Positions 1 through 64,000 of a DNA stretch of 64,000 bases are shown here, one piece after another. How positions within the stretch are numbered: the first letter of the stretch is position 1; the number at the start of each line of letters is the position of its first letter. The translations under genes and the position numbers were made by a program. The stretch spans positions 174,794-238,793 of the forward strand of contig JAQVLA010000001.1 in NCBI GenBank assembly GCA_028704385.1, written 5' to 3'. Below the pieces are notes generated by a model, which saw only the letters and a list, made by a program, of their open reading frames with translations, had not been told where the DNA came from and did not search any database. The DNA comes from Bacteroidales bacterium. GTDB lineage: Bacteria; Bacteroidota; Bacteroidia; Bacteroidales; F082.

Positions 1-281
1 TTGATCAGATCATCGCGCGACATGCCGGGTTTGCGGGGCAAACCGGAAGTAATTACAATTACGCCTGATCCCTTTGTTTTTAAATAATCATTGGTCACAC
101 CAATCACACGGGTGTTGAAGTGATTAATAGGAGCGGTCTGCCAGATATCGAGTGCTTTTCCTTCGGCCGTACCTTCTTTGATATCAACAAGTACAACCTC
201 TTTTGCCAGGTTTTTATGTGCAATTACATTAGCACAGGTAGCACCTACATTTCCGGCTCCGATAACAGTGATTCTTTCCAT
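1..281 (-). CDS. mdh: Malate dehydrogenase (LDH-like, NAD-dependent), N-terminal 93 codons only; the rest lies beyond the window edge
   Basis: Not in the ORF track because it runs off the window. Reverse-strand translation from ATG at 281..279 gives MERITVIGAGNVGATCANVIAHKNLAKEVVLVDIKEGTAEGKALDIWQTAPINHFNTRVIGVTNDYLKTKGSGVIVITSGLPRKPGMSRDDLI. It has the GAGNVG Rossmann motif and the ITSG.PRKPGMSRDDL loop typical of LDH-type MDH. Confidence 0.85.
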   Translation of the reverse strand, partial: MERITVIGAGNVGATCANVIAHKNLAKEVVLVDIKEGTAEGKALDIWQTAPINHFNTRVIGVTNDYLKTKGSGVIVITSGLPRKPGMSRDDLI

Positions 282-332
282 AACGTTTTATTTAAAAGTT
301 GTCTTTTAATGAATGTTTTCAGCAACAAGGCA

Positions 333-340
333 CAAATATA
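333..340 (-). promoter_or_regulatory. Candidate Bacteroidota -7 promoter box (TATATTTG) for mdh
   Basis: The reverse strand reads TATATTTG, matching TAnnTTTG, about 50 nt upstream of the mdh ATG. No clear -33 TTTG was checked. Confidence 0.35.
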
Positions 341-383
341 CATATCTTCTTGTTTAGTTGTGTCTCGCAATAGTATTCGATTT

Positions 384-432
384 AAAAAAAGCCAAAAAAA
401 CTGCCACTTAAGATGGAGGTAGTTTTTTTGGC
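384..432 (-). terminator. Intrinsic terminator downstream of the BNR-repeat gene
   Basis: GCCAAAAAAACT (391-402) pairs with AGTTTTTTTGGC (421-432), with one extra T on the right arm. On the minus strand the stem is followed by a T-run (A-run 384-390 on plus). It lies 17 nt after the stop at 449. Confidence 0.6.
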
Positions 433-448
433 TTAATTCATAATGCAC

Positions 449-3400
449 TTATTTAAGCTTTGGTTTTCGCCCGGGCGTGTATGGAGCACCGAGTTCATCC
501 AATTGATTTTCAATGGAAATGAGTTTGTTATCAATGACATTCAGCTGATCAATTACCGGAGCTAGTTCTTCTTCAAGGATATTGTAATTCATTATCATAG
601 TTTGGGTTGGATCGCCCGAATGGGACCAGGTGCCTGATAAAATGGCTCCCAAACGATAACGAAGCGAAACAGGTTCCGGAGGCACTTCTTCAAAGCTGGC
701 CTGTGGTGAAGTTCCGTTCATCACAAAGTTGATTTCGTTCAATTGGGAAGCAATTTCACGGGTTTGTTTTTCCAGTTCTGTTTGTGGTTCAGTCATCATA
801 TGAAGCACTTGGCGGATGTTTTCGTTCCGATTTTTCATCGTATTAAAATAACGTGAGGTGGCATCATAGGTCTTTCTGATTTCCGTCAGATCTGCATAAA
901 ACTCATCCAGTTTTTCGGGATTTGTGACCGGTATCGTTTTGTTGTTGAGTGTAATAGCCTCAAAACTAACCGGGCCGGCTAAGGCTTTGATTTCATTGTC
1001 AAAAGCCAAAGCAAGCTCAACGCTGTATTTACCGGGAAGCGCTAAATATCCTGATCTGTTTTTTCCAGTAGGTTCAAATTTAGCATCGTCATCATCCTGA
1101 GCACGAGGCATTTCATATCGTAAATCCCAATTTATGCGATTGAGGCCTTTCGAAGGTTTTTCAAACAAACGACGCACTGCATTGCCTACAGCATCACGAA
1201 TGGTAAAGATCAGATATGGTGCCAGCTGTGCTTCTTCTTCCCGTAATTGATCCTGAGTGGGCTGTGGAATGGGTTTACCTTCTTTGAAAAGCTCTTTTTC
1301 TTCTTTGAGACGTTCCTGTTTTTTTGTTTTCGGAACCTCGTTGAGGTAATAGGTGAATGTGGCACCAAACTCAGGGTTTTTGGCTGTGTAAAAAGTTGAT
1401 CCTGAACCATTATGGCCGCCATCATACATAAACATAAGCGCATCTTTGACCGGGAATATTTTTGCTTCAGTTTCTTTTAACATTTCAGGTGTAATATCCC
1501 TGAGCGGACTGTAATTGTCGAGAATGTAAAAGCCACGACCAAAAGTTGCAATCGCCAGATCATGCTCGCGTTGCTGAATGGCGATGTCTTTTACGGCAAT
1601 ATCCGGAAGCCCGTTGCCTAATTCAGTCCAGATTTTTCCGCCATCTACGCTTACAAAAAAGCTAAACTCAGTTCCAACAAAAAGCAAATCGGGATTGATA
1701 AAATCCTGTTCGATACTGTGCACGGTTTCGTCAGGCAAATTGGCCGAGATATTTGACCAGCTTTTGCCTTTGTCTGTACTTTTTAAAACATAGGCCTTAA
1801 AATCATCATTTTTAAGGTTACTAAAGGTGGCATAAACAATGTTTTCATCAAATTTAGAAGTAAGCACATCACTTACGTAGGTATATTCTGGCACTCCCGG
1901 AAAACTGCTGATTTTGTTCCATGTTGCACCATCATCTTCGCTCACCTGAATCAGGCCATCGTCGGTTCCAACGTAGAGCAAACCAGCTTTAAGTGGCGAT
2001 TCGGCCAGAGAAACAATGGTTCCCCATTGGGAGGTCGAAAGGTCTTTGGCAACAGCATTTGACGGCCAGTATTTTCCCATTACCGGGAACTTGTTTCTGT
2101 CTTCATCGCGGGTGAGATCATCGCTGATTACCTGCCACGAATTTCCTCTGTCGTCTGACTTAAACACTTTATTAGCAGCCATATAGAGTGTGGTCTTATG
2201 GTGTTTGCTCAGAAAAAATGGCGCATCCCAATTCCAGCGGTAATGGAGTTCGTCTTTACGTGGTTCGGGTTTGATTTTTACTTTTTCACCACTTTTTTTA
2301 TCATAGCGGAAAATGTTACCGTACTGATAGGCAGAGTAAACGATGTCGGGATTATCTTCCTCTATAGCTTGCCAAAAACCATCACCACCCAGCGTAACAA
2401 TCCATTCGCAGCTGCTAACACCGTTTCTGCTGGTGTTTTGACTCGGACCTCCAAGGCTGTTATTGTCCTGTGTGCCACCATAAACCCAATAAAAAGGTTC
2501 GGTATTGTCAACATTCACGCGATAAAATTGTGTGATTGGTAAATTGGTTTTGTGAATATAATGAGTGCCGTTGTCGAAGGTTTCATAGATGCCGCCATCG
2601 CCGCCAATCATCCAGTGGTTGCTGTCGTTGGGGTCAATCCACATGGCATGATCATCCACATGACGTTTATTCAAACTAACATTGCTCCAGGTTTTTCCGC
2701 CATCGCTTGTGACTTTTGTATAAGTATCCATAGAATAAACCACATCCGGATCACTGGGGTCGCAAACTAATTCATTATAATATTGCCCACTGCTAGTGTA
2801 TTTGTTCATTTTTTCGAATGAAGCACCACGATCAGTTGAGCGGAAAAAACCACCTTGCTCGTCAGCGGCCTCGATAATCAGGTAAACAACATCCGGATTT
2901 CCCTGTGGAATGGCAATTCCCATGCCACCCAAATGTGCTGATGGCAGTCCTTTGGTGATTTTTTCAAAGCTTTTGCCGGCATCAGTCGATCTGTAAACGG
3001 CTGACTCTGGGCCTCCTCCAATTTTGGAAAAGAAATGTCTTCTGCGTTGTTCGGTTGTTGCAAAGATTATATCAGGATTTTCGGGGTGAAGCAGCACGTT
3101 ATTAACGCCAGTATTTTCAGAAATATCAAGAATTTTTGTCCAGTTTTTTCCTCCATCTTCTGTTTTGTAAAGCCCGCGTTCGCCGCCCGGGCCCCATACA
3201 GAACCTTCTGCAGCCACATAAACCACATTGCTGTTGCGTGGATCAATTTGTATCATCCCAATCTGTCGCGAATCTTTCAGCCCCATATTTTTCCAGCTTT
3301 TACCGCCGTCTTCGGTTTTAAACACACCATTTCCGTAGCCCAATGCGCGCTGGTGGTTGTTTTCGCCTGTTCCTGCCCAAACTACATTGGTGTTGTAGGG

Positions 3401-3736
3401 ATCCATGGCCAGACAGCCAATGGCATAAACACCATAATTATCGAAAATTGGCTTATAGGTTGTGCCATTGTTTTCTGTTTTCCAGATGTGTCCAGACGAA
3501 ACCGCCACATAATATTCGCTGTGGTTGTTGGGATTAACAGCAAAATCTGAAATGCGGCCTGAAGTAAATGCCGGGCCAATATTTCGCCATTTTAAGCCTG
3601 AAATATCTGAGGTTTTGAGCGTATCAGCAGCTTCCGGTTTTTTCTTGTTTCGTTGTGCGATCGTATGTGACCCGGAAAATAGCAAACCTGATAACAGGCT
3701 AAAAATGAGTAACAATCGTAAATTTAATGTTTTCAT
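449..3736 (-). CDS. Secreted sortilin/VPS10-like BNR (Asp-box) repeat beta-propeller protein, 1095 aa
   Basis: Signal peptide MKTLNLRLLLIFSLLSGLLFSGSHTIAQ. Many SxDxGxxW Asp-box motifs are present: TEDGGKSWKN, TEDGGKNWTK, TSDGGKTWSN, SDDRGNSWQV, SEDDGATWNK, STDKGKSWSN, SVDGGKIWTE. Confidence 0.7.
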   Translation of the reverse strand: MKTLNLRLLLIFSLLSGLLFSGSHTIAQRNKKKPEAADTLKTSDISGLKWRNIGPAFTSGRISDFAVNPNNHSEYYVAVSSGHIWKTENNGTTYKPIFDNYGVYAIGCLAMDPYNTNVVWAGTGENNHQRALGYGNGVFKTEDGGKSWKNMGLKDSRQIGMIQIDPRNSNVVYVAAEGSVWGPGGERGLYKTEDGGKNWTKILDISENTGVNNVLLHPENPDIIFATTEQRRRHFFSKIGGGPESAVYRSTDAGKSFEKITKGLPSAHLGGMGIAIPQGNPDVVYLIIEAADEQGGFFRSTDRGASFEKMNKYTSSGQYYNELVCDPSDPDVVYSMDTYTKVTSDGGKTWSNVSLNKRHVDDHAMWIDPNDSNHWMIGGDGGIYETFDNGTHYIHKTNLPITQFYRVNVDNTEPFYWVYGGTQDNNSLGGPSQNTSRNGVSSCEWIVTLGGDGFWQAIEEDNPDIVYSAYQYGNIFRYDKKSGEKVKIKPEPRKDELHYRWNWDAPFFLSKHHKTTLYMAANKVFKSDDRGNSWQVISDDLTRDEDRNKFPVMGKYWPSNAVAKDLSTSQWGTIVSLAESPLKAGLLYVGTDDGLIQVSEDDGATWNKISSFPGVPEYTYVSDVLTSKFDENIVYATFSNLKNDDFKAYVLKSTDKGKSWSNISANLPDETVHSIEQDFINPDLLFVGTEFSFFVSVDGGKIWTELGNGLPDIAVKDIAIQQREHDLAIATFGRGFYILDNYSPLRDITPEMLKETEAKIFPVKDALMFMYDGGHNGSGSTFYTAKNPEFGATFTYYLNEVPKTKKQERLKEEKELFKEGKPIPQPTQDQLREEEAQLAPYLIFTIRDAVGNAVRRLFEKPSKGLNRINWDLRYEMPRAQDDDDAKFEPTGKNRSGYLALPGKYSVELALAFDNEIKALAGPVSFEAITLNNKTIPVTNPEKLDEFYADLTEIRKTYDATSRYFNTMKNRNENIRQVLHMMTEPQTELEKQTREIASQLNEINFVMNGTSPQASFEEVPPEPVSLRYRLGAILSGTWSHSGDPTQTMIMNYNILEEELAPVIDQLNVIDNKLISIENQLDELGAPYTPGRKPKLK

Positions 3737-3814
3737 AGACTTGATTTTTGTTTTAGCGGTCGAAAGATAGAAAAAAGCTATAAATCAACCGGCTGAAAAA
3801 GTAATCGGATTTTT

Positions 3815-4672
3815 TCAACCCAGCACTAAACCATCTTTAAGTAAAAACCAGGTGATAAAAAGTCCGGTTGATGCTATGGTCATCAGTATTAAAGCCGTGA
3901 TTATGTCTGGTTGTGGGGTGGAGGATTCTGCTTTATCACCTGAAATTTTAGTAAAATTTATTGGGATCAAACATATTAACATAGAGCTAATTAGTAAAAA
4001 ATCTTTGAGTTCTACTGTGTTGAAGTTTAAAAAAAGTATCAGCATATTACCTGCAAAAAAGGGTACTATAAAGTTGTACAAAAAATTTATAGTTTTTGTG
4101 TTTTTGTTTTCTTGTTTTAATTGAAAAACCTTGTCATAGAATAGTTTTCCGGCTAAACTTCCCGCCTTAATTAGAAAAAAGATGGAGATGCCTATGGTTA
4201 GAATCAAAGCTACTTGTCTGATTTCCATAACATTAGCCACTCTGAACAATCCCCTCTGAAGTATAATGTCCTCGCTTAACAGGCCAAAAGTAAAATTGAA
4301 ACCATGAAGGAATATCCAAAGATGAAACAGCTGAACCCAGAATTTTTTAGGTTTTAGAATCAGTAAAAGTAAAACACTGATTGTAGCGGCTATGAAACTA
4401 CTAACTGGCTTAGACATAAAGACACTAACTATTGCATCACCGGTCCAAAGCGGATCAGTATCTGTTATTCCAAATTCCACACTAGTGCCAAAAAGGCGAG
4501 CTGGAATATCCAGATCATAAGCGATGTACAGAACCGATAAACCCGATAAAAGGTAAACAAAAATATAGGCCAGCAAAAATGCTCCCAACGATTGCAAAAC
4601 TATTGCCCATCGTAGTTTATTATCTGACTGATTTTCGCTTTGGTCTGGTTTTTTCATGGTTTGGCTTTTCAA
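3815..4672 (-). CDS. Hypothetical polytopic membrane protein, 285 aa
   Basis: Long ORF with at least 6 hydrophobic helices and no recognisable family motif. The 5' end overlaps the ygiQ stop by about 50 nt, so the start is uncertain (alternative ATG at 4657). Confidence 0.5.
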   Translation of the reverse strand: MKSQTMKKPDQSENQSDNKLRWAIVLQSLGAFLLAYIFVYLLSGLSVLYIAYDLDIPARLFGTSVEFGITDTDPLWTGDAIVSVFMSKPVSSFIAATISVLLLLILKPKKFWVQLFHLWIFLHGFNFTFGLLSEDIILQRGLFRVANVMEIRQVALILTIGISIFFLIKAGSLAGKLFYDKVFQLKQENKNTKTINFLYNFIVPFFAGNMLILFLNFNTVELKDFLLISSMLICLIPINFTKISGDKAESSTPQPDIITALILMTIASTGLFITWFLLKDGLVLG

Positions 4673-6500
4673 ATGAGAGTAGTTTTTGAATCAGATCTTC
4701 TCTGCCAATTTGAGTAAGTTTTTGTTGGATCCAACTTTGGTTTTCACGTTTATACCAAAAGAAAAACTTTTGCTGTGCTGTCTTTTCGGGTTTAGTTCTT
4801 GCCGTAAAAACAGGCTTCAAAGTATAAGGATCAAAACCGCTGTAATACATCACGGTAGCAACCGTCATGGGGGTGGGTGTAAAATCCTGCACCTGTTCTA
4901 ATCTGAATCCCAGTGCCTTGGTATCAGCAGCCAGCTGTGCCATATCTTCCAGATGGCTTTCGGGGTGGCTGGAAATAAAATAGGGGATCAATTGCTGTTT
5001 TAGGCCCGTTTGCAAATTGATTTGATCAAATTTTTCCTTTAATTTATAAAATAGCTTAAAGCTGGGTTTACGCATGGTTTTCAGTACCTGATCGCTGGTA
5101 TGTTCAGGAGCAACTTTCAAACGTCCGCTCACATGCCGGGTAAACAACTGCCGCATATATTCATCATAACCCATGGCGTCGTTTTTTTCAGGATTATCCG
5201 TCAAAAACAGATCATAACGTAAGCCCGAACTCACAAAAGCTTTTTTCACTCCGGGATGTTTATCCACACTTTTATAAATATCCAAAAGTGGTTTATGACT
5301 GGTGTCAAGGTTGTTGCAAATGGTTGGAAACACACAGCTTGGGCGTTTGCAACTGTCGCAGATGGGCTGGTGTTTGCCTTTCATCTGATACATATTGGCC
5401 GATGGCCCTCCCAAATCGCTGATATAGCCTTTGAAGTCGTCCATCAGGGTGATCTGATCCACTTCTTTAAGGATGGATTCCTTGCTTCGGCTGGTGACAA
5501 ATTTACCCTGATGCGCCGAGATCGTGCAAAAGCTGCAACCGCCAAAACATCCCCTGTGCATATTTACCGAATGTCTGATCATTTCGTAAGCCGGGATAGT
5601 GCCTCTTTTGTTGTATTTAGGATGTGGAGTGCGTGTGTAGGGCAGATCAAAAGAGGCATCGAGTTGCTTTTCGCTGAAAGTGGGATAAGGCGGATTGATC
5701 ACGATTGTTTTTCCGCCCGCATCTTGCAACAATCGCGCTGCCTGATGTTTATTCGATTCCTGTTCGATATGCCTGAAATTGGCAGCGTAAGCTTTTTTGT
5801 CGTTGAGGCATGTTGCGTGATCTGCCAGCCGGATGTCTCCGGCAGGATGTATTGGTACCAATTCATTTTTGTCAACCGCATAAAACAACTGTGGAATGGA
5901 TTTGATTTTTTCAATACTTCGACCCTGGTCAATGGCATTGGCCAGCTCGATGATGGCCAGATCGCCCATGCCGTAAACACCAAAATCTGCTTCAGAATCA
6001 ATCAGGATAGAGGGTTTCAGTTGATCTGACCAGTAATCATAATGCGTTACACGTCTTAGCGAAGCTTCAACACCACCTATCACAACCAGGCTGTCGGGAA
6101 AAAGTTGTTTTATGATTTTGCCGTAAACGGAAGTTGCGTAATCTGGTCTGAAGCCGGAATCGCCGCCTGGTGTATAGGCATCGTTTGATCTGAGTCGTTT
6201 ATTGGCCGTATAGTGATTGACCATAGAATCCATATTGCCGGAAGTAATGCCAAAAAACAGCCGGGGTTTACCAAATTTTTTAAAGTCCCTCAGATCATCC
6301 TGCCAATTGGGTTGTGGAATCAGGGCTATTTTGTATCCTGCTTTTTCGAGCAAACGGCCAATAACAGCTGCTCCAAAGGCGGGATGATCTACATAGGCAT
6401 CGCCAGTAATCAGGATAACATCAAGCTGATCCCATCCACGCAGTTCAACTTCTTTGCGGGTTATTGGCAGCCATTTGAGTAGGTCGGGACGGTCGTTCAT
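4620..6500 (-). CDS. ygiQ: YgiQ-family (UPF0313) radical SAM protein, 626 aa
   Basis: Has the CxxxCxxC radical-SAM cluster motif RGCFGGCSFCTISAHQG. The N-terminal LPITRKEVELRGWDQLDVILITGDAYVDHPAFG and the C-terminal extension are typical of YgiQ proteins. Confidence 0.85.
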   Translation of the reverse strand: MNDRPDLLKWLPITRKEVELRGWDQLDVILITGDAYVDHPAFGAAVIGRLLEKAGYKIALIPQPNWQDDLRDFKKFGKPRLFFGITSGNMDSMVNHYTANKRLRSNDAYTPGGDSGFRPDYATSVYGKIIKQLFPDSLVVIGGVEASLRRVTHYDYWSDQLKPSILIDSEADFGVYGMGDLAIIELANAIDQGRSIEKIKSIPQLFYAVDKNELVPIHPAGDIRLADHATCLNDKKAYAANFRHIEQESNKHQAARLLQDAGGKTIVINPPYPTFSEKQLDASFDLPYTRTPHPKYNKRGTIPAYEMIRHSVNMHRGCFGGCSFCTISAHQGKFVTSRSKESILKEVDQITLMDDFKGYISDLGGPSANMYQMKGKHQPICDSCKRPSCVFPTICNNLDTSHKPLLDIYKSVDKHPGVKKAFVSSGLRYDLFLTDNPEKNDAMGYDEYMRQLFTRHVSGRLKVAPEHTSDQVLKTMRKPSFKLFYKLKEKFDQINLQTGLKQQLIPYFISSHPESHLEDMAQLAADTKALGFRLEQVQDFTPTPMTVATVMYYSGFDPYTLKPVFTARTKPEKTAQQKFFFWYKRENQSWIQQKLTQIGREDLIQKLLSFEKPNHEKTRPKRKSVR

Positions 6501-6681
6501 AGGGTTCAGATCTTATGCAAATGTAAGTAATTGAACGAAGTGCCGGGAAGCGATTGAATAAATAGATAATCAACCAGTTTGAAAATTGCGCCAGGTGGTT
6601 AAATGAATGGATTTTTTTGTTTTTTTTTGCTTAAGGTTTCGGTTTTTGTTATTTTTATCCCGTGATAAAATCCATTGAACA

Positions 6682-6849
6682 ATGTATTATACTGCAATAA
6701 CTGTTTTATCAATACTGGCCTTGATATTGCTTGTTCAGGCTATCAGGGATGTGATCAGAAAAAAACGTCCGACCTACCTGATTTTGTTGCTAATTCTTTT
6801 TCCACTGGTGGGGCCATTGTTATATTTTCAAATCAACAGGCGTAATTGA
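6682..6849 (+). CDS. Small (55 aa) two-helix membrane protein, PLD-nuclease-N-terminal (PLDc_N)-like
   Basis: Below the ORF-track cutoff. It translates to MYYTAITVLSILALILLVQAIRDVIRKKRPTYLILLLILFPLVGPLLYFQINRRN. The LILLLILFPLVGPLLYF segment resembles the PLDc_N/cardiolipin-synthase-N motif. Confidence 0.4.
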   Translation: MYYTAITVLSILALILLVQAIRDVIRKKRPTYLILLLILFPLVGPLLYFQINRRN

Positions 6850-6953
6850 GGGAAATTTTGTTAACCTTGTAGTGATCCTGTCCTGATTGTAAGGCTTTGC
6901 AAACAGCTTACTTCCTGTGAAGTTTTAGTAAAGGAATATACTCTAGTCATTGA

Positions 6954-7802
6954 TTAACTTGCCAGTCCATCCAATAGCCTCATTTCCTGCTTGTCCAGTA
7001 TGATGTTTGTTGCTGCAATATTTTCCAGAATATGTTTTTCACTGGTCATTTTGGGTATGGCAAGCATAAGGGGTTTATACAGTAACCAGGCCAGTGCAAT
7101 TTGCATTGGTGTGGCTTCGCGACGGGCTGCAATTTCGTTGATGAGAGGTTGTTGCATAGGGTTAAATGCACCTTTCATTAGGGGTCGCCAGGCAGTTATG
7201 CTGATGCCTTTTGAGAGGCAGAAAGGAATGATGGCTGCTTCTACATCTTCGGTTATGCGGCCGTTATTTCGAGTGAAAAGATTGTATTCCAGTTGATTAG
7301 TAATAATTGGTTCGTCGGTCCATCGCAATATTTCTTCCGTTTGAGCTGCTGAAAAGTTACTCAGACCAAAATTTCTGATCTTGCCTTGTTCGAGCAATTC
7401 ATTTATGGCTTTCATAGTTTCTTCAACGGGCACCTCAGGATTGGGCCAATGCAACAAATACAGATCAATATAATCTGTTTGCAGTCGTTTCAGGCTGTTG
7501 TGGGCAGCTTCAATTACATCCTGATAGGCCAGGTGATCGCCAGAAACTTTGGAAGTGATCAACAATTTTTCTCTGTCAAAACCCTGTATGGCTTTGGCAA
7601 CAAGTTCTTCGGTATGTCCGTTGCCATACATTTCGGCCGTGTCGATATGCCGGATGCCCTGATCTAATGCAAATCGCAGAGCATGAATAAATTTTTGATC
7701 CTCACTTTTATCGGGATTATGACGGCCCCCCATTTCCCAAGTGCCAATGCCCAGTTTGGGCAAACTCATGTGCTTCTGAACCAGTATTTCGGGTATGCTC
7801 AT
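6954..7802 (-). CDS. Aldo/keto reductase family oxidoreductase, 282 aa
   Basis: AKR motifs GIRHIDTAEMYGNGHTEELVAKAI and LQTDYIDLYLLHWP are present. Its ATG overlaps the stop of the upstream aldolase-family gene (ATGA overlap at 7799-7802). Confidence 0.85.
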   Translation of the reverse strand: MSIPEILVQKHMSLPKLGIGTWEMGGRHNPDKSEDQKFIHALRFALDQGIRHIDTAEMYGNGHTEELVAKAIQGFDREKLLITSKVSGDHLAYQDVIEAAHNSLKRLQTDYIDLYLLHWPNPEVPVEETMKAINELLEQGKIRNFGLSNFSAAQTEEILRWTDEPIITNQLEYNLFTRNNGRITEDVEAAIIPFCLSKGISITAWRPLMKGAFNPMQQPLINEIAARREATPMQIALAWLLYKPLMLAIPKMTSEKHILENIAATNIILDKQEMRLLDGLAS

Positions 7803-8437
7803 GTGTTCATCAGTTTGTCAATAGCCTGCACTTCTTCGCTACTCAGTGGTTGTGCACCGCCTATCAGACTTGAGAGTAACTCCACTTTGGCGCAGCTTTC
7901 CACCACTTCCAGCCGGTCGAAGGCTTCCAGAAGGCTTTTGCCAACTGTCAATACTCCGTGATTAGCCAGGAGCACGGCATTGGCTGTTGTGATTTCTGTT
8001 GCAACAACTTCGGCCAGGGCCAATGTGCCCATCAATTGATAAGGAGCAGTGGCAATTTTCCCGACAACGGCACGCGATTCGCCCATCAGGTTCACATTGA
8101 TGGATTTATGCGCTACGGCAAAGCTTGTGGCCAGTGGCGGGTGCGCATGTACGATGGCATGAACCTCAGGTCTGTTTTTGTACACAGCCAGATGCATACC
8201 TGTTTCCATGCTTAGTTTCAATTTGTTACTCAAATTTCTGCCATGTATATCTGTCATCCCCACATCGGAGGCTTTCATACGTCCTTTGTCGGTTTGTGAT
8301 GCGGTGATAAGAACCATGCCATTGGGTAGTTTGACACTGATGTTTCCGCCCGAAGTGGTGGTGAGGCCTCGCTTATAAAGCCTTCGCATGAAGTAGGCGA
8401 TTTCTTTTTTAAAATGATTTAGTTCGTTCATCTTCAA
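7799..8437 (-). CDS. Class II aldolase/adducin-family protein. It is either a methylthioribulose-1-P dehydratase MtnB or a DHAP-shunt Ald2-type aldolase.
   Basis: Motifs TTSGGNISVK, GMHLAVYKNRPEVHAIVHAHPP and LLANHGVLTVG (metal-binding His). It overlaps the mtnA 3' end by 29 nt. Confidence 0.75.
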   Translation of the reverse strand: MKMNELNHFKKEIAYFMRRLYKRGLTTTSGGNISVKLPNGMVLITASQTDKGRMKASDVGMTDIHGRNLSNKLKLSMETGMHLAVYKNRPEVHAIVHAHPPLATSFAVAHKSINVNLMGESRAVVGKIATAPYQLMGTLALAEVVATEITTANAVLLANHGVLTVGKSLLEAFDRLEVVESCAKVELLSSLIGGAQPLSSEEVQAIDKLMNT

Positions 8438-9482
8438 TGGTTTTCAACAGGCTTGAGATGGATTGATAATGGGCTTTGATGATGCCGTGCTCAGTGACTA
8501 TTCCTGTGATATATTTAGCCGGAGTAACATCGAAAGCCGGATTATAAGCGGTTGAGCCTGGCGCGGCGATCATCACTTTCACTTTGTTTCCGTTGGCATC
8601 AATCCCATCCTGATACAGCACTTCGTCCTGGCTGCGTTCTTCGATGACAATTTCTTTTCCTGTTTTGCAATCTCCGTCGATGGTCGAGGTGGGTGCTGCA
8701 ACATAAAATGGCACGCCAAAAGTATTGGCCAGTATGGCTCTGCCCAGCGTTCCTATTTTGTTGGCGGTGTCGCCATTTCGTGCGATGCGGTCGGCACCAA
8801 CGATTACCAGGTCAATTTTACCCTGTTGCATCAGATGGGCAGCGGCATTGTCGGGGATGATGGTAAACGGAACACCTTCCTGCATCAGTTCCCAGGCAGT
8901 GAGGCGGGCTCCCTGACCTCTTGGACGGGTTTCGTCGACATAAACAAAAATATCCTTGCCTTCTTTTTTAGCTGTATAAACTGGAGAAAGTGCCGTCCCG
9001 AAATCAACAAAGGCAAGCCATCCGGCATTGCAGTGGGTGAGGATGCGTGCATTATTTTTGATCAGCTTGTTTCCATGTCGTCCGATGGCTCTGGTGTCTT
9101 CCGTATCTTGAAGCGCAATACGCTGGGCTTCTGTTTTGGCGTTTTCGGCTGACAACAGCCCTGCATGATAAACCCTCTCAACAGCATAGAAGAGGTTTCG
9201 GGCAGTGGGTCGTGTACCTTCAATTTCGCCACGCGCTTCTTGCAGAAATACTTCTCTGTCCTTTTCAGGCGCTTCCAGAAAAGCCTGTGCCATGGCAAAT
9301 GCTGCGGCTGCTCCAATGGCACCGGCACCGCGAACCGTCATATCGGTTATGGCCATGCAGGTATCCCAATAAGTTAGACATTCATGAATTTGAAAATTGA
9401 AAGGAAGCGCATTCTGGTCTATCATTTTTACGGAACTTCCTTCCATCCAGACGGTTTGATATGAGCGGTCTTCAATTAGCAT
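8409..9482 (-). CDS. mtnA: S-methyl-5-thioribose-1-phosphate isomerase, 357 aa
   Basis: eIF-2B-like family motifs: VRGAGAIGAAAAF, ILTHCNAGWLA, VDETRPRGQGARLTAWEL, VIVGADRIARNGDTANKIGT, YNPAFDVTPAKYITGIVTE. Confidence 0.85.
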   Translation of the reverse strand: MLIEDRSYQTVWMEGSSVKMIDQNALPFNFQIHECLTYWDTCMAITDMTVRGAGAIGAAAAFAMAQAFLEAPEKDREVFLQEARGEIEGTRPTARNLFYAVERVYHAGLLSAENAKTEAQRIALQDTEDTRAIGRHGNKLIKNNARILTHCNAGWLAFVDFGTALSPVYTAKKEGKDIFVYVDETRPRGQGARLTAWELMQEGVPFTIIPDNAAAHLMQQGKIDLVIVGADRIARNGDTANKIGTLGRAILANTFGVPFYVAAPTSTIDGDCKTGKEIVIEERSQDEVLYQDGIDANGNKVKVMIAAPGSTAYNPAFDVTPAKYITGIVTEHGIIKAHYQSISSLLKTIEDERTKSF

Positions 9483-9492
9483 GATTGCTGTT

Positions 9493-10683
9493 TTATAGGT
9501 TTTTCAGTTGTTCAACGGCAATCCAGGCCATTAGTCCGGGGCCGGCCAAAAGACTTTCTTCATCAATGTCGAAAGTGCTGGTATGCAGGTTACTGTTGAT
9601 TCCTTTGGCCTTGTTTGCTGTTCCAATACGATAGAAGGTAGCTGGAATATACTGCGAATACCAGGCGAAATCTTCAGCCGTCATTCGTTGATCCAGGTCA
9701 ACAACTTTATCAGCACCAAGATAGGTGATGGCAGCTTCTTTGGCAATAAGCGTTGTTTGCGCTTCATTCATCAAAAAAGGATATCCGTCTTCGATAAATA
9801 CATCAGCTTTCATGCCAACGGCATCAACGGTATTTGTGGCAATGGTTCGAATTAGCTTTTTTGCTTTTGCCCGCCAGTTTTCGTCAAATGTTCTGAAAGT
9901 GCCCTGGATCAGCACCTCATCCGGAATGATATTAAATGCGCCTTCAGCAATAAGCTTTCCGAACGAGAGAACGGAAGGCACAACAGGTGGTGCAAAACGG
10001 CTGGTCACCTGCTGCAGGTTAACGATCAGATGGGCTGCAGTGAGAACGGTATCGTTGATCTGATCGGGCATGGCAGCATGTCCGCCTTTGCCTTTGATCC
10101 GGATGGTGATTTCATCAGCCGAAGCCATATAAGCTCCTGTGCGAAATCCTACCAAGCCAGCTTCCAGTCCGGGAAAAACATGCTGACCAACAATGCGTTG
10201 AACCTCAGGATTTTTCAACACACCGGCATCGATCATTCCCACTGCTCCGCCCGGAAGCTTTTCTTCGGCCGGCTGAAAAATCAGCTTGATCTGGCCTTCC
10301 AGATGTTCTTCTATTTGTTTTAAGATACGGGCTGCTGTTAACAACATACTGGTGTGGGCATCGTGGCCGCACGCGTGCATTATTCCAGGATTTTTTGAAA
10401 TAAAATCGTGGGAATTGGTTTCCTGAATCGGTAATGCATCCATATCTGCCCTTAAAGCAATACATTTACCAGAAGCTGAGGCTTTTCCAATTAAGCCAAC
10501 GATGCCGTTACCACCAATATTTGTTTGATGAGCGATTCCGTATTCAGTAAGTTTTTGACTGATGTACCGGGCTGTGTTTTTTTCCTGAAAACTTAATTCG
10601 GGATTTTGATGAATATGTCTTCTGTTGGCAACAGTTTCCTGATAAAATCCAAGCGAAAGATGGTGTATTTTTTCTTTGAGCAT
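9493..10683 (-). CDS. M20D-family amidohydrolase (N-acyl-amino-acid amidohydrolase/hippuricase-like), about 396 aa
   Basis: Motifs RRHIHQNPELSFQE, ALRADMDALP and HACGHDAHT. The track start (TTG at 10707) lies inside a TAnnTTTG promoter box, so I place the start at ATG 10683 (MLKEKIHH...). Confidence 0.8.
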   Translation of the reverse strand: MLKEKIHHLSLGFYQETVANRRHIHQNPELSFQEKNTARYISQKLTEYGIAHQTNIGGNGIVGLIGKASASGKCIALRADMDALPIQETNSHDFISKNPGIMHACGHDAHTSMLLTAARILKQIEEHLEGQIKLIFQPAEEKLPGGAVGMIDAGVLKNPEVQRIVGQHVFPGLEAGLVGFRTGAYMASADEITIRIKGKGGHAAMPDQINDTVLTAAHLIVNLQQVTSRFAPPVVPSVLSFGKLIAEGAFNIIPDEVLIQGTFRTFDENWRAKAKKLIRTIATNTVDAVGMKADVFIEDGYPFLMNEAQTTLIAKEAAITYLGADKVVDLDQRMTAEDFAWYSQYIPATFYRIGTANKAKGINSNLHTSTFDIDEESLLAGPGLMAWIAVEQLKNL

Positions 10684-10704
10684 GAGATCATTCTTGCAGA
10701 TAAA

Positions 10705-10712
10705 CAAAAGTA
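10705..10712 (-). promoter_or_regulatory. Candidate -7 promoter box (TACTTTTG) for the M20 amidohydrolase gene
   Basis: The reverse strand reads TACTTTTG, 22 nt upstream of ATG 10683. Confidence 0.4.
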
Positions 10713-10880
10713 AGTAAACTTGAGCTTAAAACAAGACAAACGGAAAAATTGCCTGACAAAGTGTGCTACTTCTGCCTGGTGTAAATTTTTCACCAAACTC
10801 TACAATGAAAATACCATTCGGGGAGTGATTGTTCATGCTCTTTTTTGATTAAGACCAATAAATTACAGTATTTTTGCCCT

Positions 10881-11222
10881 ATGGAAACAAAACGTCAATT
10901 AAAGGTTTCGCGCTTGCTAATGCGTGATCTTGGCGAAATCATACAACAGGAAATGCAGGCTATTGCCGGCGGAGCACTTATTACAGTAACCAAAGTTCAT
11001 GTGGTTCCCGACCTTTCGCTGGCGCGGGTTTACCTGAGTGTTTTTGGGAAGCCGCAAAAAAGTGAGATCGTTGCAAAATTCAATACACATTCGCGAGAAA
11101 TCAGAGGTCTGCTTGGTCATCGTGTTCGGCATCAGCTGCGGATTGTGCCTGAATTGCGCTTTTTTGAGGATGACTCACTGGACTATATCGACAATATTGA
11201 AAACTTATTAAAAGAAGACTGA
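10881..11222 (+). CDS. rbfA: Ribosome-binding factor A
   Basis: METKRQLKVSRLLMRDLGEIIQQE...VTKVHVVPDLSLARVYLSVFG...RHQLRIVPELRFFEDDSLDY matches RbfA architecture. The track ORF starts earlier at a TTG (10845). ATG 10881 matches the usual RbfA N-terminus. Confidence 0.85.
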   Translation: METKRQLKVSRLLMRDLGEIIQQEMQAIAGGALITVTKVHVVPDLSLARVYLSVFGKPQKSEIVAKFNTHSREIRGLLGHRVRHQLRIVPELRFFEDDSLDYIDNIENLLKED

Positions 11223-11231
11223 TTTTTTCAG

Positions 11232-12065
11232 TTGTTTGATTTTATGCAATACGATCCCATCAAACGTCAGCTTGGCAAAGTATTTAACAGCACACCCTTT
11301 TTACGTAAGCTTTTTTACCGGATGCTCGACTTATTGCTGTTGCGCACCTGGCATGTTAAACGCGAGTTGAAACAAAATACTTCTAATCTAAGGGATATAA
11401 GTGTGTTGGATGCCGGATCCGGTTTTGGACAGTATGTTTATTATATGTCGCGCAAGCATCCCGACTGGCAAATAAAAGGCCTGGACGTTAAAACAGAACA
11501 AATAGCCGACTGCAATCATTTTTTTAATCATATTGGATTTAAAAACGTTCATTTTGAGGAAGCTGATCTCACAAAAATAAGTTTTCAGCAACAGTTTGAG
11601 CTGGTTGTTTGTGTGGATGTGATGGAACATATTGAAGAAGATGAGTTGGTACTCCGAAATTATTTCAATGCTCTCAAACCAGGCGGAATGTTGCTGATTT
11701 CAACCCCTTCGGATCAGGGTGGCTCAGATGTTCACGAACATGATCATCAGGCAGAAGGAATACAGGGATTTATTGACGAACATGTGCGCGATGGTTACAA
11801 TATAGCTGATCTGGAAGACAAACTTAAACGGGCAGGTTTTGCTCAAACAAAACTCCGATATCAGTATGGCTGTCCTGGTAAAATATCCTGGCGTTTATCC
11901 ATGAAGTATCCCATACTGATGTTGAATGCCTCTAAGCTTTTCTTTATCATACTTCCCTTATACTATTTATTGGTGTTCCCGATTGCGTTGATCTTAAATA
12001 AAATTGATGTTAGTCGAAAACATATAACCGGCACAGGTTTGATAGCACTGGCCTGGAAAAAATAA
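11232..12065 (+). CDS. Class I SAM-dependent methyltransferase with a C-terminal membrane helix, 277 aa
   Basis: SAM motif I is VLDAGSGFGQY and motif post-I/II is VVCVDVMEHI. The start is either TTG 11232 or ATG 11244. Confidence 0.7.
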   Translation: MFDFMQYDPIKRQLGKVFNSTPFLRKLFYRMLDLLLLRTWHVKRELKQNTSNLRDISVLDAGSGFGQYVYYMSRKHPDWQIKGLDVKTEQIADCNHFFNHIGFKNVHFEEADLTKISFQQQFELVVCVDVMEHIEEDELVLRNYFNALKPGGMLLISTPSDQGGSDVHEHDHQAEGIQGFIDEHVRDGYNIADLEDKLKRAGFAQTKLRYQYGCPGKISWRLSMKYPILMLNASKLFFIILPLYYLLVFPIALILNKIDVSRKHITGTGLIALAWKK

Positions 12066-12075
12066 TAGCAGCCTG

Positions 12076-13311
12076 GTGAATACAACCTACTTCTTTGCAA
12101 AGCGATACCTGCTGGCACGAAAAAGCCATAACCTGATTAACATCATCACCTGGATTTCGGTGGTTGGCGTTGGTGTGGGAGCCTTTGCGCTGATTGTTGT
12201 ATTATCTGTTTTTAATGGTTTCGAAAAAGTGATTTCGACAATGGTAGGTCAACTTTCGGCTGATCTGGTCATTGAGCCTGCCAGTGGTAAGACCATACAG
12301 CTGGATACCTTTCCGATGGAGCGAATTTTGGCATTGGATGCTACCCGGGGCATAGTGAAGATTGTTGAAGAAGATGCCTTGTTTCGTTATGGCAGTCGCC
12401 AGAATGTTGGCGTTTTGAGAGGTGTTTCGGAAGGTTATGAAGCGTTTACTGCGATGGACAGCATCATCATTCAGGGTAACCTGATGCTTGAGTACAAAGG
12501 TCAGCACTTTGCCATGTTAGGCTCTGGAGTGGCCTGGTACCTTGATATCAATCCCCGGAATCCGGCGGCTTTATTGTCAGTATTGGTTCCGTCGCGTGGC
12601 AACCCCTCGGTGATGCAGTTTGAACAGGCCTTCAATCAAAATACGATTGGTGTTTCTGGCATTTTTAGCAGTCAGCAGGAAATAGATGCAAGCCATGTGA
12701 TTGTTCCGTACGACTGGGCTGCCAGCCTGATGGAATACGAAGGAATGGCCACTTCGATAGATGTGTTTGTCCGACAAGGCATGTCAGTCAGGGATTTTAA
12801 GAAAGAGATTAAGCAAATCGTTGGATCAGAATTTTTGGTCAAAGATCAGTATGAACAGCAGGAAACTTTATATCGCATTATGCGCTCGGAAAAGTGGGCG
12901 ATATATATTATTCTTACCTTTATTTTGATCATGGCCACCTTTAATGTGATCGGTTCCTTGAGCATGTTGATCGTTGACAAGCGAAAAGACATTAATATCC
13001 TGAAGTATCTGGGTGCAGATCAAACATTTCTAAAACGTTTATTCCTTACTGAAGGTTTGATGATTTCGGTGCTGGGTGGAATAATCGGGCTGTTGGGTGG
13101 AATTCTTCTTGTTTTGATTCAGGAGCACTTTGGTTTGTTGAAGCTGGGATCTGAGGCAGGTGCTTTTGTGATTGATGCCTATCCGGTTCAATTGGTCTGG
13201 CAGGAAGTGCTGATGGTTTTTTTAACCGTATTGGCGGTTGGTGGTCTTTCAGCAGTTTTTACTGTGTATAAAGCTTTGAAACGCATCAAAACACTTCGGC
13301 TGATGGAGTAG
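12076..13311 (+). CDS. FtsX-like ABC transporter permease (LolC/LolE family), 411 aa
   Basis: N-terminal FAKRYLLARKSHNLINIITWISVVGVGVGAFALIVVLSVFNGF, a large periplasmic loop and a C-terminal 3-TM FtsX domain. GTG start. Confidence 0.8.
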   Translation: MNTTYFFAKRYLLARKSHNLINIITWISVVGVGVGAFALIVVLSVFNGFEKVISTMVGQLSADLVIEPASGKTIQLDTFPMERILALDATRGIVKIVEEDALFRYGSRQNVGVLRGVSEGYEAFTAMDSIIIQGNLMLEYKGQHFAMLGSGVAWYLDINPRNPAALLSVLVPSRGNPSVMQFEQAFNQNTIGVSGIFSSQQEIDASHVIVPYDWAASLMEYEGMATSIDVFVRQGMSVRDFKKEIKQIVGSEFLVKDQYEQQETLYRIMRSEKWAIYIILTFILIMATFNVIGSLSMLIVDKRKDINILKYLGADQTFLKRLFLTEGLMISVLGGIIGLLGGILLVLIQEHFGLLKLGSEAGAFVIDAYPVQLVWQEVLMVFLTVLAVGGLSAVFTVYKALKRIKTLRLME

Positions 13312-13317
13312 GAGGTC

Positions 13318-14085
13318 TTATTTGGCCGCTTCAATCAATTGTGTGAGTTGCACAAAATCTTGTATGTTGAGCTGTTCCGGACGTTTATCAAAAATTTTGT
13401 CTTGTATAATATCGGGATTGATCATACTCCTAAGCGAATTTCTCAAGGTTTTTCTTCGTTGGTTAAAAGCTTGTTTTACAATTACTTTAAAACGTTTTTC
13501 ATCACAATTGAGTTGGGCGGTTTGGTTTCTGCTAAACCTGATGACTGCTGATTTAACTTTTGGCGGGGGATAGAAAACGTGTTCGTTAACTGTGAATTTA
13601 TATTCAATATCGTACCAGGCCTGCAAAAGCACACTTAGGATGCCATAACTTTTATTGCCGGGTGGCGAACTGATACGATCGGCAACTTCTTTCTGGATCA
13701 TACAAACCACTTCATTTACAATGGAATGGTGCTCCAAAATTTTAAAGAAAATCTGACTACTGATATTGTAAGGAAAATTGCCAATTATCGCCAAACTGCC
13801 ATTTCCAAAATCAGTCAAACTGGTTTTGAGAAAGTCGGTATGATGGATGTTGCTGCTGAGTTGTGGAAAATGTTGGTGCAGATAGTCAACGGATTCTTCA
13901 TCTATTTCGACCAAATGAAGTTTGTCAGAATATATTTTACTTAAAAATTGGGTAAGAACGCCGGTGCCGGGGCCTATTTCAATGATTTGGTCGGCCTTTC
14001 CCTGCAACTGCTTACAAATTTTTTCGGCAATATTGTGATCATGCAGAAAATGCTGTCCAAGATGTTTTTTAGGTCTTACATCCAT
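13318..14085 (-). CDS. rsmA: 16S rRNA (adenine1518/1519-N6)-dimethyltransferase
   Basis: Motifs LGQHFL, IIEIGPGTGVLT and IIGNFPYNISSQI. Confidence 0.9.
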   Translation of the reverse strand: MDVRPKKHLGQHFLHDHNIAEKICKQLQGKADQIIEIGPGTGVLTQFLSKIYSDKLHLVEIDEESVDYLHQHFPQLSSNIHHTDFLKTSLTDFGNGSLAIIGNFPYNISSQIFFKILEHHSIVNEVVCMIQKEVADRISSPPGNKSYGILSVLLQAWYDIEYKFTVNEHVFYPPPKVKSAVIRFSRNQTAQLNCDEKRFKVIVKQAFNQRRKTLRNSLRSMINPDIIQDKIFDKRPEQLNIQDFVQLTQLIEAAK

Positions 14086-14088
14086 AAT

Positions 14089-15948
14089 TTACAATACATT
14101 ATCACCTCTCAACACCCGATATCTGCGTCTGGCTTCGGCCACAAAGATGCTGGCCGGATAATTATCAATCAAAAGCTGGTAGCGTTCGCTTGCAAGGGTC
14201 AGGTTTTCAAGATTATGCTCGAGCAGCAAGCCGCTTTCGTAAATGGCTTCATCTGCCAGGTAACTATCCGGATAGGTTTCAAAAAGCAGTTGAAACATAC
14301 TGTCAGCTTTTTGGAAGTCTTTTTGATCCACAGCAAGTTCGGCAGCCGAAAACAGCGTATAGGAAGTTATCACCGGATTTTGAACCGTAAGCAAAAGTGA
14401 GTCGAGAAGTTGTTGAGCTTCGGTGTTCTTTTGCTGAAAGCTAAGTAATTCGGCCCGCGAAAGGGTTTTCAGGGCTTTGCCAGTTGTGTCTTCCATTAAT
14501 ACATCCCTGATCTTCAGGGAAAGTTTCATGGCATCATTGGCAATTAATTTTGAGGTTGCCGCTTTCAAGACATCCAGCTGCATGGAAGCCCAGCCAAATT
14601 CACCGATAAAATAGCGCAGTTTAGCGTTTCTAAATCGTGCTTCATGGCCAATGGGCTCGTCTTTTAACTTTTTCTCAATCTGACTATAAATCAGGGTAGC
14701 TTCCCACACTTCGCCTGTAAACAAATAAATATCAGCCAATTGCAGTTTAATAAGTGCTTGCTCGTATGCATTAAGTGGTAAGCCCAAAGCTTTTTCGAGC
14801 AACGTAATGGCATCGGCTGTATTATCTTGCTCGTAGGCATAAATAGCCGATTGTGTGATCACAAGTGGATAAAGCTCAGTATTGAATCCAAGTTTCCCAA
14901 AAGCCTGATTGATATCTTTGGCAAGTTGATTATAAACAGCAATATCGTATTCGTTTTGCTGCTTTGCGATCAAATAGCGCGCCTGAAGATATCCTACATA
15001 AGCCGGAATGTAATAAGCACTGTTTTGTCCTTTATTCACCACATACTCAAAGCCTTGCAAGGCTACTGCATAAGCACGGTTTTCCATGCTTATATGTGCC
15101 AGCTCCAGTATTTGTGGTTCGCGCTCACCCTGTCGGCGATCGAGGGCTTTTGCTTGTATGAGTGCTATTTCGTAATCGTTTTGTTGCAGTGAAAACCAAA
15201 TCAGAAGCTCGCCATAAAGTAAATTATCTGGCTGTGATTGTGCTCTTGTGAGTAGTTTTTCGCGGAGCAAATCAGCCATACTGTTGTCTATATCCATCAT
15301 CAGGACGTTTTGTAACCTGCTTTTAATCAAATCGATATGCTGTGGTTGGTAATCGAGTTGTAGCAGATAATTTTCAAAAGCCAGATCATAATTTCCCTGA
15401 AATTGGTATAGGCTCGCTTTTTCGAGGTAAAAGGGATAGCTGACAGTTTCGTTGCTTTGGCCAACATCGTAAGTCTGAAGTGCGTATTCATATAATCCTC
15501 TTGACCTGAATGCATTAGCAACTACAGCAATTTGATTTCGCTCGGGCGAGACAGATTTTAGTACCTGGTCAAAAATACGGTCAGCCTTTCGATGCTCGCC
15601 CTTGAGCAAATAAATATAACCCAGATCAACCTGAAAATTGATGGCACGATCGTTTCGTTTAATCTCAGTTTTTAGTTGATTTTCAGCTTCATCAAGCTCT
15701 TCCAGTTGGATTAAGCAATTAAGGTAGTAATTGAAATAATGCTGTGATTTGTAGTTTTGATAAAGTTTAAGGTAAAGCGAACCGGCCTTTTCCCATTCCT
15801 GATTTCTGTAAAACTGATTTGCCAGTCGTTCGTCTGAAACCCGCTCACTTTGCTGTTCGCGAAGTGCCTGCACGGGCTGTTGTGCCTCAAGGGCTAACAT
15901 CTGAAACAGAAAAAATGACAGGAGTACTATTCGGAAAACTTTGCGCAT
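14089..15948 (-). CDS. Secreted tetratricopeptide (TPR) repeat protein, 619 aa
   Basis: Signal peptide MRKVFRIVLLSFFLFQMLALEAQQ. The body has repeated about 34-aa helical A/Y/L-rich TPR-like units throughout. Confidence 0.6.
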   Translation of the reverse strand: MRKVFRIVLLSFFLFQMLALEAQQPVQALREQQSERVSDERLANQFYRNQEWEKAGSLYLKLYQNYKSQHYFNYYLNCLIQLEELDEAENQLKTEIKRNDRAINFQVDLGYIYLLKGEHRKADRIFDQVLKSVSPERNQIAVVANAFRSRGLYEYALQTYDVGQSNETVSYPFYLEKASLYQFQGNYDLAFENYLLQLDYQPQHIDLIKSRLQNVLMMDIDNSMADLLREKLLTRAQSQPDNLLYGELLIWFSLQQNDYEIALIQAKALDRRQGEREPQILELAHISMENRAYAVALQGFEYVVNKGQNSAYYIPAYVGYLQARYLIAKQQNEYDIAVYNQLAKDINQAFGKLGFNTELYPLVITQSAIYAYEQDNTADAITLLEKALGLPLNAYEQALIKLQLADIYLFTGEVWEATLIYSQIEKKLKDEPIGHEARFRNAKLRYFIGEFGWASMQLDVLKAATSKLIANDAMKLSLKIRDVLMEDTTGKALKTLSRAELLSFQQKNTEAQQLLDSLLLTVQNPVITSYTLFSAAELAVDQKDFQKADSMFQLLFETYPDSYLADEAIYESGLLLEHNLENLTLASERYQLLIDNYPASIFVAEARRRYRVLRGDNVL

Positions 15949-15949
15949 A

Positions 15950-16501
15950 TCAGTTTTTGGCTTTGTGCTGATTTGTCAACTGTTCAATTAGTAACAACTG
16001 AGCATTGATGCGGTTCAAATAATAGGAGTTTTTGTGATACAGCTCCTCGGTTAAAACTTTTTGTGTCTCAATCATTTTCTGATGTTTCAGGCTGTCGGCC
16101 GGGTGTTGCCTGACAAGCTGATACACCTGATCGAGCTGATCGTATTGGGATTGAATTTCTGTCAGTAAATCCTGTTGTATCAATTCAAACGACTGCAGTA
16201 CATTTTTAGCGTTTTCGATGCTTTCAGACCGTGCAGTTGCATAGGCATCGGTTTTAGAGTCATGTAGCTGATAATCAGATAAAACACTAATCAAACTGTC
16301 AGTATCTAGCCGGATCATCTGGTTCAATTTATTATTTTGCTCTTTTAATATCATTTGCAGTGAATCTATTTGATACAGCATAACAGTAGTTTTTTCTGAA
16401 TCGGGACTTTTACATCTCACCAGAACTACTGCAAAGAGCAAACTAAGTGATACGATCGAAACCGGTATATGCTTGCAGAGCTTTCGGAATGTTAATGCCA
16501 T
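15950..16501 (-). CDS. Hypothetical coiled-coil protein with an N-terminal hydrophobic anchor
   Basis: The ORF starts 1 nt downstream of the TPR gene stop... it lies immediately upstream of it on the minus strand. The track start (16558) overlaps serS by 116 nt. MALTFRKLCKHIPVSIVSLSLLFAVVLVRC (start 16501) looks like a signal anchor. The start remains uncertain. Confidence 0.45.
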   Translation of the reverse strand: MALTFRKLCKHIPVSIVSLSLLFAVVLVRCKSPDSEKTTVMLYQIDSLQMILKEQNNKLNQMIRLDTDSLISVLSDYQLHDSKTDAYATARSESIENAKNVLQSFELIQQDLLTEIQSQYDQLDQVYQLVRQHPADSLKHQKMIETQKVLTEELYHKNSYYLNRINAQLLLIEQLTNQHKAKN

Positions 16502-17714
16502 TATCTGTTTGATTATTTTCGAGCAGTGCTGCGACAATTCTTGGTAAAGCCAGCGCACTGCCGTTCAAGGTATGTGCCAGATTTGTTTGTCCGGTGCTGT
16601 CTTTAAATCTTAGCTTCATTCGATTGGCCTGAAAACTTTCAAAGTTAGAAACTGAGCTCACTTCCAGCCACATCTGTTGTGCTGCGGAATACACCTCAAA
16701 ATCAAAAGTGAGTGCGGAAGTAAAACTCATATCGCCTCCACAAAGTTTCAGGATGCGGAAAGGTAGTTCTAATTTTTGTAACAGACTGGCTACATGAGCT
16801 TTCATATTATCCAGAGTTTGGTACGAAGCATCCGGATGCACCACCTGCACAATTTCGACCTTATCGAATTGGTGAAGACGATTAAGACCCCGCACATGTT
16901 TTCCCCAGGAACCGGCTTCGCGACGGAAGCAACTCGAATAGGCAGTTGTTTTTACGGGCAACTCTTTTTCCTGAAGAATGACATCCCTGAAAATATTAGT
17001 AACAGGCACCTCAGCCGTTGGAATCATATAAAGCTTATCCGCGCCGATGGTGTACATCTGTCCTTCCTTATCTGGAAGTTGGCCGGTGCCATAAGCCGAA
17101 GCTTCATTAACCATGAGTGGAGGCTGAACTTCCTGATAGCCAGCCTGAATCGCTTCGTCAAGGAAAAAATTTATCAGCGCCCGCTGAAGCCGTGCACCTT
17201 TGCCTTTGTAGAACGGAAAACCAGCTCCGGTGACTTTATTTCCCAGTTCAAAATCTATCAGATCATATTTTGTGATCAAGTCCCAATGCGGAACAGCATT
17301 GGAAGGTAATTGTGGAATCACACCTTCTTCATAAACCGTGATGTTATCTGAGGCCTGCCTGCCGGGAGGTACACTTTCGTGTGGCAGATTTGGAATTTCT
17401 ACCAGTTTTTCGTTCAGCTGATCTTTTGTATCTGCTAGTTGTTGATTTAAGGCTTTGGTTTTTTCCTTGATCTCACTGTTTCTGTTTTTTAATGCTGTGG
17501 CTGTGTCGGCCTTTCCTTCTTTAAAAAGCTGACCGATTTGTTTGGCTATTGCATTGGCCTCGGCAAGCAACTCATCAAGTTCCTGTTGAATACTTTTGCG
17601 TATTTCATCCAGTTCGAGCACCTGATCAATCAGTGTTGTATTGTGGAAGTTTTTAACAGCCAATCGTTTGATCACTTCGTCTTTGTTGGCTTTGATAAAT
17701 GGTACTAATAACAT
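16443..17714 (-). CDS. serS: Serine--tRNA ligase
   Basis: N-terminal coiled-coil arm plus class II aaRS motifs: TAEVPVTN, CFRREAGSWGKHVRGLNRLHQFDKVE, LNGSALALPRIVAALLEN. Confidence 0.95.
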   Translation of the reverse strand: MLLVPFIKANKDEVIKRLAVKNFHNTTLIDQVLELDEIRKSIQQELDELLAEANAIAKQIGQLFKEGKADTATALKNRNSEIKEKTKALNQQLADTKDQLNEKLVEIPNLPHESVPPGRQASDNITVYEEGVIPQLPSNAVPHWDLITKYDLIDFELGNKVTGAGFPFYKGKGARLQRALINFFLDEAIQAGYQEVQPPLMVNEASAYGTGQLPDKEGQMYTIGADKLYMIPTAEVPVTNIFRDVILQEKELPVKTTAYSSCFRREAGSWGKHVRGLNRLHQFDKVEIVQVVHPDASYQTLDNMKAHVASLLQKLELPFRILKLCGGDMSFTSALTFDFEVYSAAQQMWLEVSSVSNFESFQANRMKLRFKDSTGQTNLAHTLNGSALALPRIVAALLENNQTDNGINIPKALQAYTGFDRIT

Positions 17715-17799
17715 CTTGAATCAGAATTTTTGCAAAAGTAGCTATTTCTATGGCTAATGCGTTGATGAAACATAAGTAATAAAGGAAATTCTATAAGCC

Positions 17800-17829
17800 A
17801 AAAAACCCGATTATGCAGGCATAACCGGG
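17800..17829 (-). terminator. Intrinsic terminator after rpmA
   Basis: The minus strand reads CCCGGTTATGCCTGCATAATCGGG followed by TTTTTT. It lies 23 nt downstream of the rpmA stop. Confidence 0.65.
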
Positions 17830-17851
17830 TTGTTATAATTTTACAAAACTG

Positions 17852-18121
17852 TTAGTTTGCTGCGGTTTCTGCAGGTATTACAGAGATGTATGATTTGTCA
17901 TCTTTTTTACGACGGAATTCAACGGTGCCATCAACCAGAGCAAAAATGGTATGATCTTTTCCAAGACCAACATTGTTTCCCGGACGGTGTGCTGTGCCGC
18001 GCTGTCTTACGATAATATTACCGGCTTTGGCAAACTGTCCGCCGTAAATCTTAACACCCAGTCGTTTACTTTCCGATTCGCGTCCGTTATTGGAACTACC
18101 TACTCCTTTTTTATGTGCCAT
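17852..18121 (-). CDS. rpmA: 50S ribosomal protein L27
   Basis: [29 protein letters not shown]... is the canonical L27 N-terminus. Confidence 0.95.
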
Positions 18122-18142
18122 TGTTCTAAGATTTTCGGGTTA

Positions 18143-18454
18143 TTACGCTTTGATATCCTCTATCACTACCTTGCTCAGGTATTGACGGTGACCATTCGAT
18201 TTTTGATATCCTTTTCTTCTTTTCTTTTTGAAAACGATAACTTTGTCTCCTTTCAGATGCTCGATCACTTTTACTGATACACTGGCACCATCAATTACCG
18301 GAGCACCAACGGTGGTTTGTCCGTCATTATCGATCAACAATACCTTGTCGAAAGCTACCTGGCTACCTTCTTCATTTTCAAGTCTGTGCACAAAGATCTG
18401 CTGACCTTTGGTTACCTTGAACTGTTGTCCTGCGATGTCAACTATTGCGTACAT
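18143..18454 (-). CDS. rplU: 50S ribosomal protein L21
   Basis: [18 protein letters not shown]... is the canonical L21 N-terminus. The gene sits immediately upstream of rpmA, the usual order. Confidence 0.95.
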
Positions 18455-18498
18455 TATACTGATTTGAAATTGCGGATTATGCTCAAAAATTTGAACTG

Positions 18499-18506
18499 CA
18501 AAAGTA
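18499..18506 (-). promoter_or_regulatory. Candidate -7 promoter box (TACTTTTG) for rplU-rpmA
   Basis: The reverse strand reads TACTTTTGCAG, about 45 nt upstream of the rplU ATG. Confidence 0.4.
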
Positions 18507-18536
18507 TAAAAAATATTAATCCATCAAACTTTTAAC

Positions 18537-19517
18537 TTATATTTTTTTAACTGACTTATTTACTGAATGTTGGAATGCTGTTTTTGCCCGGCTTCGGTTT
18601 ACCAGCAGCACTCCTCCGATGATCAGGCCAACCCAGAGTAAAAAGCTGAGGTCAAGGTATTCGCCGTCGATGATCCCCCAGATCAATGCAACAACCGGAA
18701 TAAGATAGGTGACACTGGATGCAAACAGGGGTGTTGTAATTCTGATCAGGGAGTTGAAAGCGATCATGGCAATTCCTGTACCCACTATTGCCAGTATGGC
18801 CAGATATCCTAAACCTGTCCAGGCTCCCGAAACACTACTTAATTTTGGAATAAAATCAGTTGCTGTTAAAAGTATTATCAAGGAAGGTATTCCAACAATA
18901 AAAAATGCCACCGATGTGATGGTGATGCTGTTGAGGTGTTGCAATTTTGCTTTGATCAGGTTGACATTCAGTGCGTAAAAAATTGTCGCCAATACTACGA
19001 GCGAGGCATACCCAAAATTGAATGAAAAATCGTTGCCTCCACTACTGTTGATGAGGCCTGCAGCTCCAATCAGACCGATGAATACCCCCACGATTTGTAT
19101 CAGCCGGGTTTTAATCTTAAAAATTACCAACCCGATCAAGAGTGTGAATAGCGGAGTGAGTGAGTTGAGCAAGCCGGCTGTTGAGCTGTCGATACCACTT
19201 TGTGCAGCAGCAAACAAAAAAGCCGGAAAGAAATTACCTGCAAAGCCTGAAATACTCAACCAGAGGAAGTCTTTTTTAGTGAGATTTTTTAATCTTGGCA
19301 GTGCCAGGGGCAACAAAAACAAAAAGGTGATCCCAACCCGAATCGCCCCTACCTCAATGGGGTCAAAATAAACTAAACCCCTTTTTATAAGGATAAATGA
19401 ACTTCCCCATGTAACAACTAAGCCTGAGAGTATTAGCCAGGCCGATGTAGCCTGAGCAGGTTTTTGCGAGCCAATGTGCATAAATTGTGATTCAACAAAA
19501 GGTTTACCGTAAGCCAA
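18537..19517 (-). CDS. EamA/DMT-family transporter, about 10 TM
   Basis: Two tandem 5-TM EamA-like halves with hydrophobic helices throughout. The start is TTG 19517 or ATG 19481. Confidence 0.75.
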   Translation of the reverse strand: MAYGKPFVESQFMHIGSQKPAQATSAWLILSGLVVTWGSSFILIKRGLVYFDPIEVGAIRVGITFLFLLPLALPRLKNLTKKDFLWLSISGFAGNFFPAFLFAAAQSGIDSSTAGLLNSLTPLFTLLIGLVIFKIKTRLIQIVGVFIGLIGAAGLINSSGGNDFSFNFGYASLVVLATIFYALNVNLIKAKLQHLNSITITSVAFFIVGIPSLIILLTATDFIPKLSSVSGAWTGLGYLAILAIVGTGIAMIAFNSLIRITTPLFASSVTYLIPVVALIWGIIDGEYLDLSFLLWVGLIIGGVLLVNRSRAKTAFQHSVNKSVKKI

Positions 19518-19708
19518 CTGAAATTAGTGCGCAAAGATATTTTATTTTAACATTGATGAAGATTTTTTAGCTGAAGCATCTTCCTCACACTGAAATTTTA
19601 ATGAACAAGTCAATAATATCAGAGCCAGGATATCAGATTGGTTGTTAATTGTTTACTGATTTCTGACAATTCCATCATTTCTACTGATGTGCACTGAGGT
19701 GTTTTTCA

Positions 19709-19716
19709 TAACTTTG
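19709..19716 (+). promoter_or_regulatory. Candidate -7 promoter box (TAACTTTG) for the ECF sigma gene
   Basis: Matches TAnnTTTG, 53 nt upstream of ATG 19769. Confidence 0.35.
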
Positions 19717-19768
19717 CACCTTATCTGGGCTATTTTTTCGGACAGAGACAGAAGTGCAGAACAAGCAT

Positions 19769-20362
19769 ATGACAGAAGATCAGATTAGATGGATAAGGGG
19801 TCTGAAGACCGGCAAAAAAGAAATCTTTGATGAGATTTTCAGAACCTATTATGGTGAATTGGTGGTGTACTGTCTTCGGTTTGTTGCAGACCAGGATATG
19901 GCCGAAGATATCGTGCAGGATATGTTTGTAAAGCTTTGGTTGCGTCATGACGATCTTAATATTCAATCCTCGCTGCAGGCTTATTTGTACAGGGCTACAA
20001 AAAACCATGCATTGAATCATCTAAATCAGTTGAAGATACAGGATAAGTACAAGGAATACATTGGTTTTTTAACTTTAAACGGTACGGAGAGTCCGCTGGA
20101 GAAATTGCAGGAATCTGACCTCGAACTGAAAATTAAACATGCAGTATTGAGTCTGCCCGAAAAACGAAGGGAAGTTTTTGAACTCAGCCGGCACGAGGGG
20201 CTAAAAAACAAACAGATTGCCGAACGGCTGAACATCAGTGTGAAAACCGTTGAAAATCAAATGACAAAAGCTTTGGAGCAGCTGAGAAACTTTTTGAAGG
20301 ACTATCTTCCGGTTTTGTTTTTTGGTATTCTGACTTATGTAGAAATTTTCCGGGTTATTTAG
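19769..20362 (+). CDS. ECF-type RNA polymerase sigma-70 factor (Bacteroidota expansion type)
   Basis: Region 2 is FDEIFRTYYGELVVYCLRFVADQDMAEDIVQDMFVKLW. Region 4 HTH is PEKRREVFELSRHEGLKNKQIAERLNISVKTVENQMTKAL. A FecR gene follows directly. Confidence 0.9.
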   Translation: MTEDQIRWIRGLKTGKKEIFDEIFRTYYGELVVYCLRFVADQDMAEDIVQDMFVKLWLRHDDLNIQSSLQAYLYRATKNHALNHLNQLKIQDKYKEYIGFLTLNGTESPLEKLQESDLELKIKHAVLSLPEKRREVFELSRHEGLKNKQIAERLNISVKTVENQMTKALEQLRNFLKDYLPVLFFGILTYVEIFRVI

Positions 20363-20377
20363 AAAGATTTTTTTTAA

Positions 20378-20414
20378 TAATTTTGAAATAGGGGAAAATG
20401 TAACTTAGTTTGTC
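20378..20414 (+). promoter_or_regulatory. Conserved element TAATTTTG-N3-TAGGGGAA-N11-GTTTGTC in the sigma-fecR intergenic region (candidate ECF-dependent promoter or operator)
   Basis: TAATTTTG is at 20378-20385, TAGGGG at 20389-20394 and TTGTC at 20410-20414. The same TAGGGG-N15-TTGTC element recurs at 25981-26006 and 34570-34595. Confidence 0.5.
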
Positions 20415-20447
20415 GTATTAACGAATCGTTAAAAAAGAAACGAAAAA

Positions 20448-21458
20448 TTGAGAAAGTTTATCAGATATAAGAATCTTGCAGCCAAGTACCTCTCAGGTAA
20501 CTGTAATTCCGCGGAACAACAGCAGTTTGAGCGGTGGCTTTCGTTGTCTGATAAGCACAAACATTGGTTTAAAGGGCAGACAAAAGCCTGGGAGCTTTCC
20601 AAAGCAAACACCTTATCTGATTCAATAAATGTTGAAACAGCCTTAAATAAGGTGAATCAGCGCATCGCATTCATGCACCAGCCTCAGCCGCATCGCAATA
20701 AAGCTGCCAGAAAGCCGGTATCAGTTTACAGCTGGGTGGCCGGTGCAGCAGCAGTATTTTTGCTCGGGCTGGCTGTTTTGTTTTTTATGAAAAATGAAAC
20801 ACAACCACAGATGCATGTTTTTGCTGCCATTGAAAAAACCGAAACCCCGCTTCAGCTTCCCGATGGTTCCAGTGTATTTCTTAACAGCGGATCCGAAATC
20901 GCTTATCCTGAAGGCTTTGATTCTGATATCCGGCAAACTACGTTTAAAGGTGAGGCATTGTTTGAGGTGGAATCCAATCCGGAAGCACCTTTTCAAATAT
21001 TGACAGATCATTTTGGTGTTGAAGTGCTGGGTACTAAATTTAATCTGAAAGCAGCACAGGAAACCGATCAGTATTTTGTTGATCTCATTGAGGGAAAATT
21101 AAGGCTCTTCACTTTTGATCAGGATCCAAACAGCAGCATTGAGCAGCTTATACTCTTGCCCGGCGAAAGGGGAATTTTTGATGCTGCTACCAAACGACTT
21201 TTCAGAGCAAAACAAACAGACCTGAATTTTATGGCCTGGCACAGCGGAATACTGGAGTTTATCAATACACCACTTACTGACGCGCTTGAAACAATCAATG
21301 CCCACTATCCGGTAAAATTTTTGCTGGCCGACAAACATCACAACCTGAGAATCACTGCCCGATTTGAAAAAGAATCCTCAGAACAGCTGATCGAGTCGCT
21401 GCAAACCATCTTTAGTTTTGAAGTTATAAGAGACGGACAAACCGTTTATCTCAGATAA
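20448..21458 (+). CDS. FecR-family anti-sigma factor / transmembrane sensor, 336 aa
   Basis: N-terminal anti-sigma region KYLSGNCNSAEQQQFERWL, a single TM helix WVAGAAAVFLLGLAVLFFM, a periplasmic FecR domain LPDGSSVFLNSGSEIAYPE...FEVESNPEAPF, and a C-terminal DUF4974-like tail. TTG start. Confidence 0.85.
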   Translation: MRKFIRYKNLAAKYLSGNCNSAEQQQFERWLSLSDKHKHWFKGQTKAWELSKANTLSDSINVETALNKVNQRIAFMHQPQPHRNKAARKPVSVYSWVAGAAAVFLLGLAVLFFMKNETQPQMHVFAAIEKTETPLQLPDGSSVFLNSGSEIAYPEGFDSDIRQTTFKGEALFEVESNPEAPFQILTDHFGVEVLGTKFNLKAAQETDQYFVDLIEGKLRLFTFDQDPNSSIEQLILLPGERGIFDAATKRLFRAKQTDLNFMAWHSGILEFINTPLTDALETINAHYPVKFLLADKHHNLRITARFEKESSEQLIESLQTIFSFEVIRDGQTVYLR

Positions 21459-21460
21459 TT

Positions 21461-21493
21461 TTTGCCCTGTAATATTCCTTTCAAGTATTTTTG
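21461..21493 (+). promoter_or_regulatory. Candidate complete housekeeping promoter (-33 TTTG, 21-nt spacer, -7 TATTTTTG) for the STN-barrel gene
   Basis: TTTG is at 21461-21464 and TATTTTTG at 21486-21493. The ATG is at 21520. Confidence 0.4.
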
Positions 21494-21519
21494 TACTTTA
21501 GCCACCGCATTAAAAAGTG

Positions 21520-22863
21520 ATGCTAAAAGAACAAAACACCATAATTCCATTTAGTTGCAGCACAGCCAGGTTGAAGACTGACAGCTTGTTTAAGCTATTG
21601 TTTGTTATATTGTGTCTGCATATTTCCATATATCAGCTTCATGCTCAAAAACAGCCCGATAGTCTGGTTTCGTTTCAGATTCAGGATATGGCCTTTGGCG
21701 AAGTGCTCGAAAATCTTTACGAACGTTTTGGTATCAAAGTGGCTTTCAATGCTTCAGATCCTGGTTTCAATAAAAAGGTCAGTTATAGTAAAGATCAGGT
21801 TACTGTCTTGGATTTACTTAATGATTTACTTGATTCGGAAGGCTACGGCTATCGAAAAATAGGGGATCAGTATAATGTTTACAAATCGCAAATAATTGAA
21901 AAGCAAGAGGATCCTGAACCTGTTACCGTTACTACTTCACAACTACCAAAGGATACGGTATTTATACAAAATGCTGTTATTAAAACTGATACCTTGATCG
22001 TGTTGGATACAATCAGGCAAACGGACACGCTGGTGATACGTGATACAATCAGGATATTTGTTGATAAACCAGTTGAGAGCCGCCGTGGCAGAATAAAGGA
22101 ATTACGGAAAAATTTATTTAGTCCTGACGCTAACAGAATCAACGGTAAAAGTGTTGAACTGTATTATGGCAGAAACTACTTCAATACTGACTTTAAAGCA
22201 GGTTCAGCAGAAACAGCTCAGCTCGCAAATCTGTGGAACGAATCACTGGAGCCATCCTTTAAAATGCAGCATCTGGGTGTTCGGTTAAATAAATGTAGTA
22301 ATAACTGGATGTTTTCGGCCAGCTTGACTTATCTTGATTTCGCACAAAACTTCATACACAACCGGACTATCAAAACGGGTGGCTATTATGAGATGGATAC
22401 CCTGGATAGCTACTACAGCATTTCGGGAATAGATACTACCTGGTTTCATGTGGTTGATTCGGCCTATGTTCCGCTCGAGGAATCCAAATACAGTTATCAG
22501 ACTACCAACAGGATTGGGATGCTGCATCTGGGTGTTGATGCCGCGCATCTGGTTGGTCAGTTACCGGGCGTACGGTTTTATGCCCGAGCCGGTTTGGGGC
22601 TTGCGACGGTAATATATAAAAAAGGTTTTGCTTTTGAACCCCAAGCCGAGTATGCCGTCATGGATATGAAAAAACTTGAACTTTCGCCCCTGAATTTTAC
22701 TTTTCGGCTGGCCTTTCTTGCCAGGATGAGAATTTCGGATGAGCTTGACCTTGTTCCTGAAGTGAGCTGGCAGATGCATTTTAACGATTTGCTTAAGGAT
22801 TATCCAATCACAACAAAACCATCTTATCCGGGAATCTCACTGGGACTGGTTTACTATTTTTAA
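21520..22863 (+). CDS. Outer-membrane protein with an N-terminal STN (secretin/TonB N-terminal) signalling-type domain fused to a small C-terminal beta-barrel, 447 aa
   Basis: Signal peptide LFKLLFVILCLHISIYQLHAQ. The STN-like segment is VSFQIQDMAFGEVLENLYERFGIKVAFNASD...VTVLDLLNDLLDSEGYGYRKIGDQYNVY. A DTxxVxDTIR repeat linker follows (12-nt direct repeat GATACAATCAGG at 22006 and 22042). The C-terminal half has alternating amphipathic strands ending in the OMP-type terminal ...GISLGLVYYF. Confidence 0.6.
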   Translation: MLKEQNTIIPFSCSTARLKTDSLFKLLFVILCLHISIYQLHAQKQPDSLVSFQIQDMAFGEVLENLYERFGIKVAFNASDPGFNKKVSYSKDQVTVLDLLNDLLDSEGYGYRKIGDQYNVYKSQIIEKQEDPEPVTVTTSQLPKDTVFIQNAVIKTDTLIVLDTIRQTDTLVIRDTIRIFVDKPVESRRGRIKELRKNLFSPDANRINGKSVELYYGRNYFNTDFKAGSAETAQLANLWNESLEPSFKMQHLGVRLNKCSNNWMFSASLTYLDFAQNFIHNRTIKTGGYYEMDTLDSYYSISGIDTTWFHVVDSAYVPLEESKYSYQTTNRIGMLHLGVDAAHLVGQLPGVRFYARAGLGLATVIYKKGFAFEPQAEYAVMDMKKLELSPLNFTFRLAFLARMRISDELDLVPEVSWQMHFNDLLKDYPITTKPSYPGISLGLVYYF

Positions 22864-22875
22864 TTAAAACATCGT

Positions 22876-25860
22876 ATGAAACTAAAGCAATTAGGGTATT
22901 TTATCTTGCTGCTTGTCGCTATGCTGACCTGGAAAGTTGAAGGACTTTTTGGGCAGCAAACCGAAATCGGCGGAGACCTGATAGCTAACCGAACCCTATT
23001 TGCCGACACCACCTATATTATTGTAGAGGACTTGCGGGTTGCTTCGGGCATCAGCCTACAAATAGAGGCCGGAACACAATTACGTTTCAAACAGGGCAAA
23101 GGTTTGTTGATCGACGGCGGATATCTGAATGCTGTTGGCCAATCTGAGCTTGGAGTAGATTCAATCCGTTTTGTGGCAGACTATACCAATCCTGCACAGA
23201 GCTGGAAATGGAAGGGTATATTGATACAAAACATTCTGGGTGACGGCCAGGTAATTATTGATTTTGTTGTAATAACTAACGCTGAACGCGGTTTGGATAT
23301 CACAAATGCTGCTTATATAAGTGTTTCAAACTCTTTAATAATAAGCAATTACTGGAGAGGGATATCCCTGCTTAATTGTCGCGAGGTTATTTTTGAAAAC
23401 AATCATATCCTGGATAATTACGTAGGGCTAGAGATCATTGCAAACGGAATATTCAGTGTGTCTCATCATAATATTATTCGAAATAATGTATTCAGAACTG
23501 AAACAACAGGGATTTTAGTAATTAATAGTAATGGCGGTAAAAATTATGGTAATGTCATTGAATCTAATGTTCTACAGCAGGGAGTAATTGGGATTTGGAT
23601 CGACAATAGCGGGCAGTCCGGGTCACGTTCAAATACCATTTTTAATAATGCTATTATCAATAATGGGAACGGATTTGGTTATGGGTTATACCTGGCAATG
23701 GATTCAACGATTGTGATGAATAATATTTTTTGGCAAAATAGTACTGCAATAAATTTTAGAAATTCTTCAAATAACATTCTTAAGTACAATAGTTTTTATG
23801 AGAATCATCAGGGTTTAACAATGCCTGCTGCTTCACGGAATAATCAATTGGTTTATAACACCTTCACAGAGCAGGAGAATAAGGTGACGCTATTGGGAGA
23901 AGCAGACAGAACCAGCTTATTACATAATAACTTGATGTATAATAATTTCGATACGGTTGTGATGAATTTAACTGAACAACCGATTATTGCAACTGAAAAT
24001 TATTGGGGAACGATTGACGAATCTGAGATTAAGCAGATGATTATTGATGCTGAGGATAATCCGGAATTAGGAGAAATTCAGTTTTTGCCTTTTCTGGCTG
24101 AACCTGATACCCTTGCGCCTCTCGCACCTCCCTATATGGTGAAAAAGCAATGGGTTAACGATCAGGTCAGGCTGAGCTGGAAGCCATCCCCCGAAGCAAA
24201 TGCCAGGGGGTATAAAGTGTATTTTAATGGATATAAAAACTATGGTTTTGCAGATAATCTGGAAATGATTTCAGACACAATCATCAGTTTACCACAATTG
24301 GTGTTTTCGGATGAAATAGCAGTTACATCTGTTAAAAGCACAGCAAAAGCCATGTTGGGAAATCTGGGATACGAAAGTCCTTATGCATTCGCCAAGCCTT
24401 ACCCCTATGCTGGTTCTGATACAGCGATATGCAAGCACGAATCTGTTTTTAGCATCACCGAAGCACACAACCCCTTTAGCCCTTCGCAAGTGATTTGGAT
24501 AACAGAGGGCGACGGTATTTTTACCAATCCGCTGCAGCTGCATACAAACTATTATCCCGGAAATGAGGACCTTGAAAATGGCTGGGTAAAATTATCATTG
24601 AAAGTACTCACCGCAAATGCTGAATACATTGAAACGTTCCGTTTAACTTTTACGAACGAACCTTTTGTTTCGACAGGGGCAGATACGCTGATTGGGGTTG
24701 ATAGTACTTTATGGTTACAAAGCGCAGTAGCCTGGTATTACGATCAATTACAGTGGATTAGTCTGGGTGATGGATTATTTTCTGACCCATCGGTACAAAA
24801 CCCTGTTTATTATCCGGGACCTGCTGATTATGAAGCCGGAAGTGTTGATCTTATTTTGCAGGCGCAATCCGATTGTGGAAATACACAAGATACTATCAGG
24901 ATATATTTTGAAAGCGTATTTTCTCTGAAAGGAAAAGTCTGGGATGGAAGTACACCATATCCAAAGGCGAAAATACTGGCGTTACGAATTGATTCAAATG
25001 CTTTTAATTTACTAACATCAGTTCGAACGGATGAGCTGGGGAGCTTTGTATTTCCTGAATTATACAGTGGCATTTATGTTTTGCAGGCTGTTCCGGACAC
25101 ATTGGATGCAAATTTAAGTTCAGCGTATTATGCGAGTGCAGCTGTTTGGGATAAGGCACACCATATTCAACTTAACGCCAGGACAGAGGATGTTGATCTG
25201 GTATTCAAGAGGATACAAAATTTCTTGCCTGTAGGAACCAATAGGATCTTTGGCAGATTTAACTTACCTGGAGAGCAGTTTACTGATTCCCATGTATATT
25301 GTGATGACTGGTACCTGCGAAACGATCAGCTGGAGTATTGCAGCGAAGGATTGTCTAATGTAGGCATCCATCTCTATAATCCCGGGATGAATGTATTATT
25401 GGCTTCCACCCGCACAGATTATAAAGGCTATTATTATTTTGATAGTTTGCCCTATGGAAGTTACCGTTTGCACGCTGACCTTCCAGGATATCATATGATT
25501 ACAAGTCAGTTGATAAATTTCACCCCGGAATCCGAAACAACCATTGCAGTTGATTTTAGTTTATTTTTAAAACAGATTAATTCAACGGTATATCCACCTG
25601 GGGAGGAAGTTAAGCAAGGGAAGGCTTTACTATTCCCGAATCCGGTCACAAATCAGATGGCAGTTGTGCATGACTTTGAAGCGATTATTTACATTGGAAT
25701 TTATGATTTATCAGGCAGGCTTGTTTTTGAAAGGAGACAACCGGAAACAGAAGAAGGAAATAAACTATTCATTGATGCTTCTCAGTTGATACCGGGGGTG
25801 TATGGTTTAAGAATAGTTGGTAAATATCAAACACAAGTATTGAAGTTTGTTAAAGAATAG
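22876..25860 (+). CDS. T9SS-secreted right-handed parallel beta-helix repeat protein (NosD/pectin-lyase-fold-like), 994 aa
   Basis: Has a signal peptide. About 22-residue beta-helix repeats rich in N/I/G span roughly aa 120-360 (ITNAERGLDITNAAYISVSNSLIISNYWRGISLLNCREVIFENNHILDNYVGLEI...). There is an Fn3-like segment RLSWKPSPEANARGYKVYFNG and CarboxypepD_reg-like segments. The C-terminal T9SS sorting domain is LLFPNPVTNQMAVV...GVYGLRIVGKYQTQVLKFVKE. The gene starts 12 nt after the STN-barrel gene. Confidence 0.7.
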   Translation: MKLKQLGYFILLLVAMLTWKVEGLFGQQTEIGGDLIANRTLFADTTYIIVEDLRVASGISLQIEAGTQLRFKQGKGLLIDGGYLNAVGQSELGVDSIRFVADYTNPAQSWKWKGILIQNILGDGQVIIDFVVITNAERGLDITNAAYISVSNSLIISNYWRGISLLNCREVIFENNHILDNYVGLEIIANGIFSVSHHNIIRNNVFRTETTGILVINSNGGKNYGNVIESNVLQQGVIGIWIDNSGQSGSRSNTIFNNAIINNGNGFGYGLYLAMDSTIVMNNIFWQNSTAINFRNSSNNILKYNSFYENHQGLTMPAASRNNQLVYNTFTEQENKVTLLGEADRTSLLHNNLMYNNFDTVVMNLTEQPIIATENYWGTIDESEIKQMIIDAEDNPELGEIQFLPFLAEPDTLAPLAPPYMVKKQWVNDQVRLSWKPSPEANARGYKVYFNGYKNYGFADNLEMISDTIISLPQLVFSDEIAVTSVKSTAKAMLGNLGYESPYAFAKPYPYAGSDTAICKHESVFSITEAHNPFSPSQVIWITEGDGIFTNPLQLHTNYYPGNEDLENGWVKLSLKVLTANAEYIETFRLTFTNEPFVSTGADTLIGVDSTLWLQSAVAWYYDQLQWISLGDGLFSDPSVQNPVYYPGPADYEAGSVDLILQAQSDCGNTQDTIRIYFESVFSLKGKVWDGSTPYPKAKILALRIDSNAFNLLTSVRTDELGSFVFPELYSGIYVLQAVPDTLDANLSSAYYASAAVWDKAHHIQLNARTEDVDLVFKRIQNFLPVGTNRIFGRFNLPGEQFTDSHVYCDDWYLRNDQLEYCSEGLSNVGIHLYNPGMNVLLASTRTDYKGYYYFDSLPYGSYRLHADLPGYHMITSQLINFTPESETTIAVDFSLFLKQINSTVYPPGEEVKQGKALLFPNPVTNQMAVVHDFEAIIYIGIYDLSGRLVFERRQPETEEGNKLFIDASQLIPGVYGLRIVGKYQTQVLKFVKE

Positions 25861-25922
25861 TTAATCTTAAAACTAACTTGAATTTTATCAATATTTATAA
25901 GCTGATATTAATGTCAAGTTTT

Positions 25923-25930
25923 TATTTTTG
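25923..25930 (+). promoter_or_regulatory. Candidate -7 box (TATTTTTG, followed by CAG) upstream of giant gene A
   Basis: Homologous to TAATTTTGCAG upstream of gene B. Here it is separated from the TAGGGG element by 50 nt. Confidence 0.35.
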
Positions 25931-25980
25931 CAGCCGATTTTAACAACAACTAAAAATCTTAGAATTATTTTAAATAACGA

Positions 25981-26006
25981 TAGGGGTAAACAAGCCTGAT
26001 ATTGTC
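25981..26006 (+). promoter_or_regulatory. TAGGGG-N15-TTGTC element in the leader of giant gene A
   Basis: TAGGGG is at 25981-25986 and TTGTC at 26002-26006. The spacing equals that of the copies at 20389 and 34570. Confidence 0.45.
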
Positions 26007-26310
26007 TTAGGGTTGAGTTAGCATAAACCAACAAACCAATAATATGCTAACCAAAAAGGGAATAAAGTAAAATATTAACAATTAAAGAACTAACAATCAA
26101 TACCTGGCATTTTAAAAAAGACACGCGCAATTATTGCGATTATTTTGTGTATTACAGGTTGTATAACTTCAAAAGCTGAATATGAACTATCCTGATCAGC
26201 GTACCTATCAAAAACTTTTTTTCAACAAGGATTTACTCTGGACTGTTGCGGATCGCAGCGTCCAATTTCAATCGATAACACAATCAATTCATCATTTTTT
26301 ATTAACTAAA

Positions 26311-26355
26311 TCAATTTTAACCATGAACAGAAAAACTACTTTTCTGCGATGGCTT
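26311..26355 (+). repeat. 45-nt block identical to 34838-34882 (translation-initiation region of giant genes A and B)
   Basis: TCAATTTTAACCATGAACAGAAAAACTACTTTTCTGCGATGGCTT is identical in both genes. The following signal-peptide codons diverge strongly. Confidence 0.9.
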
Positions 26356-29300
26356 GGTTCCTTTATGGTAGGAGTTTTCCTGCTTTCCGGAATCGGGCTT
26401 AATGCTTATGCGCAACAAGCGTCGCGCAGAGCTCCGGTTGATCCTTCGACACTGGTAGGAATGCCAGCCGAACGACAAAATGCCGGAACTTTTACACCTT
26501 CTAACCGTGAAGCTCAAAACATTGACATCACTGTTGATGTTGATAATTGGTTCGATGAAGCTGAATGGAATATCTGGAGCTATGACCAAGGTGCCTATTA
26601 TTATCCTTCATGGCAGCTTTTTAGTTCTTCCTTTGAAGTTGTTAATGTTATTGTTGGCCTTGAGCCAGGCGATTATTCCATTGATGTATGGGATGATTTT
26701 GGTGATGGCGGCATCGGGGGCATAGTTAAACAAGGTTTGGTAACCTTGGTGAGCTGGGATAATTATGATTATACAGATTTTGCCTGGTTTGATTTTACTG
26801 TTTTTGAACCAGCTCCACGCGTTGATGTTACTCCTTTGGTACTTGATTTGGGCGATCGTCCAATCAATTCCTGGACAGAACCTGCTTATTTCACCGTACA
26901 AAATACAGGTGTAGGTCCTGTAACTATCAATAATGCCGAAATTGCTGCCGATGCTTTCTTCGGCGTAGCTGCTCCTTCATTCCCCATTACTTTAGAAGAA
27001 GGAGAAACTGTTGAAATTGGTATTACTGCCACAGGCAATGCTGCTCCTGGTTTGCTCGAAGGCGACTTCGTAGTGCAATGGGGTGCTGGCCGCGAAGTGA
27101 CCGTAACCGAATTTATGGCTAATGCCTATGAACCAATTGTTGCAGATGTGGTTGAAACAGCTATTGAGCTGCCTGTTAATACGATGGCTCCTGCAAGTTT
27201 GCCAATAGCTGATTCAAGAGAGTTTGGTGGTATTTACAAGAACTATATCTTGCCTAATGATGTTGGATCTGGTCCAAATGATAACGACTATGTATATCTG
27301 CTTCTACCCGCAACAGACATGCTGTTTGATGTGTATGTGACCAGTGGTTCTGCTAATTTTGCTATTTATGCTGCTGACTTTAGCGGCGAAGATGGCCCAA
27401 TGGCAACCAATGCCTTAGTTCAGGCAGTTGATGCAATTGACGATTTCGAACTCTTTGCTGGCACTTACTATTTAGTAGGTAGCTCTTTGGATGTATGGGG
27501 TGGCTCATTTAATGTAGATGCTATGCCAGATCCAGAAGCAGCTATCAACATTGCTCCTGCTGATGGAGCTGTAGATATTATCAATGGTACTGATCTGGAG
27601 TGGGCATTTGGAGCCAATACACTGGAATATCAGGTTATTTTGGGTACTACCTATCCACCTGCAACTGTTGTTGTTGACTGGACGGATGAGTTAGCTACTT
27701 CCTATACCCTTTCTAATCTTGAACCTAACCTTCAGTATTTCTGGCAGGTTAATGTACGTAATAATGGTGCTACAACTACCGGCGAAGTTTGGGGATTCAC
27801 TACTACTTTAACTCCTCCATCTGATCTTACAGGTAATGCTGAAGTTTACGAAGGTGAAGATGTTGTTTTAACATGGGAAAGCCCTGTTGACCGTGCCTTC
27901 CTCGGATACAATGTATTTAAGGATGGCATACAGCAAAATGTTTCTATGCTTACCGAAGCTACCTACACAGATGTAGCTCCTGCATACAATATGACTCCTG
28001 GATATGAGTACACCGTTACCGCTATCTATGACGAAGGCGAATCAGATCATTCTGCTCCTTTCACTGCACAGGTAACAGGCGAAGGTACCTTAAATGGTAA
28101 TGTTTCTGACCTGAATACAGGTGATGACATTGCTGGTGCTACTGTTTCCATGATTGGTGTGGATGAGTTTGGTGAAGATCAATCATACAGCACCACTACG
28201 GATGCCAATGGAAATTATACCGCTGATGTTTTCGCCGGCACTTACGACATTCGCGTTACTGCTGACGGTTACCTGCCTGCAGAAGTAACTGGCGTGGCTC
28301 TTGCCTATGGAGCTACCGAAACTACTGACTTTGTTCTGAATGAAACACCTTATCCGGTTGCCGTTGTAACTGCCAGCGAGTTTGGTGAAAACATCCTGAT
28401 AGAGTGGAGCTTTGATTTAGTTAACTTTGTTCCTCAGGTTTATCCTTTCGATAGCGAAAGTATGAACGAAGCTCAAATCCAGAAAATGTGGAAGGGATTC
28501 CTTGCTGAGAATAACTTCGATGCTACCGCTCAGGGAAGTGATCGCGCACTGGTTGAATTCCAGGTATGGCGTGAAAAAGCTTACCTGCCAGGAACTATCG
28601 AATTGGTTGGTACTACTTCACAATTCCAATTTGTTGACTTCGACTGGGATGTTCAGGATTGGGGTGTTTACAAATGGTATGTAGTTGCAGTTTATGATCT
28701 GAACGAATCAGATCCTGTAGGTTCAAATACAGTTGACAAGGACATGAACACTGTTGTTGATGTTACTGTTGCCCTCAATTCAGCTGACAGCCCTGCCGGT
28801 ACGCTCGTTGAGTTTACCAATGTGGACGAATCTCCTGAGTTGATTTATTCAGCCTTGCTGCCTGCAAGTGGTGAGTACGAATGGAGTGAGTTCCGCAAAG
28901 GTACCTACGACATCCTTGTAAGCTTACCAGGATATGGTGTTGTAAACGAAACCGGTGTTGATATTTTCGACGAAACCTCATTCGAATGGTTGCTCGAAGA
29001 ATTACTCGCAACACCTGCTGACCTTTATGTTACCCCAACAGGTTTTGCTACCTGGACAGGTGGAAGCGGTGAAGTGCCATTTGTTCCTGTTGTAGTTGAC
29101 TTTAATGATGGCATACCAGCTGACTGGACTGTTGAAGACGGTGAATTAGCTAATGCTTCTGGTGGAAGTTGGCAGGTAGTTCCTTCAACTTCCGGAAGGT
29201 ATATGATGGGCGATGATTATGTAATTGCTGATTCTGACGCAGCTGGAAGCGGAAGTATTACCCATACTATACTTACTTCTGCTGTTTATCCTGCCGAAGG

Positions 29301-32300
29301 TGAAAGTGCCTTGTATGTTGAGTTTGATCAATATTATTATTATTCAAGTTATTATCCAACATTCTCAAAAGTATCTGTATTTGACGGTACTTCCTGGGTA
29401 GTTGTATTGGATCAAACTGCTACCTCAGGCACATGGTCAACACCTGCACATATTGTTATAGATGTTTCAGCTTATGCTAATGCTGATTTCCAGGTTCGCT
29501 TCGAATATTATGGCGACTGGTCGTTCTATTGGGGAGTTGATAATATTGGTATAACAAATGCCACTCCTCCAACCCGTTCATTCGAAACTTATAAAGTATT
29601 CCTTGATGGCACTTTGCTTGGTGAAGTAACTGAAACAGAATACCAACATGGTGGATTTGGTGAAATCCTCGTTGATGGTGAAACCTATACTACCGGTGTT
29701 GCTGCTGTATTCTCAACGGGTCAATCAGCTACTGCTGAATTTACCTGGTTGTATGTAGCCTGTGACAATTACGATGCTCCTACAGCTTTCACTGCTGAAC
29801 AGGTAATTGGAACACTCGATGTAGCTCTTAACTGGACTAACGTTGATGCTGCAGCCCTGGATACCATCTCAGCTTTGAGAATTTATCGCAATGGTGAAGA
29901 ATATGTTGAGCTTGATTTCACAGCCGGAGCGGTTGATACTTATCTGGACGAAGAACTCGAATTCGGAACTTATAACTATTGCCTTACCTACATCTATGAC
30001 AGCGGTGCCGAAACCTGTGTTGACGCAGTATGCTCAGAAGATGTTGTAATCACTGGTGGTGGTTATGTAAACGGTACCGTAACTGCTTTTGACGGTGGTG
30101 CCCCAATTGGTGGTGCTACAGTTACCATCTTTAACGATAACTTTAGCTTTGAGTTTACTACCAATGCAAGCGGTTATTATGAAGGTGAAGTTGTTGACGG
30201 AACTTACGATTATCTGGTAGGTGCCGAAAACTTTGAATCACAATTGTTAGAAGATGTAACAATCACCTTTGGTGAAACCGTTACCCAAAACTTCCAATTG
30301 CTTGAATTCCCCTTCCCGGTAAATAGCGTTGTTGCTGAGTACCAAGGTGAAAATGCTGTTAAAGTATATTGGAACTCACCTGGCACTTCAGGTGGTGGCG
30401 GAACCGTATTTGAAGATTTCGATGATGGAATGCCAAGTATGTTGGTTGTTGATGAGCCAGTTGCTAACTGGACTGTCGCCAACAGTTTCCTTAATCTGAG
30501 TTCTAGTGGAACAAGCGCATGGAGGTCAGCTTATTACAATGCAGAATATAGTGATGTATTGTTTGAGGTTGAAACACAACGTACAACTGGTGCTACAACA
30601 GGTGCTATGGGTATCTATGTTCGTGGTACCGGTGTTGTTGATCCAACTGTTGGTAATGGCGAAAGTGCTAACGTTTTCACTATCACCCAGAGTGGGTCAT
30701 GGTGGTATGCCACTTTGCTTAACGGTGACCTGATGGGCGACTGGACTGGCTGGATGACTTCATCCGCTATCAATACAAGTGGTCCAAACGTTATTACCGC
30801 CGTGGCTCAGGGTACTACCGTTCAGTTCTTCGTTAACAATACCCTTGTTTATACTGTTAACAATACCACACTTACCGAAGGTAAAGTAGGTATGTTTATC
30901 GCAGAAGGAACAGCTGCTGCTACAACAGTATGGGATTATATGATGATTGAACCGGGTGGCGTTGTAACTCGCGACTATGAAACTAACCATATTGCTATCG
31001 AAAGCAAAGGCTCATTAAGTGAATCTTACATCGCTTATGAAAATACCGTTGAACCCAAAGGAGTGAGCTATCATAAAAACACTGCCAGCTCACGCGAACT
31101 GGAAGGCTATAATGTTTATCGCATGCCTTGCTATGATGACGAAGACTTCACATTCCTGGGTTATACCCTTGATACTGTTTTCGTTGACAATCAGTTTGGT
31201 GGATTGGATGCTGGTGTTTACAAATGGGCTGTTGAGGCTGTTTACACCAATAACGAAGCAGAACCTCAGTTCTCCAACTGTCTCGACAAAGACATGATCA
31301 CAACTGTAAGTGTTACGGTAACTACTAACAGCGGCGACAGCCCTGAAGAAACCGATGTGATGTTCACCAATATTTCTGAACCAGATCTTGAATTGGTTTA
31401 CGAAGTAGAACTGGACGAAACTGGTTTCTACGCATGGGAAGAATTCCGCAAAGGTGTTTATGACATTTACGTTGAAAAGAATGGCTTTGCACCAATCGAA
31501 CTGATGGGCTATGTGATTGATGGTCCTGAAGCATTTGAATGGTTACTCGAAGAACTCTTGTTACCTGTTGCTGACCTATACGTAACACCTACTGGTTTTG
31601 CTACCTGGAGGTCAGGTGGAGAAATTCCTTTCGAACCTTTCATGGAAGGCTTCAACGATGGATTACCTGAAACATGGACGATTATTGATGGCGGAAGCAC
31701 TTCCGACACCTGGTATAATGTTACACCTGCTGGTAATCCACAATCTCCTGGTTCATCGCTTGATGGAACACCATTTATGTTTGCTGATTCTGATGGAGCC
31801 GGTTCAGGTTCTACAATGGATGAGCAGATGATATCACCTGTAATCAATGCAGAAAATGCTGACGAACTATATTTGATGTTTGATTATCTCTACATTAATC
31901 TGTCAACAAGTGAATATTTCTCAGTAGATGTATTTGATGGTGATGATTGGGTAGAAGTATTCTTCTCACAGACTGATTCAGGTTCATGGCCATGGGATGA
32001 TGCTACTACAGCTGAAATTGATGTGACCGAATATGCAAATGATATGTTCCAGGTACGTTTCAACTACTTCTCACCAGGCTGGAACTGGTACGTAGCTGTT
32101 GACAATGTTGTTGTTACTGACAATATGGATCGCTATGCTGATCGCGAATTGCAGTACTACAAAGTATGGTTGGACAATAACTTCATTGTTGATACAGAAA
32201 ATACTTTCTGGCAATATGATGTTACCAATTTGGTACCTGGTCAGGACTATCTGGCTGAAGTTGCTGCAGTTTATTCTAACGGTATCTCCGAAAGAATGCA

Positions 32301-34380
32301 ATACGTTTGGACTTATGTTCCTTGCGAAGATTACGCTGGCCCACAGGTTTATAACGGCGAAGTAATCAACGACAACGACGTACTGCTTACCTGGTCAGAT
32401 GTTGAACCACTCGAACTGATACAAATCACCCAGAATCCAGGTGCTCCAAGCAATGGTTATTTCCAACAGTTTGGTTATGGTTATGGTGTTGCTTACGACC
32501 TGAGTGCTTATCCGGATGCAATGGTTAACAGCCTTGATTTCCACCATGCTTCATGGGGTACTACCGGAACATGGGAATACAACATCCACATCTTCGATTG
32601 GGATACTAAAACCCTGATCGAAACTGTTGGACCACTCACAACCACAGGAAACGACCTCTGGGAAATGGGTGTTGAACTGGGAGATATTGCCACCGGTGGT
32701 GTAAGTACTGTTGCTTTGTTAATGGAACCACTCGGTAACATAGCTTCGGATGCTTATCCATGTATTTCATCTGATGATGCTGCTAACCCACAGGGTTCAG
32801 TTTATGGAAGCCTTTCAAATCCATCTGCAATCGGATCTTCTACAATTGGTAACTTCCTGATGGATATGTACATCTATACTGCTTATGGCCCGGTAAGAGC
32901 TACTCCTGTTAATTTTGACCTTGTTGAAGCTCCTGTTGCCCAAGCCAGAGTTGCTGTAAATAATGTACCTGAACTTCCGGTGATTACACAAAATGCTGTT
33001 AGCAGCCGTGATGTTGATCCATTCATTGGTGCAAACATTTACCGCAATGGTGTTCTTATCGCTGAACTTGTACAAGATACCTTCTATCTTGACCAAAACG
33101 TAAATGGTGGTGAATTTACCTACTGCCTGCGTTATGTTTATGAAAGTGGTGCGATGACTTGCGAAGACGCATATTGTCTTGACCTTTCAGTTCCTTGTGA
33201 AGCTCCTGTCAATTTGGCTGGTGAATATCTCTGGCAATATAATGAAGGAAATCCAGAATTTGGATCATTAATCACCTGGGAATCTGCAACACCTCCTGTT
33301 GCCGAATGGTTATACTATGATGATGGTGTAAACGTTGACGGTATCGGTGGTCCTGCTTCTTTCTCATGGGCAATCAAATTCGACCCTGCTCAACTGGAAG
33401 ATTATGCTGGTGCTTCACTGACCAAGATCAGCATTTACAACAGAACCGGAGCAACCGATGAGCTGCGTATCTACGAAGGTACCAATGCCGCTACATTGCT
33501 GCATACCCAGCCATTGAGTGGTTTAGGTATCGAAACATGGGAAGAAGTTGATCTTACTAGTCCTGTTCTCATTGATGTTACTAAACAACTCTGGATCACA
33601 GTTTACACCACTGATGGTGTGAATTATCCTGCTGGTTGTGGTAATGCTCAGGGTCAACCTAATGGTGACTTGATCACGCTTGATGGCGTTCTTTGGGAAC
33701 ACTTAACAGATTATGCGCTTCCTTATACATGGAACCTCCGTGGTTATGTTACTACCGCAGTTGGCGCTACTGTTGCCTTGCCAATGGATAAACCGAATGA
33801 TGTTTACAACAATGATGTTCGTGCAGAATTGACTGTATCCGGAACCGGTGCCGGCGAGAATGCTGTTTTGGAAACTACTGCTAGCCGCGAATTATTTGTT
33901 TACAACGTTTATCGCAGCGAAGATGGTGACGACTATGAGTGGATTGCTGCTGTGCCATTTGATGCAGCAACCTCAACATATGAATACTATGATACAGATG
34001 TTGATGCTCAGGTAGGTTACTACTATCAGGTAACTGCATTACATACTTATGATGACGATACTGAGTGTGAATCAGCACCAGCAATGGCACTTGATAATCC
34101 AGAGGACGACTTTGTTTATGTATTTGTAACCAATGTTGATGAACTGGGTGCTGCTGAAGCCCGCATGTTCCCGAACCCGGCTACAAACAACGTAACCATC
34201 GAAGCTGCCGGTATGAATCGTATCACGGTTATCAATGCAGTGGGTCAGGTAGTTTACGATTCAGAGATCAGCAACGTAAGAACTCAGTTCAACGTTGCAT
34301 CTTACGAAGCAGGTGTTTATGTAGTACGCATCAATACTGAAAGTGGTGTTGTAACTAAACGTCTGACTATCGTACGCTAG
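26323..34380 (+). CDS. Giant T9SS-secreted multidomain surface protein, paralog A (2685 aa from ATG 26323)
   Basis: Signal peptide MNRKTTFLRWLGSFMVGVFLLSGIGLNAYAQQ (the track ORF begins 47 codons earlier). The body contains repeated Fn3-like, CarboxypepD_reg-like (GTLNGNVSDLNTGDDIAGATVSM...TTDANGNYTADVFAGTYDIRVTADGY), MAM/choice-of-anchor-J-like, Ig/ASH-like and PPC-like modules, plus a LamG-like insert. The C-terminal T9SS type-A sorting domain is MFPNPATNNVTIEAAGMNRITVINAVGQVVYD...GVYVVRINTESGVVTKRLTIVR. Confidence 0.85.
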   Translation: MNRKTTFLRWLGSFMVGVFLLSGIGLNAYAQQASRRAPVDPSTLVGMPAERQNAGTFTPSNREAQNIDITVDVDNWFDEAEWNIWSYDQGAYYYPSWQLFSSSFEVVNVIVGLEPGDYSIDVWDDFGDGGIGGIVKQGLVTLVSWDNYDYTDFAWFDFTVFEPAPRVDVTPLVLDLGDRPINSWTEPAYFTVQNTGVGPVTINNAEIAADAFFGVAAPSFPITLEEGETVEIGITATGNAAPGLLEGDFVVQWGAGREVTVTEFMANAYEPIVADVVETAIELPVNTMAPASLPIADSREFGGIYKNYILPNDVGSGPNDNDYVYLLLPATDMLFDVYVTSGSANFAIYAADFSGEDGPMATNALVQAVDAIDDFELFAGTYYLVGSSLDVWGGSFNVDAMPDPEAAINIAPADGAVDIINGTDLEWAFGANTLEYQVILGTTYPPATVVVDWTDELATSYTLSNLEPNLQYFWQVNVRNNGATTTGEVWGFTTTLTPPSDLTGNAEVYEGEDVVLTWESPVDRAFLGYNVFKDGIQQNVSMLTEATYTDVAPAYNMTPGYEYTVTAIYDEGESDHSAPFTAQVTGEGTLNGNVSDLNTGDDIAGATVSMIGVDEFGEDQSYSTTTDANGNYTADVFAGTYDIRVTADGYLPAEVTGVALAYGATETTDFVLNETPYPVAVVTASEFGENILIEWSFDLVNFVPQVYPFDSESMNEAQIQKMWKGFLAENNFDATAQGSDRALVEFQVWREKAYLPGTIELVGTTSQFQFVDFDWDVQDWGVYKWYVVAVYDLNESDPVGSNTVDKDMNTVVDVTVALNSADSPAGTLVEFTNVDESPELIYSALLPASGEYEWSEFRKGTYDILVSLPGYGVVNETGVDIFDETSFEWLLEELLATPADLYVTPTGFATWTGGSGEVPFVPVVVDFNDGIPADWTVEDGELANASGGSWQVVPSTSGRYMMGDDYVIADSDAAGSGSITHTILTSAVYPAEGESALYVEFDQYYYYSSYYPTFSKVSVFDGTSWVVVLDQTATSGTWSTPAHIVIDVSAYANADFQVRFEYYGDWSFYWGVDNIGITNATPPTRSFETYKVFLDGTLLGEVTETEYQHGGFGEILVDGETYTTGVAAVFSTGQSATAEFTWLYVACDNYDAPTAFTAEQVIGTLDVALNWTNVDAAALDTISALRIYRNGEEYVELDFTAGAVDTYLDEELEFGTYNYCLTYIYDSGAETCVDAVCSEDVVITGGGYVNGTVTAFDGGAPIGGATVTIFNDNFSFEFTTNASGYYEGEVVDGTYDYLVGAENFESQLLEDVTITFGETVTQNFQLLEFPFPVNSVVAEYQGENAVKVYWNSPGTSGGGGTVFEDFDDGMPSMLVVDEPVANWTVANSFLNLSSSGTSAWRSAYYNAEYSDVLFEVETQRTTGATTGAMGIYVRGTGVVDPTVGNGESANVFTITQSGSWWYATLLNGDLMGDWTGWMTSSAINTSGPNVITAVAQGTTVQFFVNNTLVYTVNNTTLTEGKVGMFIAEGTAAATTVWDYMMIEPGGVVTRDYETNHIAIESKGSLSESYIAYENTVEPKGVSYHKNTASSRELEGYNVYRMPCYDDEDFTFLGYTLDTVFVDNQFGGLDAGVYKWAVEAVYTNNEAEPQFSNCLDKDMITTVSVTVTTNSGDSPEETDVMFTNISEPDLELVYEVELDETGFYAWEEFRKGVYDIYVEKNGFAPIELMGYVIDGPEAFEWLLEELLLPVADLYVTPTGFATWRSGGEIPFEPFMEGFNDGLPETWTIIDGGSTSDTWYNVTPAGNPQSPGSSLDGTPFMFADSDGAGSGSTMDEQMISPVINAENADELYLMFDYLYINLSTSEYFSVDVFDGDDWVEVFFSQTDSGSWPWDDATTAEIDVTEYANDMFQVRFNYFSPGWNWYVAVDNVVVTDNMDRYADRELQYYKVWLDNNFIVDTENTFWQYDVTNLVPGQDYLAEVAAVYSNGISERMQYVWTYVPCEDYAGPQVYNGEVINDNDVLLTWSDVEPLELIQITQNPGAPSNGYFQQFGYGYGVAYDLSAYPDAMVNSLDFHHASWGTTGTWEYNIHIFDWDTKTLIETVGPLTTTGNDLWEMGVELGDIATGGVSTVALLMEPLGNIASDAYPCISSDDAANPQGSVYGSLSNPSAIGSSTIGNFLMDMYIYTAYGPVRATPVNFDLVEAPVAQARVAVNNVPELPVITQNAVSSRDVDPFIGANIYRNGVLIAELVQDTFYLDQNVNGGEFTYCLRYVYESGAMTCEDAYCLDLSVPCEAPVNLAGEYLWQYNEGNPEFGSLITWESATPPVAEWLYYDDGVNVDGIGGPASFSWAIKFDPAQLEDYAGASLTKISIYNRTGATDELRIYEGTNAATLLHTQPLSGLGIETWEEVDLTSPVLIDVTKQLWITVYTTDGVNYPAGCGNAQGQPNGDLITLDGVLWEHLTDYALPYTWNLRGYVTTAVGATVALPMDKPNDVYNNDVRAELTVSGTGAGENAVLETTASRELFVYNVYRSEDGDDYEWIAAVPFDAATSTYEYYDTDVDAQVGYYYQVTALHTYDDDTECESAPAMALDNPEDDFVYVFVTNVDELGAAEARMFPNPATNNVTIEAAGMNRITVINAVGQVVYDSEISNVRTQFNVASYEAGVYVVRINTESGVVTKRLTIVR
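29564..30100 (+). repeat. High-identity block shared with giant gene B (37704-38240, constant offset 8140)
   Basis: Hand count gives 3 mismatches in 170 nt for 29731-29900 vs 37871-38040. Identity is about 89-95% in the flanks and drops to about 65-70% after about 30100. Confidence 0.85.
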
Positions 34381-34418
34381 TCTGATGAAATCGAAATTTT
34401 GATTTCGACATATACAAG

Positions 34419-34447
34419 CCGGATCCCAACAGGGATCCGGTTTTTTT
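34419..34447 (+). terminator. Intrinsic terminator after giant gene A
   Basis: CCGGATCCC-AACA-GGGATCCGG followed by TTTTTTT. An AT-rich hairpin TCGAAAT-TTTG-ATTTCGA (34391-34408) precedes it. Confidence 0.8.
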
Positions 34448-34558
34448 ATTAATAATTTTGACATTTTTCTGAATGTCCTAAACATCTAAAGGTCTGATGT
34501 TTTGGTCATGAAATAAGAATAAATTTCTATAAAACCCTTGTATTTATTAGGCTTTTAT

Positions 34559-34595
34559 TAATTTTGCAGTAGGGGAACTTTCATTTGAGTTTGTC
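34559..34595 (+). promoter_or_regulatory. Conserved element TAATTTTG-N3-TAGGGGAA-N11-GTTTGTC upstream of giant gene B
   Basis: TAATTTTG is at 34559-34566, TAGGGG at 34570-34575 (contains GGAAC at 34573-34577) and TTGTC at 34591-34595. It aligns with 20378-20414. Confidence 0.5.
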
Positions 34596-34837
34596 TTAAC
34601 CACAACCAAGGGACAGAATAACTCCAATTTTAACTTAAACAACAGTAAAAAAAACTGCTGCTTGAAGTTTATATGTATAAATTTCAAGATAGTTTACTAA
34701 ACCTGTTTAATTAAATAATGGAGTATAATAGTTTTTATCCTTTTCATTTACGAAGAATCTCTGACCATTACGTCGCAGCTGCTTGCCATTGCTGTGCGAA
34801 TGTTTTTTTTTATTTGATCAATTATTTATTCACTAAT

Positions 34838-34882
34838 TCAATTTTAACCATGAACAGAAAAACTACTTTTCTGCGATGGCTT
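34838..34882 (+). repeat. 45-nt block identical to 26311-26355
   Basis: See the feature at 26311-26355. Confidence 0.9.
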
Positions 34883-37800
34883 TTGATTGTATTTGCAGGA
34901 TTGCTGTTTATCGGCAATAGTGCATTTGCACAAAAGCTTTTGATCTCTCCCGATCCGATCGACCTTGGTGACAGACCAATCGGTGCCTGGATGGAGCCTC
35001 TAACAGTAACATTGGAGAACACTACTGTTTCTTCAATTGTTATTAATAATGTTGAAACAGACAATCCTGATTATTTCGGATTGGATCTTCCAACTTTTCC
35101 TGTAACAATTGCAGCTGGTGAAACAGTTGAAATTGGTGTTTCATTGCAGGGTACTCCTGCTGTTGGCAATGTTGCCGGACAGTTGGTAATTCAGTTTGCT
35201 GATGCAACGCGCGATGTAGAAGTTGCGCCTATTACAGCAAATGCTTATACACCGCTTCTTGGCGATGTTGTTGAAAATCCATTTGAGTTGACATTAACAC
35301 CAACTGCGCCTGTAAGTTTACAAGCTCCTTCTTCACGTGAATTTGGTGGTTATTATAAAAATTATGTCTTGTCAAATGATGTTGGATCTGGTCCAAATGA
35401 TCATGACTATATCTATTTGCTTCAGCCAGCAACAGATATGCTTATTGATCTCAATATTGCTTCAGGTTCAGCTAACTTCGCCTTTTATGCTGCTGATTTT
35501 GGAGGCGAAGCAGGCCCTATGGCTTCTAATGCATTAGTTCAAGCTATCGATGTTATCAATGATTTTGAGCTTTTTGCTGGAATGACTTATTATCTGGTTG
35601 GCAGCTCACTTGATTTATGGACTGTCGCAGTTAATTTAACCGCCATGCCCGCTCCTCAAGCTGTTACCAATGTTGCTCCACTTGATGGTGCTGTTGATAT
35701 TATAAACGGTACTGATCTGGAGTGGGCTTTTGGTGCTAATACCCTGGAATATCAACTTATTTTGGGTACTACCTATCCTCCGGCAACTGTTGTAGTTGAC
35801 TGGACGGATGAGTTGGCTACTACCTATGAGCTAAGTAACCTTGAGCCTAATCTCCAGTATTTCTGGCAGGTAAATGTTCGTAATAATACGGCAACTACAA
35901 CTGGTGACATTTGGGGATTCACTACTACTTTAACTCCTCCAAGTGGTCTTACAGGTAATGCTGAAGTTTACGAAGGTGAAGACGTTGTTTTAACCTGGGA
36001 AAGTCCTGTTGACCGTGCCTTCCTCGGATATAATATCTTCCGCGATGGTGTACAGCAAAATGCTGTGATGCTTACTGAAGCCACTTATACAGATGTTGAA
36101 CCTGCCTACAATATGGTTGGTTACGACTATACTGTAACAGCCATTTTCGACGAAGGTGAATCAGCTCATTCTGATCCTTTCACTGTTCAGGTAACAGGAG
36201 AAGGTACTTTGGATGGTAATGTTTCTGACCTTAACACAGGTGATGATATTGCCGGAGCTACTGTTACTATGACTGGTGTTGACGAATTTGGTGAAGATCA
36301 GGAATATACAACAACTACTGATGCAACTGGTAACTACACAGCTGATGTATTTGCCGGAACTTATGATATTACTGTGGCAGCTGACGGTTACATTGGAGCA
36401 GAAGTTACTGGTGTTGCTGTTGCCTATGGTGCTATAGAAACTACTGACTTTACGATGTTTGAAACCGCGTATCCTGTTGCAGTTGTAACTGCCAGCGAAT
36501 TTGGTGAAAATATTCTGATTGAGTGGAGCTTTGATGCTGTAAACTTCGTTCCTCAGGTTTATCCTTTCGAATCAGAAGGCATGAGCGAAGCTCAAATCCA
36601 GAAAGCATGGAATGGTTTCCTTGCTGAAAATAATTTTGATGCTACTGCACAGGGAAGCGATCGCGCACTGGTTGAATTCCAGGTATGGCGTGAAAAAGCT
36701 TACCTGCCAGGAACTATCGAAATGATCGGAACCACTTCACAACTCCAATTTGTTGACTTCGACTGGAGTGTTCAGGATTGGGGTGTGTATAAATGGTATG
36801 TAGTTGCAGTTTATGACCTGAACGAATCAGATCCTGTTGGCTCCAATCCAATGGATAAAGACATGAACACTGTTGTTGATGTCACTGTTGCCCTCAATTC
36901 AGCTGACAGCCCTGCCGGTACACTCGTTGAGTTTACCAATGTGGACGAATCTCCTGAGTTGGTTTATTCAGTATTGCTGCCTGCAAGTGGAGTAAATACC
37001 TGGAACGAATTCCGCAAAGGCACTTACGACATCCTTGTAAGTTATCCTGGATATGCTGCAGTAAACGAAACCGGTGTTGATATTTTCGACGAAACCTCAT
37101 TTGAATGGTTGCTCGAAGAATTACTCGCAACACCTGCTGATCTTTATGTAACACCAACAGGTTTTGCTACCTGGGCAGGTGGAAGTGGTGATGTGCCTTT
37201 TGCTCCTGTTATGGTTGATTTCAACGATGGAATGCCGGCTGACTGGACTGTTGAAGCAGGCCCTAATTCAGATGTTGCTGATAACTGGCAATGGTTAGAA
37301 TATTATGATAGCTGGTTAGGTGAAGAAACACTTGACGGTACACCATTTGTAATGATAGATTCAGATGGTGCTGGTAGTGGTGTTAATGTGGATGGCATGT
37401 TAGTTACTCCTGTAATGGATGCTTCTGGTGCGGATATGTTATATGTTGAGTTTGACCAATTTTACAATCACGGATCAGGTTCATGGGCTTCGTTGTTTGG
37501 AAATGTTGATGTCTATGACGGAACAGCTTGGGTGAATGTACTCAACCAAACCGCTGAAATAGGTGACTTTAGTGCTCCTGACCATAAGGTGCTTGATGTT
37601 ACCTCTTATGCTAATGCTGACTTCCAGGTGAGATTCCATTATGATGATGGGGGTAATTGGGCTTACTATTGGGCTTTGGATAATATTAGCATCACCAATG
37701 TTGCTCCTCCAACCCGTTCATTCGAAGCTTACAAGGTATTCCTTGATGGCACTTTGCTTGGCGAAGTTTCTGAAGAAGAATACCAGCATGGTGGCTTTGG

Positions 37801-40800
37801 TGAACCCCTCGTTGATGGCGAAACCTATACTACCGGCGTTGCTGCTGTATTCACTACCGGACAATCAGCTACTGCTGAATTTACCTGGTTGTATGTAGCC
37901 TGTGACAATTACGATGCTCCTACAACTTTCACTGCTGAACAGGTAATTGGAACACTTGATGTAGCTCTTAACTGGACTAACGTTGATGCTGCAGCCCTGG
38001 ATACCATCTCAGCTTTGAGAATCTATCGCAATGGTGAAGAATATGTTGAGCTTGATTTCACAGCCGGTGCAGTTGATACTTATCTGGACGAAGAACTTGA
38101 ATTTGGAACCTATAACTATTGCCTCACTTACATCTATGACAGCGGTGCCGAAACTTGCGTTGATGGCGTTTGTTCAGAAGATGTTGTAATCACCGGTGGT
38201 GGATATGTAAACGGTACCGTAACTGCTTTTGACGGTGGTGCTGCTATTGAAGGTGCTACCATCACTTTTGCTAATGACGATTATAGCTTCGACTTTACAA
38301 CTGATGTTGCTGGTGTTTATACCGGTGAAGTAGTTGAAGGAACTTATACCGTTACAGCAAGTGCAAGTACTTTTGAATCACAAACTATTGAAGGTGTTGC
38401 AGTTGCCTTTGGCGAAACTGTTACCAACGATTTTGCTTTACTCGAATTCCCTTATCCTGTTTCAAGTGTTATTGCAACCGAAATCAATGATAACTCAGTT
38501 CTCGTTGACTGGAGTGCACAAGCACCCGTTGTTGAAGAATGGTTGATCTATGATGATGACGTACAACAGTTTGGAGGAATCGGTGCTGAAGCAGCAGATT
38601 ACAGTCTAATCTGGGCCTCAAAATTTGAACCTGCTTTACTTACCGAATACGGAACAGGATATGTTACCAAGATTGCTGTTTATCAAATGGCTTCTGTTGG
38701 CGATTACCTGACCGAAGTAAGAGTTATGTCTGGCGACGGAATGAACGTTCTGTATGCACAGGATGTAACAGGAACAATGGTTGCTGACTCTTGGAATATC
38801 GTTGAATTGGACGAAGCCGTGCCATTTGACAATACAGAGAATCTATGGATTGGTATGTATGTTGAACGTCCTGGTGATGTTTTCAATGAGCCTATGGCGG
38901 GTAGTTTGAATAGCTCACAAAACCTATCTGACTTTTTTGCCTACAATGGCGGAGCCTGGACAACCGCATTTGATGAATATGGATTAACTAACCTGGCCTG
39001 GATGCTGCGTGGTTTTGTAACCACCTCAGCTGGCCGTGAAGTAGCTTTAGGTCAGGGAGATTTCACTACTATCGGACATAAAGATTACTCAACTGTTAAA
39101 TCAGTGTCAAGTGGTAAAGGAATGATTCCTGCTATCAAAGCCAATGCTAAGTTCCCGGTTTATGCTCACGAAACTTCACGCGAATTACAAGGATACAACG
39201 TTTATCGCACTACTTGCGAAACCGGTGACCTTGAATTCCTTGGATTCACTCTGGACGAGCAATTCACTGACAATACCTGGGGTGGTGTTGAAGCAGGCGT
39301 TTACAAATGGGGCGTTGTTGCTCAATACGACAACAACGAATCAGAAGTGGCCTTCTCCAACTGTCTCGACAAAGACATGATCACAACTGTAAGTGTTACG
39401 GTTACAACTAACAGCGGCGACAGCCCGGAAGAAACTGATGTGATGTTCACCAATATTTCCGAACCTGACCTTGAGTTGGTTTACGAAGTAGAGCTGGACG
39501 AAACCGGTTTCTATGCCTGGGATGAGTTCCGCAAAGGTGTTTATGACATTTATGCAGAAAAGAACGGTTTCGCACCGATCGAACTGCTGGGCTATGTAAT
39601 TGATGGTCCAGAGGCTTTTGAATGGCTGCTTACAGAACTGTTGCTTCCTGTTGCTGACCTCTATGTTACGCCTACGGCTTTTGCTACCTGGAGATCAGGT
39701 GGAGAGATTCCTTTTGAGCCTTTCATGGAAAACTTCAACGAAGGCTTACCAGAAACCTGGACAGTAATTGACGGTGGAAATACTTCAGATACATGGTACA
39801 ACGAAACACCCGCCGGCAACCCACAATCTGCAGGTTCTTCACTTGATGGAACACCATTTATGTTTGCTGATTCTGATGGTGCCGGTTCAGGTTCTACAAT
39901 GGATGAGCAGCTGATTTCACCTGTGATCAACACCGAGAATGCTGACGAACTTTATGTTATGTTCGATTATCTTTACATCAATTTGTCAACAACCGAACAT
40001 TTCTCAGTTGATGTGTTTGATGGTGATGATTGGGTTGAAGTGTTCTTCTCACAGACTGATTCAGGTGCATGGCCATGGGACGTTGCTACTACAGAAACTA
40101 TTGATGTAACTGAGTATGCTAATGAAATGTTCCAGGTACGTTTCAACTACTTCTCACCAGGCTGGAACTGGTATGTAGCCGTTGATAACGTAGTTGTTAC
40201 TGATGTAACAGATCGCTATGCTGGTCGCGAATTGCAGTATTACAAGGTTTGGTTGGATGGCAATTTCATTGCTGACACCGAAAACACCTACTATCAGTAT
40301 GATGTTACCGAGTTGGTTGAAGGCCAGGAATACTTCTCAGAAGTAGCGGCTGTTTACTCCAATGGTATGTCAGAAAAGATGAACTATACCTGGATTTATT
40401 ACGGTTGTGAAAACTATCCTGGTCCCGAAAATCTCGAAGGCGAAGTTGACGGACAGGAAGTGACCCTTACTTGGGGCGGTTCTACACCTCCACCTCCTCC
40501 TGGAGATGATTTCTTTGAAGACTTCGAAGCTGGCACCTTGCCAACAGGCTGGGTAACCTACGATCAGGATGGTGATGGTTATATCTGGGACAATTCAGCA
40601 GTTGAATTTGATGTGTTTGAAGCGCATAGCGGTCTTTACTGCATGACAAGTGCATCCTATAGAAATGATGTAGGTGCCTTGAACCCAAATAACTGGCTTG
40701 TTACTCCTGCAATAGAAGTTACAGCTGAATCTGAACTTAATTTCTGGGTTTCTGCTCAGGATGCTGCATGGTCGGATGAGCAATATTATGTTAAAGTTTC

Positions 40801-43084
40801 TACAACAGGTAATGCAGTAGCTGACTTTACTGAAACCATTCACGATGCTGTTTCTCCAGCCGCTTGGGGTGAAGTAACACTGGATCTTTCTGCTTATGCC
40901 GGAGAGACTATTTACATTGCCTTCCAACATGCAGATGTAACAGATATGTACTTCATCAAAATTGATGATGTATTGGTTACAAATACAAGCTCCAGAGCAG
41001 CCTACACTGCTTCTGTTCCGGCAGGCCAAAGCTATCAGTTGGCATATAAATCCAATAGCTATGCTACTACACAGGCAAATACACAACATCTTCTTGCTGT
41101 TGGACAGAATGCTGTTGCTCAATCGAGCTATGCTGGTGTAAGCTATACCAACAGAGAAGACGAAATCCTCTGGACTCCAAACTGGGAAGATCCTCAGACT
41201 ACTACTCAGGGTATTGTTACTACTTATTTTGGTGGTTTAGATGCTCCTACTTATTCAGCTGACGACTTTATTGTTCCTGAAGGTGAAGAGTGGACTGTTT
41301 CTACCCTGATGGCACGTGGATTTACTTCAGGTGGTGTTCCAGTTCCTGAAGGCTTTGGATATACTATCTTTGCTGATGCTGCTGGTGCTCCTGGTGATAT
41401 CTTGTTCGAAGAAATCAATACCGGTGCCAACAATCCTGACCTCGTTGAGATTGTACTTGATGAAGCCATTACTTTAACGGCTGGTACCTATTGGGTAAGC
41501 ATTTATGCTTATTACGCAAACGCTTCTACTACAACCGAAGGCAGATGGAATCAGTATATGTGGAATCCTTCTACCACTCCGGGTAATGTTGCAATGCTCA
41601 ATGATATTGCCGGTTTGTTCGGTGGTACGGGTGGATTTGTAACCCTTGCTTCATTAGGCGTTGATTATACTACACTTGATTTTGCAATTGTTGGTGAAGC
41701 TAACACCGGTGGCGGTGGCGGAGATTTTGAAACAGGCGAATTGCTTGGTGCAAATATTTACCGCGATGGCGAACTGATTGCCGAAATGGTGACTGACGAA
41801 TTCTACGTTGACGAAGATGTAGCTTATGGCATGCACGAATACTGTGTTACTTTTGTTTATGAAAGTGGCGCTGAATCATGTGCAGGTAACTGCATTGATA
41901 TTGAGGTAGTTTATCCATGTGATGCACCAAAAGACCTCACTGGAGAATACCTCTGGACAGAAGAAGCATGGGGCGCGCTGATTGAGTGGAAATCTCCCCA
42001 GGATGCTATTGCTGAATGGTTGTTCTACGATGATGGTGTGAATGTTGATGGTATTGGTGGCCCTGCTACCTTCACCTGGGCTGTTAAATTCGACCCGGCA
42101 CAGCTGGCTGAATTTGATGGAGCTTCACTCACCAAAATCAGTCTTTACAACAGAACAGCCGCTTCTAACGAACTGCGTATCTACGAAGGCACCAATGCTG
42201 CAACCCTGATTCATACGCAAACCCTCAGCGGTCTGGGTATTGAAACCTGGGAAGAAGTGGATCTGACTGACGCTGTTTTGATTGATGTTACCAAAGAACT
42301 CTGGATTGCCATTTATACCACTGATGGCGCGAATTTTCCTGCTGGTTGTGGTAACTACACCGGAAACCCAAATAGTGACCTGATTACACTTGACGGTGTA
42401 CTTTGGGAACATTTGAATGATCTTGCACTGCCTTATACCTGGAACCTGCGTGGTTTTGTTACCACTGCTGCAGGTGCTATGGCAGCCTTACCAATGGAAA
42501 TCCCTGTTGACAATTACAACAGCGACGACCGTGCAGCATTGGCTGTTTCTGGTAAAGGTGCCGGCGAAAATGCCGTACTGGATATGAGCCGCAACCGCGA
42601 ACTCGATGCATTTAATGTATATCGCAGCGCCGATAATTCAAACTACAGCCTGATCGCTACCGTACCATTCGAAGAAGGTGTTTCTGATTTTGAATACTTC
42701 GATACTGATGTAGCCATTGGCGAACATTACTATCAGGTAACAGCTACCTACACCTACGAAGGTGGAAGCTGTGAATCAGAACCAGCAATGGCGCTGAATA
42801 ATCCGGAAGATGATTTCGTTTATGTATTTGTTACTAACATCAACGAATTGGGTGCAATTAATGCCCGCATGTTCCCGAACCCGGCTACCAATAACGTAAC
42901 TATCGAAGCTAACGGTATGAACCGCATCACGGTTATCAATGCTGTTGGTCAGGTAGTTTATGATGTTGAATTGGATAACAACAACACACAACTCAGTGTA
43001 GCTGCTTTCGAAGCAGGCGTTTATGTTGTTCGCATCAATACCGAAACTGGAATTGCAACCAAACGTCTGACTATCGTTAGATAA
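34850..43084 (+). CDS. Giant T9SS-secreted multidomain surface protein, paralog B (2744 aa from ATG 34850)
   Basis: Signal peptide MNRKTTFLRWLLIVFAGLLFIGNSAFAQ. It has the same backbone as A. It also carries a choice-of-anchor-J-like domain (FEDFEAGTLPTGWVTYDQDGDGYIWDN...NNWLVTPAI...IYIAFQH...IKIDDVLVTN, about 40505-40986) and two EWLxYDD modules. The C-terminal T9SS sorting domain is MFPNPATNNVTIEANGMNRITVINAVGQVVYD...RLTIVR. Confidence 0.85.
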   Translation: MNRKTTFLRWLLIVFAGLLFIGNSAFAQKLLISPDPIDLGDRPIGAWMEPLTVTLENTTVSSIVINNVETDNPDYFGLDLPTFPVTIAAGETVEIGVSLQGTPAVGNVAGQLVIQFADATRDVEVAPITANAYTPLLGDVVENPFELTLTPTAPVSLQAPSSREFGGYYKNYVLSNDVGSGPNDHDYIYLLQPATDMLIDLNIASGSANFAFYAADFGGEAGPMASNALVQAIDVINDFELFAGMTYYLVGSSLDLWTVAVNLTAMPAPQAVTNVAPLDGAVDIINGTDLEWAFGANTLEYQLILGTTYPPATVVVDWTDELATTYELSNLEPNLQYFWQVNVRNNTATTTGDIWGFTTTLTPPSGLTGNAEVYEGEDVVLTWESPVDRAFLGYNIFRDGVQQNAVMLTEATYTDVEPAYNMVGYDYTVTAIFDEGESAHSDPFTVQVTGEGTLDGNVSDLNTGDDIAGATVTMTGVDEFGEDQEYTTTTDATGNYTADVFAGTYDITVAADGYIGAEVTGVAVAYGAIETTDFTMFETAYPVAVVTASEFGENILIEWSFDAVNFVPQVYPFESEGMSEAQIQKAWNGFLAENNFDATAQGSDRALVEFQVWREKAYLPGTIEMIGTTSQLQFVDFDWSVQDWGVYKWYVVAVYDLNESDPVGSNPMDKDMNTVVDVTVALNSADSPAGTLVEFTNVDESPELVYSVLLPASGVNTWNEFRKGTYDILVSYPGYAAVNETGVDIFDETSFEWLLEELLATPADLYVTPTGFATWAGGSGDVPFAPVMVDFNDGMPADWTVEAGPNSDVADNWQWLEYYDSWLGEETLDGTPFVMIDSDGAGSGVNVDGMLVTPVMDASGADMLYVEFDQFYNHGSGSWASLFGNVDVYDGTAWVNVLNQTAEIGDFSAPDHKVLDVTSYANADFQVRFHYDDGGNWAYYWALDNISITNVAPPTRSFEAYKVFLDGTLLGEVSEEEYQHGGFGEPLVDGETYTTGVAAVFTTGQSATAEFTWLYVACDNYDAPTTFTAEQVIGTLDVALNWTNVDAAALDTISALRIYRNGEEYVELDFTAGAVDTYLDEELEFGTYNYCLTYIYDSGAETCVDGVCSEDVVITGGGYVNGTVTAFDGGAAIEGATITFANDDYSFDFTTDVAGVYTGEVVEGTYTVTASASTFESQTIEGVAVAFGETVTNDFALLEFPYPVSSVIATEINDNSVLVDWSAQAPVVEEWLIYDDDVQQFGGIGAEAADYSLIWASKFEPALLTEYGTGYVTKIAVYQMASVGDYLTEVRVMSGDGMNVLYAQDVTGTMVADSWNIVELDEAVPFDNTENLWIGMYVERPGDVFNEPMAGSLNSSQNLSDFFAYNGGAWTTAFDEYGLTNLAWMLRGFVTTSAGREVALGQGDFTTIGHKDYSTVKSVSSGKGMIPAIKANAKFPVYAHETSRELQGYNVYRTTCETGDLEFLGFTLDEQFTDNTWGGVEAGVYKWGVVAQYDNNESEVAFSNCLDKDMITTVSVTVTTNSGDSPEETDVMFTNISEPDLELVYEVELDETGFYAWDEFRKGVYDIYAEKNGFAPIELLGYVIDGPEAFEWLLTELLLPVADLYVTPTAFATWRSGGEIPFEPFMENFNEGLPETWTVIDGGNTSDTWYNETPAGNPQSAGSSLDGTPFMFADSDGAGSGSTMDEQLISPVINTENADELYVMFDYLYINLSTTEHFSVDVFDGDDWVEVFFSQTDSGAWPWDVATTETIDVTEYANEMFQVRFNYFSPGWNWYVAVDNVVVTDVTDRYAGRELQYYKVWLDGNFIADTENTYYQYDVTELVEGQEYFSEVAAVYSNGMSEKMNYTWIYYGCENYPGPENLEGEVDGQEVTLTWGGSTPPPPPGDDFFEDFEAGTLPTGWVTYDQDGDGYIWDNSAVEFDVFEAHSGLYCMTSASYRNDVGALNPNNWLVTPAIEVTAESELNFWVSAQDAAWSDEQYYVKVSTTGNAVADFTETIHDAVSPAAWGEVTLDLSAYAGETIYIAFQHADVTDMYFIKIDDVLVTNTSSRAAYTASVPAGQSYQLAYKSNSYATTQANTQHLLAVGQNAVAQSSYAGVSYTNREDEILWTPNWEDPQTTTQGIVTTYFGGLDAPTYSADDFIVPEGEEWTVSTLMARGFTSGGVPVPEGFGYTIFADAAGAPGDILFEEINTGANNPDLVEIVLDEAITLTAGTYWVSIYAYYANASTTTEGRWNQYMWNPSTTPGNVAMLNDIAGLFGGTGGFVTLASLGVDYTTLDFAIVGEANTGGGGGDFETGELLGANIYRDGELIAEMVTDEFYVDEDVAYGMHEYCVTFVYESGAESCAGNCIDIEVVYPCDAPKDLTGEYLWTEEAWGALIEWKSPQDAIAEWLFYDDGVNVDGIGGPATFTWAVKFDPAQLAEFDGASLTKISLYNRTAASNELRIYEGTNAATLIHTQTLSGLGIETWEEVDLTDAVLIDVTKELWIAIYTTDGANFPAGCGNYTGNPNSDLITLDGVLWEHLNDLALPYTWNLRGFVTTAAGAMAALPMEIPVDNYNSDDRAALAVSGKGAGENAVLDMSRNRELDAFNVYRSADNSNYSLIATVPFEEGVSDFEYFDTDVAIGEHYYQVTATYTYEGGSCESEPAMALNNPEDDFVYVFVTNINELGAINARMFPNPATNNVTIEANGMNRITVINAVGQVVYDVELDNNNTQLSVAAFEAGVYVVRINTETGIATKRLTIVR
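37704..38240 (+). repeat. High-identity block shared with giant gene A (29564-30100)
   Basis: See the feature at 29564-30100. A 36-nt core GGATACCATCTCAGCTTTGAGAATCTATCGCAATGG is also identical in gene C (about 48309-48344). Confidence 0.85.
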
Positions 43085-43118
43085 TTCTGACAGTTTTTAT
43101 TAAAAACTGAATCAATAC

Positions 43119-43157
43119 AAAAGAGACTGCCGATAGGTGGTCTCTTTTGTGTTTTTA
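43119..43157 (+). terminator. Intrinsic terminator after giant gene B
   Basis: AAAAGAGAC (43119-43127) pairs with GTCTCTTTT (43140-43148), followed by T-rich GTGTTTTT. An AT-rich hairpin CAGTTTT-TATTA-AAAACTG (43091-43109) precedes it. Confidence 0.7.
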
Positions 43158-43276
43158 GGCTTTTCACCCTGATTAATGAATCCGGTTTTATAATATTTTA
43201 AATCTTGTGTTAAAAAAGTTTTAAAAAAATTCACCAAAATTTGTGTAAATCAAAAAAAGCTTTATACCTTAGCCTC

Positions 43277-43284
43277 TAATTTTG
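43277..43284 (+). promoter_or_regulatory. Candidate -7 box (TAATTTTG) for giant gene C
   Basis: Matches TAnnTTTG, 37 nt upstream of ATG 43321. No TAGGGG-N15-TTGTC element was seen in this leader. Confidence 0.4.
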
Positions 43285-43320
43285 ACCAATTTTTCTATTT
43301 ATTAACCAATTTCTATTATT

Positions 43321-46300
43321 ATGAAAAGTAATCTTACTTATGCACGATGGCTCTTCAGTGTTTTGCTGATAGCTTTCGTCTGGTCTGGTTCTGCTTTTGC
43401 TCAAAGCAAAGTAGTCAAACCAGATCAGGATGTATTGTCAGCGATCGAGTCAGCGGCTGCTGTCTTTGATCAGGGACAGTTAAATCCTACCCGAAACTTC
43501 AGAAGCCCGGTTTGCCCGAGTGGTAATCTTTCTGAAGGTTTTGAAGACTTAACCTTTCCTCCATCGGGATGGGTACGCTATAACCCGCTTGGTGCGAATC
43601 AATGGGTGAGGAGTACAACCTATAGCAATACTGGGTCGGCCTCAGCGTATATTACTTATCAATCCACTGGCGGAGAAGATTGGCTTGTAACTCCCAAGGT
43701 GAATGTGCTGGTAGGGGATGAAATCAGTTTTTGGATTAGACATGCTTTTTCTTCTGATTATCCACCTGATAATCTCGCTGTTTTGGTTTCAACGACTGAC
43801 AACAGCATGGCCAGCTTTACCGATGTGATTGCAACATTAGCCGTTGGAACTGATTATACTGATGTTTTCCAGCAAAAAAGCTATGCATTGGATGCCTATG
43901 CCGGTCAGAGCGTTTACATTGCTTTTAAACACACAAATACAGACGGTAATGGGATTTATATTGATGATGTTGAAGGTCCCGAATTATATTCTCCCTATTT
44001 TGCAAGTGATCCCTCTCTTGATTTTGGAGTAACCTATGATTTGGGCAGCTATTCAATGGATTTTGAAATTGCAAACTGCAGCGCAGGCGATTTGGAACTA
44101 ACATTTAATAGCGCCAGCCCTGAAGTAGGCATTTCAGGTTTACCTCTTACCGTAGCAACTGGTGATGTTGGTACTATCACGGTGAACTTTGATCCTTCAT
44201 CAGCCGGATTATACACAGGTGATTTTATGATAAACACCAATGATCCGGATAACCCGATTCTTGAGGTTGAAGTGCTCTCAGCAGTTCAGGAAGCAGTTGT
44301 TACTGCCTCAATATACGAAAACTTTGATTCGTATGCGGGCTTTGAAATACCTGATAACTGGATAGGTAATTTTAGCACCCGAACAACTGGAGGGGTTAAC
44401 AATACTGGCAGATTTACCAGAAATCTATGGTCATTAAACTCTACCGGTCAGTTTGGTACTAATTTTGTTGACATTGCCGATGATGGCACTTTGAGTTTTC
44501 AGTACAGGATTGTTGATTATTCTGGCTATCCTTCTACACCAACACCTGCAGCAAATGTTGACTTTGGTGTTTATATGAGTACAGATTTCGGGAATTCATT
44601 CCTTCCTCTTTGGGTGTTTGATCCGCTGACTCATGTTGAATCATTAGATTACGCAGCTGTTGAGATAGATTTGAGTGCATATTCAGGCGAAACTGCTATT
44701 TTTGTTGTTGATGCTGTATGGAATAGTGGAGATTTTTATCTTGATTTTGACGATTTCAATGTAACCTTTGTTGAACCAGGGCTGCAGTTTTTGGTTGATG
44801 AAATCCTGATGGGAGATCGTCCGATTGGAGCCTGGATGAGACCAGCCAGCCTTGGTATGATTAATAACCCTGGAAGAGGTAGTTATACTTTTACTGCGGT
44901 TGACCTTGATAATAACTATAATGGCTTTTTGAGTGCTTCAAGCCCCGAACTGCCTTTTGTGCTTGATGAAGGAGAAACTACTGACGCCTTTGGTATTCGT
45001 ACTAATAATGTTGAAGCAACTCCCGGAGCTTATAATGGTTTGCTTGCTTTGTTCTATACACCATCGGATCGGGCTGTTGCAGTTATTCCATATAGTGGAA
45101 ATGCATATGTGCCGCTTGAAGGTGATGTATGGGAAACAGCTTTTGATGCAAATGCTGTTACTTTCCCTGACGTTGTGGCGATGGGCAGCTTCGTTAATAA
45201 CTACCTACTCCCGGGTGAAGACGAAGATGGCTGGGATGTGGTATATAAAATTGATGTGAATAGTGGTGATGTTTTGCTTGATATTACCCTAACAGCCGAT
45301 GATGCCAAAATGGCAATTTACGCTTCAGGTTTTGAAGGTGTTGGTGGTCCTGATGTTGCTAATGCCATTTATGAAGGCACTACAGGAGCTACCGGTCTGG
45401 AACTTTTTGAAGGGGTTTATTATCTGGTTGTAAGTACTACAGGTGCCGACTTTACCCTTGATGTAGTAGATAACCTAATGCCAGCTCCTGATGCAGTAAC
45501 TTACCTGGCTCCTGCTGATGGTGCAACTGGTATAATTAATGGAGATGAACTGGAATGGGCATTTGGTGCCGGAGTAATTGAATATCAGTTGATTCTGGGA
45601 ACTACCTATCCTCCGGCAACCGTTGTGGTTGACTGGACAACGGATTTGGAAGAGTCTTATACACTGACCACCTTAAATCCCAATATGCAATACTTCTGGC
45701 AGGTAAACGTACGGAATAATAATGGTACTACCGGTGGGGAAGTTTGGGGATTCACAACTTCCATTACACCTCCTGCTGATCTTACCGCTACGGTTAATGA
45801 TCCGGGTGAAACTTCTGCTACTGTAAGTGCTACCCTGGAATGGACAAGTCCGCTGGATCGCGCGTTAATTGGGTACAATATCTACCGTGATGCAGTGATG
45901 ATTAACACTGATCCTGTAGTAGGTGAAAGCTTTACAGATTTAGGACTGGCACGTAACGCAGCCTATTCTTATTACGTAACCGCTGTATTTGATGAAGGAG
46001 AATCTGATCCTTCCAATATTGTTAATATTAATACTTTAGGAGTCGGAAGTGTAGAAGGATATGTATTTGAAGCATTAAATAATGATCCTATCGAAGGGGC
46101 TACTGTTCGTTTGCAGGGTGCCAATGGTATTTATACTTATGCTACTGACGCGGATGGTGCTTACGAAGGTCTGGTTTATGCAGGATTGTACAGCTATACC
46201 GTAAGTGCTACTGATTATGATAATCAAACACTTTCCGGACAAACGGTAATTCATGGTGGGACACTTATGAACGATTTTTATCTTACAGAATCACCATATC

Positions 46301-49300
46301 CGGTAGCGGATGTAGTGGCTTTTGAACTGGATGAAGACATGGTTCAGATTACCTGGGGCGGTTCAACACCTCCTCCTCCACCTCCATTGATTGCCGAGTG
46401 GCTGTCATACGATGACAATGGTATTGCAACGCAATACTGGTGGGCTGGAGCAGGTGCACCTTTCTCCTGGGCTATCAGTTTTGACCCTGCTGACCTGGCA
46501 GAACTGGATGGCTCTTCTTTAACCAAAATTGCCATTTTCAATACTGCTGTTGCAGATGTAAATACACTGAACATCTATCAAGGCGATCTGGAAGCAGGAA
46601 CTGCAACTTTGGTTCATACCCAGAACTTAACCGGTCTTACGCTGGAAGCCTGGAATGAAGTTGATCTGACAGTTCCGGTACCGATTGATGTCGCACAACA
46701 ACTCTGGATATCATTGTACAGCCCAAGTCCAACCGGTGGAGTAGCTGCTTCAACACCCATTTACAACGCTAAAGGTGATTGGGTTAATTTTACAGGTAGT
46801 TGGCTACATATGAGTGCTGACCTGGGTTATGATGTTACCTGGAGCCTGAGAGCCTTTGCTACCAATGCTGCCAACAGAAGTGTTACGCAACTTGTTAGCA
46901 AATATCAGGAACCCAGATACAATACCAATGCAAGTGCTTCTTTAGAATCATTTGATGTTGTTGGTGCTAAACCATTCCGTCCGGAAACTATCGCCAGAGG
47001 AATTGCAGATTATACTGTATGGCGCGAAAAGGTTTATCAACCCGGCATATTGGAAGAAATAGGAAATACAACTCAGCTTGATTTTGTAGATTTCGACTGG
47101 GCTACAATAGATTGGGGTGTTTATCGCTGGGCCGTAACAGCCAATTACGATGGAGGCCAAAGCTCTATTCCTACCTTCTCCAATACTTTGGATAAGGACA
47201 TGGAAGTAGTAGTTGATGTTGCTGTAACACTCAATTCCAATGAATCACCCGGTGGAACTTCTGTTACCTTTACCAATATTTCAGAGCCGGATCTTGAACT
47301 GGTTTTCAATACCACACTTGACAATTCAGGCTTGTTTACCTGGAACGATTTCCGTCGCGGTGTGTACGACATCGAAGTTAAACTACCTGGCTATGCTGTT
47401 GTTAATGAGGCCGGTGTAGAAATCTTTGATGATGCTTCATTCGCATGGTTACTGGAAGAAATTCTGGCTACACCTTCAGCATTATATGTTACTCCAACAG
47501 CTTTTGCAACCTGGGAAGGTGGAAGTGGAGATTCTCCTTTTGTTCCTTTGATGGAAAGCTTTGATGGACTTGCCACAGATGAATTACCTGAAGGTTGGAC
47601 TAAATCTCCTGAAACCACAAACTGGGGAGCTGATAATTCAAATTTAGCTGGTGGTGTTGCACCTGAAATGGAATTTTATTGGTCCCCATCAAGTACTGAT
47701 GAATTTTATTTGATGACACCTGTGATGAGTACTGCTGGTATGAGTATGCTTGAATTATCATTCAGACATTACGTAAGTCATTATAATAGTACTACTTATA
47801 CCTGGTCACTCAGAGTGGTAGCGATTGCTGATGGTGTAGAATATTTGATCCAGGAATGGAATCCAACTGCAAGTATTCCGGCAACTCAGGTATTTTTTGA
47901 CCTGACAGCTGCTCATGGAGTTGGTGCCAGTGAGTTTCAAATTGCCTGGGTTTTCGATGGACAAACCTTTGGAATTAATTACTGGGACATTGATGATGTA
48001 ATGCTCAATGGCCCAAGAGCCAAAGCTGGCCGTTCATTCGAAAATTACAAGGTATTCCTGGATGGTCAATTGGTTGATGAAACAACGGATAGCGAATATC
48101 AGTATGATGTTTCAACACTTGTTCCTTACGAAACATACACTGCTGGTGTTGCTTCTGTATTCTCAACAGGCCAGTCACCAACAGCTGAGTTCGACTTTAT
48201 CTATGTTCCATGCGAAGATTATGATGCTCCTTCTGCTTTCGCAGCCGCTCAGGTTGAAGGCACACTCGACATCCTGCTCGAATGGACGAATGTGGACGCT
48301 GCTGCTTTGGATACCATCTCAGCTTTGAGAATCTATCGCAATGGCGAAGAATATGCCGAACTTGACTTTACTGAAGGAGCTGTTGACATGTTCCTCGATG
48401 AAGACCTCGAATTCGGTATGTACACTTACTGTGTAACCTATATTTATGACAGCGGTGCCGAAACCTGTCAGGGTGTAACTTGCTCTGAAGAGATCGAAAT
48501 CGACGGCAACGCCGCAGTTGACGGTATGGTAATGCAGGCTGCTTATCTCGGTGGTGATCCTATCCAGGGTGCATCTGTGTTGCTTGTTAATGTGGATGAT
48601 CCGGATATGACGTTCGAATATTTCACCGATGCAACGGGTGCTTACGAAGGCAGCGTGATAGCTGGTACTTATGACTATTTTGTAAGTGCAATGGGATACT
48701 CAACGGAAACGCTCGAAGATGTTGTAATTGTGTTGAATGCAACAGTTACCAACAACTTCGAACTGATGGAATTCCCATTCCCGCCGATCAATGTGGTTGC
48801 AACAGAAATCTCGGATGATAATGTCTTGATTACCTGGCACAACCCAACCTATGCACCATTTGAACCTATCCTGGAGACCTTTGATAATGGTATTCCTTCA
48901 AGCTGGACAATAGTTGATGGTGGTACTTCAACGGATACCTGGTATATGGAAACCCCTGCAGGGAATCCACAAAGTACAGGTGCTTCACTGGATGGAACTC
49001 CATTTGCTTTCGTTGATTCCGACGAAGCCGGTAGCGGATTCACCCTGGATGAACTATTGATTTCTCCTGTTATCAATGCTTCAACCTCTGAGGAATTGTA
49101 CGTTATCTTCGATCAGTACTATAACTTCCTTACCTCTGGCGAATATGCCAAGGTTGATGTATTTGATGGTACCGATTGGGTTACAGTATTGAATCAGGTT
49201 GCTGATGCCGGTGCATGGAATAACCCTGATCATCGTGTAATTGATGTGACTGCATATGCCAATGAGAATTTCCAGGTTCGTTTCCATTTCTTTGACAATG

Positions 49301-52300
49301 GAGGCTGGACATGGTACTGGGCAGTTGATAATGTAGCCATCGTTGATCAGGTTACACGCAGTGGAATGCCCGTTTTGAGCAATACCACACCACCCGAACG
49401 CGAACTCTTTGGATATGAAGTATATCGCACTACCTGTGAAACTGGCGATCTGCAATTCCTTGGTCTTACTTTGGACACCTTGTTCAACGACAATACCTGG
49501 GGTGGATTGGAAGCCGGTGTTTATAAATGGGGTGTAGTTGCTGTTTATGATGAAGATAACTTATCAGAAATGGTATTCTCCAATTGTCTGGATAAAGACA
49601 TGATCACTCAGGTCAGTGTAACCGTTCAAACCAATAGTGGTGATCTGCCAGACGGAACAAACGTGATGTTTACCAATACTTCAGAACCCGATCTTGGTTT
49701 GGTTTATGATGTAATGCTGGATGAAACAGGATATTATATGTGGGAAGAATTCCGTAAAGGTATCTATGATATTTATGTTGCCAAAAACGGATTCGAACCG
49801 ATCGAAATTGCCGATTATCTGATTGATGGTCCTGAAGATTTCGTATGGACGCTTAATGAAGCCTTACTTCCTGTTTCTGATCTGTATGTTACACCAACAG
49901 GTTTTGCAACCTGGAGAGGTGGAAGCGTAATACCATTCGAACCATTTATGGACGACTTCTCTGAAGGAATTGATGCCTGGACAACTGAACCAGCCACTGG
50001 TAACTGGCAATTGAGCCAAACCAACCTGGCTGGCGGTGTTGCTCCTGAGGTACGTTTCTACTGGAGTCCAAATACTACAAACAGGTTCTACTTCAAGTCG
50101 CCTGTGATGAGCACGCTCACACAAACTGAACTGGAGCTGAGCTTTGATCACTTTGTAGATCATTATGCTACACCATTCACTATTTCTGTTGTAACCATCG
50201 CTGATGGTCAGGAGTATCTGGTGGAAGAATGGAATCCTACTGCTGATATTCCTGCCAATAATCATGTTGTAACACTTACTAATGCGCATGGAGTTGGTGC
50301 GGATGAATTCCAGATCGCATTTGTGTTTGATGGAGAAGCCTGGAATGTAAACTGGTGGAATATCGACAATGTAATGCTTTATACTCCCGGAACCCGTGAG
50401 CTTGAGTATTACAAGGTATGGCACGAAGGTTTATTCATTACCGATACTCCCGAGACTTACTATCAATACGATGTTGAAGGTCTTGGATTAGTTGAAGGTG
50501 AAGAATACCTGGCAGAAGTTGCAGCCATTTATTCCAATGGTATGTCGCCTAAGATGAGCTATCTTTGGACTTATTATGGTTGTGAAAACTTCCCCGGACC
50601 TGAAGAACTCACTGCTGAAGTGAACGGTCAGGATGTAACCCTCAACTGGGACGAAGTTGTTCCTCCACCACCAGGTGGTGATGGTATTGAAGAAGACTTC
50701 GAAAGTGGTTCATTATCCGAAGGCTGGACGGTTGAACAAACCAATACTGCCACTGGTGGGCCTACACCATCTTATTGGACTGTAAACAATTATATCAGTA
50801 CTGATTTCTCTCCATTTGGAACTTATCATGCTGGATTATGGTGGGATTATGGCCATCAGGATGAATGGTTGATTACCCCAGAATTCAATGTTCCGGCTGG
50901 TGCCGAGTTGAGTTTCTGGTCCGTTGTTTACCAGGGCAGTACTTACCTGGATCACTATTATGTGAAGATTTCAACCGATGGTGGTTCTACCTGGACTGTA
51001 CTTTGGGATGCTTCAACACTTAGTGGTGGATGGAATTACTACAACTTCCCATACGATATCGACCTTAACAGCTACGCAGGACAGGATGTAAAACTTGCTT
51101 TCCAGGCTGTTGATGGTGACAATCAAGGTCTCTGGTATATCTTCTTTGTAGATAACATTGTAGTATCTGGTGAAAGCAGATCTCTGGCCTTCGATACCGA
51201 AAGTCTGATCCGTCAGAGCAATTCTGCAAACCGTGATATGTATGCCCGTGATGGGAACAATACAGCTATCGCACGTCATCTTAATGCAGAAGCAGATGCT
51301 GATGCCGAAATCAGAACCGTTGAAATGGGCCGCGAAATGTGGGATCTGCTGTATGACTTTGATATGGATACTCCTTCTGGTTTAACTGGCCTGGCCGGTG
51401 CCGAATCTGATGGTGAGTTTATCTATGCAACTAAATGGGCAAATAATCAACTTGTTAAATTCGATCTCGATGGTAATCATATCGAAACCTTCACCATTCC
51501 TGGTGTTACAGGCTTGAGAGACCTTGCCTATGATGGAACCTACTTCTATGGAGGTAGCGGTGCTACTACAGTATATAAGATGGACTTCACTAATCATACC
51601 CTGGTATCCAGCTTCACTGCTCCAACAGCAGTAAGAGCTATTGCTTACGATGCTGATAATGATGCATTCTGGGCTAATAACTGGGCAACAGATATGATTC
51701 TTTTCACTGAAACAGGTACCGTTTTAAATACCTTGACAGGAATGCCAAGTATGTATGGTAACGCTTACGATAACTTTAGCGAAGGTGGCCCGTATTTGTG
51801 GTTCTTTACGGGTACAACAACAGGTGGTGGTTGCCAGGTTGAGCAATATAATATTGCAACCGGATCCCTGACTGGTGTTTCACACAGTGTTAGTGCTGAC
51901 CTGGGCGATTATATCGCTGGTGGCCTTTACATTGTTGAAGACCTTATCAATGATAAAGTAATCCTGGGTGGTACTGCACAAGGAACTCCAGACATTGCCT
52001 TTGGCTATGAAATTGTTGACAACTCCGGCGGTGGCGGCGGAGGCGGTGGAACTATTGATCCGGGCGTTCTGCTTGGTGCCAATATCTATCGCAATGGTGA
52101 GCTTATCGCTGAAATGGTTCCCGGAACCAGCTATGTTGACGAAGACGTAGAATATGGTATGTACACTTATTGCGTTACCTTCGTTTACGAAAGCGGTGCT
52201 GAGTCATGCTTCGGAACTTGTGTTGACGTGGAAGTTGCCTTCCCATGCGATCCTCCAAAGGACCTCACTGGTGTTTATGAGTGGACAATAGAAGAATTTG

Positions 52301-53424
52301 GAGCACTTATCGGATGGAATTCACCACAGGATGCAATAGCAGAGTGGCTGTATTATGATGATGGAACTAATGTTGACGGTATTGGTGGCCCTGCTTCCTT
52401 TACCTGGGCTATCAAGTTCGATCCTGATCAGTTGGCAGATTACGCTGGTGCTTCGCTCACCAAAATTGAAATCTACAACAGAACAGCTGCAACGGATGAG
52501 CTGCGTATTTACGAAGGAAATAATGCTGCTACATTGCTTCATTCACAGCCATTGAGTGGTTTGGGTATCGAAGTTTATGAAACAGTTGACCTGACAGAGG
52601 CAGTTCTTATTGATGTTACCAAACAGCTATGGATTGCCGTTTACACGACAGATGGAGTGAATTATCCTGCAGGTTGCGGACCTACTCAGAATGAGCCTAA
52701 CGGTGACCTGATCACGCTGGATGGCGTGCTTTGGGAACATCTGACTGACTATGCATTACCATATACCTGGAACCTCCGCGGTTATGTAACCAATGTTGCT
52801 GGTGCAACTGCTGCCTTGCCAATGGAAAAACCTGTTGACGACTACAGCAACAACACCGAACCATTGAAAATTACAGGAAAACCAAGTGCACAGTTTGCAG
52901 CTCCTGCCTCTGCAGTACAGGCTGATCGCGAATTGGATGTATTTAATATCTATCGTGAAACAGCTGATGTTGATGTTTACGAGCTCATTGCTACTGTTCC
53001 ATTTGAAGAAGGTGTTACGGCTTACAGTTACTTTGATACTGATGTTGAAGCTCAACAAGGGTACAATTATCAGGTCACTGCCGCCTATTCCTATACGAAC
53101 GGAACCTGCGAATCAGAGCCCGCTATGGCACTCGAAAATCCAGAGGATGACTTTGTATATGTATTCATTACCAATACAAGCGAATTCGGTTTGAACAATA
53201 CCCGCGTTTATCCTAACCCGGCTACTAACAATGTTATGATTGAATCTGCACAGATGAATCGCATCACTGTGATGAATGCCGTTGGTCAGCTGGTAATCGA
53301 TCTTGGTGTTGAAGGTAATAATACTTATCCTCTGAATACCAGTGCTTATGAATCTGGTGTATATTTGATTCGTATCGAAACCACCGAAGGTGTTGTAACA
53401 AAACGTCTGACAATCGTTAGATAA
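43321..53424 (+). CDS. Giant T9SS-secreted multidomain surface protein, paralog C (3367 aa)
   Basis: Signal peptide MKSNLTYARWLFSVLLIAFVWSGSAFAQ. It has two choice-of-anchor-J-like domains (about 43522-43980 and 50683-51175) on the shared Fn3/CarboxypepD_reg/MAM-like backbone. It also has two EWLxYDD modules and a beta-propeller-like insert (about 51330-52020). The C-terminal T9SS sorting domain is VYPNPATNNVMIESAQMNRITVMNAVGQLV...GVYLIRIETTEGVVTKRLTIVR. Confidence 0.85.
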   Translation: MKSNLTYARWLFSVLLIAFVWSGSAFAQSKVVKPDQDVLSAIESAAAVFDQGQLNPTRNFRSPVCPSGNLSEGFEDLTFPPSGWVRYNPLGANQWVRSTTYSNTGSASAYITYQSTGGEDWLVTPKVNVLVGDEISFWIRHAFSSDYPPDNLAVLVSTTDNSMASFTDVIATLAVGTDYTDVFQQKSYALDAYAGQSVYIAFKHTNTDGNGIYIDDVEGPELYSPYFASDPSLDFGVTYDLGSYSMDFEIANCSAGDLELTFNSASPEVGISGLPLTVATGDVGTITVNFDPSSAGLYTGDFMINTNDPDNPILEVEVLSAVQEAVVTASIYENFDSYAGFEIPDNWIGNFSTRTTGGVNNTGRFTRNLWSLNSTGQFGTNFVDIADDGTLSFQYRIVDYSGYPSTPTPAANVDFGVYMSTDFGNSFLPLWVFDPLTHVESLDYAAVEIDLSAYSGETAIFVVDAVWNSGDFYLDFDDFNVTFVEPGLQFLVDEILMGDRPIGAWMRPASLGMINNPGRGSYTFTAVDLDNNYNGFLSASSPELPFVLDEGETTDAFGIRTNNVEATPGAYNGLLALFYTPSDRAVAVIPYSGNAYVPLEGDVWETAFDANAVTFPDVVAMGSFVNNYLLPGEDEDGWDVVYKIDVNSGDVLLDITLTADDAKMAIYASGFEGVGGPDVANAIYEGTTGATGLELFEGVYYLVVSTTGADFTLDVVDNLMPAPDAVTYLAPADGATGIINGDELEWAFGAGVIEYQLILGTTYPPATVVVDWTTDLEESYTLTTLNPNMQYFWQVNVRNNNGTTGGEVWGFTTSITPPADLTATVNDPGETSATVSATLEWTSPLDRALIGYNIYRDAVMINTDPVVGESFTDLGLARNAAYSYYVTAVFDEGESDPSNIVNINTLGVGSVEGYVFEALNNDPIEGATVRLQGANGIYTYATDADGAYEGLVYAGLYSYTVSATDYDNQTLSGQTVIHGGTLMNDFYLTESPYPVADVVAFELDEDMVQITWGGSTPPPPPPLIAEWLSYDDNGIATQYWWAGAGAPFSWAISFDPADLAELDGSSLTKIAIFNTAVADVNTLNIYQGDLEAGTATLVHTQNLTGLTLEAWNEVDLTVPVPIDVAQQLWISLYSPSPTGGVAASTPIYNAKGDWVNFTGSWLHMSADLGYDVTWSLRAFATNAANRSVTQLVSKYQEPRYNTNASASLESFDVVGAKPFRPETIARGIADYTVWREKVYQPGILEEIGNTTQLDFVDFDWATIDWGVYRWAVTANYDGGQSSIPTFSNTLDKDMEVVVDVAVTLNSNESPGGTSVTFTNISEPDLELVFNTTLDNSGLFTWNDFRRGVYDIEVKLPGYAVVNEAGVEIFDDASFAWLLEEILATPSALYVTPTAFATWEGGSGDSPFVPLMESFDGLATDELPEGWTKSPETTNWGADNSNLAGGVAPEMEFYWSPSSTDEFYLMTPVMSTAGMSMLELSFRHYVSHYNSTTYTWSLRVVAIADGVEYLIQEWNPTASIPATQVFFDLTAAHGVGASEFQIAWVFDGQTFGINYWDIDDVMLNGPRAKAGRSFENYKVFLDGQLVDETTDSEYQYDVSTLVPYETYTAGVASVFSTGQSPTAEFDFIYVPCEDYDAPSAFAAAQVEGTLDILLEWTNVDAAALDTISALRIYRNGEEYAELDFTEGAVDMFLDEDLEFGMYTYCVTYIYDSGAETCQGVTCSEEIEIDGNAAVDGMVMQAAYLGGDPIQGASVLLVNVDDPDMTFEYFTDATGAYEGSVIAGTYDYFVSAMGYSTETLEDVVIVLNATVTNNFELMEFPFPPINVVATEISDDNVLITWHNPTYAPFEPILETFDNGIPSSWTIVDGGTSTDTWYMETPAGNPQSTGASLDGTPFAFVDSDEAGSGFTLDELLISPVINASTSEELYVIFDQYYNFLTSGEYAKVDVFDGTDWVTVLNQVADAGAWNNPDHRVIDVTAYANENFQVRFHFFDNGGWTWYWAVDNVAIVDQVTRSGMPVLSNTTPPERELFGYEVYRTTCETGDLQFLGLTLDTLFNDNTWGGLEAGVYKWGVVAVYDEDNLSEMVFSNCLDKDMITQVSVTVQTNSGDLPDGTNVMFTNTSEPDLGLVYDVMLDETGYYMWEEFRKGIYDIYVAKNGFEPIEIADYLIDGPEDFVWTLNEALLPVSDLYVTPTGFATWRGGSVIPFEPFMDDFSEGIDAWTTEPATGNWQLSQTNLAGGVAPEVRFYWSPNTTNRFYFKSPVMSTLTQTELELSFDHFVDHYATPFTISVVTIADGQEYLVEEWNPTADIPANNHVVTLTNAHGVGADEFQIAFVFDGEAWNVNWWNIDNVMLYTPGTRELEYYKVWHEGLFITDTPETYYQYDVEGLGLVEGEEYLAEVAAIYSNGMSPKMSYLWTYYGCENFPGPEELTAEVNGQDVTLNWDEVVPPPPGGDGIEEDFESGSLSEGWTVEQTNTATGGPTPSYWTVNNYISTDFSPFGTYHAGLWWDYGHQDEWLITPEFNVPAGAELSFWSVVYQGSTYLDHYYVKISTDGGSTWTVLWDASTLSGGWNYYNFPYDIDLNSYAGQDVKLAFQAVDGDNQGLWYIFFVDNIVVSGESRSLAFDTESLIRQSNSANRDMYARDGNNTAIARHLNAEADADAEIRTVEMGREMWDLLYDFDMDTPSGLTGLAGAESDGEFIYATKWANNQLVKFDLDGNHIETFTIPGVTGLRDLAYDGTYFYGGSGATTVYKMDFTNHTLVSSFTAPTAVRAIAYDADNDAFWANNWATDMILFTETGTVLNTLTGMPSMYGNAYDNFSEGGPYLWFFTGTTTGGGCQVEQYNIATGSLTGVSHSVSADLGDYIAGGLYIVEDLINDKVILGGTAQGTPDIAFGYEIVDNSGGGGGGGGTIDPGVLLGANIYRNGELIAEMVPGTSYVDEDVEYGMYTYCVTFVYESGAESCFGTCVDVEVAFPCDPPKDLTGVYEWTIEEFGALIGWNSPQDAIAEWLYYDDGTNVDGIGGPASFTWAIKFDPDQLADYAGASLTKIEIYNRTAATDELRIYEGNNAATLLHSQPLSGLGIEVYETVDLTEAVLIDVTKQLWIAVYTTDGVNYPAGCGPTQNEPNGDLITLDGVLWEHLTDYALPYTWNLRGYVTNVAGATAALPMEKPVDDYSNNTEPLKITGKPSAQFAAPASAVQADRELDVFNIYRETADVDVYELIATVPFEEGVTAYSYFDTDVEAQQGYNYQVTAAYSYTNGTCESEPAMALENPEDDFVYVFITNTSEFGLNNTRVYPNPATNNVMIESAQMNRITVMNAVGQLVIDLGVEGNNTYPLNTSAYESGVYLIRIETTEGVVTKRLTIVR

Positions 53425-53459
53425 ACCACATAGAAGTTATTAAAACTTCAAAATAAAAA

Positions 53460-53489
53460 GGGGAGTGCCGGAAGGTGCTCCCCTTTTTT
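53460..53489 (+). terminator. Intrinsic terminator after giant gene C
   Basis: GGGGAGTGCC-GGAA-GGTGCTCCCC followed by TTTTTT. An AT-rich hairpin GAAGTT-ATTAA-AACTTC (53433-53449) precedes it. Confidence 0.8.
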
Positions 53490-53732
53490 ATTGCTTAAAC
53501 CACAAAGGTTTTTAAAACTTTTGAGGTTTAAGTAATTAATTAAAAGTGTTTGTTATTGTCCTGTAAAAAAAGATAATGTAATTCCTAATGAAACTTGAAT
53601 GTTTTATTTCACACACATTTATTCTATCAGGACAGTAACAGTAGGGACGAAATGTGGGTAGTTTGTTACATTATTCAAGCAATTGAGCTGATTTGTGTGA
53701 ATAATACCGGATAGAATGGATAACTAATCCAG

Positions 53733-53912
53733 TCATTTAAATAAAGCATCTATTTTAACAAATGGAATAAAGTGTTTGGAAAGTTGAGCAAAATCAGGGT
53801 CGTTTAATTTCATGCCGGGCTTATCACAAAACAGGTGTTTATGTTCTTCTTCTTGTTTCCCGGCTTCATTCAAAAAAAATACTGTTGATGATTGAATAAT
53901 CATCCATTGCAT
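53733..53912 (-). CDS. Possible 59-aa ORF of unknown function (may be non-coding or a gene remnant)
   Basis: One codon below the ORF-track cutoff. It translates to MQWMIIQSSTVFFLNEAGKQEEEHKHLFCDKPGMKLNDPDFAQLSKHFIPFVKIDALFK. No motif was recognised. Confidence 0.2.
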   Translation of the reverse strand: MQWMIIQSSTVFFLNEAGKQEEEHKHLFCDKPGMKLNDPDFAQLSKHFIPFVKIDALFK

Positions 53913-54013
53913 AAATACAGAAGTAAAATTGGGGTCTTGTTTATGAACCGAATATTACCGTTTTAGATAAAAACATCTCCCAAAAGTACAGATCAACCAC
54001 GCGGGGTTTTTGG

Positions 54014-54457
54014 TTAGGATGATGTCAAATTAGGGTCGAAGGCTACCATCCAGTTCACGCCAAAACGATCTTCGCAATGGCCGAAATAATCGCCCCAAAA
54101 CATATCTGCCATTGGCATAATTATTTTCCCTCCATCCGAAAGAGCCTTAAAATACGTATCTGCTTTGGCTTTGCTATCTGTAGAAACCGAAATGGAGAAG
54201 TTATTTCCCTGTTTGAAAGCGGGAGCCCACTCGCCACCGGTATCACTACCCATGAGCATGGTTTCCTTGCTAATGGGCAAGGCAATGTGAAGAATTTTGT
54301 CGGCCATTTCTTCGGGCACGGCAGGCATATCTTCCTGAGACGGAACATCTTTGAATCTGCCGATATAGGAGAATTCGCCTCCAAAAACAGTTTTGTAAAA
54401 ATCAAAGGCTTCCTCGCAATTGCCTTCAAAATTCAGGTAAATGTTAACAGTTGTCAT
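54014..54457 (-). CDS. VOC (glyoxalase/bleomycin-resistance) superfamily protein, PhnB-like, 147 aa
   Basis: YLNFEGNCEEAFDFYKTVFGGEF ... ILHIALPI ... LMGSD ... FWGDYFGHCEDRFGVNWMV is typical of PhnB-like VOC proteins. Confidence 0.8.
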   Translation of the reverse strand: MTTVNIYLNFEGNCEEAFDFYKTVFGGEFSYIGRFKDVPSQEDMPAVPEEMADKILHIALPISKETMLMGSDTGGEWAPAFKQGNNFSISVSTDSKAKADTYFKALSDGGKIIMPMADMFWGDYFGHCEDRFGVNWMVAFDPNLTSS

Positions 54458-54483
54458 GGTATATGCTTTTAGCTTAAATAAAA

Positions 54484-54981
54484 TTAATGTATTGATTTTT
54501 GTTTTTTAGAGCGTACAAACAAGGCAACAATCGCCGAGGTGATTACACCCATAACCAAAGCGCCTATCACACTTTGTTTCATATAATTTTCCAGGCTAAA
54601 ATAGGCTTCCGCTTCTTCACGGCTGGAATGATAACCGGTTGCTACCGAATGCTCAATCACATTCGGGAAATATTCAGGCGTGATGATGGTGGAGGTGATC
54701 CACTGGGTGAGGGGCGAAAAAAGCGTTACCACAGCGGTGATGATCAGCCCCGATACCAAGCCTTGTACATAAGTCATCCTGCCCTGATAGTATTTTTGCT
54801 TTTTCTCGCACAGAGCCAGCACATAAACAAGAATCGCAGGTATGGCAAATAAATTTGTGAGGTACATATGCTTGTCGATATGGGTGCTGTGCAGTCCGCT
54901 TAATTTCTCAAGCCACATCCATAGCAGCGACATGATCACAAAAATCAGTGCCCATTTGATTTCAATTTTGATGGTTTTCAT
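54484..54981 (-). CDS. Small 4-5 TM membrane protein, DUF4199-like, 165 aa
   Basis: The hydrophobic helices, size and layout are typical of Bacteroidota DUF4199 proteins. The family assignment comes from overall resemblance only. Confidence 0.5.
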   Translation of the reverse strand: MKTIKIEIKWALIFVIMSLLWMWLEKLSGLHSTHIDKHMYLTNLFAIPAILVYVLALCEKKQKYYQGRMTYVQGLVSGLIITAVVTLFSPLTQWITSTIITPEYFPNVIEHSVATGYHSSREEAEAYFSLENYMKQSVIGALVMGVITSAIVALFVRSKKQKSIH

Positions 54982-55727
54982 TGGATTTGATAATTTAAGG
55001 TTTAAAAATAAAACAACAAATTACTGCTGATTGAGTAAATGCTTTTTAAGCTAAATCTCAAAGTCAAAAAAAACGCTTTGACATTGCGTTGAGTCAAAAG
55101 AAATCAACTTCCTCAATATCAAGAGACAATAGATATCGAAAGTAAAGCTGAGTATCTTTTGTCAACAAGCAATCAGTTGTTCAAATGTATTAATTCCAGA
55201 CAAATAACAAGTGGACTTTTAACTTTTAACCAGAAAATAACAAAAGACAAGTTTGTTTTGGTCGATTAAACTTGCATTTGAATTTTGCTTATTTCAAAAT
55301 CAAATGCCGATCAGCTATTCGCGCTCAAACATCTCTTCAAGATACAATTGGGTGTCTTCCAAATCAAACTCAGTGGGTTCCCATATTTGTCCTGCTTACA
55401 TACCCAGCCATTTCACATATTCCTCATAAAACCAGCATCCCGGTAATATCAAAAATACAATAGAATACCTTAGCATCACTAAATCGGGATACAGTTTGGT
55501 ACGATTGATAGATGGATATCCGACGGGTGAGCCGCTTAGTGGTGCAACACGACTTCAACAAGCGGCAGTGATCACCCTGCCCGATAACTGGATCGGTCGA
55601 ACAGTAGAGGTTTTCGTTTTTATGGTTTCGAGTATGGCACTCACGGATCTTAATAATCCGGCACATATCAGTGAAACTTTATATGGCGGAAGCATCCAAC
55701 TTAACGACTGAGATGCCAGTCAAAAAC

Positions 55728-55764
55728 AAAACCCCCAAAGTTTATAAGAAGCTTTGGGGGTTTT
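55728..55764. terminator. Strong bidirectional hairpin terminator downstream of the LruC-domain gene
   Basis: AAAACCCCCAAAG (55728-55740) pairs with CTTTGGGGGTTTT (55752-55764). A/T runs lie on both sides. It lies 22 nt beyond the stop at 55786. Confidence 0.8.
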
Positions 55765-55785
55765 AGTAAAAATTAGTGCGCTGTA

Positions 55786-57963
55786 TCAGGGGGCAGTATA
55801 AATCAAACTTTCGTTGCGGAAACCGCTGATGTTTTGATACCAGTTAGGAAACAACACGCCACCGCTGGTGGCCCATTCGGCAAATTTTAAATGAACCATA
55901 ATGATGTCTTGTTTTTCGATGGGATAGTCAAAGGTTTCGTAAATATTAATGGCCCATGGGAGATTTCCATTCGTCACGTAATACTTGCCACTTGTGGGGT
56001 TACTGTCGTCTTCGTTGGTGCCCAACAGGTTTACATCAGCTAAATCGGTGGGTGGGTAATAAGGCAGATGAACCTCAACAGCTCTGTCCATATTGACAAT
56101 CAGGAAGGGATTAAAATTGCTGATATCCAGCTGATTAAGTGTATAAGTGTTTGAAGGGAAATTAATTGTAACCGTGAGTGTTACTGGTTCTACATAAAGA
56201 GCGTTGGGTTCCGTATTTACACCAATTCCCATTCCGGGATGTTCCATTTGACCGTATGTATTATCAAATACAATAATGGTGGGTTTTGACTGGCCTGCTT
56301 CGGTGCCGTTTGGATTAAGCGTGATATAGTTTTCCGTGAGGCTAAATCCGCTAACATTTAAGTCGTTGGGGTCAATGGCATTGCTTAACTGGAATCCAAA
56401 ACCATTCTCGTAGGAAGCACCAAAAGCTTTGACGATGAAGCTGGCCTCTACTTTTTCTACAAAATTTGAGGTAGTGTTAGTGATCTGGAACTGGTAGTCA
56501 ATCACCAGATCATTAAAATCGTAATCGCCTTTGTGTGGCCACAAGTCTTCAAAAGCAAGTGTTCCAAAGCCGGTAGCGGGGTATAGATTTGTCGTTCCGG
56601 CAACAATAATTACTTCAATCGTAGCTATTGAGCACAGGTTATTCTGATCGCAGATCTGATAATCAATTGTGGCTGTGCCGGTATAGTTATTGGCAGGGAT
56701 AAAACTGACCTCAGCAGTTGAGGAATTAAATGTAAAAGTACCCACTGAAGGATCTGGTTCTGTGCCACCAACGAAGCTGAAAGTGTTAGTAACTATAGGT
56801 GTTGATCCGGCGAGATCATTGTCTAAAACATCTATGGTAACCGGTGTATTGACATCAGTAGTCGAAAAATCATCAACAGCGGTGGGGCCGGTTGGGTAGG
56901 TGATAGTTACAGTAGCCAGGTTAGAGGCAAAATTGTTTTCGTCTTTCACGAAATACTGGATGGGAGTGGGGCTTCCGACCAGTGCGGGATCCGGAGTAAA
57001 AGTAATAGCTCCGGTGGAGGAATTCACCGACCATACGCCTTCACCGGCTACTGTAAGAGATTCGCCGGGATTGGCAGTGCCGTTGATTTGAACGCTTGCG
57101 GGAACAAGCGGTGCATCACCGGGGTTGTCGTTTTCCAACACATCCAGCGTAATGATCTCTCCCGGCATTCCCGATCCTGAATCATCGGTTGCGGTGGGTG
57201 TATCAATACTGATCAGCTCCACCCAGCTGCCATTCATTTGCGGATAACCATCAATCATGATGGTATGGTTGTCATTTTCGAATTCTCCTCCGGCTCCCAT
57301 CGTGAGCTCAACGGCATCAAAGGTAAGATCCGGTGTCGAAATGAAATGCAGGAAAGCATAAGGTTCGTTGTTATTTTGTCCGGTATTTGGTTTCCCGTAA
57401 TATTGACCGGTGATGTATTGTGTTCCATTGATGGATGTAATCTTATACGTATTCGATTTTGGTATCAGGGAGATTACATTTGAGGTTTCGAAGGTGCCGA
57501 TCACCTCACCCTGGCGGATGATCTTAATCGTGTTTTTTCCGTCACCGGCAGGCCAGGCAAAACCAAAATAGTTGACAGGCTCTTCAAAATTCAGCATCAC
57601 CTTACCACCAACCTGAATCGACATGTACTTTGGGCTGCCAGTGCCGTATTGGTCATCGGTTTTTACATACGAATTGCCACCAGTTTGATAATAGGTGCCT
57701 ACAGCCGAAGTGTAACCATTTGGCTGAGGAGCCCAGTTAAAGTTGGAAGGCGGAACCGCAAAACTTTCAAAAGTTTCCGAAATGAGTGTGCCGCCAATGG
57801 CGTCCGATTCCATCATTTTTGGAGGACTGATCAGCACCTTAAGGCTTTCCTGCGCATGAAGTTCAGCTGTTGGAATAAAAAGGAAAAAACCAAGTAAGAT
57901 TGACACAGACAATAGGCCACTCAAAAGTGTTTTATTTTGGGTTAAAATATCTTTTGTTTTCAT
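55786..57963 (-). CDS. LruC-domain-containing secreted protein with N-terminal Ig/cadherin-like repeats, 725 aa
   Basis: Has a signal peptide. Two repeats of the type TATDDSGSGMPGEIITLDVLENDNPGD...TFTPDPALVGSPTPIQYFVKDENN are present. The hallmark LruC-domain motif is LAFEDLWPHKGDYDFNDLVIDYQF. Confidence 0.75.
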   Translation of the reverse strand: MKTKDILTQNKTLLSGLLSVSILLGFFLFIPTAELHAQESLKVLISPPKMMESDAIGGTLISETFESFAVPPSNFNWAPQPNGYTSAVGTYYQTGGNSYVKTDDQYGTGSPKYMSIQVGGKVMLNFEEPVNYFGFAWPAGDGKNTIKIIRQGEVIGTFETSNVISLIPKSNTYKITSINGTQYITGQYYGKPNTGQNNNEPYAFLHFISTPDLTFDAVELTMGAGGEFENDNHTIMIDGYPQMNGSWVELISIDTPTATDDSGSGMPGEIITLDVLENDNPGDAPLVPASVQINGTANPGESLTVAGEGVWSVNSSTGAITFTPDPALVGSPTPIQYFVKDENNFASNLATVTITYPTGPTAVDDFSTTDVNTPVTIDVLDNDLAGSTPIVTNTFSFVGGTEPDPSVGTFTFNSSTAEVSFIPANNYTGTATIDYQICDQNNLCSIATIEVIIVAGTTNLYPATGFGTLAFEDLWPHKGDYDFNDLVIDYQFQITNTTSNFVEKVEASFIVKAFGASYENGFGFQLSNAIDPNDLNVSGFSLTENYITLNPNGTEAGQSKPTIIVFDNTYGQMEHPGMGIGVNTEPNALYVEPVTLTVTINFPSNTYTLNQLDISNFNPFLIVNMDRAVEVHLPYYPPTDLADVNLLGTNEDDSNPTSGKYYVTNGNLPWAINIYETFDYPIEKQDIIMVHLKFAEWATSGGVLFPNWYQNISGFRNESLIYTAP

Positions 57964-57998
57964 AATAGTTCTTTTTGTTTTGTCAGGAAACCAACTAG

Positions 57999-58355
57999 TT
58001 AAAATGAATAATTCAATTTATCTGATTGTAATTCAAGTTCAACTGTTTGTCCTTGATGCCTTAGTTTAATGGCTGTTTCATAGCTGGGTACATTAAACCT
58101 GATTTCATTTTCCTGATTGGCACTTATATAGGATTTCCAATAGATAACGCCTTTGGATGAAATGATCTCGATCAGGCCGTTTGTTTTACCCGATACTGTG
58201 AGTGTGATATTTTTAGTGGTGGTCCATTTAAAATCCACTGGAACTTTTAATTGTTCTGTAGATACCGGTTTTGGCCCGGCTTGTTGTTCTACATCCTTTT
58301 TGCAGGAGACTAGTCCAAGGGTAACAAGCGTGATAAGCAGTATGATTCGTTTCAT
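57999..58355 (-). CDS. Small lipoprotein of unknown function, about 118 aa
   Basis: MKRIILLITLVTLGLVSC is a lipoprotein signal with a lipobox Cys. The track ORF starts 18 codons earlier. The gene lies 35 nt upstream of the LruC gene on the same strand. Confidence 0.55.
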   Translation of the reverse strand: MKRIILLITLVTLGLVSCKKDVEQQAGPKPVSTEQLKVPVDFKWTTTKNITLTVSGKTNGLIEIISSKGVIYWKSYISANQENEIRFNVPSYETAIKLRHQGQTVELELQSDKLNYSF

Positions 58356-58554
58356 ATATATTATTTTGTTGGCGGGATTAAGCAATATTTGTGCCGTAAT
58401 ATTATTCAATTATTTAAAGTATTGAAATACATATAGATATGTTGTATTATTTATTGGAGTAAATGATATTTAATAAATAATAAAATCCTTTTTTGGGAAT
58501 CGTATTTTTATTTTAAAACTCCAAAAGCCTTCAATAAAACATTGGAGATTTCCT

Positions 58555-58562
58555 TATTTTTG
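58555..58562 (+). promoter_or_regulatory. Candidate -7 box (TATTTTTG) for the ABC-F gene
   Basis: Matches TAnnTTTG, 21 nt upstream of ATG 58583. Confidence 0.4.
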
Positions 58563-58582
58563 CCAACCATTATTCTATCGTT

Positions 58583-60532
58583 ATGATTTCAGTCCAAAAC
58601 TTGTCGATGCATTTTACGGGTGATGATCTTTTTACGGATATCACTTTTTTGATCCGTGAAAAGGATCGAATCGGCCTGGTTGGCAAGAACGGAGCTGGCA
58701 AAACGACTTTGATCAGGCTTTTATGCGGACTGGAGCACCCACACAAAGGCGATGTGATTGTTCCAGAAGACACCAGCATTGGCTATCTGCCACAGGAAAA
58801 AGAGCTTATCAGCGAACTTACTGTTATAGAGGAGGCCATGACAGCTTTTGAAGAACAGAATCAGCTGGAAGAACACCTCAAAAAACTGGAACTGGAGCTC
58901 CAGCATCGGACGGATTACGAATCGGATGCTTATCATAAACTCATCGAAAAGCTGAGCTTTATCAACGAGCGAATCGCCTTGCTTGGTGCCAATGCCATAG
59001 AAGGGGAAGCCGAACGCATTCTCGTAGGGCTGGGTTTTGAACATGAAGACATGCAGCGCCGGATGTCCGAATTCAGCAACGGCTGGCAGATGCGTGTGGA
59101 GTTGGCGAAAATCCTACTGCAACGTCCCGACTTGTTGTTGCTTGATGAGCCTACCAATCATTTGGATATTGAAGCGATCCAATGGCTGGAAGGTTTTTTA
59201 CAAAACTACAATGGGGCAATTTTGATGGTTTCGCATGACCGCACTTTTTTGGATGCCATCACGATACGTACGATCGAAATCAGCAATGGCAGAATTTATG
59301 ACTACAAGGGCAGTTATAGTTTTTATGTGGAAGCCCGCCAGCAACGCATCGAAACAGATATGGCTGCTTATACCAATCAGCAGCGTGAGGTGAGAGAGAT
59401 AGAGCGTTTTATTGAGCGTTTCAGGTATAAATCTACCAAAGCAAAACAGGTACAATCCCGAGTGAAGCTACTCGAAAAGATGGACGAAATTGTGGTGGAC
59501 GAGATGGATCGCTCGGCCATTCATTTTCGTTTTCCACCGGCACCGCATTCCGGAAAAGTTACACTCGAAACCATTGGATTGGGTAAGGCATATGGCAGTT
59601 TGCAGGTTTTGAAAGATATCAATTTGCTCATTCCAAGAGGCGAGCGGATTGCTTTTGTTGGCCGGAATGGAGAAGGAAAATCCACCCTTTCAAAAATTCT
59701 GGCCGGAGTATTGGATTATTCCGGAGAGCTAAAATTCGGGCACGAAGTAAAGGTGGGCTATTATGCCCAAAACCAGCACGATATGCTCGATATGGAAAAG
59801 ACGGTTTTCGAAACCCTCGACGAAGTGGCGATAGGCGAGATGCGTACCCGGATCAAGTCGCTTTTGGGTGCATTTTTGTTCAGTGGCGAAGCCGTTGACA
59901 AAAAGGTTAAGGTGTTGTCGGGAGGCGAGAAGGCACGGCTGTCGTTGGCACGTATGTTGCTTTTTCCGGTGAATCTGCTGATCATGGACGAGCCTACGAA
60001 TCACCTGGATATGATGTCGAAAGACATATTAAAAAGTGCTTTGTTGCAATATCAGGGCACCTTATTGATTGTGTCGCACGACAGGGATTTTCTGCAGGGA
60101 TTAACCAATAAGGTTTACGAGTTCAGGAAACCAAATATTAAGGTACACGATGGGGATGTATTTGCATTTTTGGAGAAGAAGAAGCTGGAACATCTTCGTG
60201 AGCTCGAAATTGCACAAAGTAAAAAACGAATTGAAAGTGCACCAAAATCCAATAATAAAATACAGTACGAAGAGCGAAAGCAATTGGATAAAATCATACG
60301 AAAATGCCAGCGTGAGATAGAGACCCTCGAACAAAAAATTCACCATCAGGAAAAGGCAATAGCTACAATGGATGCTTTGCTGGCCTCATCCGAAGCGCAT
60401 AAACAAACCAGTGATCCGGCCTGGTACGAGATTTATGATAAGCAAAAAACTCAACTCGGGCAATTGATGGAACAATGGGAGATCAAACAATTGGAAAAAG
60501 AAGCACTTGAGCAGCAATATCAGGCACTTTAA
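58583..60532 (+). CDS. ABC-F family ATPase (two ABC cassettes, no TM domain, C-terminal coiled coil), 649 aa
   Basis: Walker A motifs GKNGAGKTT and GRNGEGKST. Signature motifs FSNGWQMRV and LSGGEKARL. Walker B motifs LLLLDEPTNHLD and LLIMDEPTNHLD. An interdomain linker and a K/E/Q-rich C-terminal tail are present. Confidence 0.9.
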   Translation: MISVQNLSMHFTGDDLFTDITFLIREKDRIGLVGKNGAGKTTLIRLLCGLEHPHKGDVIVPEDTSIGYLPQEKELISELTVIEEAMTAFEEQNQLEEHLKKLELELQHRTDYESDAYHKLIEKLSFINERIALLGANAIEGEAERILVGLGFEHEDMQRRMSEFSNGWQMRVELAKILLQRPDLLLLDEPTNHLDIEAIQWLEGFLQNYNGAILMVSHDRTFLDAITIRTIEISNGRIYDYKGSYSFYVEARQQRIETDMAAYTNQQREVREIERFIERFRYKSTKAKQVQSRVKLLEKMDEIVVDEMDRSAIHFRFPPAPHSGKVTLETIGLGKAYGSLQVLKDINLLIPRGERIAFVGRNGEGKSTLSKILAGVLDYSGELKFGHEVKVGYYAQNQHDMLDMEKTVFETLDEVAIGEMRTRIKSLLGAFLFSGEAVDKKVKVLSGGEKARLSLARMLLFPVNLLIMDEPTNHLDMMSKDILKSALLQYQGTLLIVSHDRDFLQGLTNKVYEFRKPNIKVHDGDVFAFLEKKKLEHLRELEIAQSKKRIESAPKSNNKIQYEERKQLDKIIRKCQREIETLEQKIHHQEKAIATMDALLASSEAHKQTSDPAWYEIYDKQKTQLGQLMEQWEIKQLEKEALEQQYQAL

Positions 60533-61506
60533 TAATCTCTGCTGTACAAAAAGCTTGCATAATCGGCCAACTCCTTCTTTTTAGTCTTGTCGGCATCAAT
60601 CTTATTCAGGATATCAACAGCTTGCAGATAATAAGTTTGCATTACCTTTTCAACTTCTTGTTTTACATTAAGTTGTGCGAAGATGGCTTTAACCTCATTG
60701 ATTTTACTGGATTTTTCAATGTTATTATCGGGCTTATAGAGTCGGTTTAGGCTTGCTTTTGTCTGATTATCAGCCAGCTGAAGGGCTTTTAGGAGCAGGT
60801 AGGTCTTTTTGTTAGCGGCAATATCACCACCAGATATTTTCCCAAATTCTGCCTGTGTGCCATAAACATCCAACAGATCATCTTTGAGCTGAAAAGCCAT
60901 GCCCAGCGCGATACCAAAATCATAAATTGCCTTTACCTGTTTGGGTGTCGCCTGTGCAACCACTGCCCCAATCTCGAGGCTGGCTCCCAGCAAAACCGCT
61001 GTTTTTAGCCTGATCATATCCAGATAATCGGCAATACTAACCTCTTCCTTTTTCTCAAAATCCATATCCAACTGTTGTCCTTCGCAAACTTCTATGGCAG
61101 CCTTGCTAAAAACCTGCAGGATGGAAGGAACAAGCTGTGTTTTTGTTTTTAAAGTATATTGATAAGCCAGGGCAAACATGGTGTCGCCCGAAAGTATGGC
61201 GATATCGGCATTCCATTTTTTATATACTGTTTCTTTGCCGCGACGAAGCGGGGCTTTGTCCATGATGTCATCATGAACAAGTGTGAAATTATGAAACATC
61301 TCAACAGCCAGTGCCGGATATAGAGCATCTGAAATATTACCTTCAAAAAGATCGCAGGCCATCAGGGTGAGCAATGGGCGCAGGCGTTTTCCGCCTTGTC
61401 CCATGATGTAGGCTATTGGAGCATAAAGGGCGGGTGGATTGCCTTGGAACGTTTGACTACTTATGAGTGTATTTATCTCTTGCTGAAGTTGTTGTATACG
61501 AGTCAT
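60529..61506 (-). CDS. Polyprenyl diphosphate synthase (trans-isoprenyl diphosphate synthase family), 325 aa
   Basis: First Asp-rich motif LVHDDIMD and second Asp-rich motif FQLKDDLLD. GGKRLRP is also present. Confidence 0.85.
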   Translation of the reverse strand: MTRIQQLQQEINTLISSQTFQGNPPALYAPIAYIMGQGGKRLRPLLTLMACDLFEGNISDALYPALAVEMFHNFTLVHDDIMDKAPLRRGKETVYKKWNADIAILSGDTMFALAYQYTLKTKTQLVPSILQVFSKAAIEVCEGQQLDMDFEKKEEVSIADYLDMIRLKTAVLLGASLEIGAVVAQATPKQVKAIYDFGIALGMAFQLKDDLLDVYGTQAEFGKISGGDIAANKKTYLLLKALQLADNQTKASLNRLYKPDNNIEKSSKINEVKAIFAQLNVKQEVEKVMQTYYLQAVDILNKIDADKTKKKELADYASFLYSRDY

Positions 61507-61510
61507 AAGC

Positions 61511-62371
61511 TTATTTAAGTAAGTTCATCAAATAGGTGCCATATCCACTTTTAAGCAGCGGTTGTGCCAATGAACCAAGTTGGCTTGCATTTATGAATCC
61601 CTTGTGAAAGGCCACTTCTTCGATACAGCCAATCTTTAATCCCTGCCTGTTTTCGATCACTTCCACAAATTGTGAGGCTTCCAGCAACGAACTAAAGGTA
61701 CCTGTATCAAGCCAGGCCGTGCCCCTGCCCAACACACCAACCTTCAACTTATTGTTTTCGAGGTAATGCTTATTAACATCTGTGATTTCATACTCTCCTC
61801 TGGCACTTGGTTTTATGTTTTTGGCGACTTCTACCACGCTGTTGTCGTAGAAATACAATCCCGGGACGGCATAATTCGATTTGGGGTTTTTAGGCTTTTC
61901 TTCGATACTAATGGCCTTCTGGTTTTTGTCAAATTCGACAACACCGTAACGTTCGGGATCAGAAACATGATAGGCAAACACCACACCGCCTTGCGGGTCG
62001 CTGTTTTCAATGAGTAGCTGTTGCAGTCCGCTGCCATAAAAAATATTATCACCCAAAATCAAAGCCACCTTGTCGTTACCAATAAAACTTTCGCCAATCA
62101 CAAAAGCCTGTGCAAGTCCATTAGGAACAGCCTGTTCGGCATACGAGAATTCACATCCCAGCTTATGGCCATCACCCAGCAGCTTTTCAAAATGAGGCAG
62201 ATCATACGGAGTGGAAATAATCAGTATCTCCCGTATTCCGGCCATCATCAGAATCGACAATGGATAATATATCATGGGTTTGTCATAAATAGGCATCAGC
62301 TGTTTGCTCACTGCCAGGGTGAGCGGGTGCAATCGGGTTCCGGATCCGCCGGCAAGAATGATTCCTTTCAT
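61511..62371 (-). CDS. rfbA: Glucose-1-phosphate thymidylyltransferase
   Basis: [39 protein letters not shown]..., ILGDNIFYG and [15 protein letters not shown] match canonical RfbA/RmlA. Confidence 0.95.
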
Positions 62372-62424
62372 TTGTTCAAATTGTGTTTTATTAGCTTTTA
62401 AGGTCTAAAGCAATCTTAACAAAG

Positions 62425-64000
62425 TTATTCCTTTTTGGTTTCCTCTATCACTTCAATTTCCAGATCATCAAGTTCGATATCGTCTTCTTCGTCTAAAATT
62501 TCGATCAGCGGCTCTCTGAAAGCCTTCGTTGTGATACGTTTATCCAATGTAAGTAACAAAGATGGCAGCACAAACAGATTAGATAACATGGCAGACAACA
62601 AGGTAAAGGATACCAGATAACCTAATGCTTCGGTGCCTCCAAAGGAGGAGAGAATGAAAATGGCAAAACCAAAAAACAACACTACTGCCGAATAGATCAT
62701 ACTGAATCCGGTCTCAAGCAGGGCGGCCAGCACCGATTCCTTGATTTTCCAGTTGTTTAGGATAAGCTGCAGGCGATAACGTGCCAGAAAATGGATGGTA
62801 TTGTCAACGCTGATACCCAATGCAATACTAAATATCAATATGGTAGAAGGCTTGATTGAAATACCGGCATAACCCATCATGGCTGCGGTTAGCAGTTGCG
62901 GAATAAGATTGGGGATCATCGAAATTATCACCATCTTGAAGGATGAAAAAGTAAGTGCCATCAATATGGCTATGACCAGCAACGCCAGTAAAAAGGAGGA
63001 GATCAGATTTTTGACCAGATAGTTAGTTCCTTCCAAAAATACGATGCTTCCCCCGGTGATTGCTACTTCAAAATCTTCGGGCGGGAAAATTTCATTTATG
63101 GTCGGTTTGAGTCGTTTTTGCAGGGTATCAATTTCTGTGGTGCCAATATTGGCCATTTGTACGCTTATACGCGTTTTTTGCAGGCTTGAGTCAACAAATG
63201 CATTGATGATGGATTTGCTGTCGCCGGTTCCTAAATTGGGTACATAGGATAAAATAAAGTTACGTTCCTGATTGTTGGGCAGTTCGTAATAAGCCGGATT
63301 GCCTTTGAAAAAGGCCTGTTTGGAGAACTTTACCACTTCAACCATCGAAACGGGTTTACTGAGCTCAGGATAGAGCGCCATGCTGTCTTGCAGGGCTTCC
63401 AGTTTTTGAAGGGTAGAAGCACGAAGTAGTCCTTTTTTCTTTTTGGTATCAATGCTGATTTCAAAAGGCATCACACCAACGAAGTGTTTTTCAAAAAACA
63501 TCAAATCTTTGTACAAACGGCTTTTATGCGAGATGTCGTCCACCATATTGCCTGTTGTACGCAATTTTACTACACCAAGAATACCAACAACAAAAACTAT
63601 CACGGTAATGATATAGACCACATTACGTCGGTTAAGTATAACCCAGGCGATCGTTTGTAATAATTTGTTAACGTTGCCTTTTTCAAAATGCTGAATATGT
63701 TGTGGCTTAGGCCGGGGCAGGTAACTGAAAATAATTGGTATAAGAAACAGGCTTATCAGATATGCGAGTAAAATATTGATCGAAGCAATGATGCCAAACT
63801 CCACTAGCAACGCATTTCCGGTGACAGTGAAGGCCGCAAATCCGGCAGCTGTAGTGGCATTGGTTAGCATGTTGGCAGCTCCAATCCGGCGTATTACCCT
63901 GCTCAAAGCTTTTATTTTATTGCCGTGGATCGAATATTCGTTGTAGTATTTGTTGAGCAGGAAAATAGAATTTTCTACACCTATTACGATCAGCAGAGGA
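62425..64000 (-). CDS. MMPL/RND-superfamily membrane transporter, C-terminal about 525 codons; the N-terminus lies beyond the window
   Basis: The track start at 63906 is a TTG. The frame stays open to the window edge, reading ...PLLIVIGVENSIFLLNKYYNEYSIHGNKIKALSRVIRRIG. Two 5-6 TM bundles flank a soluble loop, as in MMPL/RND permeases. Confidence 0.75.
   Translation of the reverse strand, partial: PLLIVIGVENSIFLLNKYYNEYSIHGNKIKALSRVIRRIGAANMLTNATTAAGFAAFTVTGNALLVEFGIIASINILLAYLISLFLIPIIFSYLPRPKPQHIQHFEKGNVNKLLQTIAWVILNRRNVVYIITVIVFVVGILGVVKLRTTGNMVDDISHKSRLYKDLMFFEKHFVGVMPFEISIDTKKKKGLLRASTLQKLEALQDSMALYPELSKPVSMVEVVKFSKQAFFKGNPAYYELPNNQERNFILSYVPNLGTGDSKSIINAFVDSSLQKTRISVQMANIGTTEIDTLQKRLKPTINEIFPPEDFEVAITGGSIVFLEGTNYLVKNLISSFLLALLVIAILMALTFSSFKMVIISMIPNLIPQLLTAAMMGYAGISIKPSTILIFSIALGISVDNTIHFLARYRLQLILNNWKIKESVLAALLETGFSMIYSAVVLFFGFAIFILSSFGGTEALGYLVSFTLLSAMLSNLFVLPSLLLTLDKRITTKAFREPLIEILDEEDDIELDDLEIEVIEETKKE

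Follow-up and report, generated by a model that had tools for sequence, protein, structure and literature searches.

A conserved ECF sigma/FecR/STN-barrel module that may control giant type IX secretion cargo genes

What might an ECF sigma factor and its FecR partner control where no nutrient transporter lies beside them? The window considered here, the whole 64-kb stretch of DNA that was analysed, comes from an uncultured Bacteroidales bacterium and raises this question. Seven genes on one strand encode, in order, an ECF sigma factor, a FecR protein, a small outer-membrane (OM) barrel with a candidate STN domain (STN-barrel), a beta-helix cargo protein of a type IX secretion system (T9SS) and three giant T9SS cargo paralogs (Table 1); no SusC, SusD or TonB-dependent transporter was found in the window, which leaves no alternative transporter partner. 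We read the locus as a candidate ECF system for cell-surface signalling in which the receptor no longer has the body of a TonB-dependent transporter and T9SS cargo makes up the regulon. In-silico evidence strongly favours a coupling of ECF/FecR/STN logic to T9SS cargo in place of a SusC-type nutrient transporter. The module is conserved and appears to be previously undescribed, with sigma factor, FecR and small OM sensor seeming to switch on giant proteins; if this reading is true, its output is T9SS cargo instead of a nutrient transporter.

Table 1. Features of the locus, in window coordinates.
Feature	Coordinates	Strand	Basis or detail
Candidate housekeeping (sigma-A type) -7 box TAACTTTG	19709..19716	+	pattern TANNTTTG
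ECF sigma factor, Bacteroidetes FecI-like type	19769..20362	+	TIGR02985, Sigma70_r2, Sigma70_r4_2
P1 promoter-like motif tAGGGGAAAA-N-TTTGTCgta	20388..20417	+	exact AGGGG-N16-TGTC; 27.2 bits
FecR-type anti-sigma factor	20448..21458	+	PF04773, PF16344; TTG start
Candidate OM sensor (STN-barrel), 447 aa	21520..22863	+	family profile, structure model
Beta-helix T9SS type-A cargo	22876..25860	+	NosD, Beta_helix, CarboxypepD_reg, Por_Secre_tail/TIGR04183
P2 promoter-like motif tAGGGGTAAAC-N-ATTGTCtta	25980..26009	+	25.4 bits; upstream of giant 1
Giant T9SS cargo 1 (possible start)	26182..34380	+	domain matches, conserved leading codons
Intrinsic-terminator-like hairpin after giant 1	34416..34443	+	12-pair stem, then T run
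P3 promoter-like motif tAGGGGAAC-N-TTTGTCtta	34569..34598	+	18.8 bits; upstream of giant 2
Giant T9SS cargo 2	34850..43084	+	domain matches
Terminator hairpin after giant 2	43107..43158	+	-28.9 kcal/mol, z = -7.8
Giant T9SS cargo 3	43321..53424	+	domain matches; paralog
Terminator hairpin after giant 3, closing the block	53455..53488	+	15-pair stem

The seven genes and their products

This gene order had been proposed in a sequence-only reading of the DNA, and the ORF check of the window and the domain matches confirmed it, as profile-HMM searches did the calls for sigma factor, FecR, FecR_C and TIGR04183. The sigma product matches TIGR02985 (Sig70_bacteroi1) at E=1.1e-52 with 178.6 bits (cutoff 126.4). 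FecR (PF04773, 1.4e-12; FecR_C PF16344, 6.8e-8) has an N-terminal anti-sigma region, a single hydrophobic, transmembrane helix at about residues 92-113, and periplasmic FecR and FecR_C domains. No ECF-type motif was found ahead of the sigma gene in the window or in any of 52 related loci, which fits the ECF sigma genes of B. thetaiotaomicron, housekeeping-primed and not autoregulated while the remaining locus is induced (PMC2709373). The start codon of the sigma gene has the candidate -7 box 52 nt upstream; since its pattern shows no overall enrichment in the window (76 observed vs 65 expected), it is weak on its own.

Whether the third product carries an STN domain, as had been claimed, has to be judged from its relatives and its predicted structure, because the protein itself, on which the sequence-only reading had asked for an STN match by HMM search, has no Pfam or NCBIfam match even at E<=10, and it lacks a Plug or TonB_dep_Rec domain. 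PF07660 (STN) is matched by 7 of 14 close homologs and by 49 of 93 family representatives (best 6e-16), and the family profile, compared with the PDB, finds the PilQ N0/STN domain (4.6e-5), an STN-like domain of a Bacteroides anti-sigma factor (6e-4) and the PupA STN (0.023). The AlphaFold model (mean pLDDT 85) agrees with a layout of signal peptide, STN at residues 49-122, flexible linker of ~80 aa that contains the hexapeptide repeat DT[VIL]x[IV]x in five copies, and barrel at residues 205-447. The STN segment is modelled as a beta-alpha-beta / beta-alpha-beta-beta domain (pLDDT ~96), and the barrel, of ~10 strands, matches OmpA-TM, NspA, OmpW and Ail (TMt 0.6-0.73); one barrel hairpin, residues 287-314, is highly conserved. 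Taken together, profile and model provide strong indirect evidence for the predicted STN domain.

The beta-helix gene follows the STN-barrel gene after a 12-nt gap, and its product matches NosD (1e-18) and Beta_helix (5.5e-17). All four cargo proteins bear the TIGR04183 type-A sorting domain, as the earlier reading held; the giants also share fn3 and CarboxypepD_reg domains, with choice-of-anchor J / Cleaved_Adhesin in giants 2 and 3. Their lengths of 2685, 2744 and 3367 aa add up to the 8796 aa given before, and their paralogy likewise follows from the pairwise identities: giants 1 and 2 are 75% identical across 1199 aa, and every pair shares 64-68% of the C-terminal 450 aa. The signal peptide of giant 1 begins at 26323; the 47 in-frame codons ahead of it are conserved from 26182 and look translated, and the true start may be 26182. 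For giant 2 the start with a signal peptide was corrected to 34850. Each giant gene is predicted to be a separate transcription unit ended by a strong terminator hairpin.

A bipartite motif in the window and in relatives

A promoter-like motif shared among these genes had also been reported, and it was indeed found before fecR, giant 1 and giant 2, but not before giant 3. The bipartite sequence GTAGGGGTAAAA-N10-TTGTCT has three sites in the window, P1 lying between the sigma gene and fecR. Exact matches to AGGGG-N16-TGTC number three against 0.28 expected, a count that 0/100 shuffles reached, and a position-weight matrix built from other genomes only picks out P1-P3 alone, the next-best non-site scoring 4.9 bits and the shuffle maximum being 11.1. 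The same matrix scan finds no P-type motif upstream of giant 3, which also follows a strong terminator, which leaves giants 1 and 2 alone as candidates for direct control. Ahead of giant 3, at 43277, there is a TAATTTTG box. The resemblance of P2 and P3 could come in part from giant genes duplicating along with their leaders. We found no published Bacteroidota ECF consensus to match the -35/-10 assignment and spacing of the motif.

The expected recurrence of the gene order was borne out among GTDB species representatives. Some 50 species-level genomes, most of them from Lentimicrobiaceae and related Bacteroidales, retain the order sigma, FecR, STN-barrel, beta-helix, large secreted protein, even where the STN-barrel proteins are as little as 22-24% identical. 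Sigma and fecR genes lie upstream of the STN-barrel gene in 45/46 loci, the beta-helix gene comes next in 50/51, and a giant-like gene follows in 25/29, with a large secreted ORF in its place in the other 4. Between sigma gene and fecR, 48/52 related loci have the motif; its P2 equivalent was detected beyond the beta-helix gene in 38/47 and, at the threshold used, not in 9/47. Elsewhere in these loci a scan of the module strand gave 2 other matches. An unbiased search for the best shared 28-mer in the two intergenic regions recovered it, TAAGGG variants included. The spacers of the two sites are more alike within a genome (identity 0.56) than across genomes (0.42), and 0/5000 permutations reached 0.56; thus the two sites co-vary within genomes. 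The upstream flanks, read in four related species (L001, L005, L007, L009), hold the genes for L21 (rplU), L27 (rpmA) and seryl-tRNA synthetase (serS) in each, and the synteny is in part vertical inheritance.

In metagenomes scanned with the motif only, ~27/80 loci contained module genes. Motif-bearing sigma-fecR pairs with room downstream were always followed by an STN-barrel gene and never by SusC, and further sites lay ahead of other T9SS CTD proteins. Roughly one in two matches to the exact consensus had no module genes nearby, and some clearly arose by chance within unrelated genes.

Proposed working and rival explanations

We consider it probable that the locus encodes a FecI/FecR-type trans-envelope signalling module whose OM partner is an STN domain on a small barrel of ~10 strands and whose output is T9SS cargo; the scheme of regulation as a whole is read from sequence. 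The sigma gene would be transcribed from a housekeeping promoter without autoregulation, as suggested by the lack of the motif ahead of sigma in every locus and by the analogous case of B. thetaiotaomicron. Judging from domain homology, FecR would hold sigma in place at the inner membrane, with FecR_C touching the STN of the barrel protein. A surface cue, sensed probably by the conserved barrel hairpin and perhaps jointly with the co-transcribed beta-helix protein exported through the T9SS, might alter the STN-FecR contact and free the sigma factor. Transcription would then start at the bipartite motif; that the sigma factor of the locus recognises it we infer from sequence, the motif itself being established in position, specificity, conservation and within-genome co-variation. 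P1 would drive the fecR, STN-barrel and beta-helix genes, giving feedback and more sensor, while P2 would drive giant 1 and P3 giant 2; giant 3 would be a paralog outside direct control. The giants, perhaps multi-domain adhesin-like proteins at the cell surface, would be exported by the T9SS via the type-A domains that they carry. Such a layout matches the B. thetaiotaomicron model, with a housekeeping-primed sigma gene and the rest of the locus induced (PMC2709373). The proposal that this signalling was rewired to the giants is in this way supported in silico by gene order and motif, but giant 3, which has no site, falls outside it.

The STN-barrel might instead not be a receptor but serve the giants or the beta-helix protein as a structural OM anchor or an accessory in secretion, as PorP/SprF-type barrels do for some T9SS cargo, in which case sigma/FecR would answer another periplasmic cue and the STN would merely tether or stabilise FecR. 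The close and conserved adjacency of barrel gene and T9SS cargo gene suits such a role, as does a barrel too small for ligand binding and transport as in a TonB-dependent transducer, and STN domains can shield anti-sigma factors from proteolysis without a signal (PMC11637429). We nevertheless regard an anchor as unlikely: 0/93 STN-barrel representatives match PorP_SprF or another anchor family, and the retention of the STN at high model confidence with strict FecR linkage points to signalling. The cargo sorting domain, moreover, is type A, and type-A sorted T9SS cargo is normally anchored via A-LPS, not via a partner barrel.

The motif, in turn, could be recognised by some other factor. Were it the target of another regulator or of a different ECF sigma, or were it an RNA leader element, control by the local sigma factor would extend at most to its own operon, and the giants would be adjacent through shared chromosomal history. 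Evidence for recognition by the local sigma factor is indirect, the same exact consensus stands upstream of unrelated genes in metagenomes, the neighbourhood is vertically inherited, and TAATTTTG boxes occur in the window 4 nt upstream of P1 and of P3, so that the motif could be the 5' end of a housekeeping-sigma transcript. However, one copy always lies between sigma and fecR and the other before a giant gene, co-varying within genomes; the motif is bipartite, with fixed spacing, on the coding strand only, and has no Rfam match; an upstream TAnnTTTG box is not retained in relatives such as L009 and L043; and the STN-barrel gene always follows motif-bearing sigma-fecR pairs. We hold this alternative to be quite improbable. 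Bacteroidota genomes are rich in ECF/FecR pairs and T9SS cargo genes, and some adjacency is expected by chance without any functional link, but to such an accident we give almost no credence here, since the order kept across species and the highly specific motif common to the sites contradict it.

Comparison with known systems

Trans-envelope signalling in Bacteroides polysaccharide utilisation loci combines an ECF sigma factor, an anti-sigma factor and a SusC-like transporter that transduces the signal (Martens et al. 2009, PMC2709373). The present module shares with it the phylum, the sigma subfamily TIGR02985, a FecR + FecR_C anti-sigma factor, an STN on the OM partner, and a sigma gene that is apparently not autoregulated within an otherwise induced locus. 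It differs in its partner, which has neither plug nor 22-strand transporter, in having no SusD or glycoside hydrolases, and in a predicted regulon of T9SS cargo, some of 2700-3400 aa. With E. coli FecA-FecR-FecI and the iron-responsive cell-surface-signalling systems of Pseudomonas (FpvA, PupB, FoxA) it has in common a three-part logic of STN protein in the OM, FecR in the inner membrane and ECF sigma factor, with the sigma-dependent promoter, here a predicted one, placed before the receptor operon and not before the sigma gene; unlike them, its receptor would be unable to import a ligand, its targets are unrelated to iron, and its genes run sigma, fecR, receptor on a single strand, the predicted sigma-dependent site falling between the first two.

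P. gingivalis PorXY-SigP likewise ties an ECF sigma factor to type IX secretion in Bacteroidota, but SigP is activated by a two-component system and controls T9SS machinery genes (e.g. PMC7712824), lacks a FecR/STN partner and is not known to regulate giant cargo genes locally. PorP/SprF-type barrels, too, are small OM barrels whose genes directly adjoin a T9SS cargo gene; the barrel here has no PorP_SprF homology, its cargo bears type-A and not type-B sorting domains, and it carries a periplasmic STN linked to FecR.

The sequence-only reading knew of no described system of this sort, a statement to be tempered by PUMA3 (VreA-VreI-VreR) of P. aeruginosa, also a cell-surface-signalling system. 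There the receptor bears an STN but is no TonB-dependent transporter, and the secretion-related genes that the sigma factor induces include the Hxc type II system and a locus for a two-partner-secretion exoprotein (Llamas et al. 2009, PMC2729926). Both systems thus have a non-transporter STN protein and, as predicted for the present module, a secretion-related output rather than a nutrient transporter. VreA, however, is mostly soluble and periplasmic, with an STN and a TolA/TonB-like C-terminal domain, whereas the STN here is fused to an integral OM barrel, and phylum, secretion system and gene order all differ. With a sequence relationship shown only for the shared domains, PUMA3 is, by analogy, a conceptual precedent for the module.

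The STN-barrel protein and the neighboring sigma/FecR pair

In this DNA of an uncultured Bacteroidales bacterium, the ORF list confirmed that seven consecutive genes run on the plus strand between 19.7 and 53.4 kb, as the sequence-only reading had described. The first codes for a FecI-like ECF sigma factor, which scores 178.6 bits against TIGR02985 (Sig70_bacteroi1; cutoff 126.4) and also matches Sigma70_r2 and r4_2 of Pfam, and the second for a FecR anti-sigma factor, with PF04773 (48.3 bits) and PF16344 (FecR_C, 32.9 bits) both above their cutoffs and a single hydrophobic segment at approximately residues 92-113. In the GenBank MAG GCA_035363175.1 fecR is called at 308 aa (8306-9231 of locus L001), and its product is 336 aa long with the FecR_C domain in the window and in the related contig L003; the two lengths may differ because of the assembly, or of a frameshift, at the 3' end. 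The same MAG encodes a protein, PHG67_00815, that is identical to the STN-barrel protein of the window.

Features of the module and its surroundings (coordinates in the window)
Feature	Coordinates	Strand	Remark
Sortilin-Vps10 / BNR-repeat gene	449-3736	-	1095 aa; left end
sigma	19769-20362	+
Motif site P1	20388-20417		before fecR
fecR	20448-21458	+
STN-barrel gene	21520-22863	+	447 aa
DT hexapeptide repeats	21940-22080		~residues 141-187
Beta-helix cargo gene	22876-25860	+	994 aa
Motif site P2	25980-26009		before giant 1
47-codon stretch	26182-26322	+
Giant 1	26182 (or 26323)-34380	+
Terminator hairpin	34416-34443		after giant 1; strong
Motif site P3	34569-34598		before giant 2
Giant 2 counterpart of 47-codon stretch	34718-34849		decayed
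Giant 2	34850-43084	+
Terminator hairpin	43107-43158		after giant 2; -28.9 kcal/mol, z = -7.8
Interval before giant 3	43085-43320
Giant 3	43321-53424	+
Terminator hairpin	53455-53488		after giant 3; strong
Adhesin-like gene	55786-57963	-	725 aa

The third gene had been called an STN-domain small barrel, and the call is right, but it did not follow from the protein alone, which has no Pfam or NCBIfam match even at E<=10, the outcome set beforehand as counting against it. Because these direct scans were empty, the domain call needed homologs and a structural model. Seven of 14 close homologs match PF07660 (STN) and four match OMP beta-barrel models. Run exhaustively on 1.84 billion representatives, a profile search collected 105 clusters with E<=1e-30 and, at the looser limit of E<=1e-10, 590; the matches listed are mostly of ~400-480 aa, with some shorter, fragment-like entries. 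In 93 aligned representatives, Pfam STN is found in 49 (best 6e-16) and OMP_b-brl_2 in 19, and Plug, TonB_dep_Rec and PorP_SprF in none. Among PDB entries, the family profile picks out PilQ by its N0/STN domain (4.6e-5), a Bacteroides anti-sigma factor by its STN-like C-terminal domain (4m0n; 6e-4) and PupA by its signalling domain (STN; 0.023).

From 14 aligned sequences the model was mediocre (pLDDT 68.5), and the 93-sequence alignment (mean pLDDT 85 by AlphaFold) fixed the domains, not the linker. In the resulting model, residues 49-122 adopt an STN-type fold (beta-alpha-beta / beta-alpha-beta-beta, pLDDT ~96), the linker at 125-200 stays below pLDDT 50 even with the deep alignment, and residues 205-447 form a barrel of ~10 strands (pLDDT ~95), whose Foldseek neighbors are OmpA-TM, NspA, OmpW and Ail at target TM-scores of 0.6-0.73. 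The best-conserved stretch of the whole protein, GGYYxxDTxDxYYTxxxxDTxWxYVTDS (residues 287-314), forms a hairpin joining two very long strands. Between STN domain and barrel lie five tandem hexapeptides of the form DT[VIL]x[IV]x, and repeats of this kind recur across the 93 representatives with a median of five copies and a period of 6. They resemble proteobacterial TonB boxes such as DTLVV or DTITV and lie in a region modeled at pLDDT <50; we consider as a hypothesis that they may be TonB-box-like elements. The notion that the gene is a truncated SusC pseudogene was rejected, because more than 100 clusters share the ~440 aa length and keep the architecture.

Conservation of the gene order and of a promoter-like motif

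The sequence-only reading had proposed to check whether the gene order recurs in relatives, and it does. Exact-protein look-up of homolog neighborhoods recovered the order sigma, FecR, STN-barrel, beta-helix, giant at 55%, 39% and 22% identity. A wider scan, with one genome per GTDB species and the window proteins compared by BLAST with the ORFs of each locus, yielded 58 loci, carried mostly by Bacteroidales (many of them labeled Lentimicrobiaceae or Lentimicrobium), Marinilabiliales and unclassified Bacteroidota MAGs. Lentimicrobium MAGs with the module include L040, L042 and L051, and locus L028 comes from chromosome OY781105.1 of a complete genome. Where the contig left room, sigma and fecR lie upstream of the STN-barrel gene in 45 of 46 loci, with fecR adjoining the sigma gene (45/46); the beta-helix cargo gene comes next after the STN-barrel gene in 50 of 51; and a giant-like gene stands behind it in 25 of 29, the remaining four having a large ORF with a signal peptide that runs off the contig. 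Vertical inheritance accounts for part of this conserved order: the upstream flanks of four related species were read (L001, L005, L007 and L009), and in these the genes for L21, L27 and seryl-tRNA synthetase adjoin the locus. The order nevertheless outlasts divergence to ~22% identity and changed flanking genes. Four loci (L016, L037, L058 and L068) carry the Bacteroidota module, whole or in part, in MAGs labeled Patescibacteria, Omnitrophica or Chlorobiota; these labels are probably binning errors.

In the window the module is flanked by housekeeping genes, and none of the scanned ORFs of at least 120 aa carries a SusC, SusD or TonB-dependent receptor domain. At the left end a Sortilin-Vps10 / BNR-repeat protein unrelated to the module is encoded, and just downstream of the giant block an adhesin-like protein with CshA-repeat, Big_9 and DUF4842.

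Reading of the intergenic regions brought out the motif tAGGGG...N16...TGTCtta in the sigma/fecR gap and before giants 1 and 2. The shared promoter-like motif that had been proposed for the block thus stands for these two giants; giant 3 has no site. AGGGG-N16-TGTC has three matches on both strands of the 64 kb against 0.28 expected, a number reached by none of 100 shuffles, and it occurs at both equivalent positions, between sigma and fecR and behind the beta-helix gene, in orthologous loci. An unbiased search for the best-shared 28-mer between these two spacers led back to the motif in the majority of genomes, TAAGGGTAAA variants among them. A weight matrix built on 76 unique instances, all outside the window, has the consensus GTAGGGGTAAAA-n10-TTGTCTta and gives the window sites 27.2, 25.4 and 18.8 bits, compared with 4.9 for the next-best position and 11.1 for the best of 30 shuffles. 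At a threshold of at least 12 bits, the motif is present at the sigma/fecR position in 48 of 52 loci and behind the beta-helix gene in 38 of 47, at only two sites elsewhere on the module strand of the 58 loci, and upstream of the module's sigma gene in none of them. One relative (L052) has a third site (12517) before its second giant, as in the window; another (L045) has a strong site of 42 bits (1228) between its STN-barrel and beta-helix genes. Spacer identity between the two positions is 0.56 within a genome and 0.42 across genomes, and none of 5000 permutations was as high; such within-genome likeness is what a single co-evolving factor that reads both sites should produce.

The Bacteroidetes housekeeping -7 box TAnnTTTG was weighed as the shared signal and rejected, because it is not enriched in the window (76 matches against 65 expected) and is not the part that relatives conserve. 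A scan for sigma-70 promoters of the E. coli type told us nothing, gaps made a MAFFT alignment of the giants' upstream regions unusable, and an Rfam search of the window gave no match. Our literature search found no published promoter consensus for FecI-like ECF sigma factors of Bacteroidota; for the 'PM2' motif of B. thetaiotaomicron there is a verbal description alone, of -10 and -30 elements tied to oxidative-stress genes.

The motif was also followed in the opposite direction, by scanning JGI metagenomes with the exact consensus alone, which returned 116 stretches, 80 of them fetched. Module genes are present in ~27 of the 80, and wherever a motif-bearing sigma-fecR pair has downstream sequence, the next gene is the STN-barrel gene in all cases and a SusC-like gene in none. 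In six stretches (L073, L081, L094, L120, L140 and L141) the exact consensus stands before genes for smaller proteins whose ends resemble a T9SS type-A sorting domain and which have no beta-helix gene beside them; the regulon may extend to further T9SS cargo. Autoregulated relatives are suggested by two contigs, L095 (1099) and L113 (722), where the exact consensus lies upstream of a sigma homolog. The other matches are unrelated, some of them clear chance matches within housekeeping genes, such as hisG-like or acyltransferase genes. The scan thus supports a linkage of motif and module without defining a clean regulon; the motif's tie to the module and to T9SS cargo is strong but not exclusive.

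Cargo proteins and transcription units

All four cargo proteins end in a T9SS type-A sorting domain, as had been claimed: the beta-helix protein and giants 1-3 score 31.4, 40.8, 43.9 and 38.5 bits against TIGR04183 (cutoff 23), and their N-termini are signal-peptide-like. The beta-helix protein combines a NosD-like right-handed beta-helix with CarboxypepD_reg and has no match in a PDB sequence search. The giants, whose total of 8796 aa (2685 + 2744 + 3367) agrees with the earlier count, are paralogs whose internal repeats are shuffled; identity between giants 1 and 2 is 75% over 1199 aa, and the last 450 aa are 64-68% identical in all pairs. All three contain CarboxypepD_reg and fn3 domains, choice-of-anchor J / Cleaved_Adhesin domains are present in giants 2 and 3 as well, and for giant 1 a PDB sequence search found generic Ig-like domains only. 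The giants may be adhesin-like.

There is a strong terminator hairpin behind each giant, so that each forms a transcription unit of its own. Giant 3 follows one of these terminators, and the interval before it holds no ECF-type motif and a TAATTTTG box 37 nt before the ATG; its expression is probably independent of that of giants 1 and 2, their C-terminal likeness notwithstanding.

The start of giant 1 allows two choices. Ahead of the signal peptide, which begins MNRKTTFLRWL, there are 47 in-frame codons that start with MNYPDQRTYQKLFFNKDLL and end with TKSILT. In six further species (L005, L012, L013, L015, L016 and L018) this stretch is kept with its ATG and without stops, and differences concentrate at the third codon position (128/92/233), compared with no codon-position bias in the 141 nt further upstream (605/610/595). 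The counterpart in another relative, L007, is out of frame. The stretch is probably translated; it would then either add an unusual extension to the N-terminus, in front of the Sec signal peptide, or encode a leader peptide.

The proposed switch and known systems

We propose that the module is best read as a trans-envelope switch of the FecI/FecR type, in which the outer-membrane partner would be an STN domain carried on a small barrel unable to import anything. A TAACTTTG box, with no ECF-type site, precedes the sigma gene, and the conserved motif lies directly behind that gene, ahead of the fecR / STN-barrel / beta-helix operon, as a candidate sigma-dependent promoter. The domains, the gene order and the motif, with its specificity, conservation and co-variation, are what the sequences show; we infer that the motif is read by the locus's own sigma factor, that the STN domain and FecR_C interact, and that the module senses a surface cue. 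The predicted regulon would then comprise the sensor operon, with its T9SS-exported beta-helix protein, and giant T9SS cargo, and the sensing surface might be formed by the conserved barrel hairpin together with the co-transcribed beta-helix protein.

One can perhaps carry this reading further. Let us assume that the exported beta-helix protein docks on the extracellular hairpin of the barrel; the pair might then report contact with a solid or polymeric substrate, or the success of type IX secretion as a secretion checkpoint, through the STN domain to FecR. If the five DT repeats were multiple TonB boxes, the switch could be force-dependent (mechanosensory), not coupled to ligand import. That a transporter-free surface sensor gates giant T9SS cargo in just this way, with docking, contact or secretion reporting and mechanosensing all correct together, we regard as unlikely.

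Regulation of T9SS cargo is poorly understood, above all where the cargo is one of the very large surface proteins that environmental Bacteroidota commonly have, and cell-surface signalling is viewed as a property of TonB-dependent transporters. If our proposal holds, a FecI/FecR/STN switch could run with a minimal outer-membrane barrel and be dedicated to the deployment of giant secreted proteins. The candidate promoter consensus, the compact sensor family (~100 clusters at 50% identity) and the conserved beta-helix partner provide testable material, so that one can ask what a non-transporting cell-surface-signalling receptor senses. With the consensus, regulons of the sigma factor could also be predicted in uncultured Lentimicrobiaceae, a group abundant in anaerobic digesters and sediments.

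A full-text literature search found no paper joining type IX secretion, FecR, a sigma factor and cargo, and searches on Bacteroidetes cell-surface signalling returned the SusC paradigm only. Three elements of classical cell-surface signalling are found here, namely a FecI-like sigma factor, a FecR with a single transmembrane segment and FecR_C, and an STN-bearing outer-membrane partner; the classical partner, however, is a TonB-dependent transporter with a plug and a 22-strand barrel, not a 447-aa protein with a barrel of ~10 strands. In the switches of B. thetaiotaomicron the ECF sigma genes are housekeeping-primed and not autoregulated, the rest of the locus is induced, and SusC's N-terminal domain contacts the anti-sigma factor's C-terminal domain (PMC2709373); the layout here is alike, whereas the outer-membrane partner and the output differ. 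Polysaccharide utilization loci have an adjacent SusC/SusD-like pair, which this locus lacks. Anchor barrels of the PorP/SprF type serve type-B cargo, unlike the type-A cargo beside this family, none of whose 93 representatives matches PorP_SprF. In P. gingivalis, PorXY-SigP connects an ECF sigma factor with genes of the T9SS machinery and has neither FecR nor STN (PMC7712824). Taken together, the comparative genomics supports well that the module is a variant of cell-surface signalling, as far as sequence can tell. Its closest conceptual precedent is PUMA3 of P. aeruginosa, where VreA, encoded upstream of vreI-vreR, is a periplasmic STN protein with a TolA/TonB-like C-terminal domain and no transporter barrel, and the sigma factor VreI switches on the Hxc type II system together with a locus for two-partner secretion (PMC2729926). 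In contrast to VreA, the C-terminal part of the protein considered here is an integral beta-barrel, the genes follow the order sigma, fecR, STN protein, and the secretion system concerned is a different one.

Follow-up and report, generated by a model that had tools for sequence, protein, structure and literature searches.

A conserved bipartite element predicted to be the ECF-type promoter of a FecR operon and of two giant type IX cargo genes in a Bacteroidales bacterium

The sigma-E promoter of Escherichia coli reads GGAACTT-N16-TCAAA and the sigma-W promoter of Bacillus subtilis reads TGAAAC-N16-CGTA. The rule of Staron 2009 for ECF promoters, as relayed in PMC3817407 and PMC7826278, is AAC at −35, CGT or GTC at −10 and a rigid spacer of 16-17 nt; the housekeeping promoter of Bacteroidota, as PMC7366714 relays it from Bayley 2000, has TTTG at −33 and TAnnTTTG at −7. 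Bacteroidota present the most ECF sigma factors of any phylum analysed, on average 22.5 per genome (PMC7826278), and Bacteroides thetaiotaomicron has 50 of them, nearly half in polysaccharide utilisation loci (PMC12596196). At the ECF-sigma/anti-sigma loci of this microorganism a housekeeping promoter serves the sigma gene, and an ECF promoter is located before the anti-sigma gene (Martens et al. 2009, PMC2709373). In 2020 the recognition motif was known for none of its ECF sigma factors (PMC7366714), and the standard promoter catalogue omitted the FecI-like groups ECF05-10 because these are not autoregulated (PMC3817407). With respect to type IX secretion, this process is controlled by PorY-PorX-SigP in Porphyromonas gingivalis (PMC4800418), and in Flavobacterium psychrophilum T9SS genes are preceded by SM6, an ECF-type motif with CGT at −10 (PMC9723704).

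The locus compared here with these systems belongs to an uncultured Bacteroidales bacterium, represented by a MAG, and was analysed within a stretch of 64 kb, hereafter the window, whose relevant features are collected in Table 1. As in the FecI/FecR/FecA system of E. coli and the ECF-sigma/anti-sigma/SusC-like systems of B. thetaiotaomicron, a TIGR02985 sigma factor, a FecR and an outer-membrane STN domain are encoded together. The sigma factor is of the FecI-like type and was assigned to Bacteroides expansion family 1 (NCBIfam TIGR02985, 178.6 bits vs. a cut-off of 126.4), and a FecR-type anti-sigma gene is adjacent to it. The third partner differed clearly from those of the Fec and SusC-like systems, as the locus lacks a TonB-dependent transporter (STN, plug and 22-strand barrel) that could act as transducer. 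No Pfam matches to Plug or TonB_dep_Rec were found in the STN-barrel protein or its family, and in the AlphaFold2 model the STN occupies residues 50-122, a disordered stretch residues 125-199 and the barrel residues 210-446, the latter being a small OmpA/OmpW-like barrel that matches OmpA, OmpW, NspA, and OpcA. This protein has only 14 homologue clusters, with STN matches in 7 of the 14 family members and OMP_b-brl matches in 4, and it is presumed to be the signal transducer. The beta-helix gene begins 12 nt after the STN gene and presumably closes the fecR operon. The two giant genes A and B are paralogous, sharing a block of about 1200 aa at 75% identity.

Table 1. Position of genes, predicted promoters and RNA features of the locus in the window.
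Feature	Coordinates	Strand	Details
Housekeeping (sigma-A type) −7 box TAACTTTG	19709..19716	+	Upstream of ECF sigma gene
ECF sigma factor gene, 202 aa	19754..20362	+	Pfam Sigma70_r2, Sigma70_r4_2, Sigma70_ECF
Predicted ECF promoter, fecR operon	20388..20417	+	ATAGGGGAAAA (−35-like) then TTGTCGTA (−10-like)
FecR-type anti-sigma gene	20448..21458	+	Pfam FecR (1.4e-12), FecR_C (6.8e-08)
STN-domain outer-membrane protein gene	21517..22863	+	STN, disordered linker, small beta-barrel
Beta-helix protein gene with T9SS C-terminal sorting domain	22876..25860	+	Pfam NosD, Beta_helix, Por_Secre_tail
Housekeeping −7 box TATTTTTG	25923..25930	+	About 58 nt upstream of the giant-A ECF motif, tandem promoters
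Predicted ECF promoter, giant A	25980..26009	+	ATAGGGGTAAAC then TTGTCTTA
Stem-loop at predicted giant-A 5' end	26013..26054	+	Stem 26017-26025 with 26043-26051; C/A-rich loop
Giant T9SS cargo gene A, 2732 aa	26182..34380	+	Pfam fn3, CarboxypepD_reg, Por_Secre_tail
Terminator-like hairpin after giant A	34416..34443	+	12 pairs, 7 G-C, then TTTTATTAAT
Predicted ECF promoter, giant B	34569..34598	+	GTAGGGGAAC then TTGTCTTA
Giant T9SS cargo gene B, 2788 aa	34718..43084	+	

A pattern search of the window for the bipartite element TAGGGG-N15-TTGTC returned exactly the three copies that the initial annotation had listed (20389-20414, 25981-26006, and 34570-34595), all of them on the + strand, in contrast with a chance expectation of 0.01 and with 100 dinucleotide shuffles of the window, none of which contained three or more copies. 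The pattern TAGGGG-N17-GTC, derived from other genomes and hence untuned to the window, was found at the same three sites only (vs. 0.27 expected; 0/100 shuffles with at least three). The three copies are intergenic, upstream of a + strand gene (fecR, giant A, and giant B, respectively) and oriented as that gene, the C of GTC being placed 34, 176, and 123 nt from the respective start codons. The likeness described earlier between the fecR and gene-B copies over about 37 nt proved real and includes TAATTTTG-N3-TAGGGG; the window search likewise agreed with the reported absence of the element upstream of the sigma gene, of the STN-barrel gene and of giant gene C. When one mismatch was allowed a single extra match appeared (22892-22917), within the start of the beta-helix gene; it was discarded as a chance match since it is intragenic and unconserved in orthologues. 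In the source genome, a TAATTTTG box at 34559-34566 adjoins the gene-B ECF site.

Motif scans covered the 64-kb window and the loci fetched for comparison. Orthologous loci were anchored on the STN-barrel protein; an exact-protein look-up of the sigma factor gave only a 1.4-kb contig. Phylogenetic footprinting, which the initial annotation had suggested, showed that orthologous leaders keep the element, and this supports its reading as a promoter. In syntenic loci of uncultured Bacteroidales/Lentimicrobiaceae relatives, where the gene order of the fecR-STN-beta-helix operon was identical in all cases, the element was kept at the same three places, even where the identity of the protein next to it had dropped to about 24%, with a variable spacer sequence and variable flanks but constant spacing. 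In an unanchored alignment of the orthologous sigma-fecR spacers, the A, GGGG, A, and GTC positions were invariant in 16/16 sequences, as compared to a mean column identity of 36%. Every orthologous locus reaching that far carried a copy before its first giant gene; copies were also present upstream of the gene-B orthologues of loci L100, L106, and L108 (55-63% identity) and upstream of a second giant gene of L102; an operon lacking a giant gene (L029) carried the fecR copy only. The leader of giant gene C was devoid of the motif both in the window and in L100. Considering the window, the orthologous loci and the giant-gene loci together, 45/45 copies were intergenic and upstream of ORFs, at distances of 12-52 nt before fecR or 122-425 nt before giant ORFs.

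The core of the element, TAGGGG-N16-TGTC, recurred downstream of related sigma genes throughout the Bacteroidota. We compared 80 loci, in 66 of which the sigma gene is followed by FecR (homologous sigma factors at 36-90% identity) and in 14 of which it is not. Sunxiuqinia elliptica and Lewinella cohaerens, both cultivable, were among the carriers of such homologous sigma/FecR loci. The core was located just past the sigma gene in 54/66 loci with FecR next and in 2/14 loci without it. Between −40 and +300 relative to the sigma stop codon, 57 of the 80 loci contained TAGGGG, vs. 0.03 expected. When sites were anchored on TAGGGG alone, positions +22 to +25 were T, G, T, and C at 0.82, 0.95, 0.91, and 0.85, respectively, and GTC appeared at the fixed offset +23 in 45 of 55 anchored sites, which gives the core its spacing. 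In the family profile, phased A/T tracts also occupied −28 to −10 and purines peaked 10-11 nt past the C of GTC, and the orientation relative to the downstream gene was strongly biased (103 to 10). Plug-containing TonB-type receptors were present at the distant sigma/FecR loci that were checked.

These features are those of ECF promoters: two short blocks, a rigid spacer of 16-17 nt, identical in length in all orthologues, a −10 block with GTC, A/T-rich sequence upstream, an intergenic and co-oriented location near the genes for sigma and anti-sigma, and a small regulon of its own. The −35 block deviates from the GGAAC type, to which the initial annotation had compared the gene-B copy, as the conserved block is instead (A/G)TAGGGG(N)AA; the AAC of gene B is unconserved, its orthologues reading GGGGGAATT, GGGGTAATA, and GGGGGAAAG, and AAC is not a constant part of the block. 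Since the −35 differs among ECF groups, the missing AAC lowers the likeness to the commonest type and leaves the promoter reading standing. In the proposed anatomy TAGGGG would lie at about −35 to −30 and GTC at about −12 to −10, with the A/T-rich tract upstream and transcription starting at a purine about 10 nt past the C of GTC. Start sites are predicted near 20424 for fecR, on the basis of the purine peak of the family profile, and near 26016 and 34605 for giants A and B, respectively. As judged from sequence comparison, the element is very probably the promoter that the adjacent ECF sigma factor reads for the expression of the fecR operon and of giants A and B. The footprinting, the association with the sigma-fecR junction, the ECF-like geometry and the architecture known from Bacteroides (PMC2709373) taken together thus favour the earlier proposal that the element is the target promoter of the adjacent sigma and that the fecR operon and giants A and B form one regulon.

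The position of the site between the sigma and the anti-sigma genes, and not before sigma, differs from that of ECF promoters in general. No ECF motif was found upstream of the sigma gene in the window, and the target promoter precedes the other genes of the locus; with no such promoter upstream, the sigma factor would not be autoregulated. In 17/18 orthologous loci a TAnnTTTG box, and no ECF motif, was present 16-77 nt before the sigma start. The arrangement is therefore that of the B. thetaiotaomicron loci, where sigma has a promoter of the housekeeping type and the ECF promoter precedes the anti-sigma and structural genes.

An ECF-type promoter could also be read by one or more other, paralogous ECF sigma factors of the genome, instead of or besides the adjacent one. 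The core by itself does not identify the sigma factor of the window: sigma/FecR loci whose sigma factors are 36-45% identical have TAGGGG-N16-TGTC in common, and promoter cross-talk among related ECF sigma factors has been documented in B. thetaiotaomicron (PMC2709373). As many paralogous sigma/FecR systems have this core, specificity must sit in the flanking positions. These proved locus-specific, the flanks of the core being more alike within a locus than between loci (0.47 vs. 0.36), a difference reached by 1 of 2000 permutations in a comparison that ignores the relatedness of loci; within-locus site pairs showed no extra similarity in the spacer or in control flanks. Moreover, the motif accompanies the adjacent sigma gene in every syntenic orthologue, and neither a second ECF motif nor a second sigma/FecR pair was seen in the window. 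Reading by a paralogue is accordingly unlikely, and the adjacent sigma factor is the preferred candidate.

The element would act as an operator for a repressor or activator, rather than as a sigma site, if its bipartite blocks with fixed spacing were those of a transcription factor site, which they also fit; furthermore, a conserved housekeeping −7 box precedes the giant-A motif, and a repressor bound at the latter could block transcription. We regard this as very improbable, given that the blocks show no dyad or direct-repeat symmetry, that orientation to the downstream gene is as strict as indicated above, and that spacing and GTC match the ECF geometry, a purine being placed where transcription should begin. 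Sigma and FecR were the only constant companion genes of the element, no other regulator being conserved in the loci.

Transcription by sigma-A was an option already considered in the initial annotation, in which the element was alternatively seen as a degenerate −33/−7 promoter or as the transcribed 5' end of messengers starting after TAATTTTG; such an end could also bear an RNA leader motif. This box indeed lies 3 nt before TAGGGG at the fecR and gene-B copies of the window and at the gene-B copy of L100, TAnnTTTG boxes adjoin two of the three window copies, as at housekeeping promoters, and read-through from the sigma gene would also transcribe the fecR copy. However, TAATTTTG was absent at the fecR copy in 15/15 other orthologues, and L106 and L108 lacked it at their gene-B copies. 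The alternative −7 box, the one ending in the TTG of TTGTC, had an unconserved TA as well (+16, +17), whereas GGGG and C were conserved, and neither the GGGG nor the GTC with its C belongs to the housekeeping consensus. Both sigma-A promoter readings were rejected on these grounds, no conserved TAnnTTTG −7 box being found at the element. A generic sigma-70 scan for TTGACA/TATAAT gave 38 matches vs. 40 expected, this consensus being uninformative in Bacteroidota. As regards RNA structure, RNAalifold predicted 0 pairs at the fecR sites of 13 orthologues, the three sites, folded singly, did not outdo shuffled sequences (z −0.6, −1.4, and +0.9), and the whole window contained no Rfam family at gathering score. 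A cis-regulatory leader RNA was consequently discarded, as there was neither a conserved fold nor an Rfam family, and there is very little likelihood left that sigma-A transcription accounts for the element. Chance, or a relic of duplication of the giant-gene leaders, which could share ancestry because A and B are paralogous, is scarcely credible for a motif whose fecR copy shares no descent with the giant genes and that, with 0.01 copies expected, is kept at about 24% identity of neighbouring proteins while its flanks are randomised.

With the element taken as a promoter for the adjacent sigma factor, the leaders of the giant genes presented additional features. The hairpin of giant A begins at the predicted start point and folds with −10.4 kcal/mol (z-score −3.4). 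Nine orthologues, folded separately, form a hairpin at the same site with different stem sequences; RNAalifold gave no consensus for it on the MAFFT alignment, since the 3' arms are misaligned. An equivalent of the giant-A −7 box was read directly in the sequences of L002, L009, and L013, and an imperfect one in L007. As this box is conserved upstream, the giant-A motif lies also inside a possible longer leader, where it may have a role. The terminator-like hairpin and T run that follow giant A imply that B needs its own promoter. TAnnTTTG boxes probably drive the sigma gene and giant C, as well as a basal expression of giant A.

A circuit can be proposed for the locus, in which the sigma gene would be transcribed from its housekeeping promoter and the membrane anti-sigma FecR would keep the sigma factor inactive. 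A signal would be passed from the co-encoded outer-membrane STN protein to FecR, and sigma would be freed. The freed sigma would then fire the promoter of the fecR, STN-barrel and beta-helix cargo genes, thus providing feedback on the anti-sigma and the transducer but not on sigma itself, and would also fire the separate promoters of giant T9SS cargo genes A and B; giant C would stay outside the regulon. Binding by the adjacent sigma factor, the start sites, induction and the nature of the signal are the parts of this circuit that we infer.

The targets set the locus apart from the SusC-like systems, as they are T9SS cargo (a beta-helix protein plus two giants of about 2700 aa) in place of SusC/SusD and glycoside hydrolases. 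Compared by description only, the SigP and SM6 systems resemble the present one in linking an ECF sigma to type IX secretion and in a CGT/GTC-type −10. They control, however, genes of the machinery, SigP through a two-component system, whereas here cargo genes would be controlled through FecR and the STN protein. In the papers searched on the sigma factors of the Bacteroides expansion family no promoter sequence was found for them. Nor was a description of the motif found in those searched on Bacteroides ECF promoters and on ECF240, ECF239, and ECF10. Catalogues would have missed the motif because they searched upstream of sigma genes and it is located between sigma and anti-sigma. We put forward tentatively, with doubt slightly outweighing confidence, that (A/G)TAGGGG(N)AA-N11-TTGTC could be the core promoter, so far absent from catalogues, of the entire FecR-linked ECF family of Bacteroidota (TIGR02985; the old ECF10, now ECF239/240), and that the locus could represent surface signalling free of a TonB transporter that controls giant T9SS proteins.

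Through the motif, two surface proteins of about 2700 aa that leave the cell by type IX secretion are tied to a sigma/anti-sigma switch, and the locus suggests that the signal is received in an unusual way, by an STN domain carried on a small barrel without transporter. If the family-wide proposal is true, the regulons of many polysaccharide-utilisation and other ECF systems of Bacteroidota would become predictable from sequence. A validated core with rigid spacing would make regulons readable from genomes, including those of uncultured lineages, and would offer parts for the engineering of Bacteroides.

The initial annotation described three copies of TAGGGG-N15-TTGTC with identical spacing between the two blocks, and this claim was borne out: the three copies were present, all on the forward strand, against an average of 0.01 expected matches, and no dinucleotide shuffle reached three. 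Because this pattern had been defined after seeing the sites, the window was scanned again with TAGGGG-N17-GTC, a pattern derived from other genomes and independent of the window, which returned those three sites only (0.27 expected). A search with one mismatch allowed gave a single additional match, at 22892 within the beta-helix gene, which was not conserved among orthologues. The three giant T9SS cargo genes A, B, and C (26182-53424, forward strand) were mosaic paralogues. A and B had different N-termini but shared a stretch of about 1200 aa at 75% identity and a C-terminal one of about 450 aa at 69%; between B and C, a C-terminal stretch of about 450 aa was 68% identical and two internal blocks reached 45-49%. 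This pattern suggests recombination among the three genes.

Positions of genes, motif copies and neighboring elements in the window
Feature	Position	Strand	Remarks
ECF sigma	19754-20362		TIGR02985, 178.6 bits vs. cut-off 126.4
Motif copy, fecR	20389-20414	+	34 nt to fecR
TTAA-N7-TTAA	20418-20432	+	
FecR anti-sigma	20448-21458		
448-aa protein	21517-22863	+	without Pfam hits
Beta-helix protein	22876-25860		T9SS sorting domain
TAnnTTTG box	25923-25930	+	about 58 nt upstream of the giant-A motif copy
Motif copy, giant A	25981-26006	+	176 nt to giant A
Stem-loop, giant-A leader	26013-26054	+	
Giant A	26182-34380	+	T9SS cargo
Motif copy, giant B	34570-34595	+	123 nt to giant B
Giant B	34718-43084	+	T9SS cargo
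Hairpin 3' of giant B	43120-43157	+	
Giant C	43321-53424	+	T9SS cargo

The 448-aa protein, the presumed signal transducer, had only 14 homologue clusters among 5.8 billion, its exact match being annotated as originating in a Bacteroidales MAG. Contigs with six of the homologues displayed one gene order (rplU-rpmA, sigma, FecR, 448-aa protein, beta-helix cargo, giant gene). Eleven further orthologous loci, with 49-90% sigma identity and labeled as Bacteroidales or Lentimicrobiaceae MAGs, came from a reference-genome scan with the sigma protein, and a metagenome scan queried with the N-terminus of B contributed loci with A- and B-type giant genes. Conservation in orthologous leaders had been proposed as a check on the promoter reading, and it came out in favor of it: all orthologous loci carried the motif, its spacing unaltered, both in the sigma-fecR gap and ahead of the first giant gene. 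It was kept in one of them (L015) although the 448-aa protein was only about 24% identical, and an operon without giant gene (L029) carried the fecR copy only. Orthologues of gene B in L100, L106, and L108 (55-63% identity) and the second giant gene of L102 also carried the motif; it was absent upstream of giant C, both in the window and in L100, and from an unrelated giant paralogue in L107. Each of the 45 copies from the window and the orthologous or giant-gene loci lay in an intergenic region ahead of an ORF. When 16 sigma-fecR spacers were aligned with MAFFT without anchoring, mean column identity was 36%; the invariant spacer columns were A, GGGG, A, and GTC, with two more downstream in the leader. 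Immediately 3' of the fecR copy's −10-like block, the window and many orthologues presented TTAA-N7-TTAA (TTAACGAATCGTTAA, TTAAGGAATTGTTAA, TTAAAGAATTCTTAA, TTAACGTTAGATTAA), partly palindromic and overlapping the predicted start site.

Some taxon labels disagreed with these affiliations. L026 (JAHJRN010000069.1, labeled 'Patescibacteria group bacterium') was orthologous to the locus of the window, with 76% sigma identity and the motif ahead of both fecR and a giant ORF. L032 (CAZUIT010000024.1, labeled 'uncultured Burkholderiales bacterium') had a 43%-identical sigma homologue and two TAGGGG-N17-GTC copies nearby; both labels probably reflect binning contamination.

The scan with the sigma protein also gave around 68 loci with distant homologues (36-47% identity), labeled Saprospiraceae, Lewinella, Haliscomenobacter, Prolixibacteraceae, Sunxiuqinia, Bacteroides, Muribaculaceae, and others. 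In all, the DNA scanned comprised the window plus about 1.7 Mb of fetched loci. Between −40 and +300 of the sigma stop codon, GGGG-N17-GTC occurred in 55 of 80 loci (0.015 expected per stretch) and TAGGGG alone in 57 of 80 (0.03 expected), these counts including many mutually related loci and not being counts of independent events. When sites were anchored on TAGGGG and the second block was left unconstrained, positions +22 to +25 were T, G, T, and C at frequencies of 0.82, 0.95, 0.91, and 0.85, and of 55 distinct sites, 45 had GTC at the fixed offset. The 45 sites adjoining distant sigmas gave the same picture. The motif was found in 54 of the 66 loci with a FecR homologue after the sigma gene vs. 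2 of the 14 without detected FecR. On inspection, several of the 12 exceptions with FecR were one-base variants with the same spacing (TAGGTG-N17-GTC, TAGGGG-N17-GAC, TAGGGG-N17-GTG). Such variants, TAGGGG-N17-GCC among them, lay just after the sigma stop codon in L031, L084, L037, L061, L056, L072, L079, and L080, and may reflect differing sigma specificities. In four of five distant loci checked, the third gene, next after the sigma-FecR pair, was a plug-containing TonB-type receptor; in the fifth (L042) a further motif copy separated the receptor from fecR. Additional copies preceded other downstream genes.

The profile of 113 distinct sites (strand bias 103 to 10) presented phased A/T tracts at −28 to −22 and −18 to −10, A or G before TAGGGG, A-A at +7 and +8, and T-T before and after GTC. 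Purines peaked 10-11 nt past the C of GTC (A at 0.60 and 0.73); if this purine is +1, TAGGGG spans roughly −35 to −30 and GTC roughly −12 to −10, block positions that match the established geometry of ECF promoters (PMC3817407; PMC7826278). Since paralogous systems share the core, the core alone cannot identify the regulator. In loci with at least two copies, core-flanking positions were 0.47 identical within a locus vs. 0.36 between loci, a level attained by 1 of 2000 label permutations in a test that takes no account of relatedness among loci. No such excess was seen in the spacer (0.24 vs. 0.29) or in control flanks (0.29 vs. 0.28). These flanks fit recognition by the locus's own sigma, as supporting evidence only.

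Two other readings had been offered with the ECF-type promoter. According to the first, the motif is the transcribed 5' end of mRNAs starting after a housekeeping −7 box, as would suit the TAATTTTG box found in the window ahead of the fecR copy and of the B copy; this box was missing, however, from the other 15 fecR-site orthologues (15/15), and L106 and L108 likewise lacked it before their B copies. As for RNA structure, RNAalifold gave no pairs on 13 orthologous sites, the three window sites folded no better than shuffles, and Rfam returned no match. The second reading, in which the TTG of TTGTC forms the end of a −7 box, fails, the required TA not being conserved whereas GGGG and C are.

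Housekeeping promoters, on the other hand, fit the sigma gene itself. In B. thetaiotaomicron, 24 of 26 PUL-linked ECF sigma genes are on housekeeping promoters, and the induced genes, anti-sigma and structural, are transcribed from ECF-dependent promoters (Martens et al. 2009; PMC2709373). The motif occupies the site where this model puts the ECF-dependent promoter. Upstream of the sigma gene, where TAACTTTG lies at 19709 in the window, a TAnnTTTG box occurred in 17 of 18 orthologues and the ECF motif in none of the 18. On inspection, the TAnnTTTG box upstream of the giant-A motif was conserved at the equivalent place in L002, L009, and L013, which suggests basal and inducible promoters in tandem; giant C had a housekeeping-type box only. 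At the predicted start of the giant-A transcript, the stem-loop recurred in L002, L007, L009, L013, L022, L025, L026, and L067 (z-scores −1.75 to −3.4), with stems varying by lineage (GUUAGCAUA, GUAUCAG, GGAAACAU, others) and a loop retaining AAACCAACAA. A MAFFT alignment of this leader yielded no RNAalifold consensus; the stem-loop may be a stabilizing 5'-end hairpin. Some giant-A orthologues had a further ATG in frame, about 47 codons before the called start (L002 9568-9711, L013 14716-14858), and the added stretch was conserved (MNYxDQRTYQxLFFNK...); it could be an upstream ORF or else extend the protein N-terminally, ahead of its signal peptide. A terminator-like hairpin lay 3' of giant A. 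The one after giant B (AAAGAGAC-(11 nt)-GTCTCTTT, then TGTGTTTTT), also present in L100, looks like a terminator and was missed by the terminator scan because its loop exceeds 8 nt.

In the 448-aa family, 7 of 14 members had Pfam STN matches and 4 of 14 matched small outer-membrane barrel models. The AlphaFold2 model (mean pLDDT 68.5, barrel mostly 80-94) comprised an N-terminal helix, an STN-like domain (50-122), a disordered Asp/Thr-rich linker (125-199), and a C-terminal barrel (210-446), with OmpA transmembrane domain, OmpW, NspA, OpcA, and Ail as best structural matches. Neither these Pfam matches nor the model contained a plug or a TonB-dependent barrel; the protein would therefore be a cell-surface signaling transducer that is not a transporter.

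Most likely, sigma would be produced by housekeeping transcription and kept inactive by FecR until a signal from the outer membrane, relayed to FecR by the STN domain of the 448-aa protein, freed it. From sigma binding onward we infer the steps: initiation would occur at predicted starts near 20424, 26016, and 34605, the purines 10 nt past each GTC. The first transcript would encode FecR, the STN protein, and the beta-helix cargo, giving feedback on anti-sigma and transducer, and the second and third would encode giants A and B.

As a kind of element, ECF promoters in FecI/FecR-type systems are already well known. FecI-like groups ECF05-10 were excluded from promoter models since they are not autoregulating (Rhodius et al. 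2013; PMC3817407), none of the ECF sigmas of B. thetaiotaomicron had a known motif (Ryan et al. 2020; PMC7366714), and the −30/−10 motif discussed in the 2025 BtModulome paper is a different one and belongs to other ECF groups (PMC12596196). Our literature search found no description of the motif, and the ECF Hub or the supplement of PMC7826278 may list a prediction. The finding would be of greater interest if this family-wide motif is truly undescribed.

Follow-up and report, generated by a model that had tools for sequence, protein, structure and literature searches.

Patchy near-identity between tandem giant T9SS genes of an uncultured Bacteroidales points to paralog conversion, allele exchange and cassette replacement

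Three giant paralogous genes stand in tandem on one strand in a metagenome-assembled genome (MAG) of an uncultured, Lentimicrobiaceae-like member of the Bacteroidales, and the first two, A and B, alternate along their length between near-identity and strong divergence. The question raised by this locus is whether such patches record the transfer of sequence between genes or merely uneven constraint on related sequences. We analyzed a 64-kb window (the whole stretch of DNA under study) together with four syntenic arrays from other MAGs, which contribute the genes A1 and B1 (genome L001), A3 and B3 (L028), A4 and B4 (L029) and A2 (L002). The gene layout described by an earlier sequence-only reading, with a terminator behind each of the three genes, is borne out:

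26323–34380, forward strand: gene A, predicted 2,685-aa T9SS cargo (MDD4372437.1), open reading frame from 26182
34416–34443, forward strand: intrinsic terminator after A, 12-pair stem followed by a T-run
34850–43084, forward strand: gene B, predicted 2,744-aa T9SS cargo (MDD4372438.1), open reading frame from 34718; recipient of the A-type tracts
43114–43153, forward strand: terminator-like hairpin after B (-25.9 kcal/mol, z = -6.6)
43321–53424, forward strand: gene C, predicted 3,367-aa T9SS cargo, a more distant paralog whose open reading frame has the same limits
53455–53488, forward strand: intrinsic terminator after C, 15-pair stem followed by a T-run
19754–25860, forward strand: conserved upstream context, with genes for an ECF sigma factor, a FecR-type anti-sigma factor, a 447-aa protein and a 994-aa beta-helix T9SS protein (Pfam)

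The products of A, B and C appear to be giant cell-surface proteins, each with a putative Sec signal peptide, strings of beta-sandwich domains and a type-A sorting domain of type IX secretion (T9SS). In a profile search of the three proteins, PF18962/TIGR04183, CarboxypepD_reg, fn3 and choice-of-anchor J all exceed their cut-offs: A has the C-terminal sorting domain PF18962/TIGR04183, CarboxypepD_reg and fn3, and B has a cleaved-adhesin (choice-of-anchor J) domain, PF07675. The sorting domain forms the final ~70 residues of A, B and C, scoring 45–47 bits (cut-off 27) and 38–44 bits (cut-off 23). The translated N-termini have basic, hydrophobic and A-x-A-Q-like regions, e.g. MNRKTTFLRWLGSFMVGVFLLSGIGLNAYAQ. 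The putative signal-peptide ATGs lie at 26323 in A and 34850 in B; conserved in-frame 5' extensions upstream of them, from 26182 and 34718, make the choice of start codon less clear. Sequence search of the PDB gave weak matches only, to fn3-like and carboxypeptidase-D-type domains. A structure model of residues 900–1650, a region spanning a cassette of A that has been replaced (see below), is all-beta, a generic string of beta-sandwiches with best PDB matches to multi-domain fn3/Ig/MAM ectodomains. Its pLDDT falls to ~30 across the replaced cassette, probably because few family members have that cassette, and domain boundaries therefore cannot be matched to tract boundaries. None of porK/L/M/N, sov and porU/V lies within the 64-kb window. 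The 447-aa upstream protein has no assigned function.

The order sigma factor, anti-sigma factor, 447-aa gene, 994-aa gene, A, B, C is identical in L028, while L029 and L001 have the order 994-aa gene, A, B, C within the parts of the locus covered; the upstream gene order is also partly visible in L029, L001 and L024. From these gene orders, the three-gene array appears to predate the sampled species-level lineages. Gene copy number nevertheless varies between lineages: L002 has two genes only, an A-type followed by a C-type. Unequal crossover between the tandem genes had been suggested from the window sequence, but the two-gene array begins with a pure A-type gene; A2 is A-type over its full length, without a hybrid junction, and an A/B-hybrid origin of this array was rejected. 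A contig look-up has no record of contigs encoding exact B or C.

Identity between A and B at synonymous codons ranges from ~0.1 to 0.96 in 50-codon windows, and 25 stretches of 25 nt or more, up to 65 nt long, are exactly the same in both genes. The local comparisons made in the sequence-only reading are all reproduced. All 45 of 45 nucleotides match around the start codons (26311–26355 against 34838–34882), 167 of 170 are identical between 29731–29900 and 37871–38040, and the segments put at about 88–90% by eye measure 87.1% (27560–27900, best register -8) and 87.7% (31268–31640, best register -4). Similarity of the N-terminal parts is weak, as had been noted, at 35–46% for amino acids and 47–58% for nucleotides, and the mismatches of the near-identical block (G/A, C/T and T/C) are indeed all transitions. 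The mosaic goes beyond chance: a Sawyer-type permutation of polymorphic sites yields p <= 0.001 for A and B, as it does on third codon positions alone, but it is significant for all pairs tested, orthologs included, and thus shows mosaicism and not its cause. The conclusions below rest on segment trees, painting of diagnostic sites and dS.

We painted both genes with 623 diagnostic sites that tell A-type from B-type genes. Gene A is A-type at 623 of 623 sites and has no switch of tract type. Gene B alternates between a B-type backbone and four A-type tracts:

34848–34900, forward strand: short A-type tract in B, from 2 nt upstream of the ATG through codon 17
34995–35955, forward strand: A-type tract 1 in B, 95 diagnostic sites, in the B of this genome only
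36235–38210, forward strand: A-type tract 2 in B, ~2 kb, 193 diagnostic sites
38267–39043, forward strand: B-type cassette kept in B, 36 B-type sites, 88–97% nucleotide identity to B3 and B4
39189–40327, forward strand: A-type tract 3 in B, 97 diagnostic sites, in this genome only
40334–43084, forward strand: B-type 3' part kept in B, 181 B-type sites, with the cleaved-adhesin and T9SS sorting domains
29722–29927 in A, with partner 37862–38067 in B, forward strand: youngest converted core, 3 mismatches in 206 nt

The pattern is non-reciprocal, with an unaltered putative donor, A, and a recipient whose 8.2-kb reading frame is unbroken across all eight tract junctions. At the short tract, eight consecutive diagnostic sites at 34868–34900 are A-type in B and carry B-type bases in B3, B4 and B1. 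The perfect match at the start codons, which had been taken as a trace of conversion, can be read so for these ~50 nt only (34848–34900); part of it is a leader and first-codons motif of all A and B genes.

Phylogenies of individual segments agree with the painting. The split between A-type and B-type genes receives 100% bootstrap in four backbone segments, and the 3' part of B (40334–43084) shows the same orthologous split at 100%; elsewhere B is nested among A-type genes with 86–100%. In tract 1, B joins A, A1 and A3 (91%) and leaves B1, B3 and B4 grouped at 100%, while B and B3 are 47–58% identical versus 83–99% for B3 and B4. The identity of this tract to A is 67–88%, with the same range against any sampled A-type gene, which suggests either great age or a donor that had already diverged. 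Tract 3 groups A, A3 and B (86%) and B1, B3 and B4 (100%), and its dS(A,B) of 0.73 compares with 1.2–2.2 in other genomes. Tract 2 includes an A3-like cassette as well as the near-identical block that is youngest, and its sub-segments differ in their closest relatives: one pairs A with B (90%) and another pairs A3 with B (100%). A3 matches this tract exactly over 128 nt and again over 97 nt. In the block 29608–29964 of A, where (A,B) has 90% bootstrap and B1+B3 100%, dS(A,B) is 0.20 versus 1.13 for A3–B3 and 1.68 for A1–B1; within it, at 29695–29904, dS(A,B) is 0.13 versus 0.51 for A–A3 and 1.15 for A3–B3. Over the young block as a whole, A and B (0.13–0.20) are thus closer than A and A3 (0.47–0.51), with 1.1–2.2 for A3–B3 and A1–B1 and about 2 (1.8–2.2) for the backbone of A and B. 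Among 1,154 informative sites in a quartet analysis, 179 are non-orthologous and cluster at A 28339–29920. In defined segments, same-genome paralogs are closer than orthologs.

A same-genome donor is indicated for the block 29608–29964, but not for 37169–37657 or 34995–35955. At 37169–37657, B pairs with A3 (100% bootstrap, the 128-nt exact match), and the A of the window is ~50% identical. Since the donor of several tracts was not the present-day A, conversion within the genome cannot be told apart there from the import of an allele that was chimeric beforehand. The boundaries of tract 2 are common to B and B4, yet the tract is missing in B3, which requires either repeated events at this position or exchange of alleles between lineages. 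To call the exchange ongoing, as had been suggested, would go further than these assemblies show; their youngest tract has a dS of ~0.13.

Gene C had been proposed as a further exchange partner, a proposal that its sequence does not bear out. Nucleotide matches of A and B to C amount to 65–74%, apart from ~50-nt matches, and the near-identity mosaic is a feature of A and B only. C is nearest to its ortholog C4 almost throughout (80–98% over 48000–53424) and reaches at most ~80% identity to A or B; conversion between C and either gene was rejected, and C appears to have stayed outside the recent transfers. The 36-nt core noticed in B and C is present as described, exact at 37999 in B and at 48309 in C, with one mismatch at 29859 in A. 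It encodes LDTISALRIYRNG, however, a conserved peptide motif that five other genomes carry, with 0–6 synonymous substitutions, in A-, B- and C-type genes, so it is no evidence of conversion.

Other lineages hold tracts of their own. In A4, the stretch corresponding to 33577–33756 of A is B-type (92% identity to B4 versus 74–77% to A and A3), so that the direction in L029 is opposite to that in the window. A1 and B1 are 89–96% identical over their final ~200 nt and pair with 99% bootstrap. Segments also appear to have moved between lineages. Flanking genes of the window and L028 differ by a dS of 0.39–1.27 (0.69 for serS), versus only 0.08 for the final 174 codons of the 994-aa gene and 0.07–0.15 for the 3' 3 kb of A, a low-dS region with a 344-nt exact match. 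This contrast shows that species-level lineages with far more diverged flanks have recently swapped segments of A and also the terminal part of the upstream gene. One further kind of change affects cassettes. A has unique cassettes at 29110–29450 and 30283–31180, the second of which is listed here:

30283–31180, forward strand: replaced cassette in A (~aa 1330–1590), non-homologous to its counterpart in A3 and A4

This cassette has 33–45% nucleotide identity to A3 and A4, although its flanks reach 96% to A3. At the protein level it is 92% identical to P0004, found in a different MAG, and it is where the structure model has low confidence. The PF07675 domain of B, in turn, occupies another place in B1, and a C-type protein contains one that matches it at 94% identity. 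The pattern in these alignments shows whole cassettes swapped for non-homologous ones at fixed positions. Neither the exchange of A segments between lineages nor the cassette replacement had been remarked upon in the sequence-only reading.

Could the high-identity blocks have arisen without any transfer, through stronger purifying selection, codon constraint or a low mutation rate? Short motifs do behave in this way: the LDTISALRIYRNG core is one of them, and the leader and start-codon motif is kept in every A and B gene. The same blocks, by contrast, have a dS of 1.1–2.2 in other genomes versus 0.13–0.73 in the window, and B-type orthologs group at 100% bootstrap without the B of the window. 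The divergence of these blocks between the A and B genes of other genomes points to recombination and not to selective constraint, which is refuted for the kilobase-scale tracts, holds solely for the short motifs and as a general account is exceedingly improbable. The suggestion of gene conversion or recombination between A and B therefore survives the comparison with distant orthologs that had been named as its refutation, by dS, incongruent trees and painted tracts alike. An assembly artifact deserves more attention, as the assembler might have jumped at common repeats between B and an A allele from a second, co-occurring strain. All evidence comes from metagenome assemblies; A and B are each found on one contig in the protein collection, leaving the mosaic of B without an independent replicate. 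In four further assemblies, from this strain or one nearly identical to it, the sequence stops within A at exactly 26527, and fragments of C lie on 2–7 kb contigs. This locus is evidently hard to assemble. A metagenome scan with the 27-mer just before the fork at 26527 found one contig (L032). Yet true B-type genes (B3, B1) are only 47–75% identical to A-type genes in the tract regions, so shared k-mers of sufficient length for a switch in the assembly graph would be absent unless B was already A-like. The tracts moreover differ from the A of the window by 2–30%, the frame of B is intact, and a tract of this kind with identical boundaries occurs in B4. The B4 protein is encoded by 14 contigs; the three of these that were read, each from a different sample, agree in gene layout. 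We regard a chimeric assembly as very unlikely.

Programmed diversification, with exchange at defined junctions in the manner of antigenic variation instead of incidental recombination, would fit several features of the locus: variable cassettes at fixed positions amid framework blocks, the boundaries common to B and B4, one-way transfer of A-type sequence into B in the window, four assemblies forking at one base, and the conserved ECF sigma/anti-sigma pair that precedes the array. The machinery and the ages of the tracts speak against it. Among 23 larger ORFs of the 64-kb window, a domain scan found no recombinase, invertase, transposase or reverse transcriptase, and candidates based on a site-specific recombinase or a mobile-element context were rejected. 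So was a diversity-generating retroelement, as mismatches are not adenine-specific (in 29650–29960, 8 of 15 are transitions and all four bases are involved). The pilE/pilS, vlsE and MgPa/MgPar systems combine one expressed gene with several silent truncated donor cassettes and high-frequency switching. In the present array all three genes are full-length and have a start and a terminator to themselves, and silent partial cassettes are absent; variation of the pilE/pilS type was rejected. The dS of the tracts spans 0.13 to >1, a spread of ages that suggests rare events over long periods, and the direction is reversed in L029. These observations leave programmed exchange improbable. A related possibility, a dedicated surface-variation locus with the sigma/anti-sigma pair and the leader extensions as its parts, drawing on a pool of cassettes common to related Lentimicrobiaceae species and swapped at defined module junctions, also across species and between non-orthologous genes, seems to us doubtful, if slightly less so; co-existing population variants would then account for the fork at 26527.

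We consider it quite probable that the locus is best explained by conversion of B by A-type sequence, exchange between lineages and cassette replacement, all through homologous recombination of a shared framework. Between the variable cassettes lie conserved framework segments, and these, with their exact shared stretches, provide the substrate for ordinary homologous recombination, presumably of the RecA type. Non-reciprocal transfer, read as ectopic gene conversion, has moved A-type sequence into B; the four tracts of differing age show it, and other lineages have separate tracts, one of them reversed. A second process, shown by the divergence contrasts, is the recent swapping of A segments and of the upstream gene's end between lineages, and a third, shown as a pattern, is the replacement of whole cassettes at fixed positions by non-homologous ones. 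The outcome may be that exposed modules diversify while repeated homogenization of the framework keeps the genes recombinable.

This mode of evolution has precedents. The rgpA, kgp and hagA genes of Porphyromonas gingivalis (Dashper et al. 2017, PMC5266723) likewise encode surface proteins of Bacteroidota that have a T9SS C-terminal domain and are modular, with domains of the cleaved-adhesin type, but they are dispersed, include protease domains and carry near-identical repeats; the genes described here are adjacent, ~3 times longer and without a recognizable catalytic domain, their exchanged tracts are 2% to ~30% diverged, and their bearer is an uncultured environmental lineage in place of a host-associated pathogen. 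Adjacent same-strand paralogs for envelope proteins, with gene parts more alike within a genome than between orthologs, are also known from tandem clusters that evolve by recombination, such as the lipoprotein cluster of Staphylococcus aureus (PMC2568036), and from bacterial concerted evolution in general (PMC6053082); the present locus differs in its giant multi-module genes, patchy exchange, cross-lineage swaps and cassette replacement. With Neisseria pilE/pilS, Borrelia vlsE and Mycoplasma genitalium MgPa/MgPar (PMC2169797), the locus shares non-reciprocal transfer of segments into a surface gene and conserved segments flanking variable ones; it differs in its complete copies and in tract ages that indicate infrequent events. 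The exchange between A and B is thus a well-known bacterial route to surface variation, here in an unstudied family, and the mosaic raises no new mechanistic question. It does indicate that giant T9SS surface proteins of abundant uncultured anaerobic Bacteroidales evolve by paralog conversion, cross-lineage allele exchange and module swapping, a logic with precedents among bacterial surface antigens, the gingipain/HagA adhesins included. In practice, such loci break short-read assemblies and will mislead orthology-based annotation and phylogeny, and their variable cassettes are the protein parts likeliest to touch ligands, phages or predators.

The array comprises three reading frames, delimited by an ORF scan, with signal-peptide-like starts placed from the translations:

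26182-34380, same strand as B and C, ORF of gene A, signal-peptide-like start at 26323
34718-43084, same strand as A and C, ORF of gene B, signal-peptide-like start at 34850
43321-53424, same strand as A and B, ORF of gene C, signal-peptide-like start at 43321

All three proteins carry a type-A sorting domain of the type IX secretion system (T9SS; PF18962/TIGR04183) at the C-terminal end, along with CarboxypepD_reg and fn3-like modules; B and C additionally contain cleaved-adhesin / choice-of-anchor J domains. The structure model covering residues 900-1650 of A shows an all-beta fold, with multi-domain fn3/Ig/MAM ectodomains and a Bacteroides surface glycan-binding protein as best PDB matches, which together with the module content points to giant 'beads-on-a-string' surface proteins. 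Their NCBI entries (MDD4372437-39) belong to a 'Bacteroidales bacterium' MAG contig of 349,922 bp, and their closest relatives are found in Lentimicrobiaceae/Bacteroidales MAGs. A terminator-like hairpin lies 3' of each gene, as the sequence-only reading had described.

In-frame, stop-free extensions with their own ATG precede the signal-peptide ATG in A (26182-26322) and B (34718-34849). The extension of A spans 47 codons (MNYPDQRTYQ...LLTKSILT), is constant at 141 nt across seven genomes, and accumulates substitutions preferentially at third codon positions (13/6/20 by codon position between A and A2, the A gene of locus L002). The extension of B-type genes is unlike that of A: it has 44-45 codons and maintains its frame across an indel. 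C and remoter family members have no such extension, and the start annotated by NCBI is the downstream ATG. The extensions may be translated ahead of the signal peptide or form an upstream leader peptide.

The sequence-only reading attributed the patchy identity of A and B to gene conversion or recombination, and its measurements were reproduced: 45 of 45 nt are identical at the start codon, 167 of 170 in the near-identical block, where all three mismatches are transitions, and two further blocks show 87% and 88%. BLASTN aligns A and B in blocks of ~82% identity, with no nucleotide similarity in the intervals between them, and the fraction of identical codons at conserved residues varies from about 0.1 to 0.96 along the codon alignment. 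A-C and B-C identity is 65-74% throughout. We found four further arrays in other MAGs: L001 (genes A1, B1, C1), L028 (A3, B3, C3), L029 (A4, B4, C4) and L002 (A2, then a C-type gene). Nine sequences were codon-aligned, and eight of them entered bootstrapped neighbour-joining trees of successive segments. Four backbone segments (A 26758-27114, 30055-30324, 32104-32463 and 33004-34026) recover the orthologous A|B split with 100% bootstrap. Elsewhere the window's B changes its place: it falls within A-type genes at 27115-27540 (91%; B1, B3 and B4 group together, 100%), is sister to A at 29608-29964 (90%) and to A3 at B 37169-37657 (100%), and joins A and A3 at 31204-32013 (86%). At 623 diagnostic sites, where the A-type consensus (A3, A1, A2) is unlike the B-type consensus (B3, B1), the window's A is A-type throughout, and B switches repeatedly:

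B 34868-34900, A-type
B 34934-34992, B-type
B 34995-35955, A-type
B 36004-36186, B-type
B 36235-38210, A-type
B 38267-39043, B-type
B 39189-40327, A-type
B 40334-42814, B-type

Synonymous divergence (Nei-Gojobori), compared over the same alignment columns across genomes, separates recombination from constraint. Between A and B, dS is 1.8-2.2 in the backbone segments, falling to 0.20 at 29608-29964 and 0.13 at 29695-29904. The columns of this young block give 1.13 for A3-B3, 1.68 for A1-B1 and 0.47 for A-A3; in other genomes, then, A-type and B-type genes are diverged over the high-identity blocks, and the identity is not a product of constraint. The sequence-only reading had set this comparison as the deciding one. 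With segment trees, diagnostic sites and dS contrasts in agreement, the A/B recombination is genuine and has good support.

The chief reservation is that every sequence compared comes from a metagenome assembly, and the A-type tracts of B might be assembly chimeras. The locus is indeed difficult to assemble: four independent assemblies with an identical copy of the upstream 994-aa gene (one NCBI MAG, two ENA, one JGI), 99.9-100% identical to the window up to the break, all stop at 26527, inside A and 205 nt after its ATG. In the tract regions, A-type and B-type sequences have diverged too far for assembly k-mers to be common to both, the tracts differ from the window's A rather than copying it, and the reading frame of B is unbroken. 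B4 carries a like tract, its protein is encoded on 14 contigs, and three of these, from three different samples, share the gene layout. A chimera is therefore unlikely. The common end point at 26527/26528 suggests an assembly-graph fork, with co-existing variants of the A N-terminal region in natural populations; the difference from A3 nearest to it is at 26532, and a metagenome scan with the 27-mer preceding it recovered one contig only.

A/B exchange recurs in other lineages: B4 contains the 36235-38210 tract with the boundaries of the window's B, A4 is B-type over a tract corresponding to A 33577-33756, and A1 and B1 are 89-96% identical over the final ~200 nt. The window and L028 are separate species-level lineages, with dS of 0.39-1.27 in flanking genes (serS 0.69, EamA 0.84). 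In the 994-aa gene, dS between them is 1.09 over the first 820 codons and 0.08 over the last 174; in the 3' 3 kb of A it is 0.07-0.15, with an exact match of 344 nt. Parts of A have therefore passed from one lineage to another in recent times. At the nucleotide level, 25346-26500 and 31185-34885 are 94-100% identical to L028 (dS 0.07-0.15), and its flanking genes, conserved ribosomal-protein genes excepted, only about 73-92% (dS 0.4-1.3), which points to recent inter-lineage transfer that took in the 994-aa gene at its 3' end, the leader of A, and A itself in both its 5' and 3' parts. Two exact matches, of 128 and 97 nt, also link B to A3 at a site where identity to the window's own A is about 50%, so some A-type sequence in B stems from another A allele, one lost from this genome or never in it. 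Whole cassettes are replaced as well. Between flanks up to 96% identical, A 30283-31180 does not resemble A3 or A4 in nucleotide sequence; its translation is 92% identical to the product of a gene from another MAG (P0004). Residues 921-1050 of A best match protein P0013 (70%). The N-terminal module of B best matches P0005 (88%), a protein A-like in its remainder, and the cleaved-adhesin domain of B is 94% identical to one within a C-type protein, its position differing in B1.

Other parts of the sequence-only reading did not hold. The tract ages do not bear out 'ongoing' exchange: the youngest tract (dS ~0.13) postdates the L028 split, yet is not recent on a population scale. C was rejected as a recent partner: over 48000-53424 its nearest sequence is C4 (80-98% nt), and it is nowhere more than about 80% identical to A or B. 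Its protein cluster at the 90% identity level has eight members from several assemblies, and A and B are singletons. The 36-nt core taken as a sign of conversion is shared without change by B and C and differs at one position in A; it encodes LDTISALRIYRNG and is a conserved motif, found at 0-6 synonymous differences among A-, B- and C-type genes in L001, L002, L004, L013, L028 and L029. The start-codon identity is likewise due in part to a motif that every A and B gene conserves, ATTTATT(A/C)ACTAAATCAATTTTAA..ATG.ACAGAAAAACTAC; A-type diagnostic bases in B are confined here to about 34848-34900. The first gene of the two-gene L002 array is purely A-type, so the proposed unequal crossover has left no trace there.

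The genes around the array are housekeeping genes, and a domain scan of the 23 larger ORFs in the window found no recombinase, transposase or reverse transcriptase. With no dedicated enzyme nearby, ordinary homologous recombination, presumably RecA-dependent, is the most likely mechanism. Between A and B there are 25 exact runs of 25 nt or more; eight reach or exceed 40 nt, and the longest measures 65 nt. Runs of 25-65 nt suffice as substrates for RecA-dependent recombination in bacteria. Such recombination would act between the neighbouring paralogs and also on DNA imported from related populations, and selection would then keep recombinants with intact modules. Homogenised framework blocks may keep the genes recombinable, and diversifying selection may act on the variable cassettes. 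Along their whole length, A, B and C each contain two to four diverged copies of a super-module (an fn3-like 'Y.VYR.G' domain, a CarboxypepD_reg domain and a choice-of-anchor-J-like domain); at 30-50% protein identity, these produce off-diagonal similarity within and between the genes, which could seed out-of-register recombination.

The closest described case is the rgpA/kgp/hagA adhesin-domain system of P. gingivalis, T9SS cargo with modular adhesin domains and repeats common to several genes, whose mosaics are independent of strain phylogeny; gene conversion was proposed, and contig breaks occur (PMC5266723). The present array resembles it in secretion route, modular adhesin domains, sequence shared between genes, mosaicism and contig breaks. 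Bacterial examples of tandem paralog clusters and of concerted evolution are, in the literature consulted, likewise established (PMC2568036, PMC6053082), and the A/B case adds no new mechanism.

Directly upstream of the array, 19754-25860 encodes an ECF sigma factor, a FecR-type anti-sigma factor, a 447-aa protein that matches no Pfam family and the 994-aa protein, a beta-helix (NosD-like) T9SS protein. The order from sigma factor to C is identical in L028, and its 994-aa/A/B/C portion is visible in L029 and L001. A SusC-type transducer is the usual companion of such sigma/anti-sigma pairs in Bacteroidota, and the arrangement hints at a co-regulated surface-protein locus lacking one. Just downstream of the array, 55786-57963 (minus strand) encodes a further predicted surface protein of 725 aa with CshA-repeat, Big_9 and DUF4842 domains and no match to the T9SS C-terminal domain. 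Clear Lentimicrobiaceae-type arrays lie on the contigs of L001 (JAHJRN010000069.1, also with serS-like synteny) and L003 (JAQVUC010000239.1), binned as 'Patescibacteria group bacterium' and 'Anaerolineaceae bacterium'; both contigs are probably mis-binned.
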